In this document: one piece after another, positions 1 to 64,000 of the stretch | Layout: every line of letters starts with the position of its first letter | Numbering within the stretch: position 1 is the stretch's first letter | NCBI GenBank assembly: GCA_030390025.1 | Contig: CM059432.1 | Span: 39,558,001 to 39,622,000, forward strand | From: Squalus acanthias | Taxonomy: Eukaryota | Direction: 5' to 3' | DNA: 64,000 bases | Made by a program: the position numbers and the translations under genes | The notes under the pieces: generated by a model | Databases searched by the model: none | Told to the model about the DNA's origin: nothing | Seen by the model: only the letters and a program-made list of their open reading frames with translations

Positions 1-1085
1 ACGACGTGAGGTGCATCTTGCTCCTGCGAGCCTGCAATGATAAAGCTGGAAGGGTTAGGGTGCAGCACATGTGGCCACTACAGGAGGATGTGTGTGATGA
101 GACCATATGGAGCTTGGGAGTGAGGATAGCTTTGGGTGATTAGGGATCAGGAATAGTTTTGCATCTGCAAGGAAGCTGCAGTGGCCGTATACCTCGAGGC
201 GAGATGCCCCTTGTTCTGCCTCTGGCCGTGGAGTCTGACACACTCCTCCCGATCACGGCCAGCACTGCCTCCTCAAGGGGAGTGATATCATGATGTCATG
301 CTTCCCCTCACCCAATCGGGTCTTGCTGTCGCCTGTTATGTGCTATTTTTTCCTGGAAGAGAAAGAATGGTGATTGTGAATGAGTGTATTGGCAGGTGTA
401 TTTGTGTGTGTGTGTGACGCCTCACATAGTTGAAGAGCTGTGAGATGTGAGTAGTGCCTGTGAAGGATGCAATAGTGTGGGGAGTGTGAATGTCAGTGTA
501 TAGTTAGATGGTGGATGAAGTGTTGACGTTGTGATGCTGGTGGTGGTGATGCAGTTATTGAAAAGTGTGCTTGTGAGATGGGATCTTACCTTGACCACTC
601 TTGTCAAGTCATTAAATTTCTTGTGGCACTAGACCATGTCCTGGGGTCAGGGCCCCTGACTGTGGCCTCCCGGGCTATCTCATCCCACATATGGCGCATC
701 AGCTGCCTCTGTGGCCTCCTTCCCCACTATGGGTAGAGGACAGCCCTCCTCCTCTCTACCTCCTCCACCAGGACCTCCAGTGCCACATCGGAGAACCCGG
801 GCAACCTCTCTCTTGCTCCTTGTGACATCCTTCCAATCTCAGCCATTGCACTCCACACCTTCAGTGGAAGTGGGTGAGTGCAGGCTACATATACAGCTCC
901 AGGAAAATTACATCTAATCAGCGCTTGAGTGCTAAACCTGCAGTTGTTGGTTTCAATGCCTGCAGGCATATTCAAATCATGATAATCATCAATTAATCTG
1001 AAAATTGTGCGCTAAATCCGGACTTTCAAACAGGCATTTCTTATTAGCACAGCTCCCATTTAGTGCCTGTTTTCACCCTATGCCC
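1..1085 (-). mobile_element. Decayed PIF/Harbinger element carrying the Myb/SANT-like DNA-binding gene (exon remnants ~590-830 and <=352)
   Basis: ORF 727..975 ends RERLPGFSDVALEVLVEEVERRRAVLYP. After a frameshift it continues CHKKFNDLTRVVK into a GTAAG donor (585-589). The next exon, after a CAG acceptor at 353-355, reads EKIAHNRRQQ...TPLEEAVLAVIG. Same motifs as the Myb gene at 44391-44625. Confidence 0.75.
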
Positions 1086-1603
1086 AAAAGAACCCCCTTT
1101 ATGTTTAAACCAGGTCAGAACATTCATTTACAGATCAATGCAGGATGTGGCCTGACAACTTTGGCAAGGGGCCAAAACTGTCTTGTCCCCTGAGTAAATC
1201 TTATATAGCTCAGACATAGAGCAATTCCATCTATTTCAATTGTAAGTCTATCAACTCTGTAAGAAATCTGTAATCCTTTAAGACAATTCTGAATGTTGCC
1301 CAGCAAATCAACACTTTTACAACTAGATTATTGGTCATTTGGTGATATGTGGTGGAGATTCCTTACCAGCTTAGATCACAAAGTCATTCCAACATAGCTT
1401 TGTAAATTTCTTGCTCCAATAGATACTTCAGTTTCAATTTCTGTTTCACAATTTCTACATCATAGTGAATATAGTGATAAAACACGCCATAGATTTTCAT
1501 GAGAACTGCCCGTTGCATTAATAACATAACAGGGCATACTGATTTCTGACAAAACTCTCCTCTGCTTAGCACATGATATGAAGTCAGAAAACAAAACTTG
1601 ACC

Positions 1604-2064
1604 ACATAGGAACAGGAGTAGCCCATTCAGCCCCTCGAGCCTGTTCCGCCATTCAATGTGATCATGGCTGATTTCTATCTTAACTCTATCCACCTGCCTT
1701 GGCTCCATATCCCTTAATACCCTTAGCTAGCAAAAATCTATCGCTCTCTGATTTAAAATTATTAATTGAGCTAACATCAATGCTTTTTGTGGGAGAGAGT
1801 CCCGCACTTATACCACGTTTTGCATGAAGAGGTGTCTCCTGACCTCTGCTGATTGGCCTGGCTTTGATTTTAAGGTGATCTCCCCTTGTCCTAGACAACC
1901 CCACCAGCGGAAATGGTTTCTCTCTATCTACCCTAATCAATTCCTTTTAAAATCCTCAATCAAATCACCCCTTAACCTTTTATATTCCAGGGAATACAAG
2001 TCTAGTTTATGTAATCTCTCCTCATAATCTAACCCTTGGAGCCCTGGTAACATTCTGGCGAATC
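1604..2064 (-). mobile_element. CR1 LINE 3' end fragment
   Basis: ORF 1686..1940 resembles the CR1 ORF2 C-terminus (VDREKPFPL...RTRGDHLKI). The 3' UTR (AATGGCGGAACAGGCTCGAGGGGCTGAATG) is shared with other CR1 copies here. Confidence 0.9.
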
Positions 2065-2619
2065 AGCAACAGCAGACACCAGTCAGGGAGGATAATTGAT
2101 AATGGAAATGCAATGGGCATCCTTGGATATGGACCCCATTTTTACAAAGTAGCAATTTGGTCCCACTTTTCTTGGGCAATATATCAGACTCAGACTACTA
2201 CACCCCATTAGCAATCACTGAGATGTTAGTGCTAGCTTTACTTTTCTATTATCAAATATGATCTGCACCTAGTCAAATGCTAAGACAACCTCATTGAATC
2301 CAATGATGACCATCCAATCTGCAGCTGTCAACCGGACTGCTGCTCTGGTGTTCCACAAGCACATGAGATGTCTACCCCAAAATGGCCACCACCACAAAGT
2401 AATCTGGGAATGATCACACTTGAAGCCTACATGCAGCTAAAAAGCCATGCACTACAGGCTAGCATCCCACAATGGAAAATAAATAAAACTGACAATAGGC
2501 TCGCAAGGCAAAGAACCTTCCAAAGCCTTAAAATAACAAAAAGGAGGAGCAGGTTGCCCTGAAATCAGGAAATATGCTTCTCCAGGTGTGATCACCCAAA
2601 TGTTATTTTTAGTAGCTTT

Positions 2620-2790
2620 GTTCTCAGGATGTTGGCGATGCTGGCAAAACAGCTTTCATTGGCCACCCCTAGTTGCACTGAAAAGTTGGTAGTGTATCTT
2701 CTTCTTGAAACGCTGCAGTCCTTTTGGTGATGATGCTCCCACAATGGTGTTAGGGAGAGATGTCAATGCTTTTGCCCCAGCAATAAAACC
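2620..2790 (-). mobile_element. Diverged 3' fragment of the L2/Crack-like LINE family seen at 22340-23204
   Basis: Nucleotide similarity to 22345-22510 (ggatgt...gctggcaa...ttgaa...cttcttgaa.cgctgcagtcc). Confidence 0.6.
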
Positions 2791-3074
2791 AGAAATAACT
2801 AAGGCCAGACGAGTGCTTGCAGGATACCTACCGATTAGACTTTCAAAGGGCAACAGGATAAATCTCTCACTCACTGTGAACTGACATTTGAACAGAGCTG
2901 AGTGTAGGTTTTGGGTCCTCCCACCCAGCTTTACCTTTTCAGTCTGCCATGTTTTTTTTACCCCATCCAACACATAGCAGCACAATAATTGACATTTAAA
3001 AATACCCTATTGCTATTTGAATTTAAGGATCTAGTACACTAATTTTCACAAATATTTCTTAAGATGTTAAACTT

Positions 3075-5208
3075 TTGAAAGAAATTAGTATTAGTAAAAA
3101 AATAGTGCTGGAGAAATTAATGGGACTGAAAGTCGATGAATCCCCTGGACTTGATGGCCTACATCCTAGGGTTTTGAAAGAAGTGGCTATAGAGATATTG
3201 GATGCATTGGTTGTGATTTTCCAAAATTCCATAGATTCTAGAACATTTTTTTGAGGTTGTAACTAGCAGAATGAATAAGGGGAAACCAGTGGATGTGGTG
3301 TATTTGGATTTTCAGAAGGCATTCGATAAGGTGGCACACAAGAGGTTATTAAACAAAATTAGGGCTCATGGGATTGAGGGTAATATACTAGCATGGATTG
3401 AGCATTGGTTAATGGACAGAAAACAGAGAGTAGGAATAAACGGGTCATTTTCAGGTTGGCAGGCTGTATCTAGTGGGGTACCGCAAGGATCAGTGCTTGG
3501 GCCTCAGCTATTCACAATCTACATCAATGATTTGGATGAGGGGACCAAATGTAATATATCCAAGTTTGCTGATGATACAAAGCTGGGTGAGAATGTAAGT
3601 GGTGAGGAGGATGCAAGGAGGCTTCAAGGGGATATAGACAGGCTAGTGAAATTTTCCAGGAGACATGATAAATGGAATATAATGTGGAGAAATGTAAAGT
3701 TATCCTCTTTGGTAGGAAAAATAGAAAAGCAGAGTTTTTTAAATGGTGAGAGATTGGGAAATGTTGGTGTTCAGGGGGACCTGGGTGTTCTTGTACACGA
3801 ATCATTGAAAGTTAACATGTAGGTACAGCAAGCAATTAGGAAAGCAAATGGGATGTTGGCCTTTATTACAAGAGGATTTGAGTATAAGAGTAATGACGTC
3901 TTACTGCAATTATATAGGGCCCTGGTGAGACCACACCTGGGGGGAAAAATTGAGTCGCACCCCCTTTGGGGCGCTAACTTCGCCCCCGCGGCCGAAATTC
4001 ATCGGTAGCACCCCAAGAGAGAAGCGGGGCGCTACTGGAAGCGCCCCGCCTCCCTCTTGGGGCGCTGTGAGGGAATATCACGGCGCTACGTGCCGCTGTA
4101 TTGCAGGCCTTCCTCCCCTTCTTAAAGGGGAGGGGCCTTGCACAGCGCGACCCGGGGCCCAGCTGGGCCACCAGGGATCGGAGTACCAGCAAAAGAGCCC
4201 AGCACTCAAGAGAAGTGCCGGGCTCATGGAGCACAGCCGGCACCCCGTGGGGGGGCTGCACAGGAGGACGGGGACGGCAACAGGGGCAGGTGCTGGCAGG
4301 TGGCTAGCAACAAAAATGGCTGCCCAGCACCTTGCCTTTAATTAGCGCCGCGCCGGCCGCAGGTAGGCCCCCCTGACCCCGTCTGACATAGCACCCGGCG
4401 GTAAATCAGGGGGCGCTACCGAAGATCGCGGCCGGGGCACGAGCGTGGCGCTGCACACGGCGATGACGTCATCACCGGCGGCGCAGCGCCGCGGGGCGCT
4501 AACGGTTACCGCCGCCGCTAACCTCCCACTGAATTTCGCGGGAGGTGTTGGAGGCGCCGCGCCCGGGCGCTAATTGCTTTGCGTCCCATAAACACCCTTT
4601 TAGGGCGCTAACGGGAGGCGCAAAGCAACCAAATTTTTAGGCCCTGGAGTATTGTGTACAGTTTTGGTCTCCTTACCTAAGGGAGAATATACTTGCCATA
4701 GAGGGAGTGCAACGAAGGTTCACCAGACTGGTTCCTGGGATGGGGGGATTGTCCTATGAGGAGAGATTGAGTAGACTAGGCCTATATTCTCGAGAGTTTA
4801 GAAGAATGAGAGGTGATCTCATTGAAACATATAAAATTCTCACAGGGCTGTACGGGGTAGATGTAGGGAGGATGTTTCCCCTGGCTGGGGAGTCTAGAAC
4901 CAGGGGTCACAGTCTCAGAATAAGGGGTCGGCCATTTAGGACTGAGATGAGGAGAAATTTCTTCACTCAGAGGGTGGTGAATCTTTGGAATTCTCTACCC
5001 CAGAGGGCTGGAGAGGCTCAGTCGTTGAGTATATTCAAGACAGAGATCGATAGATTTTTGAATATTAAGGGAATCAAGTGATACGGGGATAGCGCAGAAA
5101 AGTGGAGATGAGGTAGAAGATCAGCCATGATCTTATTGAATGGCGGAGCAGGCTCGAAGGACTGAATGGCCTACTCCTGCTCCTATTTCTTATGTTCTTA
5201 TGTTCTTA
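3075..5208 (+). mobile_element. CR1 LINE, 5'-truncated ORF2 (RT) plus 3' UTR, interrupted by a MITE
   Basis: RT motifs YLDFQKAFDKV, GVPQGSVLGP and FADDTK (ORF 3271..3822), C-terminal ORF 4707..5081, and (TTATGTTC)n tail at ~5190-5207. Confidence 0.95.
3940..4643. mobile_element. GC-rich PIF/Harbinger-type MITE (family B) inserted in CR1
   Basis: Splits CR1 ccacacc|tggagtattg. Imperfect TIRs GGGGGAAAAATT / GGCCTAAAAATT; 3-bp TSD (CTG, or TGG in the alternative register). Ends match 55906-56799 in inverted orientation. Confidence 0.85.
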
Positions 5209-5249
5209 CATTTTTATGAATGCATTTATAAATGAATGCATGATTAATT

Positions 5250-6035
5250 TTTAAGGGTAGCGTAGTGTACTATACATAGGAAGAGAAAATGGGCTACAAA
5301 CATACTCCATGGATGATACTGAAATAGATAAGGATGAAGTTGAAAAATACCTAGGTGCCTTAGTAGACTTGACATTCAAAATGTCCATCCAATACAGAGC
5401 AGCAATTAGCAAAGACAATAGAATGTTGAACTATATAGCCAGAATAGTAGAATCCAAGTTAGAGGAAGTCATGATGAAACTGTACAGTGCTTTAGTCAGA
5501 CCACACCTTGAGTACTGTGAACAGTCCTGGCCACTGAGATGTGACTTTGTATCATGTGGATGGTAGAAGGTTAACTAGATGAACCTTGGTCTTTCTTCGT
5601 CTAGCAATTCCTATGTTTCTAAAGGAACCATTTAAGCCCTGAAGGTGATGGAGTTTTAGAGGCCTCAGTTATGTGGAAAGGCTGGAGAAGCTGGAGCTCT
5701 TCATCCTTGAAAGGAGATATCTGAGAGGGATGCAAGATTGTAAACAGTATAGAAAAGGTAAATTTTAAAAATTACTTTAAATTAATTAACAAGAGCAGAA
5801 CAAAGGGTCACATATTTAAAATAGTAAAAGACAAAATTAGAACTGAAATTAGGAAGTTTTTCTTCACAAAGAGTGATCAACACTTGGAATAGACGCCCGT
5901 ACAGAATAGTGGAGGCAAAATCCCCACAGTTATTTAAGAGCCAATTGGATGCTGCAATGGGGGTCATTCTGAATGGAAGAACAAAGATGAGTCAATTGGC
6001 CTTCCTCATCATTCATTATTTTGTGATCTTGTAAA
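5250..6035 (+). mobile_element. Two old CR1 3' fragments
   Basis: ORF 5309..5566 contains LYSALVRPHLEYC. Second fragment has RTRGH-like and FFTQRVINTWN-like coding remnants. Confidence 0.75.
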
Positions 6036-6050
6036 GTGCAACAATACTAT

Positions 6051-6939
6051 GGGCTGGATTTTGCCGGCGCTCAGAGGGCGGGTTTGGAGGCGGGTCCATT
6101 GTCAAAATAGCAATGATTGAGAGTGGGTAGGAAACCCGCTGTCAACCCGCCTCCATGCAAGTCTCCCAGGTGTCAGGTCTGTCAGCGGAGAACTGACCCG
6201 ACACCAAGCGGCGGGGGAGACAATTGAGCTCGTTAAATGGCTTGTTAACTGCCAATTTAATGGTATTTTGAGGCTTCCTTTCAATTTTAGGCGACCCCCC
6301 ACTGGTTACCCGCTGCTCGGGGAACATGCCAGCTCACCCTGGCGTGAGTTGAGTCTGCTCTGATGTATCTGATAGGCTGACAGCTGCAGAAGTGGTGTAA
6401 AGGATGCCATGTTGCAGATGGTCAGTTTCAGAGTGCAGAAACTGTTGGTTACTGCATTTGTAAGACATATAGACTGGGTCATTGAATATATTTAAGGTGG
6501 AGATAGACAGATTTTTGAACAATAAGGGAGTCAAGGGTTATGGGGAGCGGGCTGGGAAGTGGAGTTGAGGCCAAGATCAGATCAGCCATGATCTTACTGA
6601 ATGGCGGAGCAGGCTCGAGGGGCCAAATAGCCTACTCCTGCTCCTCTTTCTTATGTACGTTCTTATGTTTGCAGCACCTCAATGCTGTCAAACACTGACA
6701 GACCAACTGTCAAACGTAATGTGGCCATAGTCCCTTTAAGGAAACCGGCTGATGATGCATCATCAAATGACATCATCAGACCCACTTCCTGTTAATTGGC
6801 CGGGAAGCCCACAGGGCGGCTTAACAAGGCCAATCAAGGGAAAATCCCTTTGACAGAGCGGCTGCAGCCGAGAGCAGGACCGGAACCCGGCAAACAGCTA
6901 TCTCGCCACCATCTCGACACCACTGAGAAAATCCAGCCC
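6051..6939. mobile_element. Non-autonomous PIF/Harbinger element (family A) with a nested CR1 3' tail (~6470-6670)
   Basis: 12-bp TIR GGGCTGGATTTT / AAAATCCAGCCC; flanks TAT/TAC. Subterminal sequence is shared with 19175-20001, 37682-39686 and 52690-53363. Confidence 0.85.
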
Positions 6940-7608
6940 TACATTAATGTTATCTATAGGAAATAATATTAAATAAGCAACTCTTTTGTTACAGCTTAAT
7001 ATATTCTCATCTCCACATTCTCCCTTTGTAGTTTCCTTGGCCATTAATCAAATGTGTAAAGTGTCACTCACTCATTAGGAGTGGCACTTATTAATTTTGA
7101 TGAAACTTACTTTGATGTATGTCACTCTCAACAATAAACAGTTCTGTTTATTTAAAATAGTTTGCAATCTATTTCACTCTTTATGCTCGCAAAAATAACA
7201 TTTCCTTGATGTTGACAGCTTGATGCTAAGCTGAGCATTATTTTCCTCAGGTTTTATCTGTACTCAGCAGATTAAAAATTGGGGAACTAACATTAGCATC
7301 ACTGAAAGCACTGCTTTAATCGATAGGTGATCACACAGAATAGAGGAGCAGATAAATCTAAACTTGACTTGTCAAGAAGAGACTCAAACATGCCCGGCGG
7401 TGTCCAATTTAGAGAAGACAATGTCGGCAGACTTGCAAGCAATTATGAGTGAGTGACTGAGTGAGATCCAAGGCTTTGAGCCGAGGTGTGTGGTGATGTT
7501 ACTTTCTCCTACTCAGGCTGTTGGATGGGGAGCCCCTCATGTAATAGTGGCTTCCTGCAGTTGAATGCTTTGCAGGTACTTAAAGCCAGATCTGCTTTGA
7601 AGGAACAA

Positions 7609-7804
7609 AAGTGAGAAGTCGCACAACACCAGGTTATAGTCCAACAGTTTTATTTGAAATCACAAGCTTTCGGAGCGGCTGCTCCTTCATCAGGTGAAGT
7701 CAGGTGAAGCTTGTGATTTCAAATAAAACTGTTGGACTATAACCTGGTGTTGTGCGACTTCTCACTTTTGTCCACCCCAGTCCAACACCGGCATCTCCGC
7801 ATCA
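7609..7804 (+). mobile_element. Short fold-back Penelope-like (pLTR) insertion
   Basis: 65-bp inverted arms (7605-7669 / 7707-7771) plus a one-sided tail matching 27734-27763. 12-bp TSD TTGAAGGAACAA (7597-7608 / 7805-7816). Confidence 0.9.
7660..7697 (-). ncRNA. Minimal type I hammerhead ribozyme motif
   Basis: Minus strand reads UCAC-CUGAUGA-A-GGAGC-AGCC-GCUCC-GAAA-GCUU-GUGA: canonical core, 5-bp stem II, 4-bp stem I and palindromic AAGCUU stem III. Confidence 0.8.
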
Positions 7805-10800
7805 TTGAAGGAACAAGACCACAAGTATGTTCAGCAATGTTACTGGAACCCAAAAGCTTGCACAGGTCAGAGCCCCTGAAATACCCTGAAACCCCAAATG
7901 GACCATGGATGAACCCATGTTGCAGCAAAGAAATGGCCTGTTCCATGGAAGGCTAAGGTAAGATCATTCTAAATTAGTTGTCGATACTTGCTCCCCTACT
8001 ACGAATAGGTCCCAGAGTATCAAATAGCATTAAAACTGACATCATATCACTGGGACACAGGGCTTATACTAGAATGCTTATATATGTAGTTATACAAGGT
8101 TGGTGTGGGACTAGGGCTGGGACTGTTGTGTGGTACTGCTAATCATAGATCCTGCAAGGTATTCAGCAGGGGAATAGTCACTGTGTAGTAAATAAATAAA
8201 CTGTGTTTGTTACTACAATCTCTGACTCCATCAATCGTTTCATTCATGATCTAACACAGCCCATGGTCTGCAAGTTGTATAGTCTCAAAAGGTTGAAACT
8301 ATGCACTAGATTAAATGGCAAAACTTGAATGGGAAAATTCAGCAATAAAAAGTGAAGACTATATTATCTTTTTTTAAATGTCTCAGATTGTATTAGACTT
8401 TATAACATAATCTTGGGGGTTTAAAATTGCCCTGGAATTGTATCAGCAGAACTCTGCAAAAGCTATAACCTTGTAACACACTCCAAGCCACTTTTTATGC
8501 TCTGTATAATCTTCTCCTGCTCCTAAAATTATCTTTCCTCCTCCTTTCCTCTTTCCTTCCTTCCTCTCTTTCTTTTATGTATTGCTGAAGTTTAACAACC
8601 ACCAAGTTCATACAAGCACATGTAACAGATGTTTTCTATCTTACCTTCATGGAGTTACCCTGATAATAGTCCAGAAATATCACACTGTAGTTCCAGAAAA
8701 CAGAGCATAGTTTTAAAAACTTTAATTTTATGGAATTAGGAGGCAGGTTTCTGTTTTCAAAGAAGTAACTTCATATTCACAGCCTTTTCCCTGACTGTAC
8801 TATCCTGACAGCTATTTGGTTCTGCCCTGTCACTTTTAATTTCTTTCTTCGTTCTGCCCTTTATTTCCAAAGGGCATTTTGGAAGTTGGAAAACATTGCT
8901 GAAAACATATTGCAAAATTATCTACCAATCTCACATACTTGACAAGTAAGAATTAGTTGTTCTTTTCCATCAACTAATGTGACAGGTATCAGAAAGGTCA
9001 TTTTCTTCATTTTTAATCACTTTCTACTTTATCTCTGTGACATATTCACAGGAACATATTCTGAATGAGCAAGTTTCATTTTAAGGCTAAATCCTGCTAT
9101 AAATTGAAGGTGACAGTACAGTGCTAATCCAAGGAAAATTATAGTGATGAAGACTAATCTTTTGTAATAAAGAGCTAAATAGCTGCATAATTGGCTGGAG
9201 AACTGTCAGCTATGAGAAAATATTTTTTTTCTCCATTACATGCTAATTAGCATCAAGTATTGCTTGCTGACGTCACACACTTCAATTTAATCCTTGGAAA
9301 AATTAATAAAAAGGTTTTCTGTGGTACTTCAACATGGTGCACCATTGTGCACTGAATATGCTGTGAAAATGATCGCATTTTAATTTGAAACACATCCCTG
9401 CAGCAGATTGATCTAAAGACATGCCAAATCCGTTCTGATTAATCTTAATCCAGTCCTTGAATGTCTCTGCCATTTGAACAAAATAAAAACAAGTCTAAAG
9501 GTATATCAAAATAAATATTCATTGGAGTTTCATACTATAAAATAAACAATTATTATTCACATCATTGATATGGCCTCAACTGTGCAATAATCCATTATTA
9601 CACACCGCTAGTCTCTTCAGAAACCTTGGGGTCAATAGTTTACAGGTACAATTCTTAACTTCAATCATATATATATACATATAAATATATTATATACACC
9701 AAACTGTTTGCTGCTATGGATGTGCTGTACCTAGTTGAAACATAATCAGTTGGCACAGGCTCAGCCAACATGAGCTAACTCAGGATAATGTGCATTCATG
9801 CTCCATGAAATTTTATATACTTTTGCTGATCATTACTTAAGATTGTTTTGTATTAACTTTGGCAGACCTTACCTTGGCTCCCAAATTAAAAGGGATGATG
9901 TATTTCCTCTTATTTATTATTTGCAATGGACTACTGAAGAAAAAAATGGAGCCCACTAAGAGATATATGCCTAGAAGTCAAAATTGTGCCTGCCAGAAAT
10001 AACAGCAAAGAGCTTACACTGGTGCCTCATTAACTTGTGGGAAAGAGTTCCCATAGGAAACGATAGGGTGCAAATAAATTCAAACCATTTCAAATTTGAA
10101 AGTTTAACCAAAGCCAAATTTGTAAAACAGAAGAGGCTCAATAACACTGTAACCTTATGTTGAGGGTCCCATAAATTTATCGTGAATGTTCTTAACAAAA
10201 TAATTGCTCATTGCTAGACATGGACATTGAGCAACAAATCCTAATGAAATATAAATGCTCACATTTCGTCTACATGTTATTTCGTTTTGTTTTATAAGTG
10301 TTGCTCTAATAATATGTGACTGACACCTACATCTGAGCCTGAAGTATGAGTATTTCATAAACTGGGCAGCCAAAGTATGAGGTATGCTTTGCCCAAAACC
10401 AGGATCTTGGCCTTCAAAAAAAAACTTTATGATATGGCGATTTACTATGTAGCTGTAAGTCTAAGGCAGCATGGATTATAAGTGAAAGGTACAGCTCGTT
10501 GGCTGGCATTGGTGAGGGCTTGCAGAACAGAGCAATCACAAAAATATTATTCCTTCTGAAAAATTAAGGTTAATGTAATATTTCATGCTAACAATGTGCG
10601 CACTCAATATTTGACATCTCATCCAAGAGGTGTTGGCAGTTTGGCAAACCTTTTTTTATTCAAGTACAAGTTCCTGACAGTTCATAGATATCACTACAAC
10701 TAAGATAACTATGGCCTGTGATGTGAACAATGATTGAAACTTAGGTAAATTGTGTTTATGTAAACTTTTTTGAAGGTATCAGTTAATGATTGTAAATTAA

Positions 10801-10824
10801 TTCCTCATTATAATGCTCTCTGAT

Positions 10825-11220
10825 AGCTCATCAGATAGCTCACGAGGTAGCTTAATGGGGAGTTGAACTGCCAGGGTAACACTGAGTGATGCAGTCTAGA
10901 AAGATCCCAACTTTGATCCCTGATCTATACTGAGTTATCTGGGCTTTGGTGAGCTTGGGCTGAGAAGGGAAAAATCAGTCAAGGTTCCTACTCCTGATCA
11001 CAGCCCCTGCTGTAAACTGCACATACGCATGCATCTGTTGAGGATAGGCTCAGGCTCAGATCACCCTGTGGGTGGACAGCCTGCCAGCACTCACCACCTA
11101 ACCTCACACATAAAGAATGGACACTTGAACAAGACACCAGAGGCATGCTGGCACTTGTATAATCATACCCAGCATGAATCATCACTTTCGGGACACGATA
11201 GGAGGGAAGAAGAGGGTATA
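10825..11220 (+). repeat. Old SINE-like interspersed repeat; second diverged copy at ~23530-23870
   Basis: Shared blocks cccctgctg, agcct(g/a)cca(g/a)cactcac and cactt(g/a)aacaaga(c/t)acca in both copies. Family not identified. Confidence 0.55.
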
Positions 11221-11868
11221 AAAGTGGACGATAAATGATACGCTCTCACAGCCAAAAGCCCGAATATGACATTAACTTTATAGGGTCATAGTGGAGACTA
11301 CATTGTACAATTACACTAAAGGTTTATGTTTGAAATAGGATCCTGCTTGGAGCAAGTGTTCATTAAAATCAAGATTAATTAAAAAATCAAATTGTTATAA
11401 TGAGCAATACAATCTAAGCAAATATAACAGAACACAAAAGCAATTAGAGAGGAAATCTTCCTGATCTTGTGCATTGCCAGCAGGAATGGTGCACTGCAGG
11501 GGATCCCACTGACTTGTAGTGCAGGGACATTTCTGCCAGAACTGATTATTTTGTTGCTAATTATATATTCATGGCAAGCTTCTGACCACACAGCAGGCTG
11601 CCTGTGGGAAGTGCCCCACACTGACAAGGAAATTTAAACCAATTTTTTTTTAAGTATTCCATTTCATATCAACTGAAGAAAAGGGGTTTAAAAAGTTACT
11701 CTATGGGGCAGATTTTCCTGTTCCTGCATCTGATTATGTTTGATCGCCTGGGTGCAGCTGTATCGAGGAAAATCAAGCACTGATGGAAATATTCTAATTT
11801 CGGTGGGCGAAGAGTGCACACTAAACATTGGGCAGGCTTCCTAATGGGTGTCAACTTTCCTCTAACAT

Positions 11869-13367
11869 AACAACAACAACAACTTGTATTTATATAGCGC
11901 CTTTAACGTAGTAAAACGTCCCAAGGCGCTTCACAGGAGTATTAAAAGACAAAAAATTAAACACCGAGCCACATAAGGAGAAATTAAGACAGGTGACCAA
12001 AAGCTTGGTCAAAGAAGTAGGTTTTAAACAGTGTCTTAAAGGAGGAAAGAGAGGTAGCGAGGCGGTGAGGTTTAGGCAGGGAATTCCAGAGCTTAGGGTC
12101 TAGGCAACAGAAGGCATGGCCACCAATGGTTGAGTGATTATAATCAGGGATGCTCAAGAGGGCAGAATCAGAGGAGCGCAGATATCTCGGGGGCTTGTGG
12201 GGCTGAAGGAGATTACAGAGATAGGGAGGGGCGAGGCCATGGAGGGATTTGAAAACAAGGATGAAAATTTTAAAATTGAGGTGTTGCTTAACCGGGAGCC
12301 AAAGTAGGTCAGCGAGCACAGGGGTGATGGGTGAACGGGAGTTGGTGCAAGTTAGGACATGGGCAGCCGAGTTTTGGATGACCTCAAGTTTAGGTAGGGT
12401 GGAATGTGGGAGGCCAGCCAGGAGTGCTTTGGAATAGTCAAGTCTAGAGGTAACAAAGGCATGGATGAGGGTTTCAGCAGCGGATGAGCTGAGGCAAGGG
12501 CGGAGACGAGCAAGGTTACAGAGGTGGAAATAGGCGTTCTTAGTTATGCTGCAGATATGTGGTCGGAAGCTCATTTCAGGGTCAAATATGACACCAAGGT
12601 TGCGAACAGTGTGGCTCAGCCTCAGACAGATGTTAGGCAGAGGGATGGAATCAGTGGCTAGGGAGCGGAGTTTGTGGCGGGGACCGAAAACAATGGCTTC
12701 GGTCTTCCCAATATTTAATTAGAGAAAATTTCTGCTCATCCAGAACTGGATGTCGGACAAGCAGTCTGACAATTTAGAGACAGCGGAGGGGTCGAGAGAA
12801 GTGGTGGTGGGGTAGAGCTGGGTGTCTTCATCGTACATGTGGAAACTGACGCTGTGTTTTCGGATGATGTCACCAAGGGGTAGCATGTAGATGAGAAATA
12901 GGAGGGGGGCCAAGGATAGATCCTTGGGGGACACCAGAGGTAACGATGCGGGAGTGGGAAGAGAAGCCGTTGCAGGTGATTCTCTGGCTACGATTAGATA
13001 GATAAGAATGGAACCAGGTGAGTGCAGCCCCACCCAGCTGGAGGACGGTGGAGAGGCGTTGGGGAAGGATGGAGTGGTCAACCATGTCAAAGGCTGCAGA
13101 CAAGTTAAGAAAGATGAGGAGGGATAGTTTACCTTTGTCACAGTCACAAAGGATGTCATTTGTGACTTTGAGAGCCGTTTCGGTACTGTGGCAAGGGCGG
13201 AAACCTGATTGGAGAGATTCAAACATGGAATTGCAGGAAAGATGGACACAGATTTGGATGGCGACAACATGTTCAAGGACTTTGGAGAGGAAAGGGAGGT
13301 TGTAGATGGGGCGGTAGTTTGCAAGGACTGAGGGATCAAGGATTGGTTTATTGAGGAGAGGGGTGAC
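11869..13367 (-). mobile_element. L2 LINE, 5'-truncated
   Basis: ORFs 12870..13424 (QSGFRPCHSTETAL, GVPQGSILGP) and 11984..12574 (AETLIHAFVTSRLDY, LLWLPV). L2-type 3' end AAAGGCGCTATATAAAT followed by a (TTG)n tail. Confidence 0.92.
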
Positions 13368-13369
13368 AT

Positions 13370-13675
13370 GGGATAACATAGGATATACAGTGCAGAAACT
13401 GGCCATTCGGCCCAACCAGTCCATGCCGGCATTTATGCTTCACTCGCACCTCCTCCCGTCTTTCCTCATCTAACTCTATCAGCATAACCCTCTATTCCCT
13501 TCTCCCTCATATGCTTATTTAGCCTCCTTTTAAATGCATCTATACTATATACTTCAACCACTCCCTGTTGTAGCAAGTTCCACATTCTCAACACTCTCTG
13601 GGTAAAGAAGTTTCTTCTGAATCCCTATTTGATTTCTTGGTGACTATCATATATTGATGGCCTCTAGTTTTGCTC
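13370..13675 (-). mobile_element. CR1 3' end fragment
   Basis: FFTQRVVRMWNL-like coding remnant and CR1-type 3' UTR. Confidence 0.8.
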
Positions 13676-14071
13676 AGAGACTCCTAAGATGAAGATTCGT
13701 GCCAACCTGTTCTTTGAACACCATGCCCTGGTGATCCAATACACCCAGGCATACAAACAGGAAACCCTGTTCCTATTTCTCACCAATGAAGGGTTTCAGA
13801 CAGTGCATGTGCACATTTAATGATTGTGCTCTTGAAGTCCTGACGCATGTAGTGAGGCAAATGAAGATTGCCCTGGTTGGAAGTCAAGGCCATTTTCACC
13901 AGAGACAAGTCCTCTAACACCTTACAGCTGACAAAGTGATTGGTCTCTGAAACACCCAGAGTACCTGGCAGCAAATGTGAAAAAAGATGGCTGATCTGAG
14001 GAAGAATATCAAAAGAAATGTTACCTAGCAATTTTCAAAAACAAATGAGTTGTAAGGATTAATTACACAAA

Positions 14072-14816
14072 GGAGGAGAAATTCGGTTGCTTAGCGCCTC
14101 CGTTAGTGCCGGGGGGGGGGGGGGGCGATAACGGGGCGCTAAGGAGTTAGCGACCGGGTGCGGCGAATGCAGCGACGCCCACGAAATTCATTTCTGGTTT
14201 ACTGCCTGGGCCTCAAGCGCCTCGCAGATCATGACGTCATCAAGTGCGCAGCGCCCCGGATGCGAAATTGGCTCCCACACCCTGCTGTGTCGCCGGGTGT
14301 CAGCAACAGCAGGAAGAGGAGGCGTTGTCAACTCAACTGGCAGCTTGGGGCGCGCTATTTAAAGGGGAGGGTTTTCAGGTAGGCCAACCTTTAATATTTC
14401 CACCAGTCTGGATCCTGCTGAAAGTTTTTGCCTGCTTCATTGCTACAAGATATCCAAGCTCTCCACTTTGTAGAGTGTTTCAGGCTGTAATGGCAGTCGC
14501 ACAGGTCGCCTTGCAACGCAGACCTGCCGACAAGTGGGTTGCGAAGCATGACTGGCTCTTCCCTTTAAGCGAGGGAAGCAGCCTCTGATGCTGTTAGCGA
14601 TGTGCTCGAAATTGTTCAGCGTTCTGCCGCTACCGCCCCGCTCCCGGACTTTAGCGCCCTAGGAGAAGTGGTTAGCACTCGATTTAGCGCTCCACTTTCC
14701 TCTTGGAGCGCTAAAGCTGAATTTCCTGTCAGGAGAGAATCATTCGCACCTGGCGCTACTTTTCCTACCTTTCAAAAGTTAGCGCTCCGACCCGGGCACT
14801 ACCCAATTTCTAGCCC
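14072..14816. mobile_element. PIF/Harbinger-type MITE (family B)
   Basis: TIRs GGAGGAGAAATT / GGGCTAGAAATT; AAA TSD (14069-14071 / 14817-14819). Repeated TTAGCGC motifs as in 3940-4643 and 55906-56799. Confidence 0.8.
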
Positions 14817-14977
14817 AAAGGCCCGTAACACCAACATTTTCATTCAACTTTAAAGCTCTTTGAATGCTTAGCAGAAATTTGCATCTAAAACTGTTGTTGC
14901 ACTAAAATCTTAATGGGGCTTTACATAATAAATCTTTCCAACTAGTTGCATGCTGAATATTCAGTTACTGACACATA

Positions 14978-17900
14978 GGCCGCGATTTCCCCTACCTTGG
15001 CGGGCCCGTGGCAGGCGACTTCGGTGGGAGGTCCTGACCTCGCTGCTGGCTCCAGCCTGTAAGATTCTCAAAATTCACAGATCCCCCAAAACTCGAAGAC
15101 ATACCCTAAGGAAAAAGACTTTGGACTCTTTTTCTAACTATTACAGGGTGGTGAAATGCATTGGGCTTAACCGAAGGACATTTTAGTGCAAAAACCGAGA
15201 TTTGGTATTTTAAAAGACATGTCTGGACTTGTGAGGGAGAAAAGGCTGTAAAGGAAGGTGGGTTCAACCTCTGTAAAGACAGTTTGGATATTGGAGTTAA
15301 TGGGAACTGTCTAGGGAACCGCATGACCTCGCTTGGAGTTAAATCGGCCCCTAGCAGACATTAACATCCTAACAATACCTGAGGAAAACAGTCTCCACCC
15401 AAATTTACAGAGCCCATTAAAGACATGCATAAAACAGATTACTTCGGCCTACTCTATAGAAATCCTAGACCCAGTCAAGAAACCCAAAACATGAGGACAA
15501 TTCAACTACAATCAAACAACAGATCGACAGGATGGAGCTATCCCGAAACCACTTCACACATTTACAAACCCGTTACTGTTTACGAGCCCTCCAAAATCTT
15601 ACAATGACCGGGATTTGATTTGGCATGCAGATAAGGAAGCTTCAATGGGTATAATTAAAGGCCCGTTCTCAACAGTTCAAGTTTGAGTTCTCCAGTACAG
15701 GTACACAGTTCAGCAGTTACAACAAGCTCCCTACAAGTTAAAGGGTGGGGCAGTTCCACAGTTCTGCAAGAAGGCAGTTCCACAGCTCTGAAGAAGACAG
15801 TTCAACAAGGCGAGGGGGCAACAGAAAGAAGTTCAACAAAGAAGGCCAGCAGCTCCAGAAGTAGGCCGACACGCAAGAAGGGACCAGAGCGACCGCCTCA
15901 GTGACCATCGGACACCTCGCGGCAACAAGGGCCTTACGAAACTTTTTACTTAAAAGGACTCTAAACCCTACCTTTAACCAAAGAAAAGTGGGTACTCACC
16001 CGATAAATCCAATCCAGTGAACCCCGAAACCGCGAACCATCTCAACTGTCAAGGATTCGTTAGGTGAGCATTATCCCTGGTTCTCCAGAGTCCAACCTAG
16101 CTAGTGAAGTGGGATTGGGAGGGTTGAAGTATTATTCTAATGTTATTTCCCTCGCTTGTACCAAAGTGTTCCCCACTTTTAGAGTGTTAAGCGTGTTTGT
16201 GTTGTGTTTTACTTTCTTGAATAAAGATGAAAGTTCTTGCATCAAACGCAGTTGTCTGCTGCACTTTTTGTCACAACCCCCAAATAAGTCCAAGGTCGAG
16301 AACCAAGGGAGTGGGAGCGATTCGAACCGCTCAGAAGTCAGAGGTGAAGCTGACACAAACCACCACCCCTACAAGCCCGCTGTCCAAAATGATTTTACGT
16401 TGATTGGGCTTGTTAAGCCCACCTAGCGCGTTTGCCAGCCAATTGAATGAAGCGGGTCTGATGACGTCATTTGATGACACGTCATCAGCCGGTTTCCTTA
16501 AAGGGACCATGCGCAAATTTAGTTTGACAGTTGTGCTGTCAGTGTTCTACAGCATTGAGGTGCTGCAAACACTAACAAGCACTGCACAGAGGTGCACAGC
16601 TGAACTCAGGCTCTTCCATGACTCCCTCCATATGCTTATGGAGGGAGTCACAGCATGCAGGGAGGTCCTCTTCCCTTCCTATGGGCAGAAGAGACCTCCC
16701 CAGGAGACCAACGCAGCCTGGTTGCACATTGCACAGGAGACACAAGCAGGGATGCCGTCAGGAGGACCAGGCTGCAGTGGCGCAAACCTTTCAATGATCT
16801 CAATAGATCACGAAACGTTACTGCAAAGCCACACTCAACCTCATTCTCCTGTGCCACTCATCACATCCCCATCACTTTGCCTTCCCTACCCTACTCCTGC
16901 ACATCCTTACTCACACCAACATACCTTGCACCTCCACCCATCCCTCTCTATCTACATTATCACTTCCCCATCTCACTAGCCACCCCTCACACTCACCCTC
17001 ATCCTAGTCCAATCATACCAACTAACAACACACAAGGGTCGGCACTTGGGTGTTTTATCCAATGTTCATGTAAAGTTTGTGTTAATGTGCTGTCAAACAT
17101 TGAAACCTTTCTTTTCAACACTTTTTTGTGTTCTTGGGCAGATTTGTGTGAACCTTTGGAAGTGGCTTAGTGAGTTGCAGTGAATGGTGAGACATAATGG
17201 TACCCCCCGCAATGCAATGAGTGTGAAACGAATGGCTTGGGCATTGTAGGGCTGCTTTATGGTGTTAGTGTGGGGTGGTGCCAACCTGGTGCATCATGTG
17301 GCAGCCAGGGTGTACAGTGTCAATTGAAGAAAATGTGGCCATGGTGAGACCATCCCTGGCGTCCTGGGCAGCAATGTGGTCGGGTGCTGATGCCCTCTGT
17401 CCTGTGCAGCATCAGTTGATTGCAGAGAAGGTTGGTGTTGTTGTTGGTGCTCCTGGTGTGCCTGGTGCTTCTGATGTTGGGGCTGATCATAGTGGGATTC
17501 TGAGGACCAAGGTGAGATAGTTCCAAGGGCACCGATGCTGATGTAATAGATGGCAGGTGAAGTTGAGATGACAGAAGCAATCTGTCAATGGTGAGAGAGT
17601 TTGTTCCAATGAGGTGACACTGGATAGAGAGTTTGCTCCAAACACTTCCAACCTGCATAAAGCTCAATCTGTCTTCCAAATGCAGTAAGCAACAGCTTCT
17701 GAGCTTGGAAAGTGAACAGCTGTGAGATGGGAGCTTTTATAGCATATTTGCATCTGTCAAGTATTGAGATGATTCCATGGTCATACAACTCCCGGACTGC
17801 TTGCCTGATGTGATCTCCGAGCAGCGTGGACCCCGTGGGCAACCTCGTAAAAAGGTAAGATGAGCTCAAATACTTTTTTATGGGCTGTTAACAAGGACAT

Positions 17901-18081
17901 AATGACCTGAATTGCCTCCCCTGCCGCTGCGTGTCGGGTCTGTTCATCCCTGACAGATCCGACATCTGGGAAAGTCGCGTGGCGACGGGTTGACAGCGAG
18001 GTCCCGACCAGTTGTCAAAACATTTTTTTCCCACCTGACCCGCCACCGAACGCGCCTGCAGACTCCCCAAGAAATTCCCCC
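14978..18081. mobile_element. Internally deleted PIF/Harbinger element (Myb exon on +, fused transposase ends on -) with a nested solo LTR
   Basis: ATA TSD (14975-14977 / 18082-18084). Myb remnant ~16570-16820 (LFHDSLHMLMEGV...REVLFP...WLHIAQE...QWRKPFNDLNRS). 17275-17570 joins homologues of 41125-41230/42480-42545 and 43560-43650. Confidence 0.8.
15058..16373 (+). mobile_element. Solo LTR (ERV1/Gypsy-type), 1316 bp
   Basis: TGTAAG...CCTACA termini; exact 4-bp TSD AGCC (15054-15057 / 16374-16377). TATAA ~15650 and AATAAA ~16220. Host element is contiguous across the insertion. Confidence 0.88.
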
Positions 18082-18486
18082 ATAGGTTGGGCTATCAGGT
18101 GTACACGTCTATCACTCTATGTGCTCTTTAAAGTTACAGCATCTTAAGACTTAAGCCCTTGACTCCTTTTGAGAAAATTACCCTGGACCTTCTTACCTAG
18201 GAAAGTGATAAGGGAGTAGGGAAAGGTGAAGCCAGAGACTCCTAAGATGAAGATTCATGCCGACCTGTTCTTTGAACATCATGTCCCTCTAATTTACTCA
18301 CTGACCCAAGCATAACTACAATCACAGGAACATCACAAACTATATATCGTAATGAAAACTTTGTTCGAATGTTTCTCTTACAGTCATTATTGTAACATGT
18401 ATTATTCTTCTGTTTTTGTAGGACAAGAAGAGCAGCTTTCCTGCCCTGCCAATACTCCCAGCAAGCCAGCACCTCACAGCACTCTA

Positions 18487-18990
18487 TGGGGTCAATTTTT
18501 AACTTCCACCCAAAATGGGCATGAAGTCAATCCAGCGGCCACCTGCCCGCCTGCCCAAAGCCAGTGTCAGAAAGCCTAAACTATTTTCAGGTTAGGGCCT
18601 CATCAGCATAATTCAGGCAAGCTGCCAGATGCTTAGTGAGCACTAGGGGGCATTTCACCACACTGGCAGACCAAAATATGGCAGCTCCATGAGCAAGCTG
18701 CGCCGGATGTTAGCACTAAAACGGGAAGCGGGAGGTGGACTGGTGGTGGGGGCTCGGGGGGTGAGGGAGGGGATCACTGCAGTATTTTTGTGGGACCAAA
18801 TGGAACATTCCTGCTTCTCCTAGCCCCACAAAAATTCCCCCCAAAAATGCTCCAGGCCGCTTTTGGATTGGCCTCTATAGATCCCTTTAAAGACCCTTGG
18901 AATGCTTTATTTGTTCTTTTACATCCTCTTACATGAAATCCTGTGACAGTGATGCATTTAATCAATCCCCATATCTTCAATGGCTGGAAA
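18487..18990. mobile_element. Old Harbinger-like MITE remnant
   Basis: Starts GGGGTCAATTTTTAAC, resembling the TIR of 59010-59578. Right end uncertain. Confidence 0.4.
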
Positions 18991-19174
18991 ATAAAACGAC
19001 TGTGTAACTTTAAGAGGAAGAAAGGGGACAGGACCAACCGTGAGGTCCTAAACAGTAAAACCATATAATATATTATATCTAAATGGCAAGATTGTGGTTT
19101 GATTTACAGTATTGGAAATGAAAATTATTCTCACCAAAGCATCTCAAAAGTTTACCCAATGCATACCGACTTTC

Positions 19175-20001
19175 GGGCTGGATTTTGTCAGCCCCAAGGA
19201 GGCGGGTATGGAGGCAGGACTGCGGGTAAAGTTGCAGAATTTGGGGGCGGGTGGCCTTCGTGCCCTCTTGCCAGGAGGCAGGAAGCTGCCCTGCCCCGGG
19301 TCCTGTCTCCTCGAGGCGGAAAAGGGATTAAAGCCTATTAACTGCCTGTTAACAGGTAGTTAACAGGCAGAAAATAGGATTATCCCCATTTTTCCTTCCG
19401 AAGTGCAGGCTTCCCGACCTCAAGGAACCCCGCCAGGGTGTAGGAGAAGAGTAGGAGGTCTGCGGGGGTCGGAGGGGGTCTGAAAGTGCGATGTAGAGGT
19501 GAGTGATGGGTGCAAGTGTGGAGTGGTAAGTATGTAAGGTGAGTGTAAAGTGTTAGAAAATGTTCACTTACCTTTGTTTCTACCTACAGCCTTCAGCCAC
19601 TGTGGAGCCAGAGTCCCGACATCTCCATTGTAGATATCACAGACTGGCTGTTGGATCCTCTGAACCAACAGCCAGGTGATTTCTGCAAAGTTGAAAGGTT
19701 TGATGAGTCCTGAACACAAGAACTCATCAAACTACACAGAATGTCAGTGTTTGACAGCTTCACAGAGCTGTCAAACAATGACATTTCTTCTTTCAAAAGT
19801 TCTTGACAGATGAAACATCAGACGTTGACATTCTCTGTCACTGACTTCCCCCTAATTGGCCTGCTGAGCCCGCTGGGCGGGCTTAACAAGGTCAATCAGG
19901 GAAAAATCCCGCTGGTTGGCCAGAAGCTGATGGAGGCGGGATTGAAAGCCGGTAAGCAGCAGTCCCGCCTCCAAAAGCTTCCCATTGAGAAAATCCAGCC
20001 C
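19175..20001. mobile_element. Non-autonomous PIF/Harbinger element (family A)
   Basis: TIR GGGCTGGATTTT / AAAATCCAGCCC with shared subterminal block (gcgggcttaacaagg.caatcagg). TSD not preserved. Confidence 0.82.
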
Positions 20002-20691
20002 CAAGTGTCTGTTTTGTTTTTCTTTTCTTTTAGAGCCCGCGGGAAGCCTCCGATCGCAAATGTTGGGCCAACATTACTTGATCCTAAAACTAGATTTATA
20101 AGAAAGGAAAGAAAACGAAAGAAAGAAAGAGAGTATAACAGTACTTGATCCTAAAACTAGATTTTGTTCCTTTTTCTTGCACTGGATGCTGCCCTCACAA
20201 CTCACATACTGGTCTCCAGAGGACCGAAGGAAGGTCTGAATGGACAAGGATTATTAGTTTTCAACTGGTGTGGTAACTGATTAAATGACTCTATGATTAG
20301 GCAATATGCTCTACCCACATCCTCAACCAGGTTATATTGTATTACACAATACTGCCATATTGTTGTAAACTTGGCTGTTACCAGATTACTGTCACTGCTG
20401 GTTTGGATAGTCTGATGGAGGCAGATGAATGCCCTCCCACAATGTGCTGTGGGTGTGTGGTGATGGTGTTGCAGGGTAAGGGCCTGCTCATTGTGGCTGG
20501 AGTGATCTCTCGTCCATGACACTTGACTTACCAGCTTGTGTGGTGCTATCCAGATATGACCCAGGTGCAGGTGTGATGTTGTTTTTATTTAATTCACTCC
20601 TAAATGTTATGTTTGACTCAGCTTCAATACCCACTATGGTGACATGTTAAGGCTAAAATTTGCTTATTTTATGATTAATTCAAAATATATT

Positions 20692-21434
20692 GGCCCAAAA
20701 ATTAGTGCCGCTACGCGAGAGTACGCACTGCGTACTCTCGCGTATTCTGTCTCCAATTGCCGGTTTTCTGCATGCACTGCGCATGCACTGAAAACCAGCA
20801 CTTGGTGAATGGAAAAGGGGGCGGGTCCTAGGTGAACCGCGTGTGCGCTACAGGCTGCGCGCACGCTGTGCACTTAGTGGTTTCAACGCGCAGGTAAGTA
20901 CGGAAGATTCTACACATAAAAAAAGGAGGAGTAAGACCCACTTTTAACAAGGTAAGTAGTGAATTAAGTATTATTTTGAATTTTTTTTAACAGGTATATC
21001 TTTTTTAGAGACTTTAAAGACAGGTAAGTTTATTTTTATAACTTTTTAAAAGATTTTAATTTTTTCAAAAATTTAATTTTTTATTTAAAATGGTTAATTT
21101 ATTTAACTATACTTATTTTATTAATGTGATGGGTTTTCTTTTAAATTTAATTGAGGTTTAGCGGTTCTTTTGGGGGGCTATAGTATTCATAACTTTCACA
21201 GCACTTATGTGAAAGTTATGAATGGAAGATGGTGTGCTGCCATTGGCTCTAACTGAGTCACGTGATCCCACAGCTCGCACGAATTAACTACGCCGGTGGG
21301 ATACGCAAGCCCAGCACAGCAGCTGTCCAGAACATCAAGTTCGTGCGAGCTGGAACTGAAAAAGCCAACGCGCAGTGAGAGATCGCGGGGAGGCCTTACC
21401 CTCGCACGAAGGCTTCCTCACGAATTTTTGGGCC
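20692..21434 (+). mobile_element. PIF/Harbinger-type MITE (family C)
   Basis: TIR GGCCCAAAAATT / AATTTTTGGGCC; ATT TSD. GC-rich ends and AT-rich core homologous to 30248-31011 and 46752-47496. Confidence 0.9.
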
Positions 21435-21454
21435 ATTGTTTTGATTTTTTTTTG

Positions 21455-23390
21455 CATGATACAGCACAGAAGGAGGCCAATTCAGCCCACCGTGCCTGTG
21501 CCAGCTCTTTGAAAGAGCTATCTAATTAGAACCACTCCCCTGTTCTTTCCCCATAGCTCTGCAAATTTTTCCTCTTCAAGTATTTATCCAATTCCCATTT
21601 GAAAGTTATTATTGAATCTGCTTCCACTACCCTTTTATTCCAGATCATAACAACTCACTATGTAAAAAAAATATTTTCCTCATGCCACTTCTGGTTCTTT
21701 TGCCAATCACCTTAAATCTACGTCCTTTGGTTATTGACGCTTCTGCCACTGGAAATTCTATCAAAGCCCTTCAAGATCAAATCTCCCCTTAACCTTCTCT
21801 GCTCTAAGGAGAACAACCCCAATTTTTCTAATCTTTCCACGTAACTGAAGTCTTTCATCCCTGGTACCATTCTAGTATATCTCCTCTGCATCCTCTCTAA
21901 GGCCTTGACATCCTTCCTAAAGTGTGGTGCCCAGAATTGGCCAAAATACTCCAGCTGGGGCCTAATCAGTGTTTTTTAAAGGTTTAGCATAACTTCCTTG
22001 CTTTTGTATTCTACACCTCTATTTATAAAGCCAAGGATCCTGTGTGCCTTTTTGACAGCCTTCTCATCTGGTCCTGCCGCCTTCAAAGATGTGTACGTAA
22101 CCCCGCCTCCCCCAGGTCTCTCTGTTACTGCACCCTCTTTAAAATTGTATCATTTAGTTTATATTGCCTCTCCTCATTCTTCCTACCAAAATGAATTACA
22201 TCACACTTCTCTGTGTTAAGTTTAATCTGCAATGTTTCTGCCCATGTCTGTCTATGTTCTCCTGAAGTCTGTTACTATCCTCCTTCCTGTTTACTATATT
22301 TCAAAGTTTTGTGCCATCTGCAAATACTGACATTTTTTTTAATTTGTTCATGGGATGTGAGCGCCGCTGGCAAGGCCAGCATTTATTGCCCATCCCTAAT
22401 TGCCCTTGAAAAGGTGGTGGTGAGCCACCTTCTTGAACCGCTGCAGTCCTTGTGGTGAAGGTACTCCCACAGTGCTGTTGGGGAGTGAGTTCCAGGATTT
22501 TGACCCAGCGATGATGAAGGAACGGCGATATATTTCCAAGTCAGGATGTGTAACTTGGAGGGGAACTTGCAGGTGATAGTGTTCCCATGCATCTGCTGCC
22601 CTTGTCCTTCTAGGTGGTAGAGGTCACGGGTTTGGGAGGTGCTGTCGAAGAAGCCTTGGTGAGTTGTTGCACTGCATCTTGTAGATGGTACATACTGCAG
22701 CCACAGTACGCCGGTGGTGGAGAGAGTGAATGTTTAAGGTGGTGGATGGGGTGCCAATCAAGTGGCCTGCTTTGTCCTGGATGGTGTCGAGCTTCTTGAG
22801 TGTTGTTGGAGCTGCACTCATCCAGGCAAGTGGAGAGTATTCCATCACACTCCTGACTTGTGCCTGTAGATGGTGGAAAGGCTTTGGGGAGTCAGGAGGT
22901 GAGACACTCGCCGCAGAATACCCAGCCTCTGACCCACTCTTGTTGCCACAGTATTTATGTGGCTGGTCTAGTTAAGTTTCTGGTCAATGGTGAACCCCAG
23001 AATGTTGATGGTGGGGGATTCAGCAATGGTAATGCCGTTGAATGTCAAGGGGCGGTGGTTAGATTCTCACTTGTTGGAGATAGTCATTGTCTGGCACTTG
23101 TGTGGCGCGAATTTTACTTGCCACCGACCAGCCCAAGCCTGAATGTCATCCAGGTCTCGTTGCATGCGGGCATGGACTGTTTCATTAACTGAGGAGTTGC
23201 GAATGCCCTGTATAACCAAGTCTAGGTCATTAATATATATCAAAAAGAGCAGTGGTCCTGCAGGGACACCACTTCCCTCCAGTCTTAAAAACAACCGTTC
23301 ACCACTACTCTCTGCTTTCTGTCCCTTAGCCACGCAGCTACTGTCCCTTTAATCCCATGGGCTTCAACTTTGCTAACATGTCTATTATGT
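21455..23390 (-). mobile_element. CR1 LINE fragment (21455-22335 and 23205-23390) interrupted by another LINE
   Basis: CR1 3' UTR and RT remnants (GPLLFLIYINDLDL) lie on both sides of the insert. Confidence 0.8.
22340..23204 (-). mobile_element. L2/Crack-like LINE 3' portion with poly(A)-like tail
   Basis: ORF remnants MQRDLDDIQAWAGRWQVKFAPHKCQ and MEYSPLAWMSAAPTTLKKLDTIQDKA. Other copies at 51535-51860 and 62236-62892. Clade assignment tentative. Confidence 0.8.
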
Positions 23391-24454
23391 GTTCAGAATG
23401 GCAGGGAAGTTGACCTTATTAATGTGGCCAACTAAATGCTTTATATTATTTTACATCTTTTATATCCAGAATTAGGGATGTGCAGCACTAAATAGGGCTT
23501 CAAAGCATTTCAGCCACAGTATAACAGAGCATAGTCAGCCACCTCCAAGCTGGGGTTGTTACTTCAGACTACCATCCATTGAACCCCTGCTGGATAATTT
23601 GTGGGGGTGTGGATTTTAAGTTTCATTATGATGCTCCACACAATCAAATAGCCTACCAACACTCACTATCTAGATTCACATGTATAAGATATCTACTTAA
23701 ACAAGATACCACAAGGTAGATTTTCAACTTCAATGGAAATGAAAATCAGTTGGTTTCTATAAGAGGCGGCTGATCCACAATGCCAGTTTGATGCCCAGTT
23801 GGCAATTTGAAAATCTATCCTGACCATACTTATAGGACTGCACCCTAGAATGTGTTACTGCTTTCAGAAAAGTAAACTGAATGCCATACAAAGGAAAATT
23901 AAAAAAAACAGAAGATGAAAAAAAAGTTGTTACAAAGGTTCACATTTCACTGATGGTGATAAGTCTGTCAGAGGAAAATGCCTTACTACAAGAAAGGAGA
24001 GAAAATTAAAGGATAAATCACCCAGGAACACTTTGTCTATCTCCTAGTAGCTAGTTAAAGAGGTAGGACCAGCTTGATTTACTGACCATCTTAGCCAAGA
24101 AATTTTGGTCACTGACCCTCTGCCAAAGAATGTGGAGACTTGAAAAGAATCCTGGTTCTTCAGGAAGAAAATCAAATCAATTTTGAATCCCATTTCATCT
24201 TCATTCCTCAATCTGTTTGACATTTTCCAAATTACATTGTTGTGACTTGAGTGATATGCCTTTCCCTGCCCATCCATAGTGTCACAGCTTGGAAACATGG
24301 GCATTAAACTACGGTTCATTAGTGCACAGCTAAACAGTGTCAAAGCCATTGATCAAGGTATTAACAACACTTGCTGCAATTGCTCTGATGGAAATGTAAT
24401 TTAGTCCAGTGGCTATATAAAGCAAAGATCTACAACCTAAATTTCCATTTTAGG

Positions 24455-24929
24455 AAAGAAACAAAGAAAGACTTGCATTTATACAGCACCTTTCACGACC
24501 ACCGGACGTCCCAAAGTGCTTTACAGCCAATGAAGTACTTTCTTTTTTTAAGTGTCGTCACTGTTGTAATGTAGGAAACGCAGCAGCCAATTTGCAAACA
24601 GCAAGCTCCCACAAACAACAATGTGATAATGACCAGATAATCTGGGTTTTTTTGATTGAGGAATAAATATTGGCCAGGACACCGGGGATAACACCCCTGC
24701 TCTTCTTCAAAATAGTGCCATGGGATCGTTTACGTCCACCTGAGAGAGCAGACAGGGCCTTGGTTTAATGTTTCATCCAAAAGGTGGCACCACCAATAGT
24801 GTAGCACTCCCTCAGTACTCCACTGGAGTGACAGCCTAGATTTTGTGCTCAAGTCTCTGGAGCGGGACTTGAACCCAAAACCTTCTGACTCAGAAGCAAG
24901 GATGCAACCAATTGAGCCACAGCTGACAC
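24455..24929 (-). mobile_element. tRNA-derived Deu-domain SINE (SacSINE1-like)
   Basis: A box TGGCTCAATTGG and B box GGTTCAAGTCC on minus. Central GATCCCATGGCACTATTTTGAAGAAGAGCAGGGG block; L2-like tail ending in CTTT repeats. Confidence 0.85.
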
Positions 24930-25006
24930 TATGAGGATGTCAATTAAACTTAAAAAATTAAAGAGAAAGGCATCATGGATACAGGCAACGGAACTACGCT
25001 GCCTAC

Positions 25007-27331
25007 ATGCGCATCAAGAACAGGAAGCTTGAGAAACTCGGCATCACCACCAGCAGCAGCCAAGCCTCCCCCGGTACTACGGCTGCAACCACAGGGAAGT
25101 CCATCGTCAATTTGTCCGACCATACCCTTCAACCAGACGAAATCGAAGTTCTCTCCCTAGGGCTCAAGTTCTGCCCAACCACCAAAATGGACCCCATCGG
25201 TCTCGCGGCAGACACGGAGGAATTCATCAGGAGAATGAGGCTCCGGGAATATTTCCACAAATCCCAAGATGTCAGCAACAAACCCAATGAGACAATCAAT
25301 GATCCAGAACAGCAGACAGAGGGACTCGCAGTGCAGCAACCGAAGAAAAAAGAGTCAAACTGGACCCCTCCGGAGGGTCACTGCCCCAAGCTTGATATGT
25401 ATGCTCAAGCTGTCAGGAGATGCATCAATGCCAGATTCATCAGCCGCACTCACAAGACAGTCCAGAATGTCACCCGAGCACAACGCAACGCCATCCACGC
25501 TCTCAAGACCAACCGCAACATCGTCATCAAACCAGCGGACAAAGAAGGAGCCATCGTCATACAGAACAGAATGGACTATTGTAAAGAAGCATACCGACAA
25601 CTGGACAACCAGGAACACTACAGACAGCTACCCGCAGATCCGACCAAAGAACACACCCGCCAACTCAATAGACTGATCAAGACCTTCGATCCAGACCTTC
25701 AAAACATCCTACGCGCTCTCATCCCACGTACTCCCCGCGTGGGAGACTTATACTGCCTCCCAAAGATACACAAAGCCAACACACCCGGACGTCCTATCGT
25801 ATCAGGCAACGGAACCCTATATGAGAACCTCTCTGGATACGTCGAGGGCATTCTGAAACCCATCGTACAGGGAACCCCCAGCTTCTGTCGCGACACTACA
25901 GACTTCTTACAGAAACTCAGCACCCACGGACCAGTTGAACCAGGAACACTCCTCGCCACGATGGACGTATCGGCACTCTACACCAGTATCCCCCACGATG
26001 ACGGCATCGCTGCGACAGCCTCAGTACTCAACACCAACAACAGCCAATCTCCAGACGCCATCCTACAACTCATCCGCTTCATCCTTGACCACAATGTCTT
26101 CACCTTCGACAACCATTTTTTTACCCAAACACACGGAACAGCCATGGGGACCAAATTCGCACCCCAATACGCCAACATCTTCATGCACAAGTTCGAGCAA
26201 GACTTCTTCACTGCACAGGACCTCCAGCCAACGCTGTACACCAGATACATCGACGACATTTTCTTCCTTTGGACCCATGGCGAAGGATCACTGAAAAGAC
26301 TACACGATAACATAAACAAGTTCCATCCCACCATCAAACTCACCATGGACTACTCCTCAGAATCGGTTTCATTCCTGGACACACGAATCTCCATCAAAGA
26401 CGGACACCTCAGCACTTCACTCTACCGCAAGCCCACGGACAACCTCACGATGCTCCACTTCTCCAGCTTCCACCCTAACCACGTTAAAGAAGCCATCCCC
26501 TATGGACAAGCCCTGCGAATACACAGGATCTGCTCAGACGAGGAGGAACGCGATGGACACCTACGGACGCTGAAAAACGCCCTCGTAAGAACGGGATATG
26601 ATGCTCGACTCATCGATCGACAGTTCCGACGGGCCACAGCGAAAAATCGCATAGACCTCCTCAGAAGGCAAACACGGGACACAACCAACAGGGTACCCTA
26701 CGTCGTCCAGTACTTCCCCGGAGCGGAGAAACTACGCCATGTTCTTCGCAGCCTTCAACATGTCATCGATGACGACAAACACCTCGCTAAGGCCATCCCC
26801 ACGCCTCCACTACTTGCCTTCAAACAGCCGCCTAACCTCAGAAGTACCATCGTTCGCAGCAAATTACCCAGCTTTCAGGATAACAGCGACCACGACACCA
26901 TACAACCCTGCCATGGCAAACTCTGCAAGACATGCCAGATCATCAACACAGATACCATCATCACACGTGAGGACACTACCCACCAGGTACATGGTACATA
27001 CTCATGTGACTCGGCCAACGTTGTCTACCTCATACGTTGCAGGAAAGAATGCACCGCGGCATGGTACATCGGCGAGACCATGCAGACACTGAGACAACGT
27101 ATGAACGAGCACCGCGCAACAATCGCCAGGCAGGATTGTTACCTCCCAGTCGGGGAACACTTCAGCAGTCAAGGACATTCAGCCTCGGATCTGCGGGTAA
27201 GCGTTCTCCAAGGCGACCTTAGGAAAACACGACAACGCAAAATCATCGAGCAGAAACTGATAACCAAGTTCCGCACTCATGAAGACGGTCTCAATCGGGA
27301 TCTTGGGTTTATGTCACGATACATGACGTGA
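25007..27331 (+). CDS. Penelope-like reverse transcriptase / GIY-YIG endonuclease, 774 aa, uninterrupted (frame also open upstream to the junction)
   Basis: IKPADK, YCLPKIHK, GRPIVS, DVSALYTSIP, GTAMG and RYIDDIF motifs. Cys-rich linker PCHGKLCKTC. GIY-YIG motif NVVYLIRC...WYIGET...R..EH...E...GLN. Confidence 0.95.
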   Translation: MRIKNRKLEKLGITTSSSQASPGTTAATTGKSIVNLSDHTLQPDEIEVLSLGLKFCPTTKMDPIGLAADTEEFIRRMRLREYFHKSQDVSNKPNETINDPEQQTEGLAVQQPKKKESNWTPPEGHCPKLDMYAQAVRRCINARFISRTHKTVQNVTRAQRNAIHALKTNRNIVIKPADKEGAIVIQNRMDYCKEAYRQLDNQEHYRQLPADPTKEHTRQLNRLIKTFDPDLQNILRALIPRTPRVGDLYCLPKIHKANTPGRPIVSGNGTLYENLSGYVEGILKPIVQGTPSFCRDTTDFLQKLSTHGPVEPGTLLATMDVSALYTSIPHDDGIAATASVLNTNNSQSPDAILQLIRFILDHNVFTFDNHFFTQTHGTAMGTKFAPQYANIFMHKFEQDFFTAQDLQPTLYTRYIDDIFFLWTHGEGSLKRLHDNINKFHPTIKLTMDYSSESVSFLDTRISIKDGHLSTSLYRKPTDNLTMLHFSSFHPNHVKEAIPYGQALRIHRICSDEEERDGHLRTLKNALVRTGYDARLIDRQFRRATAKNRIDLLRRQTRDTTNRVPYVVQYFPGAEKLRHVLRSLQHVIDDDKHLAKAIPTPPLLAFKQPPNLRSTIVRSKLPSFQDNSDHDTIQPCHGKLCKTCQIINTDTIITREDTTHQVHGTYSCDSANVVYLIRCRKECTAAWYIGETMQTLRQRMNEHRATIARQDCYLPVGEHFSSQGHSASDLRVSVLQGDLRKTRQRKIIEQKLITKFRTHEDGLNRDLGFMSRYMT

Positions 27332-27641
27332 TCCGGACTCGAGTCGTCGTTAGCTTGTTCACAGATGTGATTCCCAGTAAAAAAGTAAAAATTTTAAAGT
27401 TAATCGTTTTACATACAGACGGCAGCTTTTGACACGTTCGACCCCATGCGATTCCACCTCATTGTCTCAGTTGTATCTTGCTATGTCTTTGATGTGGTAC
27501 CTTCCTGGCTGACCTGATTAACTTTATCACACCTCGGCAGATAAACAGTCAGGATGATTGAATTCAGTTGTCTGCAATTGTAAGTTACACATGCTTTGTT
27601 CTCTATCTATATATGCTTTGACGATTCTGTATCTCCTCACT

Positions 27642-27679
27642 TCACCCGACGAAGGAGTTTTAACTCCGAAAGCTTGTGA
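27642..27679 (+). ncRNA. Minimal hammerhead ribozyme motif (core variant CCGACGA)
   Basis: UCAC-CCGACGA-A-GGAGUU-UU-AACUCC-GAAA-GCUU-GUGA; one core deviation (U4 to C). Confidence 0.7.
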
Positions 27680-29038
27680 TTTAAAATAAAACTGTTGGAC
27701 TATAACCTGGTGTTGTGCGACCTCTCAATTTTGTCCACCCCAGTCCAACACCGGCATCTCCGCTACAGGAGTAGTGCCAGAGGACTGGAGGGTTGCTAAT
27801 GTTATACCACTATTCAAGAAAGGGGAGAGGGATAAACCAGGAAGCTACAGACTAGTCAGCCTAGCATTGATGGTGGGGAAGTTATTGGAAACCATTATCA
27901 AGGACAAAATAAACTTCATTTAGAAAGGCATGGGTTAATCAAGGAGAGCCAGCATGGATTTGTTAAAGGTAAATCCTGTCTGACTAAATTGATTGAATTG
28001 TTTGATGAGGTAACAGAGAAGCTTGATCAAGGTAGTGCAGTAGATGTATATATGGACTTTCGGAAGGCATTCGACAAAGTGCCTTACAGGAGTCTTAAGA
28101 AGATGGAAGTCCATGGAATTAAGGGGAAAGTGGTGGTATGGATACAAAATTGGCTCTGTGACGGGAAGCAAAGTGTGATGGCTGGATGGATGTTTTCAGA
28201 CTGGGAGGTGGTTTGCAGTGGTTATTGCCCAAGGCTCAGTTTTGGGTCCATTACTCATTGCAATTTTTATAAACGACCTAGACTCGGGTGCAGGGAGCAG
28301 CATTATAAAATATGCAGATGATACAAAACTCGGCAAAGTAGTAGATGATGATGAGGATAGTTATAGGCTTCAGGATGACATAGGATGGTGAAATGGGCAG
28401 AAGCATGGCAGATGGAGTTCAATGCGGAGAAGTGTAAAGTGATGTACGTTGGGAGGACTAATATGGAAAGACAGTATACTATATTTTGATTTTGAAAAGT
28501 GTAGATGAGTAAGAGAGACCTTGGTATCGATATACACAAATCCTTAAAGGTGGCACGGCAAGTTTCTAAGGTGTTTAAAAAAGCCTATGTGTTACTTGGG
28601 TTTATAAATAGAGGAATAAAATATAAAAGCAAAGAGATCATGCGGGAACTTTATAAATCACTGGTTAGGCCTCAGCTGGAGTATTGTGGGCAATTCTGGG
28701 CACCACACTTCAGCAAAGATGGAAAGACATTAAAAAAGGGTACAGAGGAGGTTTACCAGGATGTTACCAGGGTTGAGGGACTTCAGTTATGAGGAGAGGT
28801 TAGAAAAATTAGGACTCCTTGGAAAAAAGAAGGTTAAGAGGAGACCTAATAGAGGTTTTCAAGATGATGAGGGGTTTTGAAAGAATAGATAGAGAAGGGC
28901 TGCTCCTTCTGGTGAGTGGGTCAATAACCAGAGGTCATAGATTTAAAATCATTGGCAAAAGATCTAGAGGGGAGATGAGGAGAATTTGTTCACTCAGAGA
29001 GTTGTCGGGATCTGGAACGCTCTGCCTGAAAAGGTGGT

Positions 29039-29588
29039 CATGATGTGGAGATGCCGGCGTTGGACTGGGGTGGACAAAAATGAGAAGTCGCACAACACCA
29101 GGTTATAGTCCAACAGATTTATTTAATTTTACAAGCTTTCGGAGCTGTCGCTCCTTCTTCAGGTAGGGTAGCTGTGAGAGAATCTCCCAGAATTCACAAT
29201 ATAAACACAGAAAAAATGTATTCAAATCTTTCCCTACATCAAAGACACACTAAGAGCACAGCCAAGACAATGAGATGTGTCCCAGGGGGTCCAACGTGTC
29301 AAAACACCTGCTGGCTGCATATCCTCTCCATTTGTGTTGGATATGCAGCCAGCAGGTGTTTTGACACGTTGGACCCCCTGGGACACATCTCATTGTCTTG
29401 GCTGTGCTCTTAGTGTGTCTTTGATGTAGGGAAAGATTTGAATACATTTTTTCTGTGTTTATATTGTGAATTCTGGGAGATTCTCTCACAGCTACCCTAC
29501 CTGAAGAAGGAGCGACAGCTCCGAAAGCTTGTAAAATTAAATAAATCTGTTGGACTATAACCTGGTGTTGTGCGACTTCTCATTTTTG
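29039..29588 (-). mobile_element. Fold-back Penelope-like insertion with perfect 250-bp inverted arms
   Basis: Arms 29075-29324 / 29339-29588, 14-nt spacer, one-sided 36-nt tail 29039-29074. 12-bp TSD TGAAAAGGTGGT (29027-29038 / 29587-29598). Confidence 0.93.
29498..29533 (+). ncRNA. Minimal hammerhead ribozyme motif (mirror copy at 29130-29165 on minus)
   Basis: UAC-CUGAAGA-A-GGAGC-GACA-GCUCC-GAAA-GCUU-GUA. Confidence 0.8.
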
Positions 29589-30247
29589 AAAAGGTGGTGG
29601 AAGCGGATTCCATAAATAATTTAAAAAGGGAGTTGGACAGGTGCTTGAGGAGGAAGAACTTACAGGGTTAGAAACAAAAAGTGTGAGTGTGGGACTAAGT
29701 ACAACTGCTCTTTCAAAAAGCCAGCATAGACACTGAATGGCCTCCTTCTGTGCTGTGTTTCTATGATTCTATAATTCTATGGGCAAATATGCCACTAAGC
29801 CAAGCTTTAAAGAAGAGAATTGGCAGAGACATTAAACAAAAACTTTGTATCTGTCTTCACAGTAGAAGACAAAAAAACATTCTGGAAATAGTCTAGGGAA
29901 ATAGACCAAGGGTCTAGTGAGAATGAGGAACTTAAAGAAATTAGTATTAGTAAAGAAATAGTACTGGAGAAATTAATGGGACTAAAAGACGACAAATCCC
30001 CTGGACCTGATGGCCTACATCCTAGGGTTTTAAAAGAGGTGGCTACATTGGTTTTGATCTTCCAAAATTCCCTAGATTTTAGAACGACCCCATGGATTGG
30101 AAGATAGCAAATGTAACTCTACTATTCAAGAAAGGAGGGAGAGAGAAATCAGTGAACTATAGACGAGTTAGCCTGACATCAGTAGTAGGGAAAATGCTGG
30201 AATCTACTATTAGGGACGTGGTAACAGAGCATTTAGCAAATCATAAT

Positions 30248-31011
30248 GGGCCAAAAATTCGGCGCTTGCCGGGTGAGTACGCGCTGTGTACTCACCCGTA
30301 AGGCCTCCTGAAGTGCCGGTTTCCTGCATGCACTGCGCATGCGTGGGAAACCTGAACTTCCGGTCTCGTGAAGGGAGCGGTTCAGAGGTGAACCACGTGC
30401 GCGGTAGAGGCTGCACGCACGCAGCAAACTTAGGTTTTTTTTCAGGTTTCTCCGGGACGGTAAGTATTGAAGAAACTGCGCTTTTAAAAAGGAGGCGCAA
30501 GACCCATTTTCAACAAGGTAAGTGGTTAATTAATTACAATTTAAAAAAAATTTCAACAGGTTTATCTTTTTTAGATACTTTAAAGAAAGGTAAGTTTATT
30601 TTTAGCACTGTTAAAAAGTATTTTAATTTTTTCAAAAATTAAAATTTTTGTTTAATGCAGTTATTTTATTTAACTTAGTTATTTTAAAAATGAGATGGTT
30701 TTTTAAAACATTTATTTGAAGTTTAGGTGTTGTTTTGGGGCCGATTTCAATTCATAGATTTGACAGGTCTTCCTGTCAAATCTATGAATGAAAGATGGTC
30801 TGCTGCCATTGGCTCTCCATGGCCCACGTGATCCCAGGGGACGCATCGCACTAACTACACCCCTGGGACATGCAAGCACTGTGCGCCGGCAGCTGCAGGA
30901 GGCCCAGGAGCTGAAGTCCCCGTGGGCCCAGAGGTCAACGGCAGGCGCGGTAGGTAGGTGCGCGCGCGATCATTGCACCCGCGGGAAGCCAGGGAGCCTA
31001 ATTTCTGGGCC
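30248..31011 (+). mobile_element. PIF/Harbinger-type MITE (family C)
   Basis: TIR GGGCCAAAAATT / AATTTCTGGGCC; AAT TSD (30245-30247 / 31012-31014). CR1 is contiguous across it. Confidence 0.9.
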
Positions 31012-31970
31012 AATATGATTGGGCAGATTCAGCACGGATTTATGAAATCATGTTTGACAAATCTGTTAGTTTTTTTTAGGTTGTAACTAGTCGGGTAGAT
31101 ATGGAGGAAATCAGTGGATGTAGTGTATTTGGATTTTCAAAAAGTATTCAATAAGGTGCCACACAAGAGGTTATTACACATAATCAGGGCTCATGGGACT
31201 GGGGTAATATGGACTGAGGATTGGTTAATGGACAGAAAACAGAGAGTAGGAATAAACGGGTCACTTTTAGGTTGGCAGGCTGTAACTAGTGGGGTACCGC
31301 AAGGATCAGTGCTTGGACCTCAGCTATTTACAATCTAACTCAATGACTTAGATGAGGGGTCTGAATGTAATGTATCCAAGTTTGCTGATGATACAAAACT
31401 AGGTGGGAAAGTAAGCTGTGAGGAGGATGCAAAGAGTCTGCAAAGGGATACAGACGGATTAAGTGAATGAGCAAGTACATGGCAGATGGAATATAATGTG
31501 GAGAAATGTGAAGTTATCCACTTTGGTAGGAAAACTAGAAAAGTAGAATATTTTTTAAATGGTGAGAGACTGGAAAATGTTGGTATTCAGTGCGATTTGG
31601 GTGTCCTTGTATATGAATCACAGAACGTTAACATGCAGGTACAGCAAGCAATTAGGAAAGCAAATGGCATATTAGCCTTTATTACAAGAGGATTTGAGTA
31701 CAAGAGTAAAGAAGTATTACTGCAATTATAGGGCCTTGGTAAGACTACACCTGGAGTACTGTATACAGTTTTGGTCTCCTTACCTAAGGAAGGATATACT
31801 TGGATGGGGGGATTGTCCTATGAGGTTGGATTGAGCAGACTAGGCCTATATTCCCTAGAATTTAGAAGAATGAGAGGTGATCTAATTGAAACATATAAAA
31901 TTCTTAAGGGGCTTGACAGGGCTAATGCTGAGAAAATGTTTCCCCTGGCTGGGGAATCTAGAACACAGGG

Positions 31971-33059
31971 TGTAAGCATCAGCGCAGGCCCCAAGGATTT
32001 TTGTATCAGACATTTTGTCTGATTGTTACTGCTGATTGACCAGCAGCCTGTTTGGAGAAGATGGGAGGGGCCCAGGTGTTCGTGATGGACAGGAGATTCC
32101 AGCCAGGCCTACAAACTGATTACGGGAGAATGTCTGAGCAGACAGAGTTCTCTGGGAAACAATGGGCCCGAGTAGGTGGCTCATACAGTAACGGGCAGAA
32201 GATGGAGGGCCATTGTAAATTAATGGGAAACCACTTAACCCAGGATCGGGTGAGAAGTGCGGCCCATCATCTGCCATTAACACTAGCACCTAGATGGGAT
32301 AGCCCTGAAAGGCGGGAAGCCAGACAAAGAAGGGTGATTAAAAAGACATCACTGCACTACACAGACCTTAATGAACTTTTAGGGTATAAGAGAAGGCAGC
32401 TTTGGCCATTCTCGCTCTCTCTCGCTTGCTCTCGCCTTCGCGTGCCCTCATCTCTGAACCAAGAACCGAGCACTCCGTCCGAGACGGAGAAAAGAAACCA
32501 CCACGAGCGACAAGAGCCTCGCTTTGCTCTTCGACTGTAGGAACGAACCTCGAAACTGGGACTTGGATACTGCATCGGCGATACGGAACCAGGAGACAGG
32601 CTTTACACAGGGAAGCAGCGAGCAAGAAAATGGACAATCGGGGTGAGCATTGTCCAAGCCCACACATCCTTAAGACCACCAGTACTGTGTGAGGGGGTGT
32701 TGTGTGTCCCAACCAATCCAGAGGGGCTTAGTGGGGAGGTTCTGTGTGTATTATATAGTGATTGTTCCGGGGTTTGTGGGACAAGTCCATGTTATACTCT
32801 GTATAGCAACACAGTGTGATTTTAGGCATCTTAACACGAGACAGGGGCCTGTTCGACGGGCCAAGTTGTATTGTTGTACTGTTTGTTTTATGCCACCAGG
32901 CATTTTACGTACTGGAGGCGGATGTGTGTGTTAACCTTATTAAACACCGTACAGTTGCGCTGTAAAGCTTGTCTGTGCTCCCATTCTGTTCACCGTAATT
33001 CCTGTCGTCTAGAACTAAGTAGGAGAGGTGATTCGAACCACCAAGGCAAACCACCTACA
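31971..33059 (+). mobile_element. Solo LTR, 1089 bp
   Basis: TGTAAG...CCTACA termini; 4-bp TSD AGGG/GGGG (one mismatch). TATAA ~32385, ATTAAA ~32939. Splits CR1 gaacac.ggg|tcacagtctcag. Confidence 0.85.
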
Positions 33060-34347
33060 GGGGTCACAGTCTCAGAATAAGGTCGGCCATTTAGGACTGA
33101 GATGAGGAGAAATGTCTTCACTCAAAGGGTTATGAATCTTTAGAATTCTCTACTCCAGAGGGCTGTGGCTGCTCAGTCGTTGAGTATATTCAAGACATAG
33201 ATCGATAGATTTTTGGATATAAGGGAATCAAGGGAAAAATAGATAGTACGGGAAGGTGGAGTGGATGTAGAAGATCAGCCATGATCTCATTGAATGGCGG
33301 TGCAGGCTCAAAGAGCCGAATGTCCTACTCCAGCTCTTATGTCTTATGTTCTTAAACTGTACTATGATTTTAAAAGAATTCTTTGAAAAATACTTGTCAT
33401 TGGCTCAGATATGTCAGACAGAAAGGGGATAATAATCAGTTTGTCTTAATCATAGTCTAGTTTCTCCACATTGCAGCATGGCCATAGACAAGCTTGATCA
33501 AGGATTTATAACCATCTACTACAAATCCATGAAGGGCTTTTGATATGGGCTCCTTAATGATTATACATTATCAGAAACAAACTAAACATAAAGACCTAGA
33601 AATTTGATGGTGCTGCACCTATTTTACAGGACTAAAACAGGTGACTATGGGGCCAATATGGCGGGTGATATGCACGCGCTCATTCCACATTGGAAATGTG
33701 CTGCCCAACATATTGGTAGGCCCTATGCATATGCTTGTTTGAGGCTCCCTTTGCAAATTGGTTTGTGACTGAGCACAGTATGCGTGTGCATGATATATTC
33801 AGCATCTTCAGGCACTTGGCAGCCAAACCAGTGGTCCTCAAAGGCGAGGAGATGGCTGCTGAGGGGACAGCTCTTGTGTTTCCATGGGATGCACATAAGT
33901 GAGCATGCTTTCAAAAAGAGGATATTTTAGCTGAACCATGCGGAGGAGGCATGAGACACCAAATCTGTAACAATGCAAGGCATGAGTGATTGGGCCAGAA
34001 TTTACTGTAGCTGGTGAACAAACAACACCCGCCGTTCGTGAGACTTGCCCTTACCCGTTTAATTTCTATGACCTTTTGCACGGCAAATTGCTAGAGATCC
34101 AAATGCCGCGACACCCTCTATAGAGCATCTGGGACCTGTGAACAGGACAACCAACTGTGTGTTTCCTTAACCAATCAGATTGAAGGATTGAGGATTGACC
34201 AGCGCAGAGTCTGAATCAGGAAGAGTAAATTAGAATAACGAATTCAATGTAAAATCAGGTACAGAAAGCAAAATAAAGAGAAGGAAAGAAAGGTTGGATT
34301 AATCAACAATAATTAATATCTGAAGGAATGAGATTCCACACTTGTAA

Positions 34348-34797
34348 AGAAAGAAAGACTTGCATTTATGTAGCGTCTTTCACGACCTCAGGACGTCCAA
34401 TCGCTTTACAGCCAATGATGTACTTTTGAAGTGTAGTCACTGTAGTAATGTAGGAAACACGGCAGCCAATTTGCACACAGCAAGCTCCCACAAACAGTAA
34501 TGTGATAATGACCAGATCATCTGTTTTTAGTGATGTTGATTAAAGGATAAATATTGGCCAGGACACCAGGGATAACTCCCCTGCTCTTCTTTGAAATAAT
34601 GCCATGGGATCTCTTATGTCCAACTGAGAGAGCAGACAGGGCCTCGGAAAGATGGCACCTCCGACAGTGCAGCACTCCCTCAATACTACACCAGAAGTGT
34701 CAGCCTAGATTTTGTGCTCAAGTTTCATGAAGTGGGACTTGAACTCACAACCTTCTGACTCGGAGGCAAGAATGCTACCAACTGAGCCACAGTTGAC
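34348..34797 (-). mobile_element. tRNA-derived Deu-domain SINE (SacSINE1-like)
   Basis: Colinear with 24455-24929; A box TGGCTCAGTTGG and B-box-like AGTTCAAGTCC. Confidence 0.85.
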
Positions 34798-35032
34798 AAT
34801 TTTTAGTGCCAGAGAGGTTGTTTGGCAGTAATTAAAACTTAACACACTGTAAAAAAGGGTACTTAGACTGAAATGGACAAGCCCTAACTTTCTGTGGCAA
34901 GTTTAGTCCAAATCTATGACATCACACCGTTGAATACATTTGAATGGGGAGCCAGACAGCGAAATGACAATTTTTGCGCAGCTTACGGAGGGGCAGCACA
35001 TCTCAGACAGCAACTTCCGGATTTACGCGTTT

Positions 35033-36263
35033 AAGAACATAAGAAATAAGAGCAGAGTAGGCCATACGGCCCCTCGAGCCTGCTCTGCCATTCAATAAGA
35101 TCATGGCTGATCATCGACCTCAACTCCACGTTCCCGCCCGATCTCCATATTCCTTGATTCCCCTAGAGTCCAAAAATCAATCTATCTCACCCTTGAATAT
35201 ACTCAAAGCCTCAGCATTCACAGCCCTCTGGGGCAGAGAATTCCAATGATTCACAACCCTCTGAGTAAAGAAATTCCTCCTCATCTCAGTCTTAAATGGC
35301 CGACCCCTTATCCTGAGACTATGCCCCCTAGTTCTAGACACCCCAACCAGGGGAAACAACCTCTCAGCATCTACCCTGTCAATCCCCTTCAGAATCTTGT
35401 ATGTTTCAATGAGATCACCACTCATTCTTCTAAACTCCAGAGAGTATAAGCCCATTCTACACAATCTCTCATCATAGGACAGCCCTCTCATACCAGGAAT
35501 CAATCTGGTGAACCTTTGTTGCACCGCCTCCAAGGCAAGTATATCCTTCCTTAGATAAGGACAACAAAACTGTACATAGTACTCCAGGTGTGGTCTCACC
35601 AAGGCCCTGTACAATTGTAGCAAGACTTCCTTACTCTTATACTCCAACCCCCTTGCAATAAAGGCCAACATGCCATTTGCCTTCCTTATTGCTTGTTGTA
35701 CCTGCATGCTAGCTTTCTGTGTTTCTTGCACGAGGACACCCAAATCTCTCTGAACACCAACATTTGAAAGTTTCTCACAATTTAATAAATATTCTGTTTT
35801 TTGTTTCTTCCTACCAAAGTGAATAACCTCACATTTCCCTACATTATACTCCATCTGCCATCGTACTGCCCACTCACTTAGTCTATCTATATCCCTTTGC
35901 AGACACGTTGTGTTCTCCTCACAGCTTACTGTTCCACCTAGCTTTGTATCATCAGCAAACTTGGATACATTACATGCGGTCCCTTCATCTAGATCATTAA
36001 TATAGATTGTAAATAGCTGAGGCCCTAACACTGATCCTTGCGGCACCCCACTAGTTACAGCCTGCCAACCTGAAAAAGATCCGTGTATCCCTACTCTCTG
36101 TTTTCTGTCCATTAACCAATCCTCTATCCATGCTACTATATTACCCCCAACCTCATGAGCCCTAATCTTGTGGCACCTTATTGAATGCCTTTTGGAAATC
36201 CAAATATACTACATCCACTGGTTCCCCTTTATCTACCCTGCTAGTTACATCTTCAAAAAACTC
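35033..36263 (-). mobile_element. CR1 LINE 3' portion with a 311-aa open RT frame
   Basis: ORF 35177..36112 with GVPQGSVLGP, FADDTK and LVRPHLEY; TTATGTTC tail at 35033-35042. Confidence 0.95.
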
Positions 36264-37365
36264 TGCGTCTGCGCTCGCCTGAAGTTGCTGTTGGATTTAT
36301 GCATAAATAACAGTGAGCACTGTTAGCCTCACTGTTATTTTTACAGTAAATTCTGGCACATTGTCTTCACTGCAGTCTGCCATTGAGCACGAAGTACCGC
36401 CAATAGCAACTGCAGGCTCTCTGTGACAAATATCCCATTTTTGCTAATGGATGCTCACTTGGACAGTGTTCACAGATAACCACCATGGAGGATTCAAACA
36501 TTTTATAGAGGCTCACTTTTCTACATTTATTCAGATTGACCACTGGGCTATGCAAGGAAATGGCGTTTAGCAGTGGTGTGAATGCAGAAGCACAGGATTA
36601 GTAGCATGATATAATAGTGTGCATGTATTCAAATGAACTGGGTTAATGCCTTTGTTAAGACAGCACATAGAGGAATTTTCATATAGATGCATTAACACTG
36701 AAACTCAGACTGCAGAATCCAACTATGACTGGTTTAATCAACAAACATACGACGTACAAACATATGAAAATGACAAACAGGAAAAGAAAGTCTGGTCCAT
36801 CAAGTCTGTGCCACACAATCATGATGCCTGAAGCATCATGATAGACAACCCCTACCCACCAGCAGCCATGTAATCTCCTGGGAGATGCTTCACTATTATT
36901 CCTTAATACTTACTCTCTTATGTACAACAGAAATAGCACTAAGCAGAACAGCAGGTTCACATGTAGTATTTCATGTATTCTCACTCATGATCTGTGTGCC
37001 TTGTGTTGCTTTTTATATAACAGCACTGTTTTAATGGCCATTTTGACCAGAATATGTGTGTTGTTAAGAGTGAAAATCTAGAATCAGAAAAGCCAATGTG
37101 ACTCTCTGTTTTAATTCTTTTTTAATCATTTGAAATAATAATCATGTAAAAATTTATTGCCAGCCTATCATATCACTCAGATCCAAAAATCTTTCCATTG
37201 CCAATTTTTAGATCATTTTAAAACTCATCATGCATTGGGGTAGATTTATTTTACCTTATAGTCAACTTTTATTTGCATGCTGGTGTGATACTATCTTAAC
37301 TACAAATTTATGGTCTTAATTTATAGGTTGCAACTATTAATCTTCTTTCACATAAAGCCATAGAC

Positions 37366-37670
37366 CTGGCTAATGGTAGGGTGGTGCACTAGCTTTGGAC
37401 GTGGTTCTTTTACCTCTGGAACCTTTGTCAAATCCAGTTCAGACTGATGGAATGAATTTTCCTCTATCTGCTGGCTGTCAGAATGCTATCTGAAATAACT
37501 TTGGAAATTACTAGTCCAGTTCCTGTTGGGCTTAGGTCCATCAAAACTAAAAAAAATAGCAAAGTGCTGCTAAATTGACAATCTTTCTCATGCTGTCACT
37601 ATATTTACTCTGCAATTTTTCTCCTGGCTCTTACAGATTAAGAGCTGGAACTACCTCTCATGGATTTGGC
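37366..37670 (+). mobile_element. LF-SINE-like relic
   Basis: Colinear blocks recalled from the LF-SINE consensus: tttacctct, aaatccag, atctgctggctgt, ctatctgaaat, agtccagttcct, gaactacctctca. Not aligned computationally. Confidence 0.65.
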
Positions 37671-37681
37671 CAGATTATACT

Positions 37682-39686
37682 GGGCTGGATATTACCAGCC
37701 CTGAGGAGACGGGGTTAGAGGCGGGACTGCTGGGAAAATCAAAAAGCATGGGAGCGGGTCCCGAACCCGCTCCCAACCTGCCTCCAATCAATCTTCCCGA
37801 TTTGCGCAGGGACCCAATGTGAAGGAATAAGCCATATAACCTATTCAGAAAAATACACTATCTTATGAAAGAATTCTGGCCTTATTAAAACATGACAAAC
37901 TAGGTTGGGAAATTTAGAAACCTAACTATGAAATAGCTATGAAAGAATTCTGGCTATTGAGATAAGACAGTTGTTGATCCTGAATAAATAACCTTATTGA
38001 AACAGAAGGTGCATGGCTCCGACAGGCTGACTTTTGGGAACAAAAACAATGGTTCACCCTGGATAAGGTGTTTTAATTTAAACTTCGTAAAGATGGCACA
38101 TAAGATAAGGAACATCTGCCCTCGTAAAGATGACATAAAATAAGAAACACCTGCCCTTCACACCATTTTTAAATGGTAAACCCAGAACACCTGGAGATGA
38201 GACAAGATTCTGGAATATTACAAGCTGATGTGGCAGTAAGAATTGCAGAGGTTGGCAGAAAGATGAATAGGGATAATTAACTTGGGTCAGTAGAAACTTT
38301 AAAGGAAATACCACTGAAAAAGGGTATAAATATTGAACTCTCAAATGGGATATCAGACTCGCTTTAATCGGGCAAAGCGATTCTTAGCTTCAGAGGTGGC
38401 TCTGTAGTCTCCAACTCTTTGTACCTCGGGGATCAAAGGGATTTGATATTGATGGATATCCTGTATAGAAAACTTTAAGAACTGTAATACTGTTGCGAAG
38501 TTAAGATTTAAAAGTAAGATTCTCTGTTAATAATAAGATGGTATTTTTTCTCTTTTTAGAACTGTTAACGTTGCAATTGACTGATTCACCAAATGTAAAT
38601 TGCATATCGGTTCTCTTAATAAATATTTTTAGAATTGTCTCACATAAGTCTTCTGTATCAATAACTCGCAAACTCAATATCTGTATACTCTTTAGTGAAG
38701 AGTTACAGAATTCTGAGGGAGTTTTCCGGACCCTCATAATATCCGGGATGTTACAGTCTAGCTAAACTTATTAAAAGCGCTATCTAGAGGATGGTAACAT
38801 TCTCGGGTTGTTCCTTTCCTTTAGGGAGAGATAGCTCAGACCTTTAGACCCAATTAAGCGTCTTTAGGATTCGGCTACCTCAAACTTTAGTTGAACGTGA
38901 ACGTCTGAGAAATACGCCTGATCCGGGGTAGCCCTAAAGGGGCTAGGACTAGTAAATATCCCTTCACCAACTCCTAGCGGCGGAAAGAGGATTATAGCTA
39001 CTTAACTGCCTGTTAACATGTAGTTAACAGGCAGTTAAGAGGCTTTTTCCCATTTTGCGATGTCTGCTGCGGGCTTCCCGACGTCGGGGAACCCTGCCAG
39101 GGGAGGTGAGGTGTGCTGTGGGACTGATGTAACGTTTGTGTATAGATGACAGCTGCAGGAGTCGTGTGAAGGATGCAATGGGAAACTGGTGAGTATCAGG
39201 GGTAAGGAAATGTTGGGAAAGTTATTTTTAACATGTTTAAATTTTTCTGTAGGTGACAAACTTTGAAGTGTTTGTATGGCCTCACCTCATTGGGAGAAGT
39301 GACAGATCGCTTCTGTACACTCACCTGCAGCTGCCATCTGTTTTATCCTAAGGAGAGAGTCATTGGAGAGTCTGAGTGCAAGGGCTCATCTTTGTACAGT
39401 GATTGTCAGTGTTTGACAGCACCTCAATGCTGACAAACACTGTCAAATCATCTGTCAAAAATAAATGTTGCATGTCACTTTAAGAAAACCGGCAGATGAA
39501 GCGTCATCAACTGACGTCATCTGACACCGGCTTTCCCTTAATTGGCCAGCAAGCCCGCAGGCCGGGCTTAACAAGGCCAATCAGGGGAAAATAGCGTCTG
39601 TGCATCGGACATCGCTGGGGGCGGGACTAGAACCCGGAAGGCAGCAGTCCCGCCCCCAACTCGTCTCGGTAAGTAAAATCCAGCCC
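37682..39686. mobile_element. Non-autonomous PIF/Harbinger element (family A) with nested solo LTR
   Basis: TIR GGGCTGGATATTAC / GTAAAATCCAGCCC; ACT TSD (37679-37681 / 39687-39689). Confidence 0.9.
37818..38966 (+). mobile_element. Solo LTR, 1149 bp
   Basis: TGTGAAGG...CCTTCA termini; exact CCAA TSD (37814-37817 / 38967-38970). TATAAA ~38325. Homologous to the reverse complement of 44715-45853. Confidence 0.92.
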
Positions 39687-41141
39687 ACTGTCTCTTCACC
39701 TTTGTCCAGATTCTGCATTTTCATCATAAATGTGTATGTATGCTCAAGTATGTGCAAAGCATTATGTCTTGTGTCTTGTATGCCATGTGCCTTTCAGCAA
39801 TGATGGTACTCCACCATTTAGTGGGAAAGAAATATTTTATATTCATTCTCGGGAGTGCCACTGGCAAGGCCGGCATTTATTGCCCATCCATGGTTACAAC
39901 TGAGTGGCTTGCTAGGCCACTTCAGAGGGCAGTTAAGACTCAACCACATTGGTATGAGACTGGAGTCACATATAGGCCAGACCAAGCAGGCTTAAATTAA
40001 TTTTAAAACGTGCCACAGTTCATCAGAAACTGTCAGTTAAAAAATCCTGCCACATTACCTGCAAAATTCAAAGTTCTTCTGGCTCTTCCACAGGACTTCC
40101 AGTTTACCCGCTCCTTTTACTTTGTTACTGTCTTTAAGGACAATGCAGTGACCAAATATCCTCCTCCCTGATTTTTCAGCGTTATTCTGCTAGTGTGGCT
40201 CCTGGCCAGAAATTCACTCTCTTAGACCGAAGTCCATTTCTTCACCGCTTCTGGATCTGATGGTGACCTCCAACTTCGCCACCATTTTTCTGCCCCACAA
40301 TCGATTCTGCACATCTCCTGGCTTTTCATTACCACGGAAATACCTCCAGCAGTGCATCCTTCGAGGCTCTACCTTTCAAATAGCTTCTGGACTTACCCTC
40401 CACACCTGGACATCAGTTCGTCGCCGCTCCAAGCTGACTCCACTCTATCTACGTCAACTTTATCTCATCACGGGACCTTTGACTTTAACTTTGGACTCCG
40501 GCCTATTATCTCCTCCCTTTTCTCCCTTTAATTACTAGGACATATCTATCCTAAACTTGTTATGTAACCACAGCTATGTAACTAAGTTTCCCTGGTCGGA
40601 ATTTTCACATTGCAGAGCGTGTGGGTTTGGGAGTGGGTTGGCAGTTAAAAGTGCTGAAATTGACAGCGCGTTGGGAACCCGCCATCATCCTGCCGACTTC
40701 CGCATTCAACTGGGGTGCATTTCAAAGCAGGCCACGGACCCGCTCGGGAGAGGCAGGCGACCTGATTGAGATAGTTAACTGCTCGTTGAGAGGCCCTTAA
40801 CAGCCTTTTTAACATGAGATTTCAACTTTAACTGGTTGCGCAGGGGATTCACAGTCCTCGGGAACCTCGCCTGTGAAGGCAAGGTGGGAGCTCAGTGGCC
40901 ATTGTGCTACTTCATTACGTGACAGCTAGAAAAAGCACATAAGTACACACACCTTACACCTGCTTCCTTGCCTAAGGGAAAGGCTCTTGCTGACACCATT
41001 TTGTGCAGAGATTTTCTTTCAGGAGTTTGCAGGTGATGTCTGCAACCTCGGAAGCCACTCTCACCACATTACAAGTCACTCTCACTACATTGGAGGATTG
41101 TACCTCTGTTCTCCACTTTACCTGCCATCTATCAGATCAGC

Positions 41142-43611
41142 ATGGGTGGCGCTTATGGTGTTTCACCTTGGACCTCAGATTTGGACTAAGATGAGCCCCA
41201 GCACCAACAACACCAGCAGCAGCAACAACAACTCTTCTCTTAGGCAGTCCCTCGGAACCGAGGATGACTTGCTTCCACACTAAAAATGAGTTCTCAGGTG
41301 ACTGATGAGTCCAATGTGGGACCTACAGTCTCTGTCACAGGTGGGGCAGACGGTGGTTGAAGGGGCGGGTGGGTGGGGTGCTTGGGTTGACATGCGCTCC
41401 TTCCGCTGTTTGTGCTTGGCTTCCGCTTGCTCCCGGCGAAGAGAGTCGAGGTGTTTGGCGCCTTCCCAGATGCTTCTCCTCCACTTTGTGCGGTCTGGGG
41501 CCAGGGATTCCCAGACGTCAGTGGGGATGTTGCACTTTTTCAAGGAGGCATCGAGGGTGTCCTTGAAGTGTTTCCTCTGCCCACCTGGGGCTCTCTTGCC
41601 GTGTCGGAGCTCCGAGTAGAGCGCTTGCTTTGGGAGTCTCGTATCGGGCATGCGGACAATGTGGCCTGTCCATCGGAGCTGATCAAGCGTGGTCAAAGCT
41701 TCGATGCTGGGGATGTTGGCCTGAGCGAGAGCACTGACGTTGGTGTGCCTATCCTGCCAATGGATTTGCAGGATCTTGCGGAGACAGCATTGGTGGTACC
41801 TCTCCAGTGCTTTGAGGTGCCTGCTGTACATGGTCCATGTCTCTGAAGCATACAGGAGAGCGGGTATCACTACTGCTATGTAGACCATGAGCTTGGTGCT
41901 GGGTTTGAGGTCCTGGTCTTCAAACACTCTCTTCCTCAGGCGACTGAAGTCTGCACTGGCACACTGAAGGCGGTGTTGGACTTCGTCATCGACGTCGGCC
42001 CTTGTTGACACTAGGCTCCCGAGGTATGGAAAGTGGTCCACGTTGTCCAAGGCCTCGTCATGGATTTTGATAATTGGGGAGCAGTACTGTGTGGTGGGGG
42101 CAGGTTGATAGAGGACCTTTGTCTTACGGATGTTTAGTGTAAGGCCCATGCTCTCGTACGCTTCGGTGAAGGTGTTGACGATGGTTTGGAGTTTGGCCTC
42201 AGAGTGTGCGCAGACGCAAGCATCGTCTGCATACTGTAATTCGATGACAGAGGATGGGACGACCTTGTATCTGGACTGGAGGCGATGGAGGTTGAACAGT
42301 TTCCCGTTTGTTCTGTAGATTAGCTCCACTCCAGCGGGGAGCTTACTGAGGGTGAGATGGTGCATTGCAGCCAGGAAGATCGAGATGAGCGTTGGTGTGA
42401 TGACACAGCTTTGCTTGACCCCGATCCGTACGTGAATTGGGTCTGTGGTGGATCCGTTGGTCAGGATCACGGGAACAACAACACCAGCAGCAGCAGCCTT
42501 CTCCTCACCAACCTGATGCTGAACAGGAGAGAAGGGATCAGCACAGGGTTACACCACACCGGAGGCGATACCCTCGACATAGGGTATACAGGCAGAGGAT
42601 GAGCTTCCTGGACATGACTGAACAGCAGTGCTTCCGAAGGCTCAGGCTATCATGTCAGGTCATGACAGACATTTGTAACTTGCTAGAAGAAGACCTGCTG
42701 CCCAGAGGACCTGGTGGACACGCCTTACCAGTGGCTGTCAAAGTCACCACCGCCCTCAACCTCTTTGCCTCAGGCTCCTTCCAGGGATCTGCAGCAGACA
42801 TTTGCAGGATCTCGCAGTCGGTCGCCCACAGATGCATCACCCAGATGACTGACGCCATGTTTCACAAGTCAGCCACTTATGTAAACTTTGCCACTGATGA
42901 AAAAGTGTGACTGAGCGGGCTTTGCGGCTCTGGCTGGATTCCCACAGGTGCAGGAAGTCATTGACTGCACACATGTGGCCATCAGGGCACTCCATCATTA
43001 CCCAGGAGTGTTTGTGAATTGCAAGGGCTTCCACTCCCTCAATGTGCAGCTCGTCTGCAACCATAAAAAGATCATCATGCATGTGTGTGCCAGATTCCCA
43101 GGGAGCTGTCATGACTGTTTCGTCCTGCACCAGTTCACCCACCCTCAGCTCTTCGCACCTCCAAACAGACTTACCAGCTGGTTCATTGAAGACAAGGGTA
43201 TCCACTGAAGACATGACTGAAGACACCCTTGAGGAAGCCAAGCAATGAGGCCAAGGAGCGTTATAATGAAAGCCACATGTCGACCAGATGTGTAATAAGC
43301 AAGCAATCGGCATGCTGAAGATGCGATTCAGATGTCTTGACAGATCTGGAGGAGCCCTTCAGTACGCACCAGCCAGGGTCTTCAGAATCATCGTCGTATG
43401 CTGCGCGCTGCACAACATAGCGCAGCATTGAGGATTGGAGCTGCAGGAGGAGCAAGGCGCACAGCGCACAGCCTCTTCGGAGGAGGAGAAGGTGGAACAG
43501 ATGGAACATGAGGAGGAGGAGGAGGAACATGAGGGGGAGATGCCTCCAGCAACGGCACACATTGTTTCCCAGGAGGCCTGGGATGGCCTCATAATGGCCC
43601 AATTTAGCTAA
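41142..43611 (+). pseudogene. Harbinger DDE transposase (HARBI1-like), disrupted by an RTE insertion, stops and frameshifts
   Basis: [64 protein letters not shown] and CCALHN motifs plus an acidic tail. Confidence 0.9.
41233..42473 (-). mobile_element. RTE-clade LINE, 5'-truncated, 396-aa open frame
   Basis: GVKQSC, LQYADD, FPYLGS and QLRWTGHIVRM motifs; C-terminal CPTC...H...H finger. AAGA-type tail; 9-bp TSD AACAACAAC (41224-41232 / 42474-42482). Confidence 0.93.
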
Positions 43612-43908
43612 GTTGCACCAGTACACCCATCTGGCTCCCAGATGCTGTACCAACTTCCCCCACCCCCCACCAACACCATAACGCAGTCCTAAAATGACCA
43701 ATCCATTCCTGTCAAACAAACACCCATTGCTCGAGGTTAAGTAATTTCTCACCATTCACTCCAAGTGACAAGGGCACTTCCCAGGTAGCAGGCTAAAATG
43801 GACAAGATGGGAAAGTAGTGCAAGGAAATAAATTTATGTGCATCATAAATAGAACTGAAGCTTAACACTAACATTTTGGCAAATACCCATGTGCATACCC
43901 TTGTGCAT

Positions 43909-44625
43909 CTACGATTGTGTCTTTTTTCTTTTCCAAGTGCTTCTACGAGGTGCTAGCCCTGTGGCTTCAGCAGAGGTAGAGGAAGGCTGCTCACTTCCCT
44001 GCTGTGACTGCTTCGATATTTTTGGCAGATGTCCTCTGGGTTTTGGAGCCTGTGAGGGCCCCACCAAAGACTTCTCCTCCTGCAACTGTGCAGAGGCAGA
44101 CTCGGCCATCGGGATCTGAGGCAGCATGTGGGGCTCTGTCTGAGGGGGAGGCAATGGGGGAGAAGTGGGAGCGCTTTGAGCAGAGCCCCCACTTCCATGT
44201 TCCCACTCAACATCATCCCTGGTAGTTAGTCAGATGGGGATGTGAGTAGGTGCATTGAGAGTGAGGGATGGTTGCACCTGCAAGGTAGGTTGGTGTGAGG
44301 AGTGACATGCAGGAATAGGCTTGGGAAGGAAGAGTGATGGGGTTGGTATGACCGGCACATCAGGATGTAGCTGAGTGTGGCATTGTACTCACCTTTCCTG
44401 ACTTTATGAGATCATTAAATCTTTTGTGGTATTGAATCCAGGAGCGGCTGACAACACCCCTGCTGCTCACTTCTTGGGTGATCTCCCTCTTGGTTTCTCT
44501 GGCTGCTCTCTTCCTGCCGCTACCAGGGAATAGGACCTCCCTCTGTGCTCTGACTCCATCGAACAGGACTTCCAGGGAGACATCCGAGAATCTAGGCGCA
44601 GCCTTCTGCCGTTGTGACTCTACCC
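43909..44625 (-). pseudogene. Harbinger Myb/SANT-like protein gene remnant (first exon ~44391-44625, last exon ~43909-44220)
   Basis: KAAPRFSDVSLEVLFDGVRAQREVLFP...SRSWIQYHKRFNDLIKSGK followed by a GTGAGT donor. Basic C-terminus APRRSTWKRKKTQS. Confidence 0.8.
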
Positions 44626-44714
44626 TTGCTTGCACCAACACAAAAGTCTTCGATATATATATAACAATAGCCACCTCTCCCAACCACCTGTATGCTCCTC
44701 CAACAACCTTCAAC

Positions 44715-46344
44715 TGAAGGGATTATTGCTAGTCCTAGCCCCATTAGGGCTACCCCGGATCAGGCGTATTCCCCAGACGTTCACCTTCAACTAAAGTTAG
44801 AGGTAGCCGAATCCTAAAGATGCTTAATTGGGTCTAAAGGTCCAGACTATCTCTCCCTAAAGGAAAGGAACAACCTGAAGATGTTACCGTCCTCCAGATA
44901 GCACTTTTAATAAGTTTAGCTAGACTGTAACATTCCGGATATTATGAGGGTCCGGAAACTCCCCCAGAATTCTGCAACTCCTCACCAAAGAGCGAACAGA
45001 GATTGAGTTTGCGAGTTTGATACAGAAGTACTATGTGAGACAATTCTAAAAATATATAGATTTATTAAAGAACCGACATGCAATTTACAGTTGGTGTTTC
45101 AATTGCAACATTAACAGTTCCAAATACAAAAAGCTTTTACAATTCTATTATCAGAGATCCTTATTCTCAAATCTTAATTTCGCTAGTTTTACAATTCTTA
45201 GTTTATTCCAGGATATCTACCATAATCAAATACAAGTACCTTGATCCCCGAGATACATAGAGTTGAAGACTTACAGAGCTTGCCTCTGAAGCTGTGAATC
45301 GCTTTGCCCCTTTACAGCGAATCTGTCTTCCCATTTGAAAGTTCAATTTTTATACCCTTTTGCAGTGGTATTTCCTTTGAAGTTTTCTGCTGATGTAAGT
45401 TAATTATCTCTAGTCATTTTTCTGTTGACCCCTGCTATTTTTACAGTTAGATCAGCTTGTAGCATTAAGAATTATGTGTAGGTGTCTCAAGCTTAACACA
45501 AAAACAATGTGATGGCTGGTGCATCTATTTGATGTCATTCTTACGAAGGCATATGTTTCTTTAATTTTCTGTGTTTCATTTGAAAGTGTTGGTTTAAGAC
45601 AGCTTAACAGGGTATACCATTGTGTTCTTTCCAAGGCTTCAGATTTTCAGGAACCTCTAACCTTCTGTTTCATTAAGGCTATTGATTCAGTGTCAACAAC
45701 TTATCTTATCTCAATAGCTTGTATGCTGTTTACAGCTTTAGATTGTTGAGGCTTCTAGATTTTCAAATCTAGTTTGTCATGTTTTAATAAAGTCAGAATT
45801 CTTTTATAGGATGGTGTATTTTTCTGAATAGGTATATTGCTTATTCCTTCACACACCCCTCTTGACCAAAAAATGAACTGGCGCATGAAGACAGAGTTTG
45901 ATCAATGTTACTAATAAGGTTACAATAGCACATTAATTTCACGAGATTCACAATCATGTGCTACATGAAAATTCCTTTTAAGTCATCCTAGGACATTGTT
46001 TTACCTTATTTTAAATTGAACACAATTTAAAAGGATGATAGGTACATAGTCATGCAATTAGCGAAACAACATGTACTTAGAATGTCCAATTGGCAGATGT
46101 ACGTTCCGTAGAGGTGAGTTATTCATACGAGTCAAGGAGATGTTATTTGGAACTAGCTGAAGCTTGACACGCTGTTCCTTCGATCCGGCGTGTGGACAGA
46201 TTCTTGTTTTCGTAAAGGCCTTGCCAGGCGCTCAGTTGATTCCTTCTTCATCCGCGGTGTTTTCCACCTTTGTTGAAGTAACTCATTGATCTTTCCTTGT
46301 TTCGGTTGTTGCTTTTCGCAAATCCAATTCCTGAGGCGTTGCAT
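44715..46344 (-). mobile_element. 3' LTR (44715-45853) plus PPT and ~490 bp of internal sequence of an LTR retroelement
   Basis: LTR homologous to 37818-38966. On minus it is preceded by purine-rich AAGAGGGGTG directly before TGTGAAGG. No TSD at that end. Confidence 0.85.
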
Positions 46345-46627
46345 AGATTTTTGGTCTCTAAAGGAATCAAAGCATGTGGAGATCGAGCGGGAAAGTGGAG
46401 TTGAGGTTGAAGATCAGCCATGATCTTACAAAATGGCGGCTCAAGAGGCTGTATGGCCTACTCCTGCTCATAATCCTTATGTTTGTAATTAGAATCCATA
46501 TGAGGTACAATTAGAGAGCATTAATCAAAAAAGAAAGACTTGCATTTATATAGCACCTTTCACAACCTCAGGACATCCCAAAGTGCTTTACAGCCAATTA
46601 AGTACTTTTGAAGTGTAGTCACTGTTC
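46345..46627. mobile_element. CR1 3' tail (+, 46345-46490) and Deu-SINE 3' fragment (-, 46528-46627)
   Basis: Nucleotide matches to 5050-5200 and 24460-24570 respectively. Confidence 0.8.
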
Positions 46628-46629
46628 TA

Positions 46630-48570
46630 CTGAAATAATCAAGGACAGTCATTACGGATTTGTTAAAGGCAAATCGTATTTGAATAAATTAATAGAATTT
46701 TTTTGTTAAAGTGATCCTTTGGATAGATAAACGGAATGCAGTAGATATAATGGCCCAGAAATTTGACTCAGAGGCTTGCCGCGGGGGTAAGGATCGCGCG
46801 CGATATCACACTCCGCGCCGGCCGTTGTGTTTTGGGCCCACAGGAACTTCGGGTCCTGGGCCTCTCCCTAGTGCCGGCGCGCAGTGTGTGCGTGTCCCAG
46901 GGGCGCAGTTAGTGCGATGCGACCTCTGGGATCACATGGGCCATGGAGACCCAATGGCAGCAGACCATCTTTCATTCATAGATTTGACAGGAGACATGTC
47001 AAATCTGTGAATTGAAAGAGACCCCAAAAGAACAGCTAAACCTCAAATAAATTTAAAAAAAACATTACATTAATAAAATAACTATAGTTAAATAAATTAA
47101 CCACTTTAAACAAAAATTTTAATTTTTTTAAAAAATTCAAAATTTTTTAAAAAGTTATAAAAATAAACTTACCTTTCTTTAAAGTCTCTAAAAAAAATTA
47201 AAAATTATACTTAATTAACTACTTACCTTGTTCAAAAGGGGTCTTACGCCTCCTTTTTACATGTGTATAATCTTCCATACTTACCCTCGCGTTGAAACCT
47301 GAAAAAAAACCTAAGTGTGCTGCGTGCGCACAGCCTGTAGTGCGCACGCGGTTCACTTAGGAACTGCCCCCTTCGCAATATCGGAAGTGCCGGTTTCCCG
47401 CGCATGCGCAGTGCATGCAGGAAACCGGCACTTCGGGATCTAATACGGGTGAGTACACAGTGCGTACTCTCCCGTATTAGGCCGAATTTTTGAACCATTA
47501 TATATGGATTTTCAGAAGATATTTGGCAAGGTGTCTTATAAGAGCTTTATTAGAAAAATTGGTACAAGTGGAAATGTAGCAGCTTGGTTATGAAGTTGGT
47601 TGGCGGACAGCAAGTACAAAGAGTTAGGGTAATGTAGAGTTAGGGTATATATATAGGACGTGGACTTGGGTATAGGGAACACAATCTCAAAATTTGCTGA
47701 CGACTCAAAAGTACGAGGTTTGGCAAACATCAAGAAAGACAGTAAAATACTGCAGGATGACAGGCAGGTTAGTAGAATGGGCTGATATGTGGCAGATACA
47801 ATTTAATTTAGCTAAGTGTGAAGTAATGCGTTTGGGAGGAAGAACAATGAAAGGGAGTATACACTCAATACAATGAAGGTTATGAAAGGGTTCAAATGCA
47901 CAATTCCCTGAAAGTGTGAGTGCAGGTAAACAAAGCCATAAAAAGGCAAATAGTATTTTGGGTTTTATTGATAGGGGTATGAAGTACAATAGTAAAGAAA
48001 TAATGATGAATTTTTACAAAACACAGGTTAGACCACAGTTTTGGGTACCCTTTTATAGAAAGGGCATTAAAGCCATAGGGAGCATATAGTGTGGATTCAC
48101 CAGGGCGATGCTAAGGATGGGAAACTATAGTTCTGAGGAGAGACCCGAGCTATTGTGACTATTTCTACTGGAGCAGGGAAGGCTGAGGAGATTTAATAGA
48201 GGGTTTTTAATATAATGGAAGGTGTTGATAGAGTGAATAGGGAAAGGCTATTTTCAGGTGGTTGCAGAATCAGTGCCGAGAGGTAGTCAATTTAACATTA
48301 CTAAAAGAGTGAGGAGAGAGGCTAGGAGAAAGTTCTTTAGCAGAGGGTTGTTGGAGCATGGAATGCTTTACCACAGGGAGTGATCAAGGCAGAGATCATT
48401 TCATACTTTAAGGGAAAATGAATTCAATATTTGAAGCAGAGGAAGATACAGGGCTATGTGGAGAGAGCAGGGCGGTGGGATGAATTTTGGACTGCTCCAG
48501 CAAAGAGGCTACATCGACACGATGGGTTGAATAGTCTCCTTCTGTGCTGTAAACATCTATGGTTCTATGC
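46630..48570 (+). mobile_element. Old CR1 LINE with nested MITE
   Basis: RT remnants (GFVKGKS, KFADD, EWADMWQIQFN..KCEVM) and CR1-type 3' UTR. Confidence 0.8.
46752..47496 (-). mobile_element. PIF/Harbinger-type MITE (family C), inverted orientation
   Basis: Ends GGCCCAGAAATT / AATTTTTGAACC; flanks AAT/ATT. Reverse complement of 30248-31011. Confidence 0.88.
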
Positions 48571-48789
48571 CAATAAGGTGCATCAGTTAATGGCATATGT
48601 AGGAGTAGTAAATTATGATGATATTGGATTCAAGAAACATAGCTCACTTCAAGAATGGGAATGAATTAAATAAACACGAGTATAAGATGTTCTGGGAGGA
48701 CTGAAAAAAGCAGGAAAGTTGGACAGGTGGTTTTTATGTTCAGGAAATTTACAACTAAGGAGGATAAGTTGATTTCCCAGAAGAAAAAC

Positions 48790-48910
48790 TGCAAAGGCTA
48801 GAAATCCCAAATAACAATGGACAATGCTGCAAATACACAGCAGGTCAGTCAGAATCTGTACAGATAAAGAGAGGCTATTGACATTTTGGGTGTTTACCCG
48901 TCATCAGAAC
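48790..48910 (-). mobile_element. Old pLTR-like fragment of a second Penelope-type family with a decayed hammerhead motif
   Basis: Minus strand 48877-48910 reads CTGATGA-C-GGGT-AAAC-ACCC-AAAA-TGTC, consistent with CpG decay of CGAAACG. Confidence 0.5.
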
Positions 48911-50954
48911 AAAATTAGATCATCTGTGTTAACTAGTAGATAGAGGTCTAGATTAAGACAACTGATCTGTTACAGTGTCTGATTATCAGTAGTTGATAGT
49001 TTGGAGCTAGACCCCTGCTGTCTGTATGTATTCTACTGAAAACTATTTTTTCTACTAACCAATCACCTGTGGCATTGCTCAAGGTAAGTCAGAGGATGCT
49101 CCCTTTTATATGAACAGGAGCATTATACCACATAATGCATAATGTGTTATTCTGCTTTTGAGGTACAGCTGTCTGTATCCTGTCTGATCTTTAAGGCCAT
49201 GGGGTCTAATTGTTGTAAATAGGTACATCTTGGGGTCAATTAGAGGCCAATCACATCCTGAAGTCAATTAGAAGGTAATTGTTTCTCACAAGATTGTCAG
49301 CTGCTTGTAAATTTCTAGCTGTTCATCAAAGTCAGAAAAACCAGCAGGAAATAATTGGCTCTTTCTCTCTTTTAATATTTTATAGTGTGATATCTGAGGT
49401 GTGACGGACACATGTTAGATGCAAGACTTGATTTGTGATCCAGTCTCAATAAAATAGGTAACAGCTATTGTTATCCACAGAAAAGCTAGGCCAAAGCCCA
49501 CTTTTGTTCCTTGAGGAGGACATTAGGAACTTAAAGCACTAGAGCCTACCCTACTTATCTTCTCACTCTGCTTAGCAACAATCCTAGCTTTTTACATTTA
49601 TCCTTGTAGGAGTGGTGGGGAGGATTCCATAGTTTCAATGGCTGGTGAAAATTCTCCATTCCTTCGGTACTGGTGGCCAACATATCTTTGGGCTGACCAA
49701 AACTGAATGTCTGCTACTGTGCTATGTGGAAAGTGGGTCATGCACTGATTAACATCGCTCAGTAGCGCAGTTACCTGAAGTAAGTATTCAGGCCAGATTT
49801 ACATTGCCTGTTCCCATGGAACCCAATGCCAGCAGTAGGTAGACCACTTCCTGGCAGGAACTACAAGAAAAGAGACTATCTCATTAATTACTTACATTAA
49901 TCTCTTTCCTTTAGTATAACCAGATTTATGCCTGTGGGGCTTATTTTAATTGGTAAAATTAACAAAGCCAACATACTTTCAAAGCCACTTCATTTATTAG
50001 TGACAAGAAAATTGGTCACAGAGCATTGGCTGACTGACAGAACATTCTTTCAATGACCTATGACGCATGTGTTTTGATGGTAGTGGAAAAATAATTTTTG
50101 TCAAGTGTTTGCGGTTCTTATTTAAATTATTGTTTGCACATTGATTCACCACACAATAACTGAAATCTTAGTCCACAAACAAACCCAGATGGCCTATGAT
50201 TAAGTAACGCGGTCATTTATACCCTAAAGGAAAAGTATAACAACGGATCTTGTACAGTGGAATTTACACATCATTAAATCATTGTGCGATTTGCCCACCA
50301 TGCTCTTGTTACTCAGCATGTATAACATCCATACCATATAACAACTGTTTGTGTAGAGTTATATTGTGAATGAATTCAATTGTTGTTACAAGTTTATTAA
50401 TCATCTTTCATGTTGCAGGTCAATTAACTTCATTGTATTGCAATCTTGACTTTTTCTAGCACTGGGTTGAGAGTCTCTTCGAATAAAACCAGGTGTTTGA
50501 ATTGTTGTTGCAGTTTACACATTCATTTGAATTCAATTCATTCCAGTGAAATTATGATCTTGGTAAATATATTTTACAAGAAAATTAAAGGCATGTATAA
50601 AACCATAGTTTAGCAACTAGACAAAGTAGAAATTATGTTAAATATCCAGGTATTTCAATAACTTTTTCCAATTGAAAAATTATTTAATTTAGTATAAAAA
50701 ATCTTTGTCATAAATACACACTATGATTTTCAAAGAGCTTTAAGTATTTTTATTTTTCGAATTTGTTTTGGTTAGTTGAGAACAGTCAAAGCTCAGCCAG
50801 TAATAGCTTGGAAAGTGCATGTCAACTCCTAAACAGCATTGAAATATGAAAACTGAGTTGATTTCCCCTCATCCTAATCACCCCCAGCTACAGGGTACAT
50901 TTTCATCTTTAGCATACACAGCACAGAGTTTCGCCCACTAAAAGAAAGACACTA

Positions 50955-51200
50955 GGGGGGTGAAATTTGGTATTGCCCCGTTTGGGGCGCAATTATTGGC
51001 CGGTGATCGACAGGTGATCTGCGCATTTCTCTTTTTGTTCCTGGCAACAGAAGAAGCTGCTTTAAATAGCAGCTGCAGCCTTTAAGAGCTGTAGCTGCAT
51101 ACTATTTCCTGCCTCCTGCTGGCAACGAGCTCCCACAAATCAACTCAATTCAGGTTGGGAGCTTGCCATGAATTGCTAATAGGACCAACTTCAGGAAATC
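50955..51200. mobile_element. MITE family B end fragment
   Basis: GGGGGTGAAATTTGGTATTGCCCCGTTTGGGGCGCAATT matches the reverse complement of 56760-56799. Confidence 0.6.
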
Positions 51201-51534
51201 CCACGAGATTAGCTTGGCATGATTTCAGCAAGCTTAACACTCACTGCTCTGAGGTCTCTGCTCTAGCATTTACCCTACTGTGCTATCTGAGAGCTACAAG
51301 GTGTGCAACTCCAAAGCCATCCATTTCTAAACCCATCCAGTAGAATTAGATTTGAATTTGAATATCTCTCTCTTCTACTCAACACTGGGCTGATCACAAA
51401 ATCTCCTTTTCTCTTTCTCTGTTTAGATCTCTCGCTGTTAGCAGGCAGTAGAAACTGTTATTGCGACCATGATCAGTGATAGCTTCTGAAACAAGTTAGA
51501 ATCATAGAACGATACAGTGCAGAAGGAGGCTTTT

Positions 51535-51860
51535 TTTTAATATTCGTTCCTGAGATGTGGGCGTCACTGGCAAGGCCAACATTTATTGCCCATCCCTAAT
51601 TGCCCTTGAGAAGATGGTGGTGAGCTGACTTCTTAAATCGCTGCAGTCCGTGTGGTGAAGGTACTCCCACAGTACTGTTAGGGAGGGAGTTCCAGGATTT
51701 TGACCCAGCGACGATGAAGGATCGGCGATATACTTCCAAGTCAGGATGGTGTGACTTGGAGGGGAACTTGGAGGTGGTGGTGTCCCCATGCGCCTGCTGC
51801 CCTTGTCCTTCCAGGTGGTAGAGGGCACGGGTTTGGGAGGTGCTGCCGAAGAAGCATCGT
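51535..51860 (-). mobile_element. L2/Crack-like LINE 3' fragment
   Basis: Closely similar to 22340-22655. Confidence 0.85.
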
Positions 51861-52689
51861 GCCTGTGCGGCTGTCTGTCAGTAACTTGAAACATCGCTCT
51901 ACATGAAACTGGAGTGTTTATTTCAGTTAAGTTGCCTTGTTCAACTGTATGCAGAATAGACCTGAAGTTTTTGCAGTGGCAACAGTTCTGGTTTGTGTAA
52001 CAATAACTGTTCACTGTGGTGATGATTTTCACTTTCATCAGATTTAAAGCAGTGTTTGTGCTCCGCTGTGAAACACAGTGGGAGCAGATTTTCCTCTTTA
52101 CTCTGTCTGGCTCAGTTCCCAGGTGCAAAAAAGAGGGAAAAGGTACAGAGGGTCATAAGGATCAGACTCTGCCCCTTTACATTGTAATGGTACTTCCTAG
52201 GGATCCCTCAAGGAGAGGCACACATACAAATATGCAGAAGGGCCCTCATGAGATATAATGCCTCATTTTCCTCCAGGTAAGTTGAATGAGCACCTATTTG
52301 AGTATTTCCAAAGAAACTGGTGATTGCTCTTGCAATTGGCTTCCCTCACATTGGAGGAGCTGAGAAGCAGACAGTAAAACTGTAGACGCTGAAATAGTTA
52401 AGTGACCTATTTTTGCAGCTCCCCCAGAGATCTATGGGCCTGGAAGTTTTGACAGTGACCAAAAAGCCCTGAAGCTGGCAGTATTTATCCTTTTTGCAGG
52501 CCTCTGAGACAATGGCTAGATTTCTGCCCCCAATTCTCAGTGCTGGCCTCTGTCAACGGTCAGGCCTGTGCCTGGAGAATGCTCAGACAATATTACTGAC
52601 CTGAATCTGGAAATCCAGGTGGGTACGCTCTGCCTGACCTGCACCAGACTGGGGTGGGGGGCGGGGGGAGTGGTGGTTGGAGGAGATTC

Positions 52690-53363
52690 AGGATAACAGG
52701 TAGTTAACAGGCAGTTAAGAGGCTGTTTCCCCATTTTGAGACTTCTGCTGTGGGCTTCCCGATGTCGGGGAACCCCGCCAGGGTAAGAGGCATGCTGTGG
52801 ATATGTTGTAATATTTGTGTATAGATGACAGCTGCAGAAGTGGTGTGAAGGATCCAATGGGACACTGGTGATATCAGAGGTAAGGAGATGTTGGGAAAAT
52901 TATTTTTAATGTGTTTAGATTTTTCTGTAGGTGACAAGCTTTGAAGTTTTTGTGTGGCCTCACCTCATTGGGAGAAGTGACAGATCGCTTCTGTACCCTC
53001 ACCTGCAGCTGCCATCTGTTTTATCCTAAGGAGAGAGTCATTGGAGAGCCTGGTGAAAGGGCTCACCTTTGTACAGTGATTGTCAGTGTTTGACAGCACC
53101 TCAATGCTGTCAAACACTGACAGATCATCTGTCAAAAATAAATGGTACATGTCCCTTTAAGAAAACCGGCAGATGAAGCGTCATCAACTGACGTCATCTG
53201 ACACCGGCTTTCCCTTAATTGGCCGGCAAGCCTGTAGGGCGGGCTTAAAAAGGCCAATCAGGGGAAAATAGCATCTGTGCGTTGGATGTCACTGGGGGCG
53301 GGACTAGAACCCGGAAGGCAGCAGTCCTGTCCTCAACTCGTCTCGGTAAGTAAAATCCAGACC
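52690..53363. mobile_element. PIF/Harbinger family A element, right part
   Basis: Closely similar to 39013-39686; ends GTAAAATCCAGACC. Confidence 0.88.
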
Positions 53364-56300
53364 ACTTCCATCGGCAGCGGTCCTCACCACTCGCTGCTTA
53401 AAAAAGTTTTTCCTCACATCCCCCCTGTATCTCTTGCCCAAAACCTTAATCTGTGTCCCCTAGTCCTTGTACTATCAACTAGTGGGAACAGCCTTTCCCC
53501 ATCTAGCCTATCCAAACCCGTCATAATCTTGTACACCTCTATCAAATCACCGTTCAATGAAAACAAATCCAGCTTCTCCAACGTGTCCTTGTAGCTAAGA
53601 TCCCCCATCCCCGGAACCATTCTGGTAAATCTCCTCTGCACCCTCTCAAGTGCCTTCACAACCTTCCTAAAGTGTGGTGACCAGAACTGGACGCAATACT
53701 CCAGTTGTGGCCTAATCAGCGCTTTATAAAGGTTCAGTATAACTTCTCTACTTTTGCACTCAATACCTCTATTTATGAAGCCCAAGATCCCATATGCTTT
53801 ATTAACCACTCTCTCAATATGTCCCGACACCTTCAGGGACCTATGCACATTAACTCCCAGGTCCCTCTGTCCCTGCACACTCTTAAAACTGTGACATTAA
53901 GTGTATATTGCCTCTCCCTGTTCCTTCTACCAAAATGCATCACCTCACACTTCTCTGTATTAAATTCCATCTGCCACTTGTCTGCCCATTCTGCTAGCCT
54001 TTCTATGTCCTGTTGTAGTCGATTGGTATCATCCTCACTGTTTGCCACCCCCCCAAGTTTGGTGTCATCGGTAAATTTAGAAATTCTACTCAGTATTCCA
54101 ATATCCAGGTCATTTGTATATATCAAAAAAAGCAGTGGCCCTAGCACTGACCCTTGGGGAATACCACTGTCTACCATCCTCCAGTCTAAAAAACAGCTAT
54201 TTACCACAACTCGCTGTTTTCAGTCCTTAAGCCAATTCCTTATCCAAGCTGCCACTGACCCACCTATTCCACGAGCCTCAATTTTGTTAACCAGCCTTCT
54301 ATGTGGTACTTTGTCAAACGCCTTCCGAAAATCCATGTAGACAACATCCATTGCATTCCCTTCATCAATCCTCCCTGTTACTTCGTCAAAAAATTCAATT
54401 AGATTAGTCAAACACGATCTGACTTTTACAAATCTGTGTTGGCTCTCCTTAATTAGCTTAAACCTCACCAAGTGCCCGTTAATTTTTTCCTTGATTATTG
54501 TTTCCAGAACTTTACCCACCACTGATGTTAAGCTGACCGGTCTGTAGTTACTAGGATTGTCATTACTCCCATTCTTGAACAATGGTGTCACATTTGCTAC
54601 TTTCCAATCCTCAGGCGCCTCCCCCGCATCTAGGGAAGATTGGAAAATTATGGCCAGCCCTTCCGTTATCTCTTCCCCCAATTCCCTTAGCAACCTGGGA
54701 TGCAAGCCATCTGGACCAGGCGACTTATCCACTCTAAGCATACCCAGCCTTTCTAGTACATCCTGTCTATCAATTTTCACCCCTTCCATTGCTTCTACCT
54801 TTTCCACTTCTACCGATATTTTGTCAGAATCCACCTCCTTAGTAAACACCGATCCAAAGTACTCATTGAGTATTCTAGCCTTGCCCTGCTCTTCTAAGCA
54901 TATATCACCTTCTTTATCCCTAATAGGCCCCACCCTGCCTCTTACTATCCGCTTACTGTTTACATGCTGGTAGAAGATTTTTGGGTTCCCTTTTACGTTA
55001 ACCGCCATTCTACTCTCATATTCTCTCTTTGCCAATCTTATTTTCATCTTCACTTCCCCTCTCAACTTATTGTATTTGGTCTGGTTCTCCCTTGAAGAAT
55101 TCACCTGACATTCATCATACACCCTCTTTTTTTTGTTTCATCATCTTCTCTATCTCCCTCGTCATCCAAGGAGCCCTTGCTTTGGTTCCCTTACCCTTCC
55201 CTCTTGTTGGAATGTACCTAGCCTGTACTTGGAACATCTCCTCCTTAAAGATCACCCATTGTTCCATTACAGTTTTTACTGTCAGTCTTTGGTTCCATTT
55301 TACCCTGGCTAGATCCTTTCGAATCCCATTGAAGTTAGCCCTATTCCAGTTTAGAAGTTCCATTCTAGATTGTTCCTTGCTCCTCTCCATTGCTAATCTA
55401 AATCTTATGATACGATGATCACTGGTACCCAAGTGTTCTCCCACAGACACTTGGTCGACCTGGCTCACCTCATTCCCCAGCACCAGATTCAGCAATGCCT
55501 CCTTCCTAGTTGGGCCAAGAACATACTGGTCAAGGAACTTCTCCTGAACACATTTCAGAAATTCCTTCCCCTCCTTCTCCTTTACCCTAGCATTATCCCA
55601 ATCGATATTTGGGTAATTAAAGTCCCCCAATATCACCACACTATAGCTCTTGCATATCTCTGCGATTTCCCTGCAGATTTGCTCCTCTACCTCCCTCTCA
55701 CTATTTGGAGGCCTGTAGAATACCCCCAATAGCATGATCATACCCTTTTTGCTCCTCAACTCTAACCAAATGGATTCTGTCCTTTTCTCCTCAAGAACAT
55801 CCTCCCTTTCCAACACTACAATGTCTTCCTTAATCAGCACTGCCACCCCACCTCCCTTTTTACTTTCCCTATCCTTTCTGAACACCTTGTACCCTTAAAT
55901 ATTAAGGGGGAAAAATTCAGTTGGTTGCGCCTCCGGTTAGCGCTTTAAGAGGGCGCTAATGGGGTGCAAAGCAACTAATGCCCGGGCGCGGCGATGTTCG
56001 CGCCGCTCGCGAAATTAACTGGACACTTTGCGGCGGCGCTAAACACTACCACGACGATCTCCTGCGCCGGCAGATCGTGACGTCAGTCGAGTGCGCAACG
56101 CCCCGGTAGCGTCCCGGAGTGGATATTGAGTGGCGCCCCCTGCCTTACCGCCTGCCGCTAGCAACGACAGGTTGAGGGGAGCGTTTTGCAGTCAGGAAGG
56201 GACTGGAGGAGCGCTATTTAAAGGCGACCGCTTCCTGCCTTTTTTTGTTGGTGACATTTTTGCACCACACATTCTGAGAGAGAGAAAGAGAGAGACTGCT

Positions 56301-58020
56301 GAAGAGATTCAACGCTGTGTGAAGGAGTTTTGGGTACTGAGCAGCACTTTGCAGGTTCATTTTGATTTGCCCTTCCTTGTATTGATTTAGAAGAGACTGT
56401 GGTGGTTGCACTCTAAGCTCTTTCCCTGGTACTCTCCATTGTTCTTTCCAGCAGATTTGATGTACAGGTCTCTCCAGGCCGAGATTCAAGGCTGCAATGA
56501 GCAGGATGTGGATGGAAAGCAAGATCAACCCTCCCCTTTAAGAACTGGCCGGCGCCATTGTGTGTGTGTTCCATTGCTGACTGACATCACATGAGCTTCG
56601 CCAGCGCTCTGAGTTAGCGCCTCGCTCCTCGGCCTTTGCGCCTTAAGACAGGTGTGAAGCGCCTGATTTAGCGCTCCAATCACCTCCAGGGGCGATAAAG
56701 TCAAGTTTGCAGTCAGAGGCGATAATTAGCGCCAGGCGCTAATCTTTGCGCCCGGCCGATAATTGCGCCCCAAATGGGGCGATACTGAATTTCTCCCCCT
56801 AAGTGCCTAGTCCTCACCGTTTTTAGGCCACGTTTCCGTTATTGCCACAACATCATATTGCCACATGGCTAATTGTGCTTGTAGCTCACCAACCTTATTC
56901 ACCACACTTTGTGCATTTACGTACATGCATTCTAAACACATTTTTGAATTTTTCGTAGTCTTTCTTCGTCTGCGCCTATCTAATATGGTACTACTTCTGC
57001 CTCGAGTACTACTTTATTCTCTCATACTATCCAACACACTCACTCTTTTATGCACCTTATTCCTCTTTTCTACTCCTATATGCTGGTGCCCATCCCCCTG
57101 CCAAGCTAGTTTAAACCCTCCCCAACAGCACTAGCAAACCTCCCCACAAGAATATTGGTCCCGGCTCTGTCGAGGTGTAACCTGTCCGGCTTGTACAGGT
57201 CCCACCTTCCCCAGAAATGGTCCCAACGCCTCAGGAATCTAAAGCCCTCCCTCCTGCACCATCTCTCCAGCCACGCATTCATCTGTTCTATCCTCCTATT
57301 CCTGTATTCACTAGCATGTGACACCGGGAGTAATCCGGAGATTACTACCTTTGAGGTCCTGCTTTTTAATCTCTTTCCTAGCTACCTATAGTCTGCCTGC
57401 AGGATCTCATCCCTCTTTCTGCCTATGTCGTTGGTACCGATATGGACAACGACCTCTGGCTGTTCACCCTCCCCCCTCAGAGTGTCCTGCAGCCGCTCAG
57501 TGACATCCTTGACCCTGGCACCAGGGAGGCAACATACCATCCTGGAGTTACGCCTGCGTCCACAGAAACGCCTATCTGTTCCCCTAACCAATGAATCCCC
57601 TATCACTATTGCTCTTCCACTCTTCTTCCTCCCCCCCCCGTGCAGCAGAGCCACCCGTGGTGCCGTGGCCTTGGTTCTGGCTGCTCTCCCCAGAGGAGCC
57701 ATCACCCCCACCAGTTTCCAGAACTGTGAACTGGTTAGCGAGCAAGATGCACACTGGGGATTCCTGCCCTACCTGCCTGGTCTTCCTTCTCTGTCTGGTG
57801 GTCAGCCATTCCCTCTCTGCCTGCCCATTCTGAGGCTGCAAGGTGACCACTTCTAGCAACGTGCTTTCCAAGTATTTCTCAGCCTCGCGGATGCACTGTC
57901 GTGACTCCAGCTGCCGCTCAAGCTCCGAAACCCGGAGCTCGAGTTGCTGCAGTTGGCGACACTTCCTGCACACGTGGTCGTCCAGGCCGCAAGAAGCATC
58001 CAGGATTTCCCACATGGCAC
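53364..58020 (-). mobile_element. Near full-length CR1 LINE (ORF1 Cys-motif/coiled coil + SGNH esterase; ORF2 APE endonuclease + RT), decayed
   Basis: ORF1: CRKCRQLQQLELRV, IVIGDSLVR, CLPGARVKDV, VHIGTND. ORF2: YVNAQS, ITETW, GGGVA, YRPP, GDFN, SDH, FRKAFDKVPH, PQGSVLGP, FTDDTK. Several frameshifts and stops. Confidence 0.95.
55906..56799. mobile_element. PIF/Harbinger-type MITE (family B) inserted in the CR1 endonuclease region
   Basis: TIR GGGGGAAAAATTCAGT / ACTGAATTTCTCCCCC; canonical TAA TSD (55903-55905 / 56800-56802). Confidence 0.92.
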
Positions 58021-59009
58021 AGCATCTGCTGTCATTGCAACAACTGAATCCATAACAATACCCACATACTCATCCTGTACCCTTGATCTTAGCAGAAGGG
58101 TCACAAGTCCAGACAGGAGCGCCATGCACACCTCAGCACTCCATACCACTCACATTACTTGAAGCTGCTAGCCCAAACAATCACATCTGGAGGGTATTAG
58201 TGAGTTGGAAAAAGCAACACAGGCTGAGTCACGGATCACAAGGAGGGGCAGTGATGAGTGAAGAAGGGCTGGTTGTTGCTTAGTGGAATTACGTTATTGG
58301 TAAAGGCCATTAAGCAACAAACAACAGTACTGGAATCTGCAAAGGTGACCTCAAGCACCCAAATAAAGAGCACAGCCGCAGCATCTCTCAGGAACTGATG
58401 ACGTTGGTACACTGAAAGCCACAACGCGAGAGGTAATAAAAGCAAGCTTTGATAAGCTTGAAAACATGCTAGAGAAGGTGATGAAGGAAGAATTCAGTAA
58501 TCACAGCAGTGCAACTCTTCGTATTTAGGCATCGGTGACCGCAGTCAGGTCTCAGGCTCCTTTAGCAGTTTGCAATGTGAAGTCAATGAAAATAAAAACC
58601 GGGAGAAATGTAAAACGAGCTGCTGAATCGCTAACACCCGCTTTACACTATCACACAAAGTCAAGATCTACCCCTCTGTGTAAACAAATTCCTCTAAATT
58701 CTTGATTTGATCTGTTAGTGGCTATCAGGGCTTTGGTATGCTCACTGGTCACCTGATTTATTCTGCTACTTTTATGTTGATGCACACCCAAAACCACATT
58801 ACACTTGATGCACAAAAGTGATAGTATGAATGCAGCCTTATATTAATAAAAGCAAATGCTGCACACTGTAAAGATTGCAGTCACCATTTTCAGTGTAAGA
58901 TTAATGGAACAAAATTGCTTTCCATATACTGGTGGGGGAAAAGTACTTATTCTTGTACCAAAAATATCAGCCAATTTAAATTAATTTTAAAATATACATA
59001 GATTTTTGT

Positions 59010-59578
59010 GGACCGATTTTAACCCTGCTCGCCCAATGGAAACCGGGCAAGCGGGCAGTTAAAATGGGCGTATATACTTCGCCCCTCTGAATCCACTGCC
59101 TTCCTGCAGGTTGTAATTTAAACCTGCCTTTTTGAGCAGGCGAGCGGGGCACCTGCTGGAAGCCAGTGTAGTCTCTCTTTAAATATGCAAATCGGGGGCC
59201 GACCGTAATTTAACCCGAGGCCTGTGCAAGGAATCTGTTGAGGCTGTCCCATCAGGCCAGCCTGGCAGCAAGAGGAGCCAGAGCCAAAAGAGGCTCAGAA
59301 GGGCCTACCGTACCCGGTCTCACCACCTCCCCCCCGCCCGCCCGCCCACCACCGTCCACCAATGCCCTCCTGACAACTTACCCTGGGACTGTTCCTTTGG
59401 GTCCTGGGCAGTGGCTTCCTGCTACTCGAAATCCCACTCCCACCTGCCAGCCAGGTAGTGTTTCCTGCCAGGCTATGGTAGGGGACTGACAGGGCCTCAT
59501 GCCCCGAAGGGACAGACGGTTTGCCATCAGCCTCAGCGCCCAGGCCACACAACTCCTGCCAGGGTTTAAAATCGGGGC
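59010..59578. mobile_element. Harbinger-like MITE
   Basis: Imperfect TIR GGACCGATTTTAACCCTG / CAGGGTTTAAAATCGGGGC; flanks TGT/TCT. Confidence 0.7.
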
Positions 59579-59599
59579 TCTGCATTCTGTTCTTGTTTC

Positions 59600-60000
59600 C
59601 AGAAAGAGCCAAGGGGAAAAAAAATCATTGATATTTTTAGGCACTGACTGCTGTACTACAAGTGGTTCATGTTCACCCTCATCCTTTTCTTGGGGCTTGT
59701 GTTTCTCCTGTTCTTCTTCAGCAAGCATATGTATGTCTTTTTCGATAGCAATACTACAGTTATTCATCCAACTCACTCTGACTCATACTACATGGCATGA
59801 CCAGAACAGTCCAAAAACCAGAAACCTTGCTTTAGGACAAAGATATGCTCTGCTGTATTTTTGTATTCCCGATGTGGATCAATATAAGCCTTTGCCTGTG
59901 GAGACTCAGATTCCATAGAGGTGTCATCAGCCACATTTGGACTGGGTACCTAGGCAGGTTCTTCCATGCACATTTCAAAGTATCAGTGACAGACTTGGTG
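59600..60000 (-). pseudogene. Highly decayed Harbinger transposase C-terminal remnant
   Basis: Minus strand encodes YPVQMWLMTP and LKQGFWFLDCSG followed by an acidic tail, resembling the HARBI1-family GYP...WLMTP and LK.RFRCLD.SG motifs. Confidence 0.6.
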
Positions 60001-60439
60001 CAACAACCATGCCACAGACTTCACTGAAAGACTCCAGCTTTAGCCAGTATCTCTGAGCTGCTGGCTCCCTCCAGTGCTTTAATGCCAGCTTTAAATGTGA
60101 GAAATGAACGCACTGCAACAATGGAGTATACTGGTGTGTTCCTCAGTAATTGCTGCTTAACAAGTGGGAAAAAAAGCTTTTAACTGCGGGTTCCTGCCTT
60201 AATTACATTAGAAATATTTACTCCCGTGAACATGTTTAGGACTGTGGACAAAAGTTAACACCCGCTCAATTAATGGCAATTCACAAATTTACTACTTCCT
60301 ATCGCACAATTAGTGCATGTGCTTACTCTAATGTACAGAACAAATTGAACCATAATGTTTATCCTTTACAAAAACTGAGAAGCCTAGAACAATTATGCAG
60401 TGCCAATCCTCCAGTCATGATAGGAACAAAGAATATGTA

Positions 60440-60935
60440 GGGCACCATTCCTCAGGATGGACATATTGGTCTTGGAGGGGGTGCAGTGCAGATTCACCAG
60501 AATGATACCGGGGCTAGAAGGGTTAAATTATGAGGACAGGTTGCATAAACTAGGCTTGTGTTTTCTTGAGTATAGAAGATTAAGGGGTGATCTAATTGAG
60601 GTGTTTAAAATAATTAATGGACTTGATAGGGTAGATAGAAACTATTTCCTCTGGTAGAGGAGTCCAGTACAAGGGGGCATAACCTTAAAATTAGAACTAG
60701 GCAGTTCAGGAGTGATGTCAGGAAGCACTTCTTCACACAATCTGGAACCCTCTCTCCCAAAAAGCTATTGATGATAGGTCACTTGAAAATTTCAAAACTG
60801 AGATTGATAGATTTTTGTTAGGCTAGAGTAACCAAGGCAGGTAGATGGAGTCAAGATACAGATCAGCCAAGATCTAATTGAATGGCGGAACAGGCTCGAA
60901 GGGCTAAATGGCCTACTCCTATTCCTGTTCCTATG
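60440..60935 (+). mobile_element. CR1 3' end
   Basis: ORF 60457..60657 (LEGVQCRFTRMIPG...LRGDLIEVFK) plus 3' UTR. Confidence 0.9.
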
Positions 60936-61402
60936 TAATATGATGAAGGAAAAGACCATTGTCCAAAGTCTGCTGCTACTGGTAGCAGTATGTTTCATCG
61001 CCATTTTGTGGTTCTATGTATTGAGGAACATCCATCTTTGGCCCAATAATCCTGTTATCACCTTGTAAAAAATGAAATGCTAAAGTAAGCTACTGGTGTT
61101 ATTCTTGGAAACTACTGTTGACTTAGCCTATGTTATTCCATCTCAATGTTTTGTGATTTAGGCCTTACTCCAGGAAAATTAGTGTGCTAAGCACCAGCCC
61201 TTCTCTTGTTAAATACATTGCTCATTACAAAAATGCACTATCTATACGTGCAATTATATTTGCCTAAATAGTGAAGGGAGACAGGATTGCACTCTATTGT
61301 CAATTATCCCACAAGTGTTCACTGGTCCAAGCTCATACATGAAGACCAGCTACTTTGGAGGGGTGAAAGAGTTTGTGGAACTGTGCCTCCACATGAGGCA
61401 TT

Positions 61403-61880
61403 GGGCTAGACTTCCCCTGCCTGCCAGAAATGTGGCAGGTGGGACTTTCGAATCAGGGCAAGAAAACCTGTATATTTATCTGGGCAGAGCAGCTCATCGA
61501 GTATGCCAAGCAAGTTTTCAATGCTGTTCCCGCTCCTGATTGGCTTACCACCACTCAGAGGGAGGAAATTTGCTGCAGCTGTCATTTAGTAGGCTGAAGC
61601 TGCTTAAAGAGCCAGAAGCACGTGACATACCGCAAGACCGAGAGAGAGATAGCCAACAGATGGCAGAAATGGCAGAAGGAGGGGGCAGCATTGTGGGTTG
61701 ATGCTGTGACAAAAGCCAACAGATTCTCTTACATCTCACTAGAAGTCCTTTTGGCTAAGATAAAGGCAAAAAGAGATCAGCTCCTAGGAACTCAAGAAAG
61801 GAAGCCACAGAAGAGAATCATCCAGATTTTATGGAGGTAAGTGGCTCAGGCAGCCAGTGCCATTACCATCATCCCAAACA
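61403..61880 (+). mobile_element. Old Harbinger end with Myb/SANT exon remnant
   Basis: GGGCTAGACTT start; KANRFSYISLEVLLAKIKAKRDQLLG...ILWR. Confidence 0.55.
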
Positions 61881-61884
61881 CTAT

Positions 61885-63496
61885 GGCCGCGTATTGCCGG
61901 CGCTCAGAGGACGGGTTCGGAGGTGGGTCAGCTGTTAAAATCGAAATGACTGATGGCGGGTTGGGAACCCGCCATGAACCCGCCTCCATGTAAGTTTCCA
62001 AAAGTTTCAGGTCTGCGATTTCAGCACAGACCCCGATACCAAGCGGCAGGGGAGGCATTTAAGATAGTTAACTGCTTGTTAAGTGCTTGTTAACTACTAT
62101 TTTGCCAGCCTTTTCCTATTTTCAAACATTTTTGATGGGGTTCCCGTCGTTCGCCAATCACGTCAGGTAAGTAGGTCGGGTTCTCTATGTCTCCCCATTG
62201 CTGTGAATAGGTGACAGCTGCCGAAGTGGTATGAATCCCCCACCATCAACATCCTGGGGGTCACCATTGACCAGAAACTTAACTGGACCAGCCACATAAA
62301 TACTGTGGCAACAAGAGCAGGTCAGAGGCTAGGTGTCCTGCGGCGAGTGTCTTGACTCCCCAAAGCCTTTCCACCATCTACATGGCACAAGTCAGGAGTG
62401 TGATGGAATACTCTCTACTTGCCTGGATGAGTGCAGCTCCAACAACACTCAAGAAGCTCAATATCATGCAGGACAAAGCAGCCCGCTTGATTGGCAGCCC
62501 ATCTACCACCTTAAACATTAATTCCCTCTACCACTGGCTTACCGTGGCTGCAGTGTGTACCATCTACAAGATGCACTGCAGCAACTTGCCAAGGCTTCTT
62601 CGGCAGCACCTCCCAAACCCGCAACCTCTTCCATCCAGAAGGACAAGGGCAGCAGGCACATGGGAACACCACCACCTCCAACTTCCCCTCCAAGTCACAC
62701 ACCATCCTGACTTAGAAGTATATCGCCAATCCTTCATCGTCACTGGGTCAAAATCCTGGAACTCTCTAACAGCATTATGGGAGTACCTTCACCACACGGA
62801 CTGCAGCGGTTCAAGAAGGCGGCTCACCACCACCTTCTCAAGGGCAATTAGGCCTTGCCAGTGACGCCCACATCCCATAAACGAATAAAAAAAAGGAGTA
62901 GGGTAGGGAAGGCAGAGTGATGGGGATGCGATGAGTGGCACAGCAAGATGAGGTTGAGTGTGGCTTTGCAGTAATGTTTCGTGATCTATTGAGATCATTG
63001 AAAGGTTTGTGCCACTGCAGCCTGGTCCTCCTGATGACATCCCTGCTTGTGCCCTCCTGTGCACAGTGCAACCAGGCTTCATTGGTCTCCTGGGGAGGTC
63101 TCTTCCGCCCATTGGAAGGGAAGAGGACCTCCCTGTGTGCTGTGACTCCCTCCATATGCTTATGGAGGGAGTCATGTTAGAGCCTGGGTGCAGCCGTGCA
63201 CCTCTGTGCAGTGCTTGTCAGTGTTTGCAGCACCTCAACGCTGTAGAACACTGACAGTACAAATGTCAAATTAAATTTGTGCATGGTCCCTTTAAGGAAA
63301 CCGGCTGATGCCGCGTCATCAAATGATGTCATCAGACCTGCTTCCTTCAGTTGGACCGGAAAACGCGCTGGGCGGGCTTAACAAGCCCAATCAGGGGAAA
63401 TTCATTCTACAGAGCGGGTTGGAGCCAGCAGCGGGGTTGGGACCCACCACCGACGTTGCCTGCCATGGACCCGCCGAGGTAGGAAAAATCGCAGCC
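61885..63496. mobile_element. Harbinger family A sequences flanking an L2/Crack-like LINE (62236-62892, +)
   Basis: Left part matches 6060-6420. Right part (Myb exon, ORF 62838..63155) matches the reverse complement of 14978-15057 plus 16374-16900. TSD not matched. Confidence 0.8.
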
Positions 63497-63572
63497 AAAG
63501 AGTCTGCTGAGAGACATGTCAAGCACCCTCTTATATAACTTAAAATCAAAGTAAAATCAATCAAAATAACAA

Positions 63573-63752
63573 AAACAGATTATCTGGTCATTATCACATT
63601 GCTGTTTGTGGGAGCTTGCTGTGCACAATTTGTTGCTGCGTTTCTTACATTACAACAGTGACTACACTTCAAAAGTACTTCATTGGCTTTAAAGCGCTTT
63701 GGGACGTCCGGTGGTCATGAAAGGCGCTATATAAATGCAACTCTTTCTTTCT
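63573..63752 (+). mobile_element. Deu-SINE 3' half
   Basis: Reverse complement of 24460-24645, ending AAAGGCGCTATATAAATGCAACTCTTTCTTT. Confidence 0.85.
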
Positions 63753-64000
63753 ATCTTTAAAAACCCCTCTCCATTCAATAGATAAATCTGGGTGACACAT
63801 TTATCTGAAGGGTTTCCCTCCTTTGGTGTAATTCATTTCTAACAGTCATGTAAATCTCCTGGAAGATGTTAAAGTTAATGAGGCATGGCTACGTAGGCAT
63901 ACCAAGTTCCATTTTTATTCCCCTAATTTTACAATCTTCCTTTAACAAAGGGTCCTACACAGGACCAGATAAGGCATAGTATATTTATGTCCCACTAACG

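What the first reader, a model, noticed from the sequence alone, without database searches (positions are those of the whole stretch)
7660..29533. Covarying minimal hammerhead ribozyme conserved across three Penelope-family insertions
Seen: 7660-7697(-), 27642-27679(+) and 29498-29533(+, mirrored at 29130-29165) all read C(U/C)GANGA-A-stemII-GAAA-GCUU. Stem I covaries (UCAC/GUGA vs UAC/GUA). Stem II keeps pairing (GGAGC/GCUCC vs GGAGUU/AACUCC) while its loop changes freely (AGCC, GACA, UU). Stem III is only the palindrome AAGCUU. Known: Penelope pLTRs carry minimal type I hammerheads thought to cleave as dimers. Inference: this family has been selected for self-cleavage after GCUU.
Basis: partly seen in the sequence, partly recalled or inferred. 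Interest (0 to 1): 0.7.

Follow-up and report, generated by a model that had tools for sequence, protein, structure and literature searches.

The report
Shark Penelope hammerhead, core lost, regained
These motifs are real copies of the tiny "hammerhead" self-cutting RNA motif already known from Penelope-type jumping genes, here in tens of thousands of copies in a shark-like genome; the one twist is that a branch of the family spread with a normally fixed core letter changed and likely regained the standard letter twice, which suggests cutting helps the element but is not essential.

Summary
All four motifs are at the stated coordinates, far beyond chance (4 vs 0 in 200 shuffles). They lie in pLTRs of one Neptune-like Penelope family (RT + GIY-YIG, 892-aa ORF, about 3.1-kb unit) with 43,181 canonical-core pattern matches genome-wide. 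This is the published minimal type I hammerhead of Penelope elements, a new member of a known kind. Three corrections: the 'GGAGUU/AACUCC, loop UU' parse is impossible (it is 5 bp plus UUUA); the dimer helix is AGCU, not AAGCUU; the cut triplet is CUU or CUC. Covariation is real but thin: two double-change pairs, not significant by pair count (113/500). Better evidence is where change is allowed: N7, H17, loop and wobble pairs vary. Copy 2's CCGACGA is U4C, inherited by 3,733 matches including intact tandem elements. A tree shows one gain and two returns to U4, one by point reversion, one likely by ribozyme replacement. Copy 5' ends pile up 7 nt before the core with an extra G (likely the capped start), not at the cut site. 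Cleavage is untested. Earlier scan notes already reported U4C and the cap footprint.

The parts
7609..7804 (.). Insertion 1: about 196-bp inverted (tail-to-tail) Penelope stub with no ORF; 12-bp target-site duplication at 7597-7608 / 7805-7816
7660..7697 (-). Hammerhead copy 1, canonical core; predicted cut between 7664 and 7663; its arm begins at 7700 (predicted transcript +1) after a G at 7701
   Evidence: start site inferred
7707..7804 (+). Right arm of insertion 1, truncated inside AAGCTT (no complete hammerhead), with the full tail
24986..27763 (+). Insertion 2: 5'-truncated Penelope-like element (N-terminal part of the 892-aa ORF missing); candidate 6-bp duplication TACAGG at 24980-24985 / 27764-27769
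24980..27331 (+). Open frame of 783 codons (first codons lie in the flank): RT with YIDD, CX4CX2C linker, GIY-YIG endonuclease
   Evidence: RVT_1 E 5e-9; GIY-YIG E 5.1e-5, above cut-off
27608..27614 (+). TATA-like box, 31 nt before the predicted +1 (A27639, in an initiator-like TCACTTC)
   Evidence: sequence; similar spacing in most sampled subfamilies; initiator consensus recalled
27642..27679 (+). Hammerhead copy 2 with U4C core (C at 27647); predicted cut between 27675 and 27676
27685..27763 (+). AATAAA (27685-27690) and conserved tail; in tandem copies the tail runs into the ATG of the next ORF
29039..29586 (.). Insertion 3: inverted pair with 250-nt, 100% complementary arms, no ORF, inside a CR1/L2-like LINE fragment (LINE identity recalled); 12-bp duplication at 29027-29038 / 29587-29598
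29130..29165 (-). Hammerhead copy 3', left arm, canonical core, 3-bp stem I
29498..29533 (+). Hammerhead copy 3, right arm, canonical core; predicted cut between 29530 and 29531

Best explanation
The motifs are minimal type I hammerhead sequences in the pLTR of a high-copy Neptune-like Penelope retroelement, and they likely cut the element's RNA slowly and only in pairs, so that cutting helps but is not required for each insertion. Shown: a TATA-like box, a predicted start 7 nt before the core, the hammerhead, AATAAA, a tail and the ATG follow one another in the pLTR, and tandem elements carry two hammerheads about 3.1 kb apart. Inferred: in a read-through transcript the two AGCU palindromes pair to give each core its missing stem III, probably with help from the element's protein. 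Each core then cuts after CUH, releasing a unit-length RNA that would be ligated into a circle and copied into longer-than-unit cDNA. Inferred: much RNA stays uncut, and reverse transcription that starts in the tail and runs off the capped 5' end makes the short stubs such as insertion 1. Shown by tree: one branch fixed U4C and kept spreading, and the canonical U4 returned twice.
For: Anatomy. It matches the published min-HHR (extra base between 9 and 10.1, G10.1-C11.1, palindromic 15.2-16.2, no helix III; PMC4209133). In 124 copies sampled by a tail anchor, stem II pairs hold in 122-124 of 124 and I-3 in 123 of 124 (CG 88, UA 28, UG 7), while N7 takes all four bases, H17 is U or C, and loop II has 25 sequences of 3-9 nt. 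On a tree built without the ribozyme, N7 changes 6-7 times and G8 never, though both are in the same CpG; no four-fold ORF site exceeds 4 changes. 10 of 14 distinct recurrent substitutions fit hammerhead rules against 11/34 expected from transitions, P=0.003 (hand-listed, post hoc). Monomers fold into stems I and II with no stem III. U4C: 3,733 vs 43,181 canonical matches; 3 changes on the tree, monophyly rejected, p-AU 7e-76. Arm 5' ends: 29 of 255 at C3-6..-8 (9.7 per site vs 1.4 background); G 82: A 18 before the start in the first 100 of 4,690 matches. 11 of 14 tandem copies begin upstream of the predicted start, so they came from longer-than-unit templates.
Against: No cleavage was measured. 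Only two pairs show double changes, each about one evolutionary path, and the pair-count measures are reached by 113 of 500 shuffles. Invariance of 12 core sites is only P about 0.05 against four-fold ORF sites, and the tail 3' of the motif is about as conserved. The terminal stem I pair is broken in 19 of 124 copies, and II-5 passed through a C·A mismatch. The modelled double hammerhead is less stable than two monomers for 3 of 3 window copies. No excess of ends at the cut site (4 of 255). PMC11167929 found ribozyme mutants insert normally in vitro. PMC4209133 found low dimer activity, and 8 of 9 Xenopus retrozyme dimers did not cleave (bioRxiv 10.64898/2026.07.22.740005). Circle versus read-through template is not distinguished.
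Confidence: 0.72

Rival explanations
1. The hairpin is kept mainly for a job other than cutting, such as a 5' leader, protein-binding site or RT template element; catalysis is vestigial or the ribozyme merely rides along.
For: U4C spread to 3,733 matches with intact ORFs. The tail is about as conserved as the core. Insertions record uncut RNA. Ribozyme mutants insert in vitro (PMC11167929). Naiad elements thrive without hammerheads (PMC8557442).
Against: The single-stranded positions that vary (N7, H17 only U/C) follow catalytic-core rules, not simple hairpin rules. U4 returned twice and the descendants amplified.
Confidence: 0.17
2. The ribozyme is active but works as a protein-assisted monomer, with the element's protein holding the one-pair stem III, so dimerisation through AGCU is incidental.
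For: The Anolis Poseidon hammerhead cleaved only when its protein was added (PMC11167929). The double-hammerhead fold is not the lowest-energy dimer. Partner copies are 3.1 kb apart.
Against: The G-C inside AGCU is kept in 123 of 124 copies, which a dimer helix needs and a monomer loop would not obviously need. Single motifs were inactive and dimers weakly active in PMC4209133.
Confidence: 0.1
3. Chance resemblance, or three decayed copies of one sequence whose differences were read as covariation.
For: The three window copies alone give only two double changes; copy 1's N7 is probably post-insertion decay.
Against: 0 hits in 200 shuffles. The copy 2 and copy 3 variants have many near-identical genomic copies, so their differences were inherited from source elements.
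Confidence: 0.01

Closest known systems
Minimal hammerheads (min-HHR) in pLTRs of metazoan Penelope-like elements (Cervera and De la Pena 2014, PMC4209133; parts 1-2 of 4 read, one supplement file searched, file 1 not searchable)
   Same: Type I topology, short stem I (3-4 bp), unpaired base between A9 and G10.1, G10.1-C11.1 pair, palindromic 15.2-16.2, no helix III, many consensus families per genome, mostly solo truncated copies and opposite-strand pairs.
   Different: Stem II is 5 bp rather than 7-8 bp as in Schistosoma. The copy number here (43,181 exact-pattern matches) exceeds the 4,000-9,000 reported for coelacanth and Xenopus. The parts read list U3-A8 but no U4C family and no shark.
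Neptune-clade endonuclease-positive Penelope-like elements (definition from Craig et al. 2021, PMC8557442; passages read)
   Same: Single ORF with RT then C-terminal GIY-YIG, CX4CX2C linker between them, partial tandems, inverted 5'-truncated copies, a 30-40-nt optional tail.
   Different: The clade was assigned by the linker motif only; no reference phylogeny was built and Nematis was not excluded.
Poseidon element of Anolis, PAc (Frangieh et al. 2024, PMC11167929; parts 1-2 of 4 read)
   Same: Hammerhead near the ORF start, two 3' end points defining a tail, uncut RNA as the main template, no ends at the predicted cut site.
   Different: In PAc the ORF starts inside stem II and the tail is coding; here the hammerhead and tail lie before the ATG.
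U4C natural variant of a viroid hammerhead (Perreault et al. 2011, PMC3088659, one passage read; the primary paper was not read)
   Same: Same core change, reported to lower activity considerably in vitro yet allow replication.
   Different: A canonical monomeric viroid ribozyme, versus a minimal retroelement ribozyme inherited by thousands of genomic copies with two returns to U4.

Membership tests
Penelope-like element (EN+) | Single ORF with RT and C-terminal GIY-YIG endonuclease | tested here: met
   RVT_1 E 5e-9, GIY-YIG E 5.1e-5, 892-aa intact ORFs in relatives; copy-3-type loci carry the ORF at mostly 85-93% amino-acid identity
Penelope-like element (EN+) | pLTRs from partial tandems, inverted 5'-truncated copies, optional 30-40-nt tail | tested here: met
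   inverted arms stop about 30-36 nt short of the full tail
Neptune clade | CX2-5CxxC linker between RT and EN | tested here: met
   CHGKLCKTC between YIDD and the GIY-YIG motifs; shared with Nematis per PMC8557442
Neptune clade | RT phylogeny with reference Neptune elements | not tested
   no named reference proteins fetched
Minimal type I hammerhead of PLEs | Core CUGANGA / GAAA / UH with extra base after A9 | tested here: met
   copies 1, 3, 3' fully canonical; copy 2 departs at U4C only; U4 in 111 of 124 sampled copies
Minimal type I hammerhead of PLEs | Stems I and II paired, G10.1-C11.1 | tested here: met
   98.7% of cells paired in 25 recurrent types; MFE folds
Minimal type I hammerhead of PLEs | Palindromic 15.1-16.1 in place of helix III | tested here: met
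   AGCU: A-U in 122 and G-C in 123 of 124
Minimal type I hammerhead of PLEs | Statistically significant covariation | tested here: inconclusive
   2 pairs with double change, 113/500 shuffles; cell-based measures 0/500 but inflated by kinship; R-scape not available
Minimal type I hammerhead of PLEs | Site-specific self-cleavage as a dimer | not testable with these tools
   needs an assay; no genomic footprint at the cut
Non-LTR retrozyme | Short non-coding tandem repeats, each with a type I hammerhead | tested here: not met
   no such array in the window; copies are truncated or inverted ends of a coding element
Rfam hammerhead families | Covariance-model match | tested here: not met
   no hit at E<=1; consistent with a minimal motif that lacks helix III

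The most novel reading that the evidence does not exclude
This genome holds a natural experiment on what Penelope hammerheads are for. An autonomous lineage fixed a weakening core change (U4C) and still made thousands of copies, but the intact core came back twice: once by a point reversion that founded about 250 copies, and once by replacement of just the ribozyme tract from a sister lineage. The replaced lineage is now about twice as common as all U4C copies (24 vs 12 of 124). Together with capped, uncut 5' ends recorded in thousands of stubs, this would mean cleavage is a slow, advantageous but dispensable step, probably circle formation, and the matched natural variants make that directly testable.
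Probability: 0.45. Interest if true: 0.58.

Novelty: new member of a known kind. Interest (0 to 1): 0.33.

Why it matters
That Penelope pLTRs carry minimal hammerheads has been known since 2014, so the finding as written is ordinary. The open question is what the ribozyme does: PMC8557442 calls its function unclear and PMC11167929 found it unnecessary for insertion in vitro. This family supplies matched natural variants in near-identical backgrounds (U4, U4C, revertant, replaced) and intact ORFs, so relative cleavage rates can be set against amplification history. The pile-up of 5' ends also predicts the transcript start to the base and places the ribozyme in the first 40 nt of the mRNA, where cutting would remove the cap.

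Tried and rejected
Rfam scan: no hammerhead match. PDB sequence search with the 892-aa protein: 0 hits. Expression: no RNA holder on record, 21 runs listed, contigs only; four runs laid gave no start or end information, so nothing is concluded on expression or cleavage in vivo. A 'CCGCCGA' (U4C+A6C) subfamily was considered and rejected: its 2 copies (L318, L319) share the same 3' flank letters, and it is absent from the first 100 of 1,090 A6-variant matches, about four-fifths of which look like fold-back junctions (counted by eye). U4C as scattered decay was rejected: identical in all 30 loci (chosen by identity) and confined to a few stem II types. U4 reversion as scattered CpG decay was rejected: 96 of the first 100 of 258 revertants share one loop. 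A cut-site footprint was looked for and not found; one search had a mis-set anchor and was discarded. Whether U4C and canonical lineages differ in capped stubs was not resolved. Rows dropped: of 169 sampled insertions 39 were truncated or unparsed and 6 junction artefacts were removed; the tree used 81 distinct of 474 parsed arms, those with enough ORF, many from identity-selected loci. Literature searches found no paper on shark Penelope hammerheads or on U4C in Penelope elements; the library lacks most subscription papers, Lunse et al. 2017 was not held (seen only as cited in PMC6765202), and bioRxiv supplements were not seen and may list the one chondrichthyan's motifs.
Full report
Observation. 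The four motifs are present exactly at the stated coordinates and are the only hits of a core-plus-stems descriptor in the window; 200 shuffles gave none. They belong to three insertions, two with 12-bp target-site duplications and one with a candidate 6-bp duplication. Copy 2's stem II is 5 bp with loop UUUA. The palindrome that can serve as stem III is AGCU. The stem I difference is one C-G to U-A swap plus a lost terminal pair. Rfam does not recognise the motif.

The element. Copy 2 lies about 310 nt after the stop of an open frame of 783 codons with RT, a CX4CX2C linker and GIY-YIG. Relatives show the full unit: the tail runs into ATG, the ORF is 892 aa, and hammerheads recur every 3,114-3,138 bp. 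Copy-3-type loci carry the same ORF at mostly 85-93% amino-acid identity, and copy-1-type hammerheads sit on ORF-bearing copies in the tree, so all three insertions are one family. By the linker motif described in PMC8557442 (passages) it is Neptune-like; this was not tested by phylogeny. The 3.7-Gb genome has 97,899 exact matches to a 25-nt tail word and 43,181 to a canonical-core pattern; both count the two arms of inverted pairs separately. 'Shark-like' is my recollection from the LINE context and genome size, not a tool result.

Is the fold under selection? I sampled copies by anchors downstream of the ribozyme: 100 anchors (69 insertions) from the start of contig 1 and 100 spread over contigs 1-8. 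Of 169 insertions 130 parsed and 124 were kept. Stem II pairs hold in 122-124 of 124, with recurrent A-U to G·U, G-C to G·U and C-G to U·G or U-A. The third stem I pair is C-G 88, U-A 28, U·G 7, C·A 1. The fourth is broken in 19. N7 takes all four bases, H17 is U or C, and loop II has 25 sequences. On 25 recurrent types, 98.7% of cells pair, but only two pairs show double changes and 113 of 500 shuffles reach that count; RNAalifold recovers both stems. On a tree built from ORF end and UTR without the ribozyme, N7 changes 6-7 times, the loop at least 10 times and G8 never. Against this, core invariance is only P about 0.05 relative to four-fold ORF sites, and the tail is about as conserved. A hand-listed count of 10 of 14 distinct substitutions fitting hammerhead rules gives P=0.003; it is post hoc, weaker if the likely CpG change and the C·A intermediate are discounted, and recombination inflates change counts. 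The verdict is selection on a hammerhead-shaped fold, shown by the pattern of tolerated change more than by covariation.

U4C. Copy 2's CCGACGA is not decay. It is shared by all 30 closest loci (chosen by identity) and by 3,733 genome matches in a few stem II types, and it is in both pLTRs of tandem elements with intact ORFs (for example L212). PMC3088659 (passage) states that U4C considerably lowers activity in vitro yet lets a viroid replicate. The tree needs three changes of state in every bootstrap tree and rejects U4C monophyly (p-AU 7e-76); the root is a midpoint, but all outer branches are canonical, so I read it as one gain and two returns. Return 1: 258 of 1,974 matches with the U-A stem have U4, 96 of the first 100 with one loop, so a revertant source element amplified. 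U4C creates a CpG, which would make this reversion easy (inference). Return 2: the CUGAGGA lineage carries UTR markers that arose stepwise inside the U4C group (a 4-nt deletion, a 24-nt duplication) and the U4C-type tail, yet its ribozyme differs by one base from that of an outside lineage. The simplest reading is replacement of a short tract containing the ribozyme. That lineage makes up 24 of 124 sampled copies against 12 for U4C. One event cannot show that the restored core caused the success.

Where the RNA starts. A TATA-like box lies 31 nt before an A that is 7 nt upstream of C3. Arm 5' ends pile up there: 29 of 255 arms in three positions, 9.7 per site against 1.4. Genome-wide 4,690 matches have a non-native purine just before that A, G in 82 of the first 100. 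In 30 loci examined, G was not explained by the inverted arm in 10, against 0 for A, although one of the 10 looks like a genomic flank misclassed by my script and 12 Gs could be templated by the inverted arm. This is what copying of a cap would leave (established for other retroelements; recalled), so these stubs likely came from capped RNA that was not cut. Ends at the predicted cut are not enriched: 4 of 255 in seven positions, 0.57 per site against 0.87. Cut linear RNA may simply be degraded or circularised, so this does not show absence of cleavage. 11 of 14 tandem copies start upstream of the predicted start, so longer-than-unit templates exist; circle and read-through are not distinguished. 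In Drosophila Penelope the promoter is described as TATA-less and internal (PMC2377424 passages), so this layout differs.

Mechanism. I commit to slow, dimer-dependent and probably protein-assisted cleavage after CUH that trims a read-through transcript to unit length for circularisation, with most steps inferred from PMC4209133 (parts 1-2 read), PMC11167929 (parts 1-2) and PMC6765202 (passages). Folding shows no monomer stem III and a double hammerhead slightly less stable than two monomers, in line with low activity. The main rival is that the hairpin serves a non-catalytic role.

Novelty. The finding as given is a new member of a known kind. My searches found no paper on shark Penelope hammerheads or U4C in Penelope elements, within a library that lacks most subscription papers; the bioRxiv retrozyme survey (parts 1 and 3 and passages) includes one chondrichthyan without motif detail in the text I saw. 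Earlier notes of this scan, seen only after my analysis, already report U4C and the cap footprint; two report a cut-site footprint in other genomes, which I do not see here. None of the eight listed mentions the two returns to the canonical core. Interest 0.33.

Noticed in passing
window 27608-27763: Compact pLTR layout: TATA-like box at -31, initiator-like +1 at 27639, hammerhead +4 to +41, AATAAA at +47, GU-rich stretch, tail, then ATG in tandem copies. Cutting would remove the cap with a 37-nt piece.
   Followed up: yes
L213:3075-6212: One tandem element has a U4C hammerhead in its upstream pLTR and a canonical CUGAGGA type downstream, a mosaic that suggests template switching between subfamilies.
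   Followed up: partly
L218:2817-6706: A copy-3-type pLTR sits between ORF pieces inside a locus that ends in a U4C element; nested or chimeric insertion.
   Followed up: no
L410, L411, L418, L420 (about position 1500): Four separate loci show the same fold-back junction, ending in TG before the predicted start, which hints at a preferred fold-back point or added bases.
   Followed up: no
window 19710-19798, 39372-39460, 53049-53137: A different repeat family (D20) with a long imperfect hairpin; it gave only a weak, sub-threshold miRNA-family match.
   Followed up: no
window 39194-39675 and 52872-53352: Two copies, 93-94% alike, of an unidentified roughly 480-bp repeat containing that hairpin.
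   Followed up: no
window 27765-29038 and 29599-29720: A CR1/L2-like LINE fragment (identity recalled) that was hit by two Penelope insertions about 1.3 kb apart.
   Followed up: partly
window 47383-47435: GC-rich palindromic hairpin with a weak Rfam match (E 0.97), probably chance.
   Followed up: no
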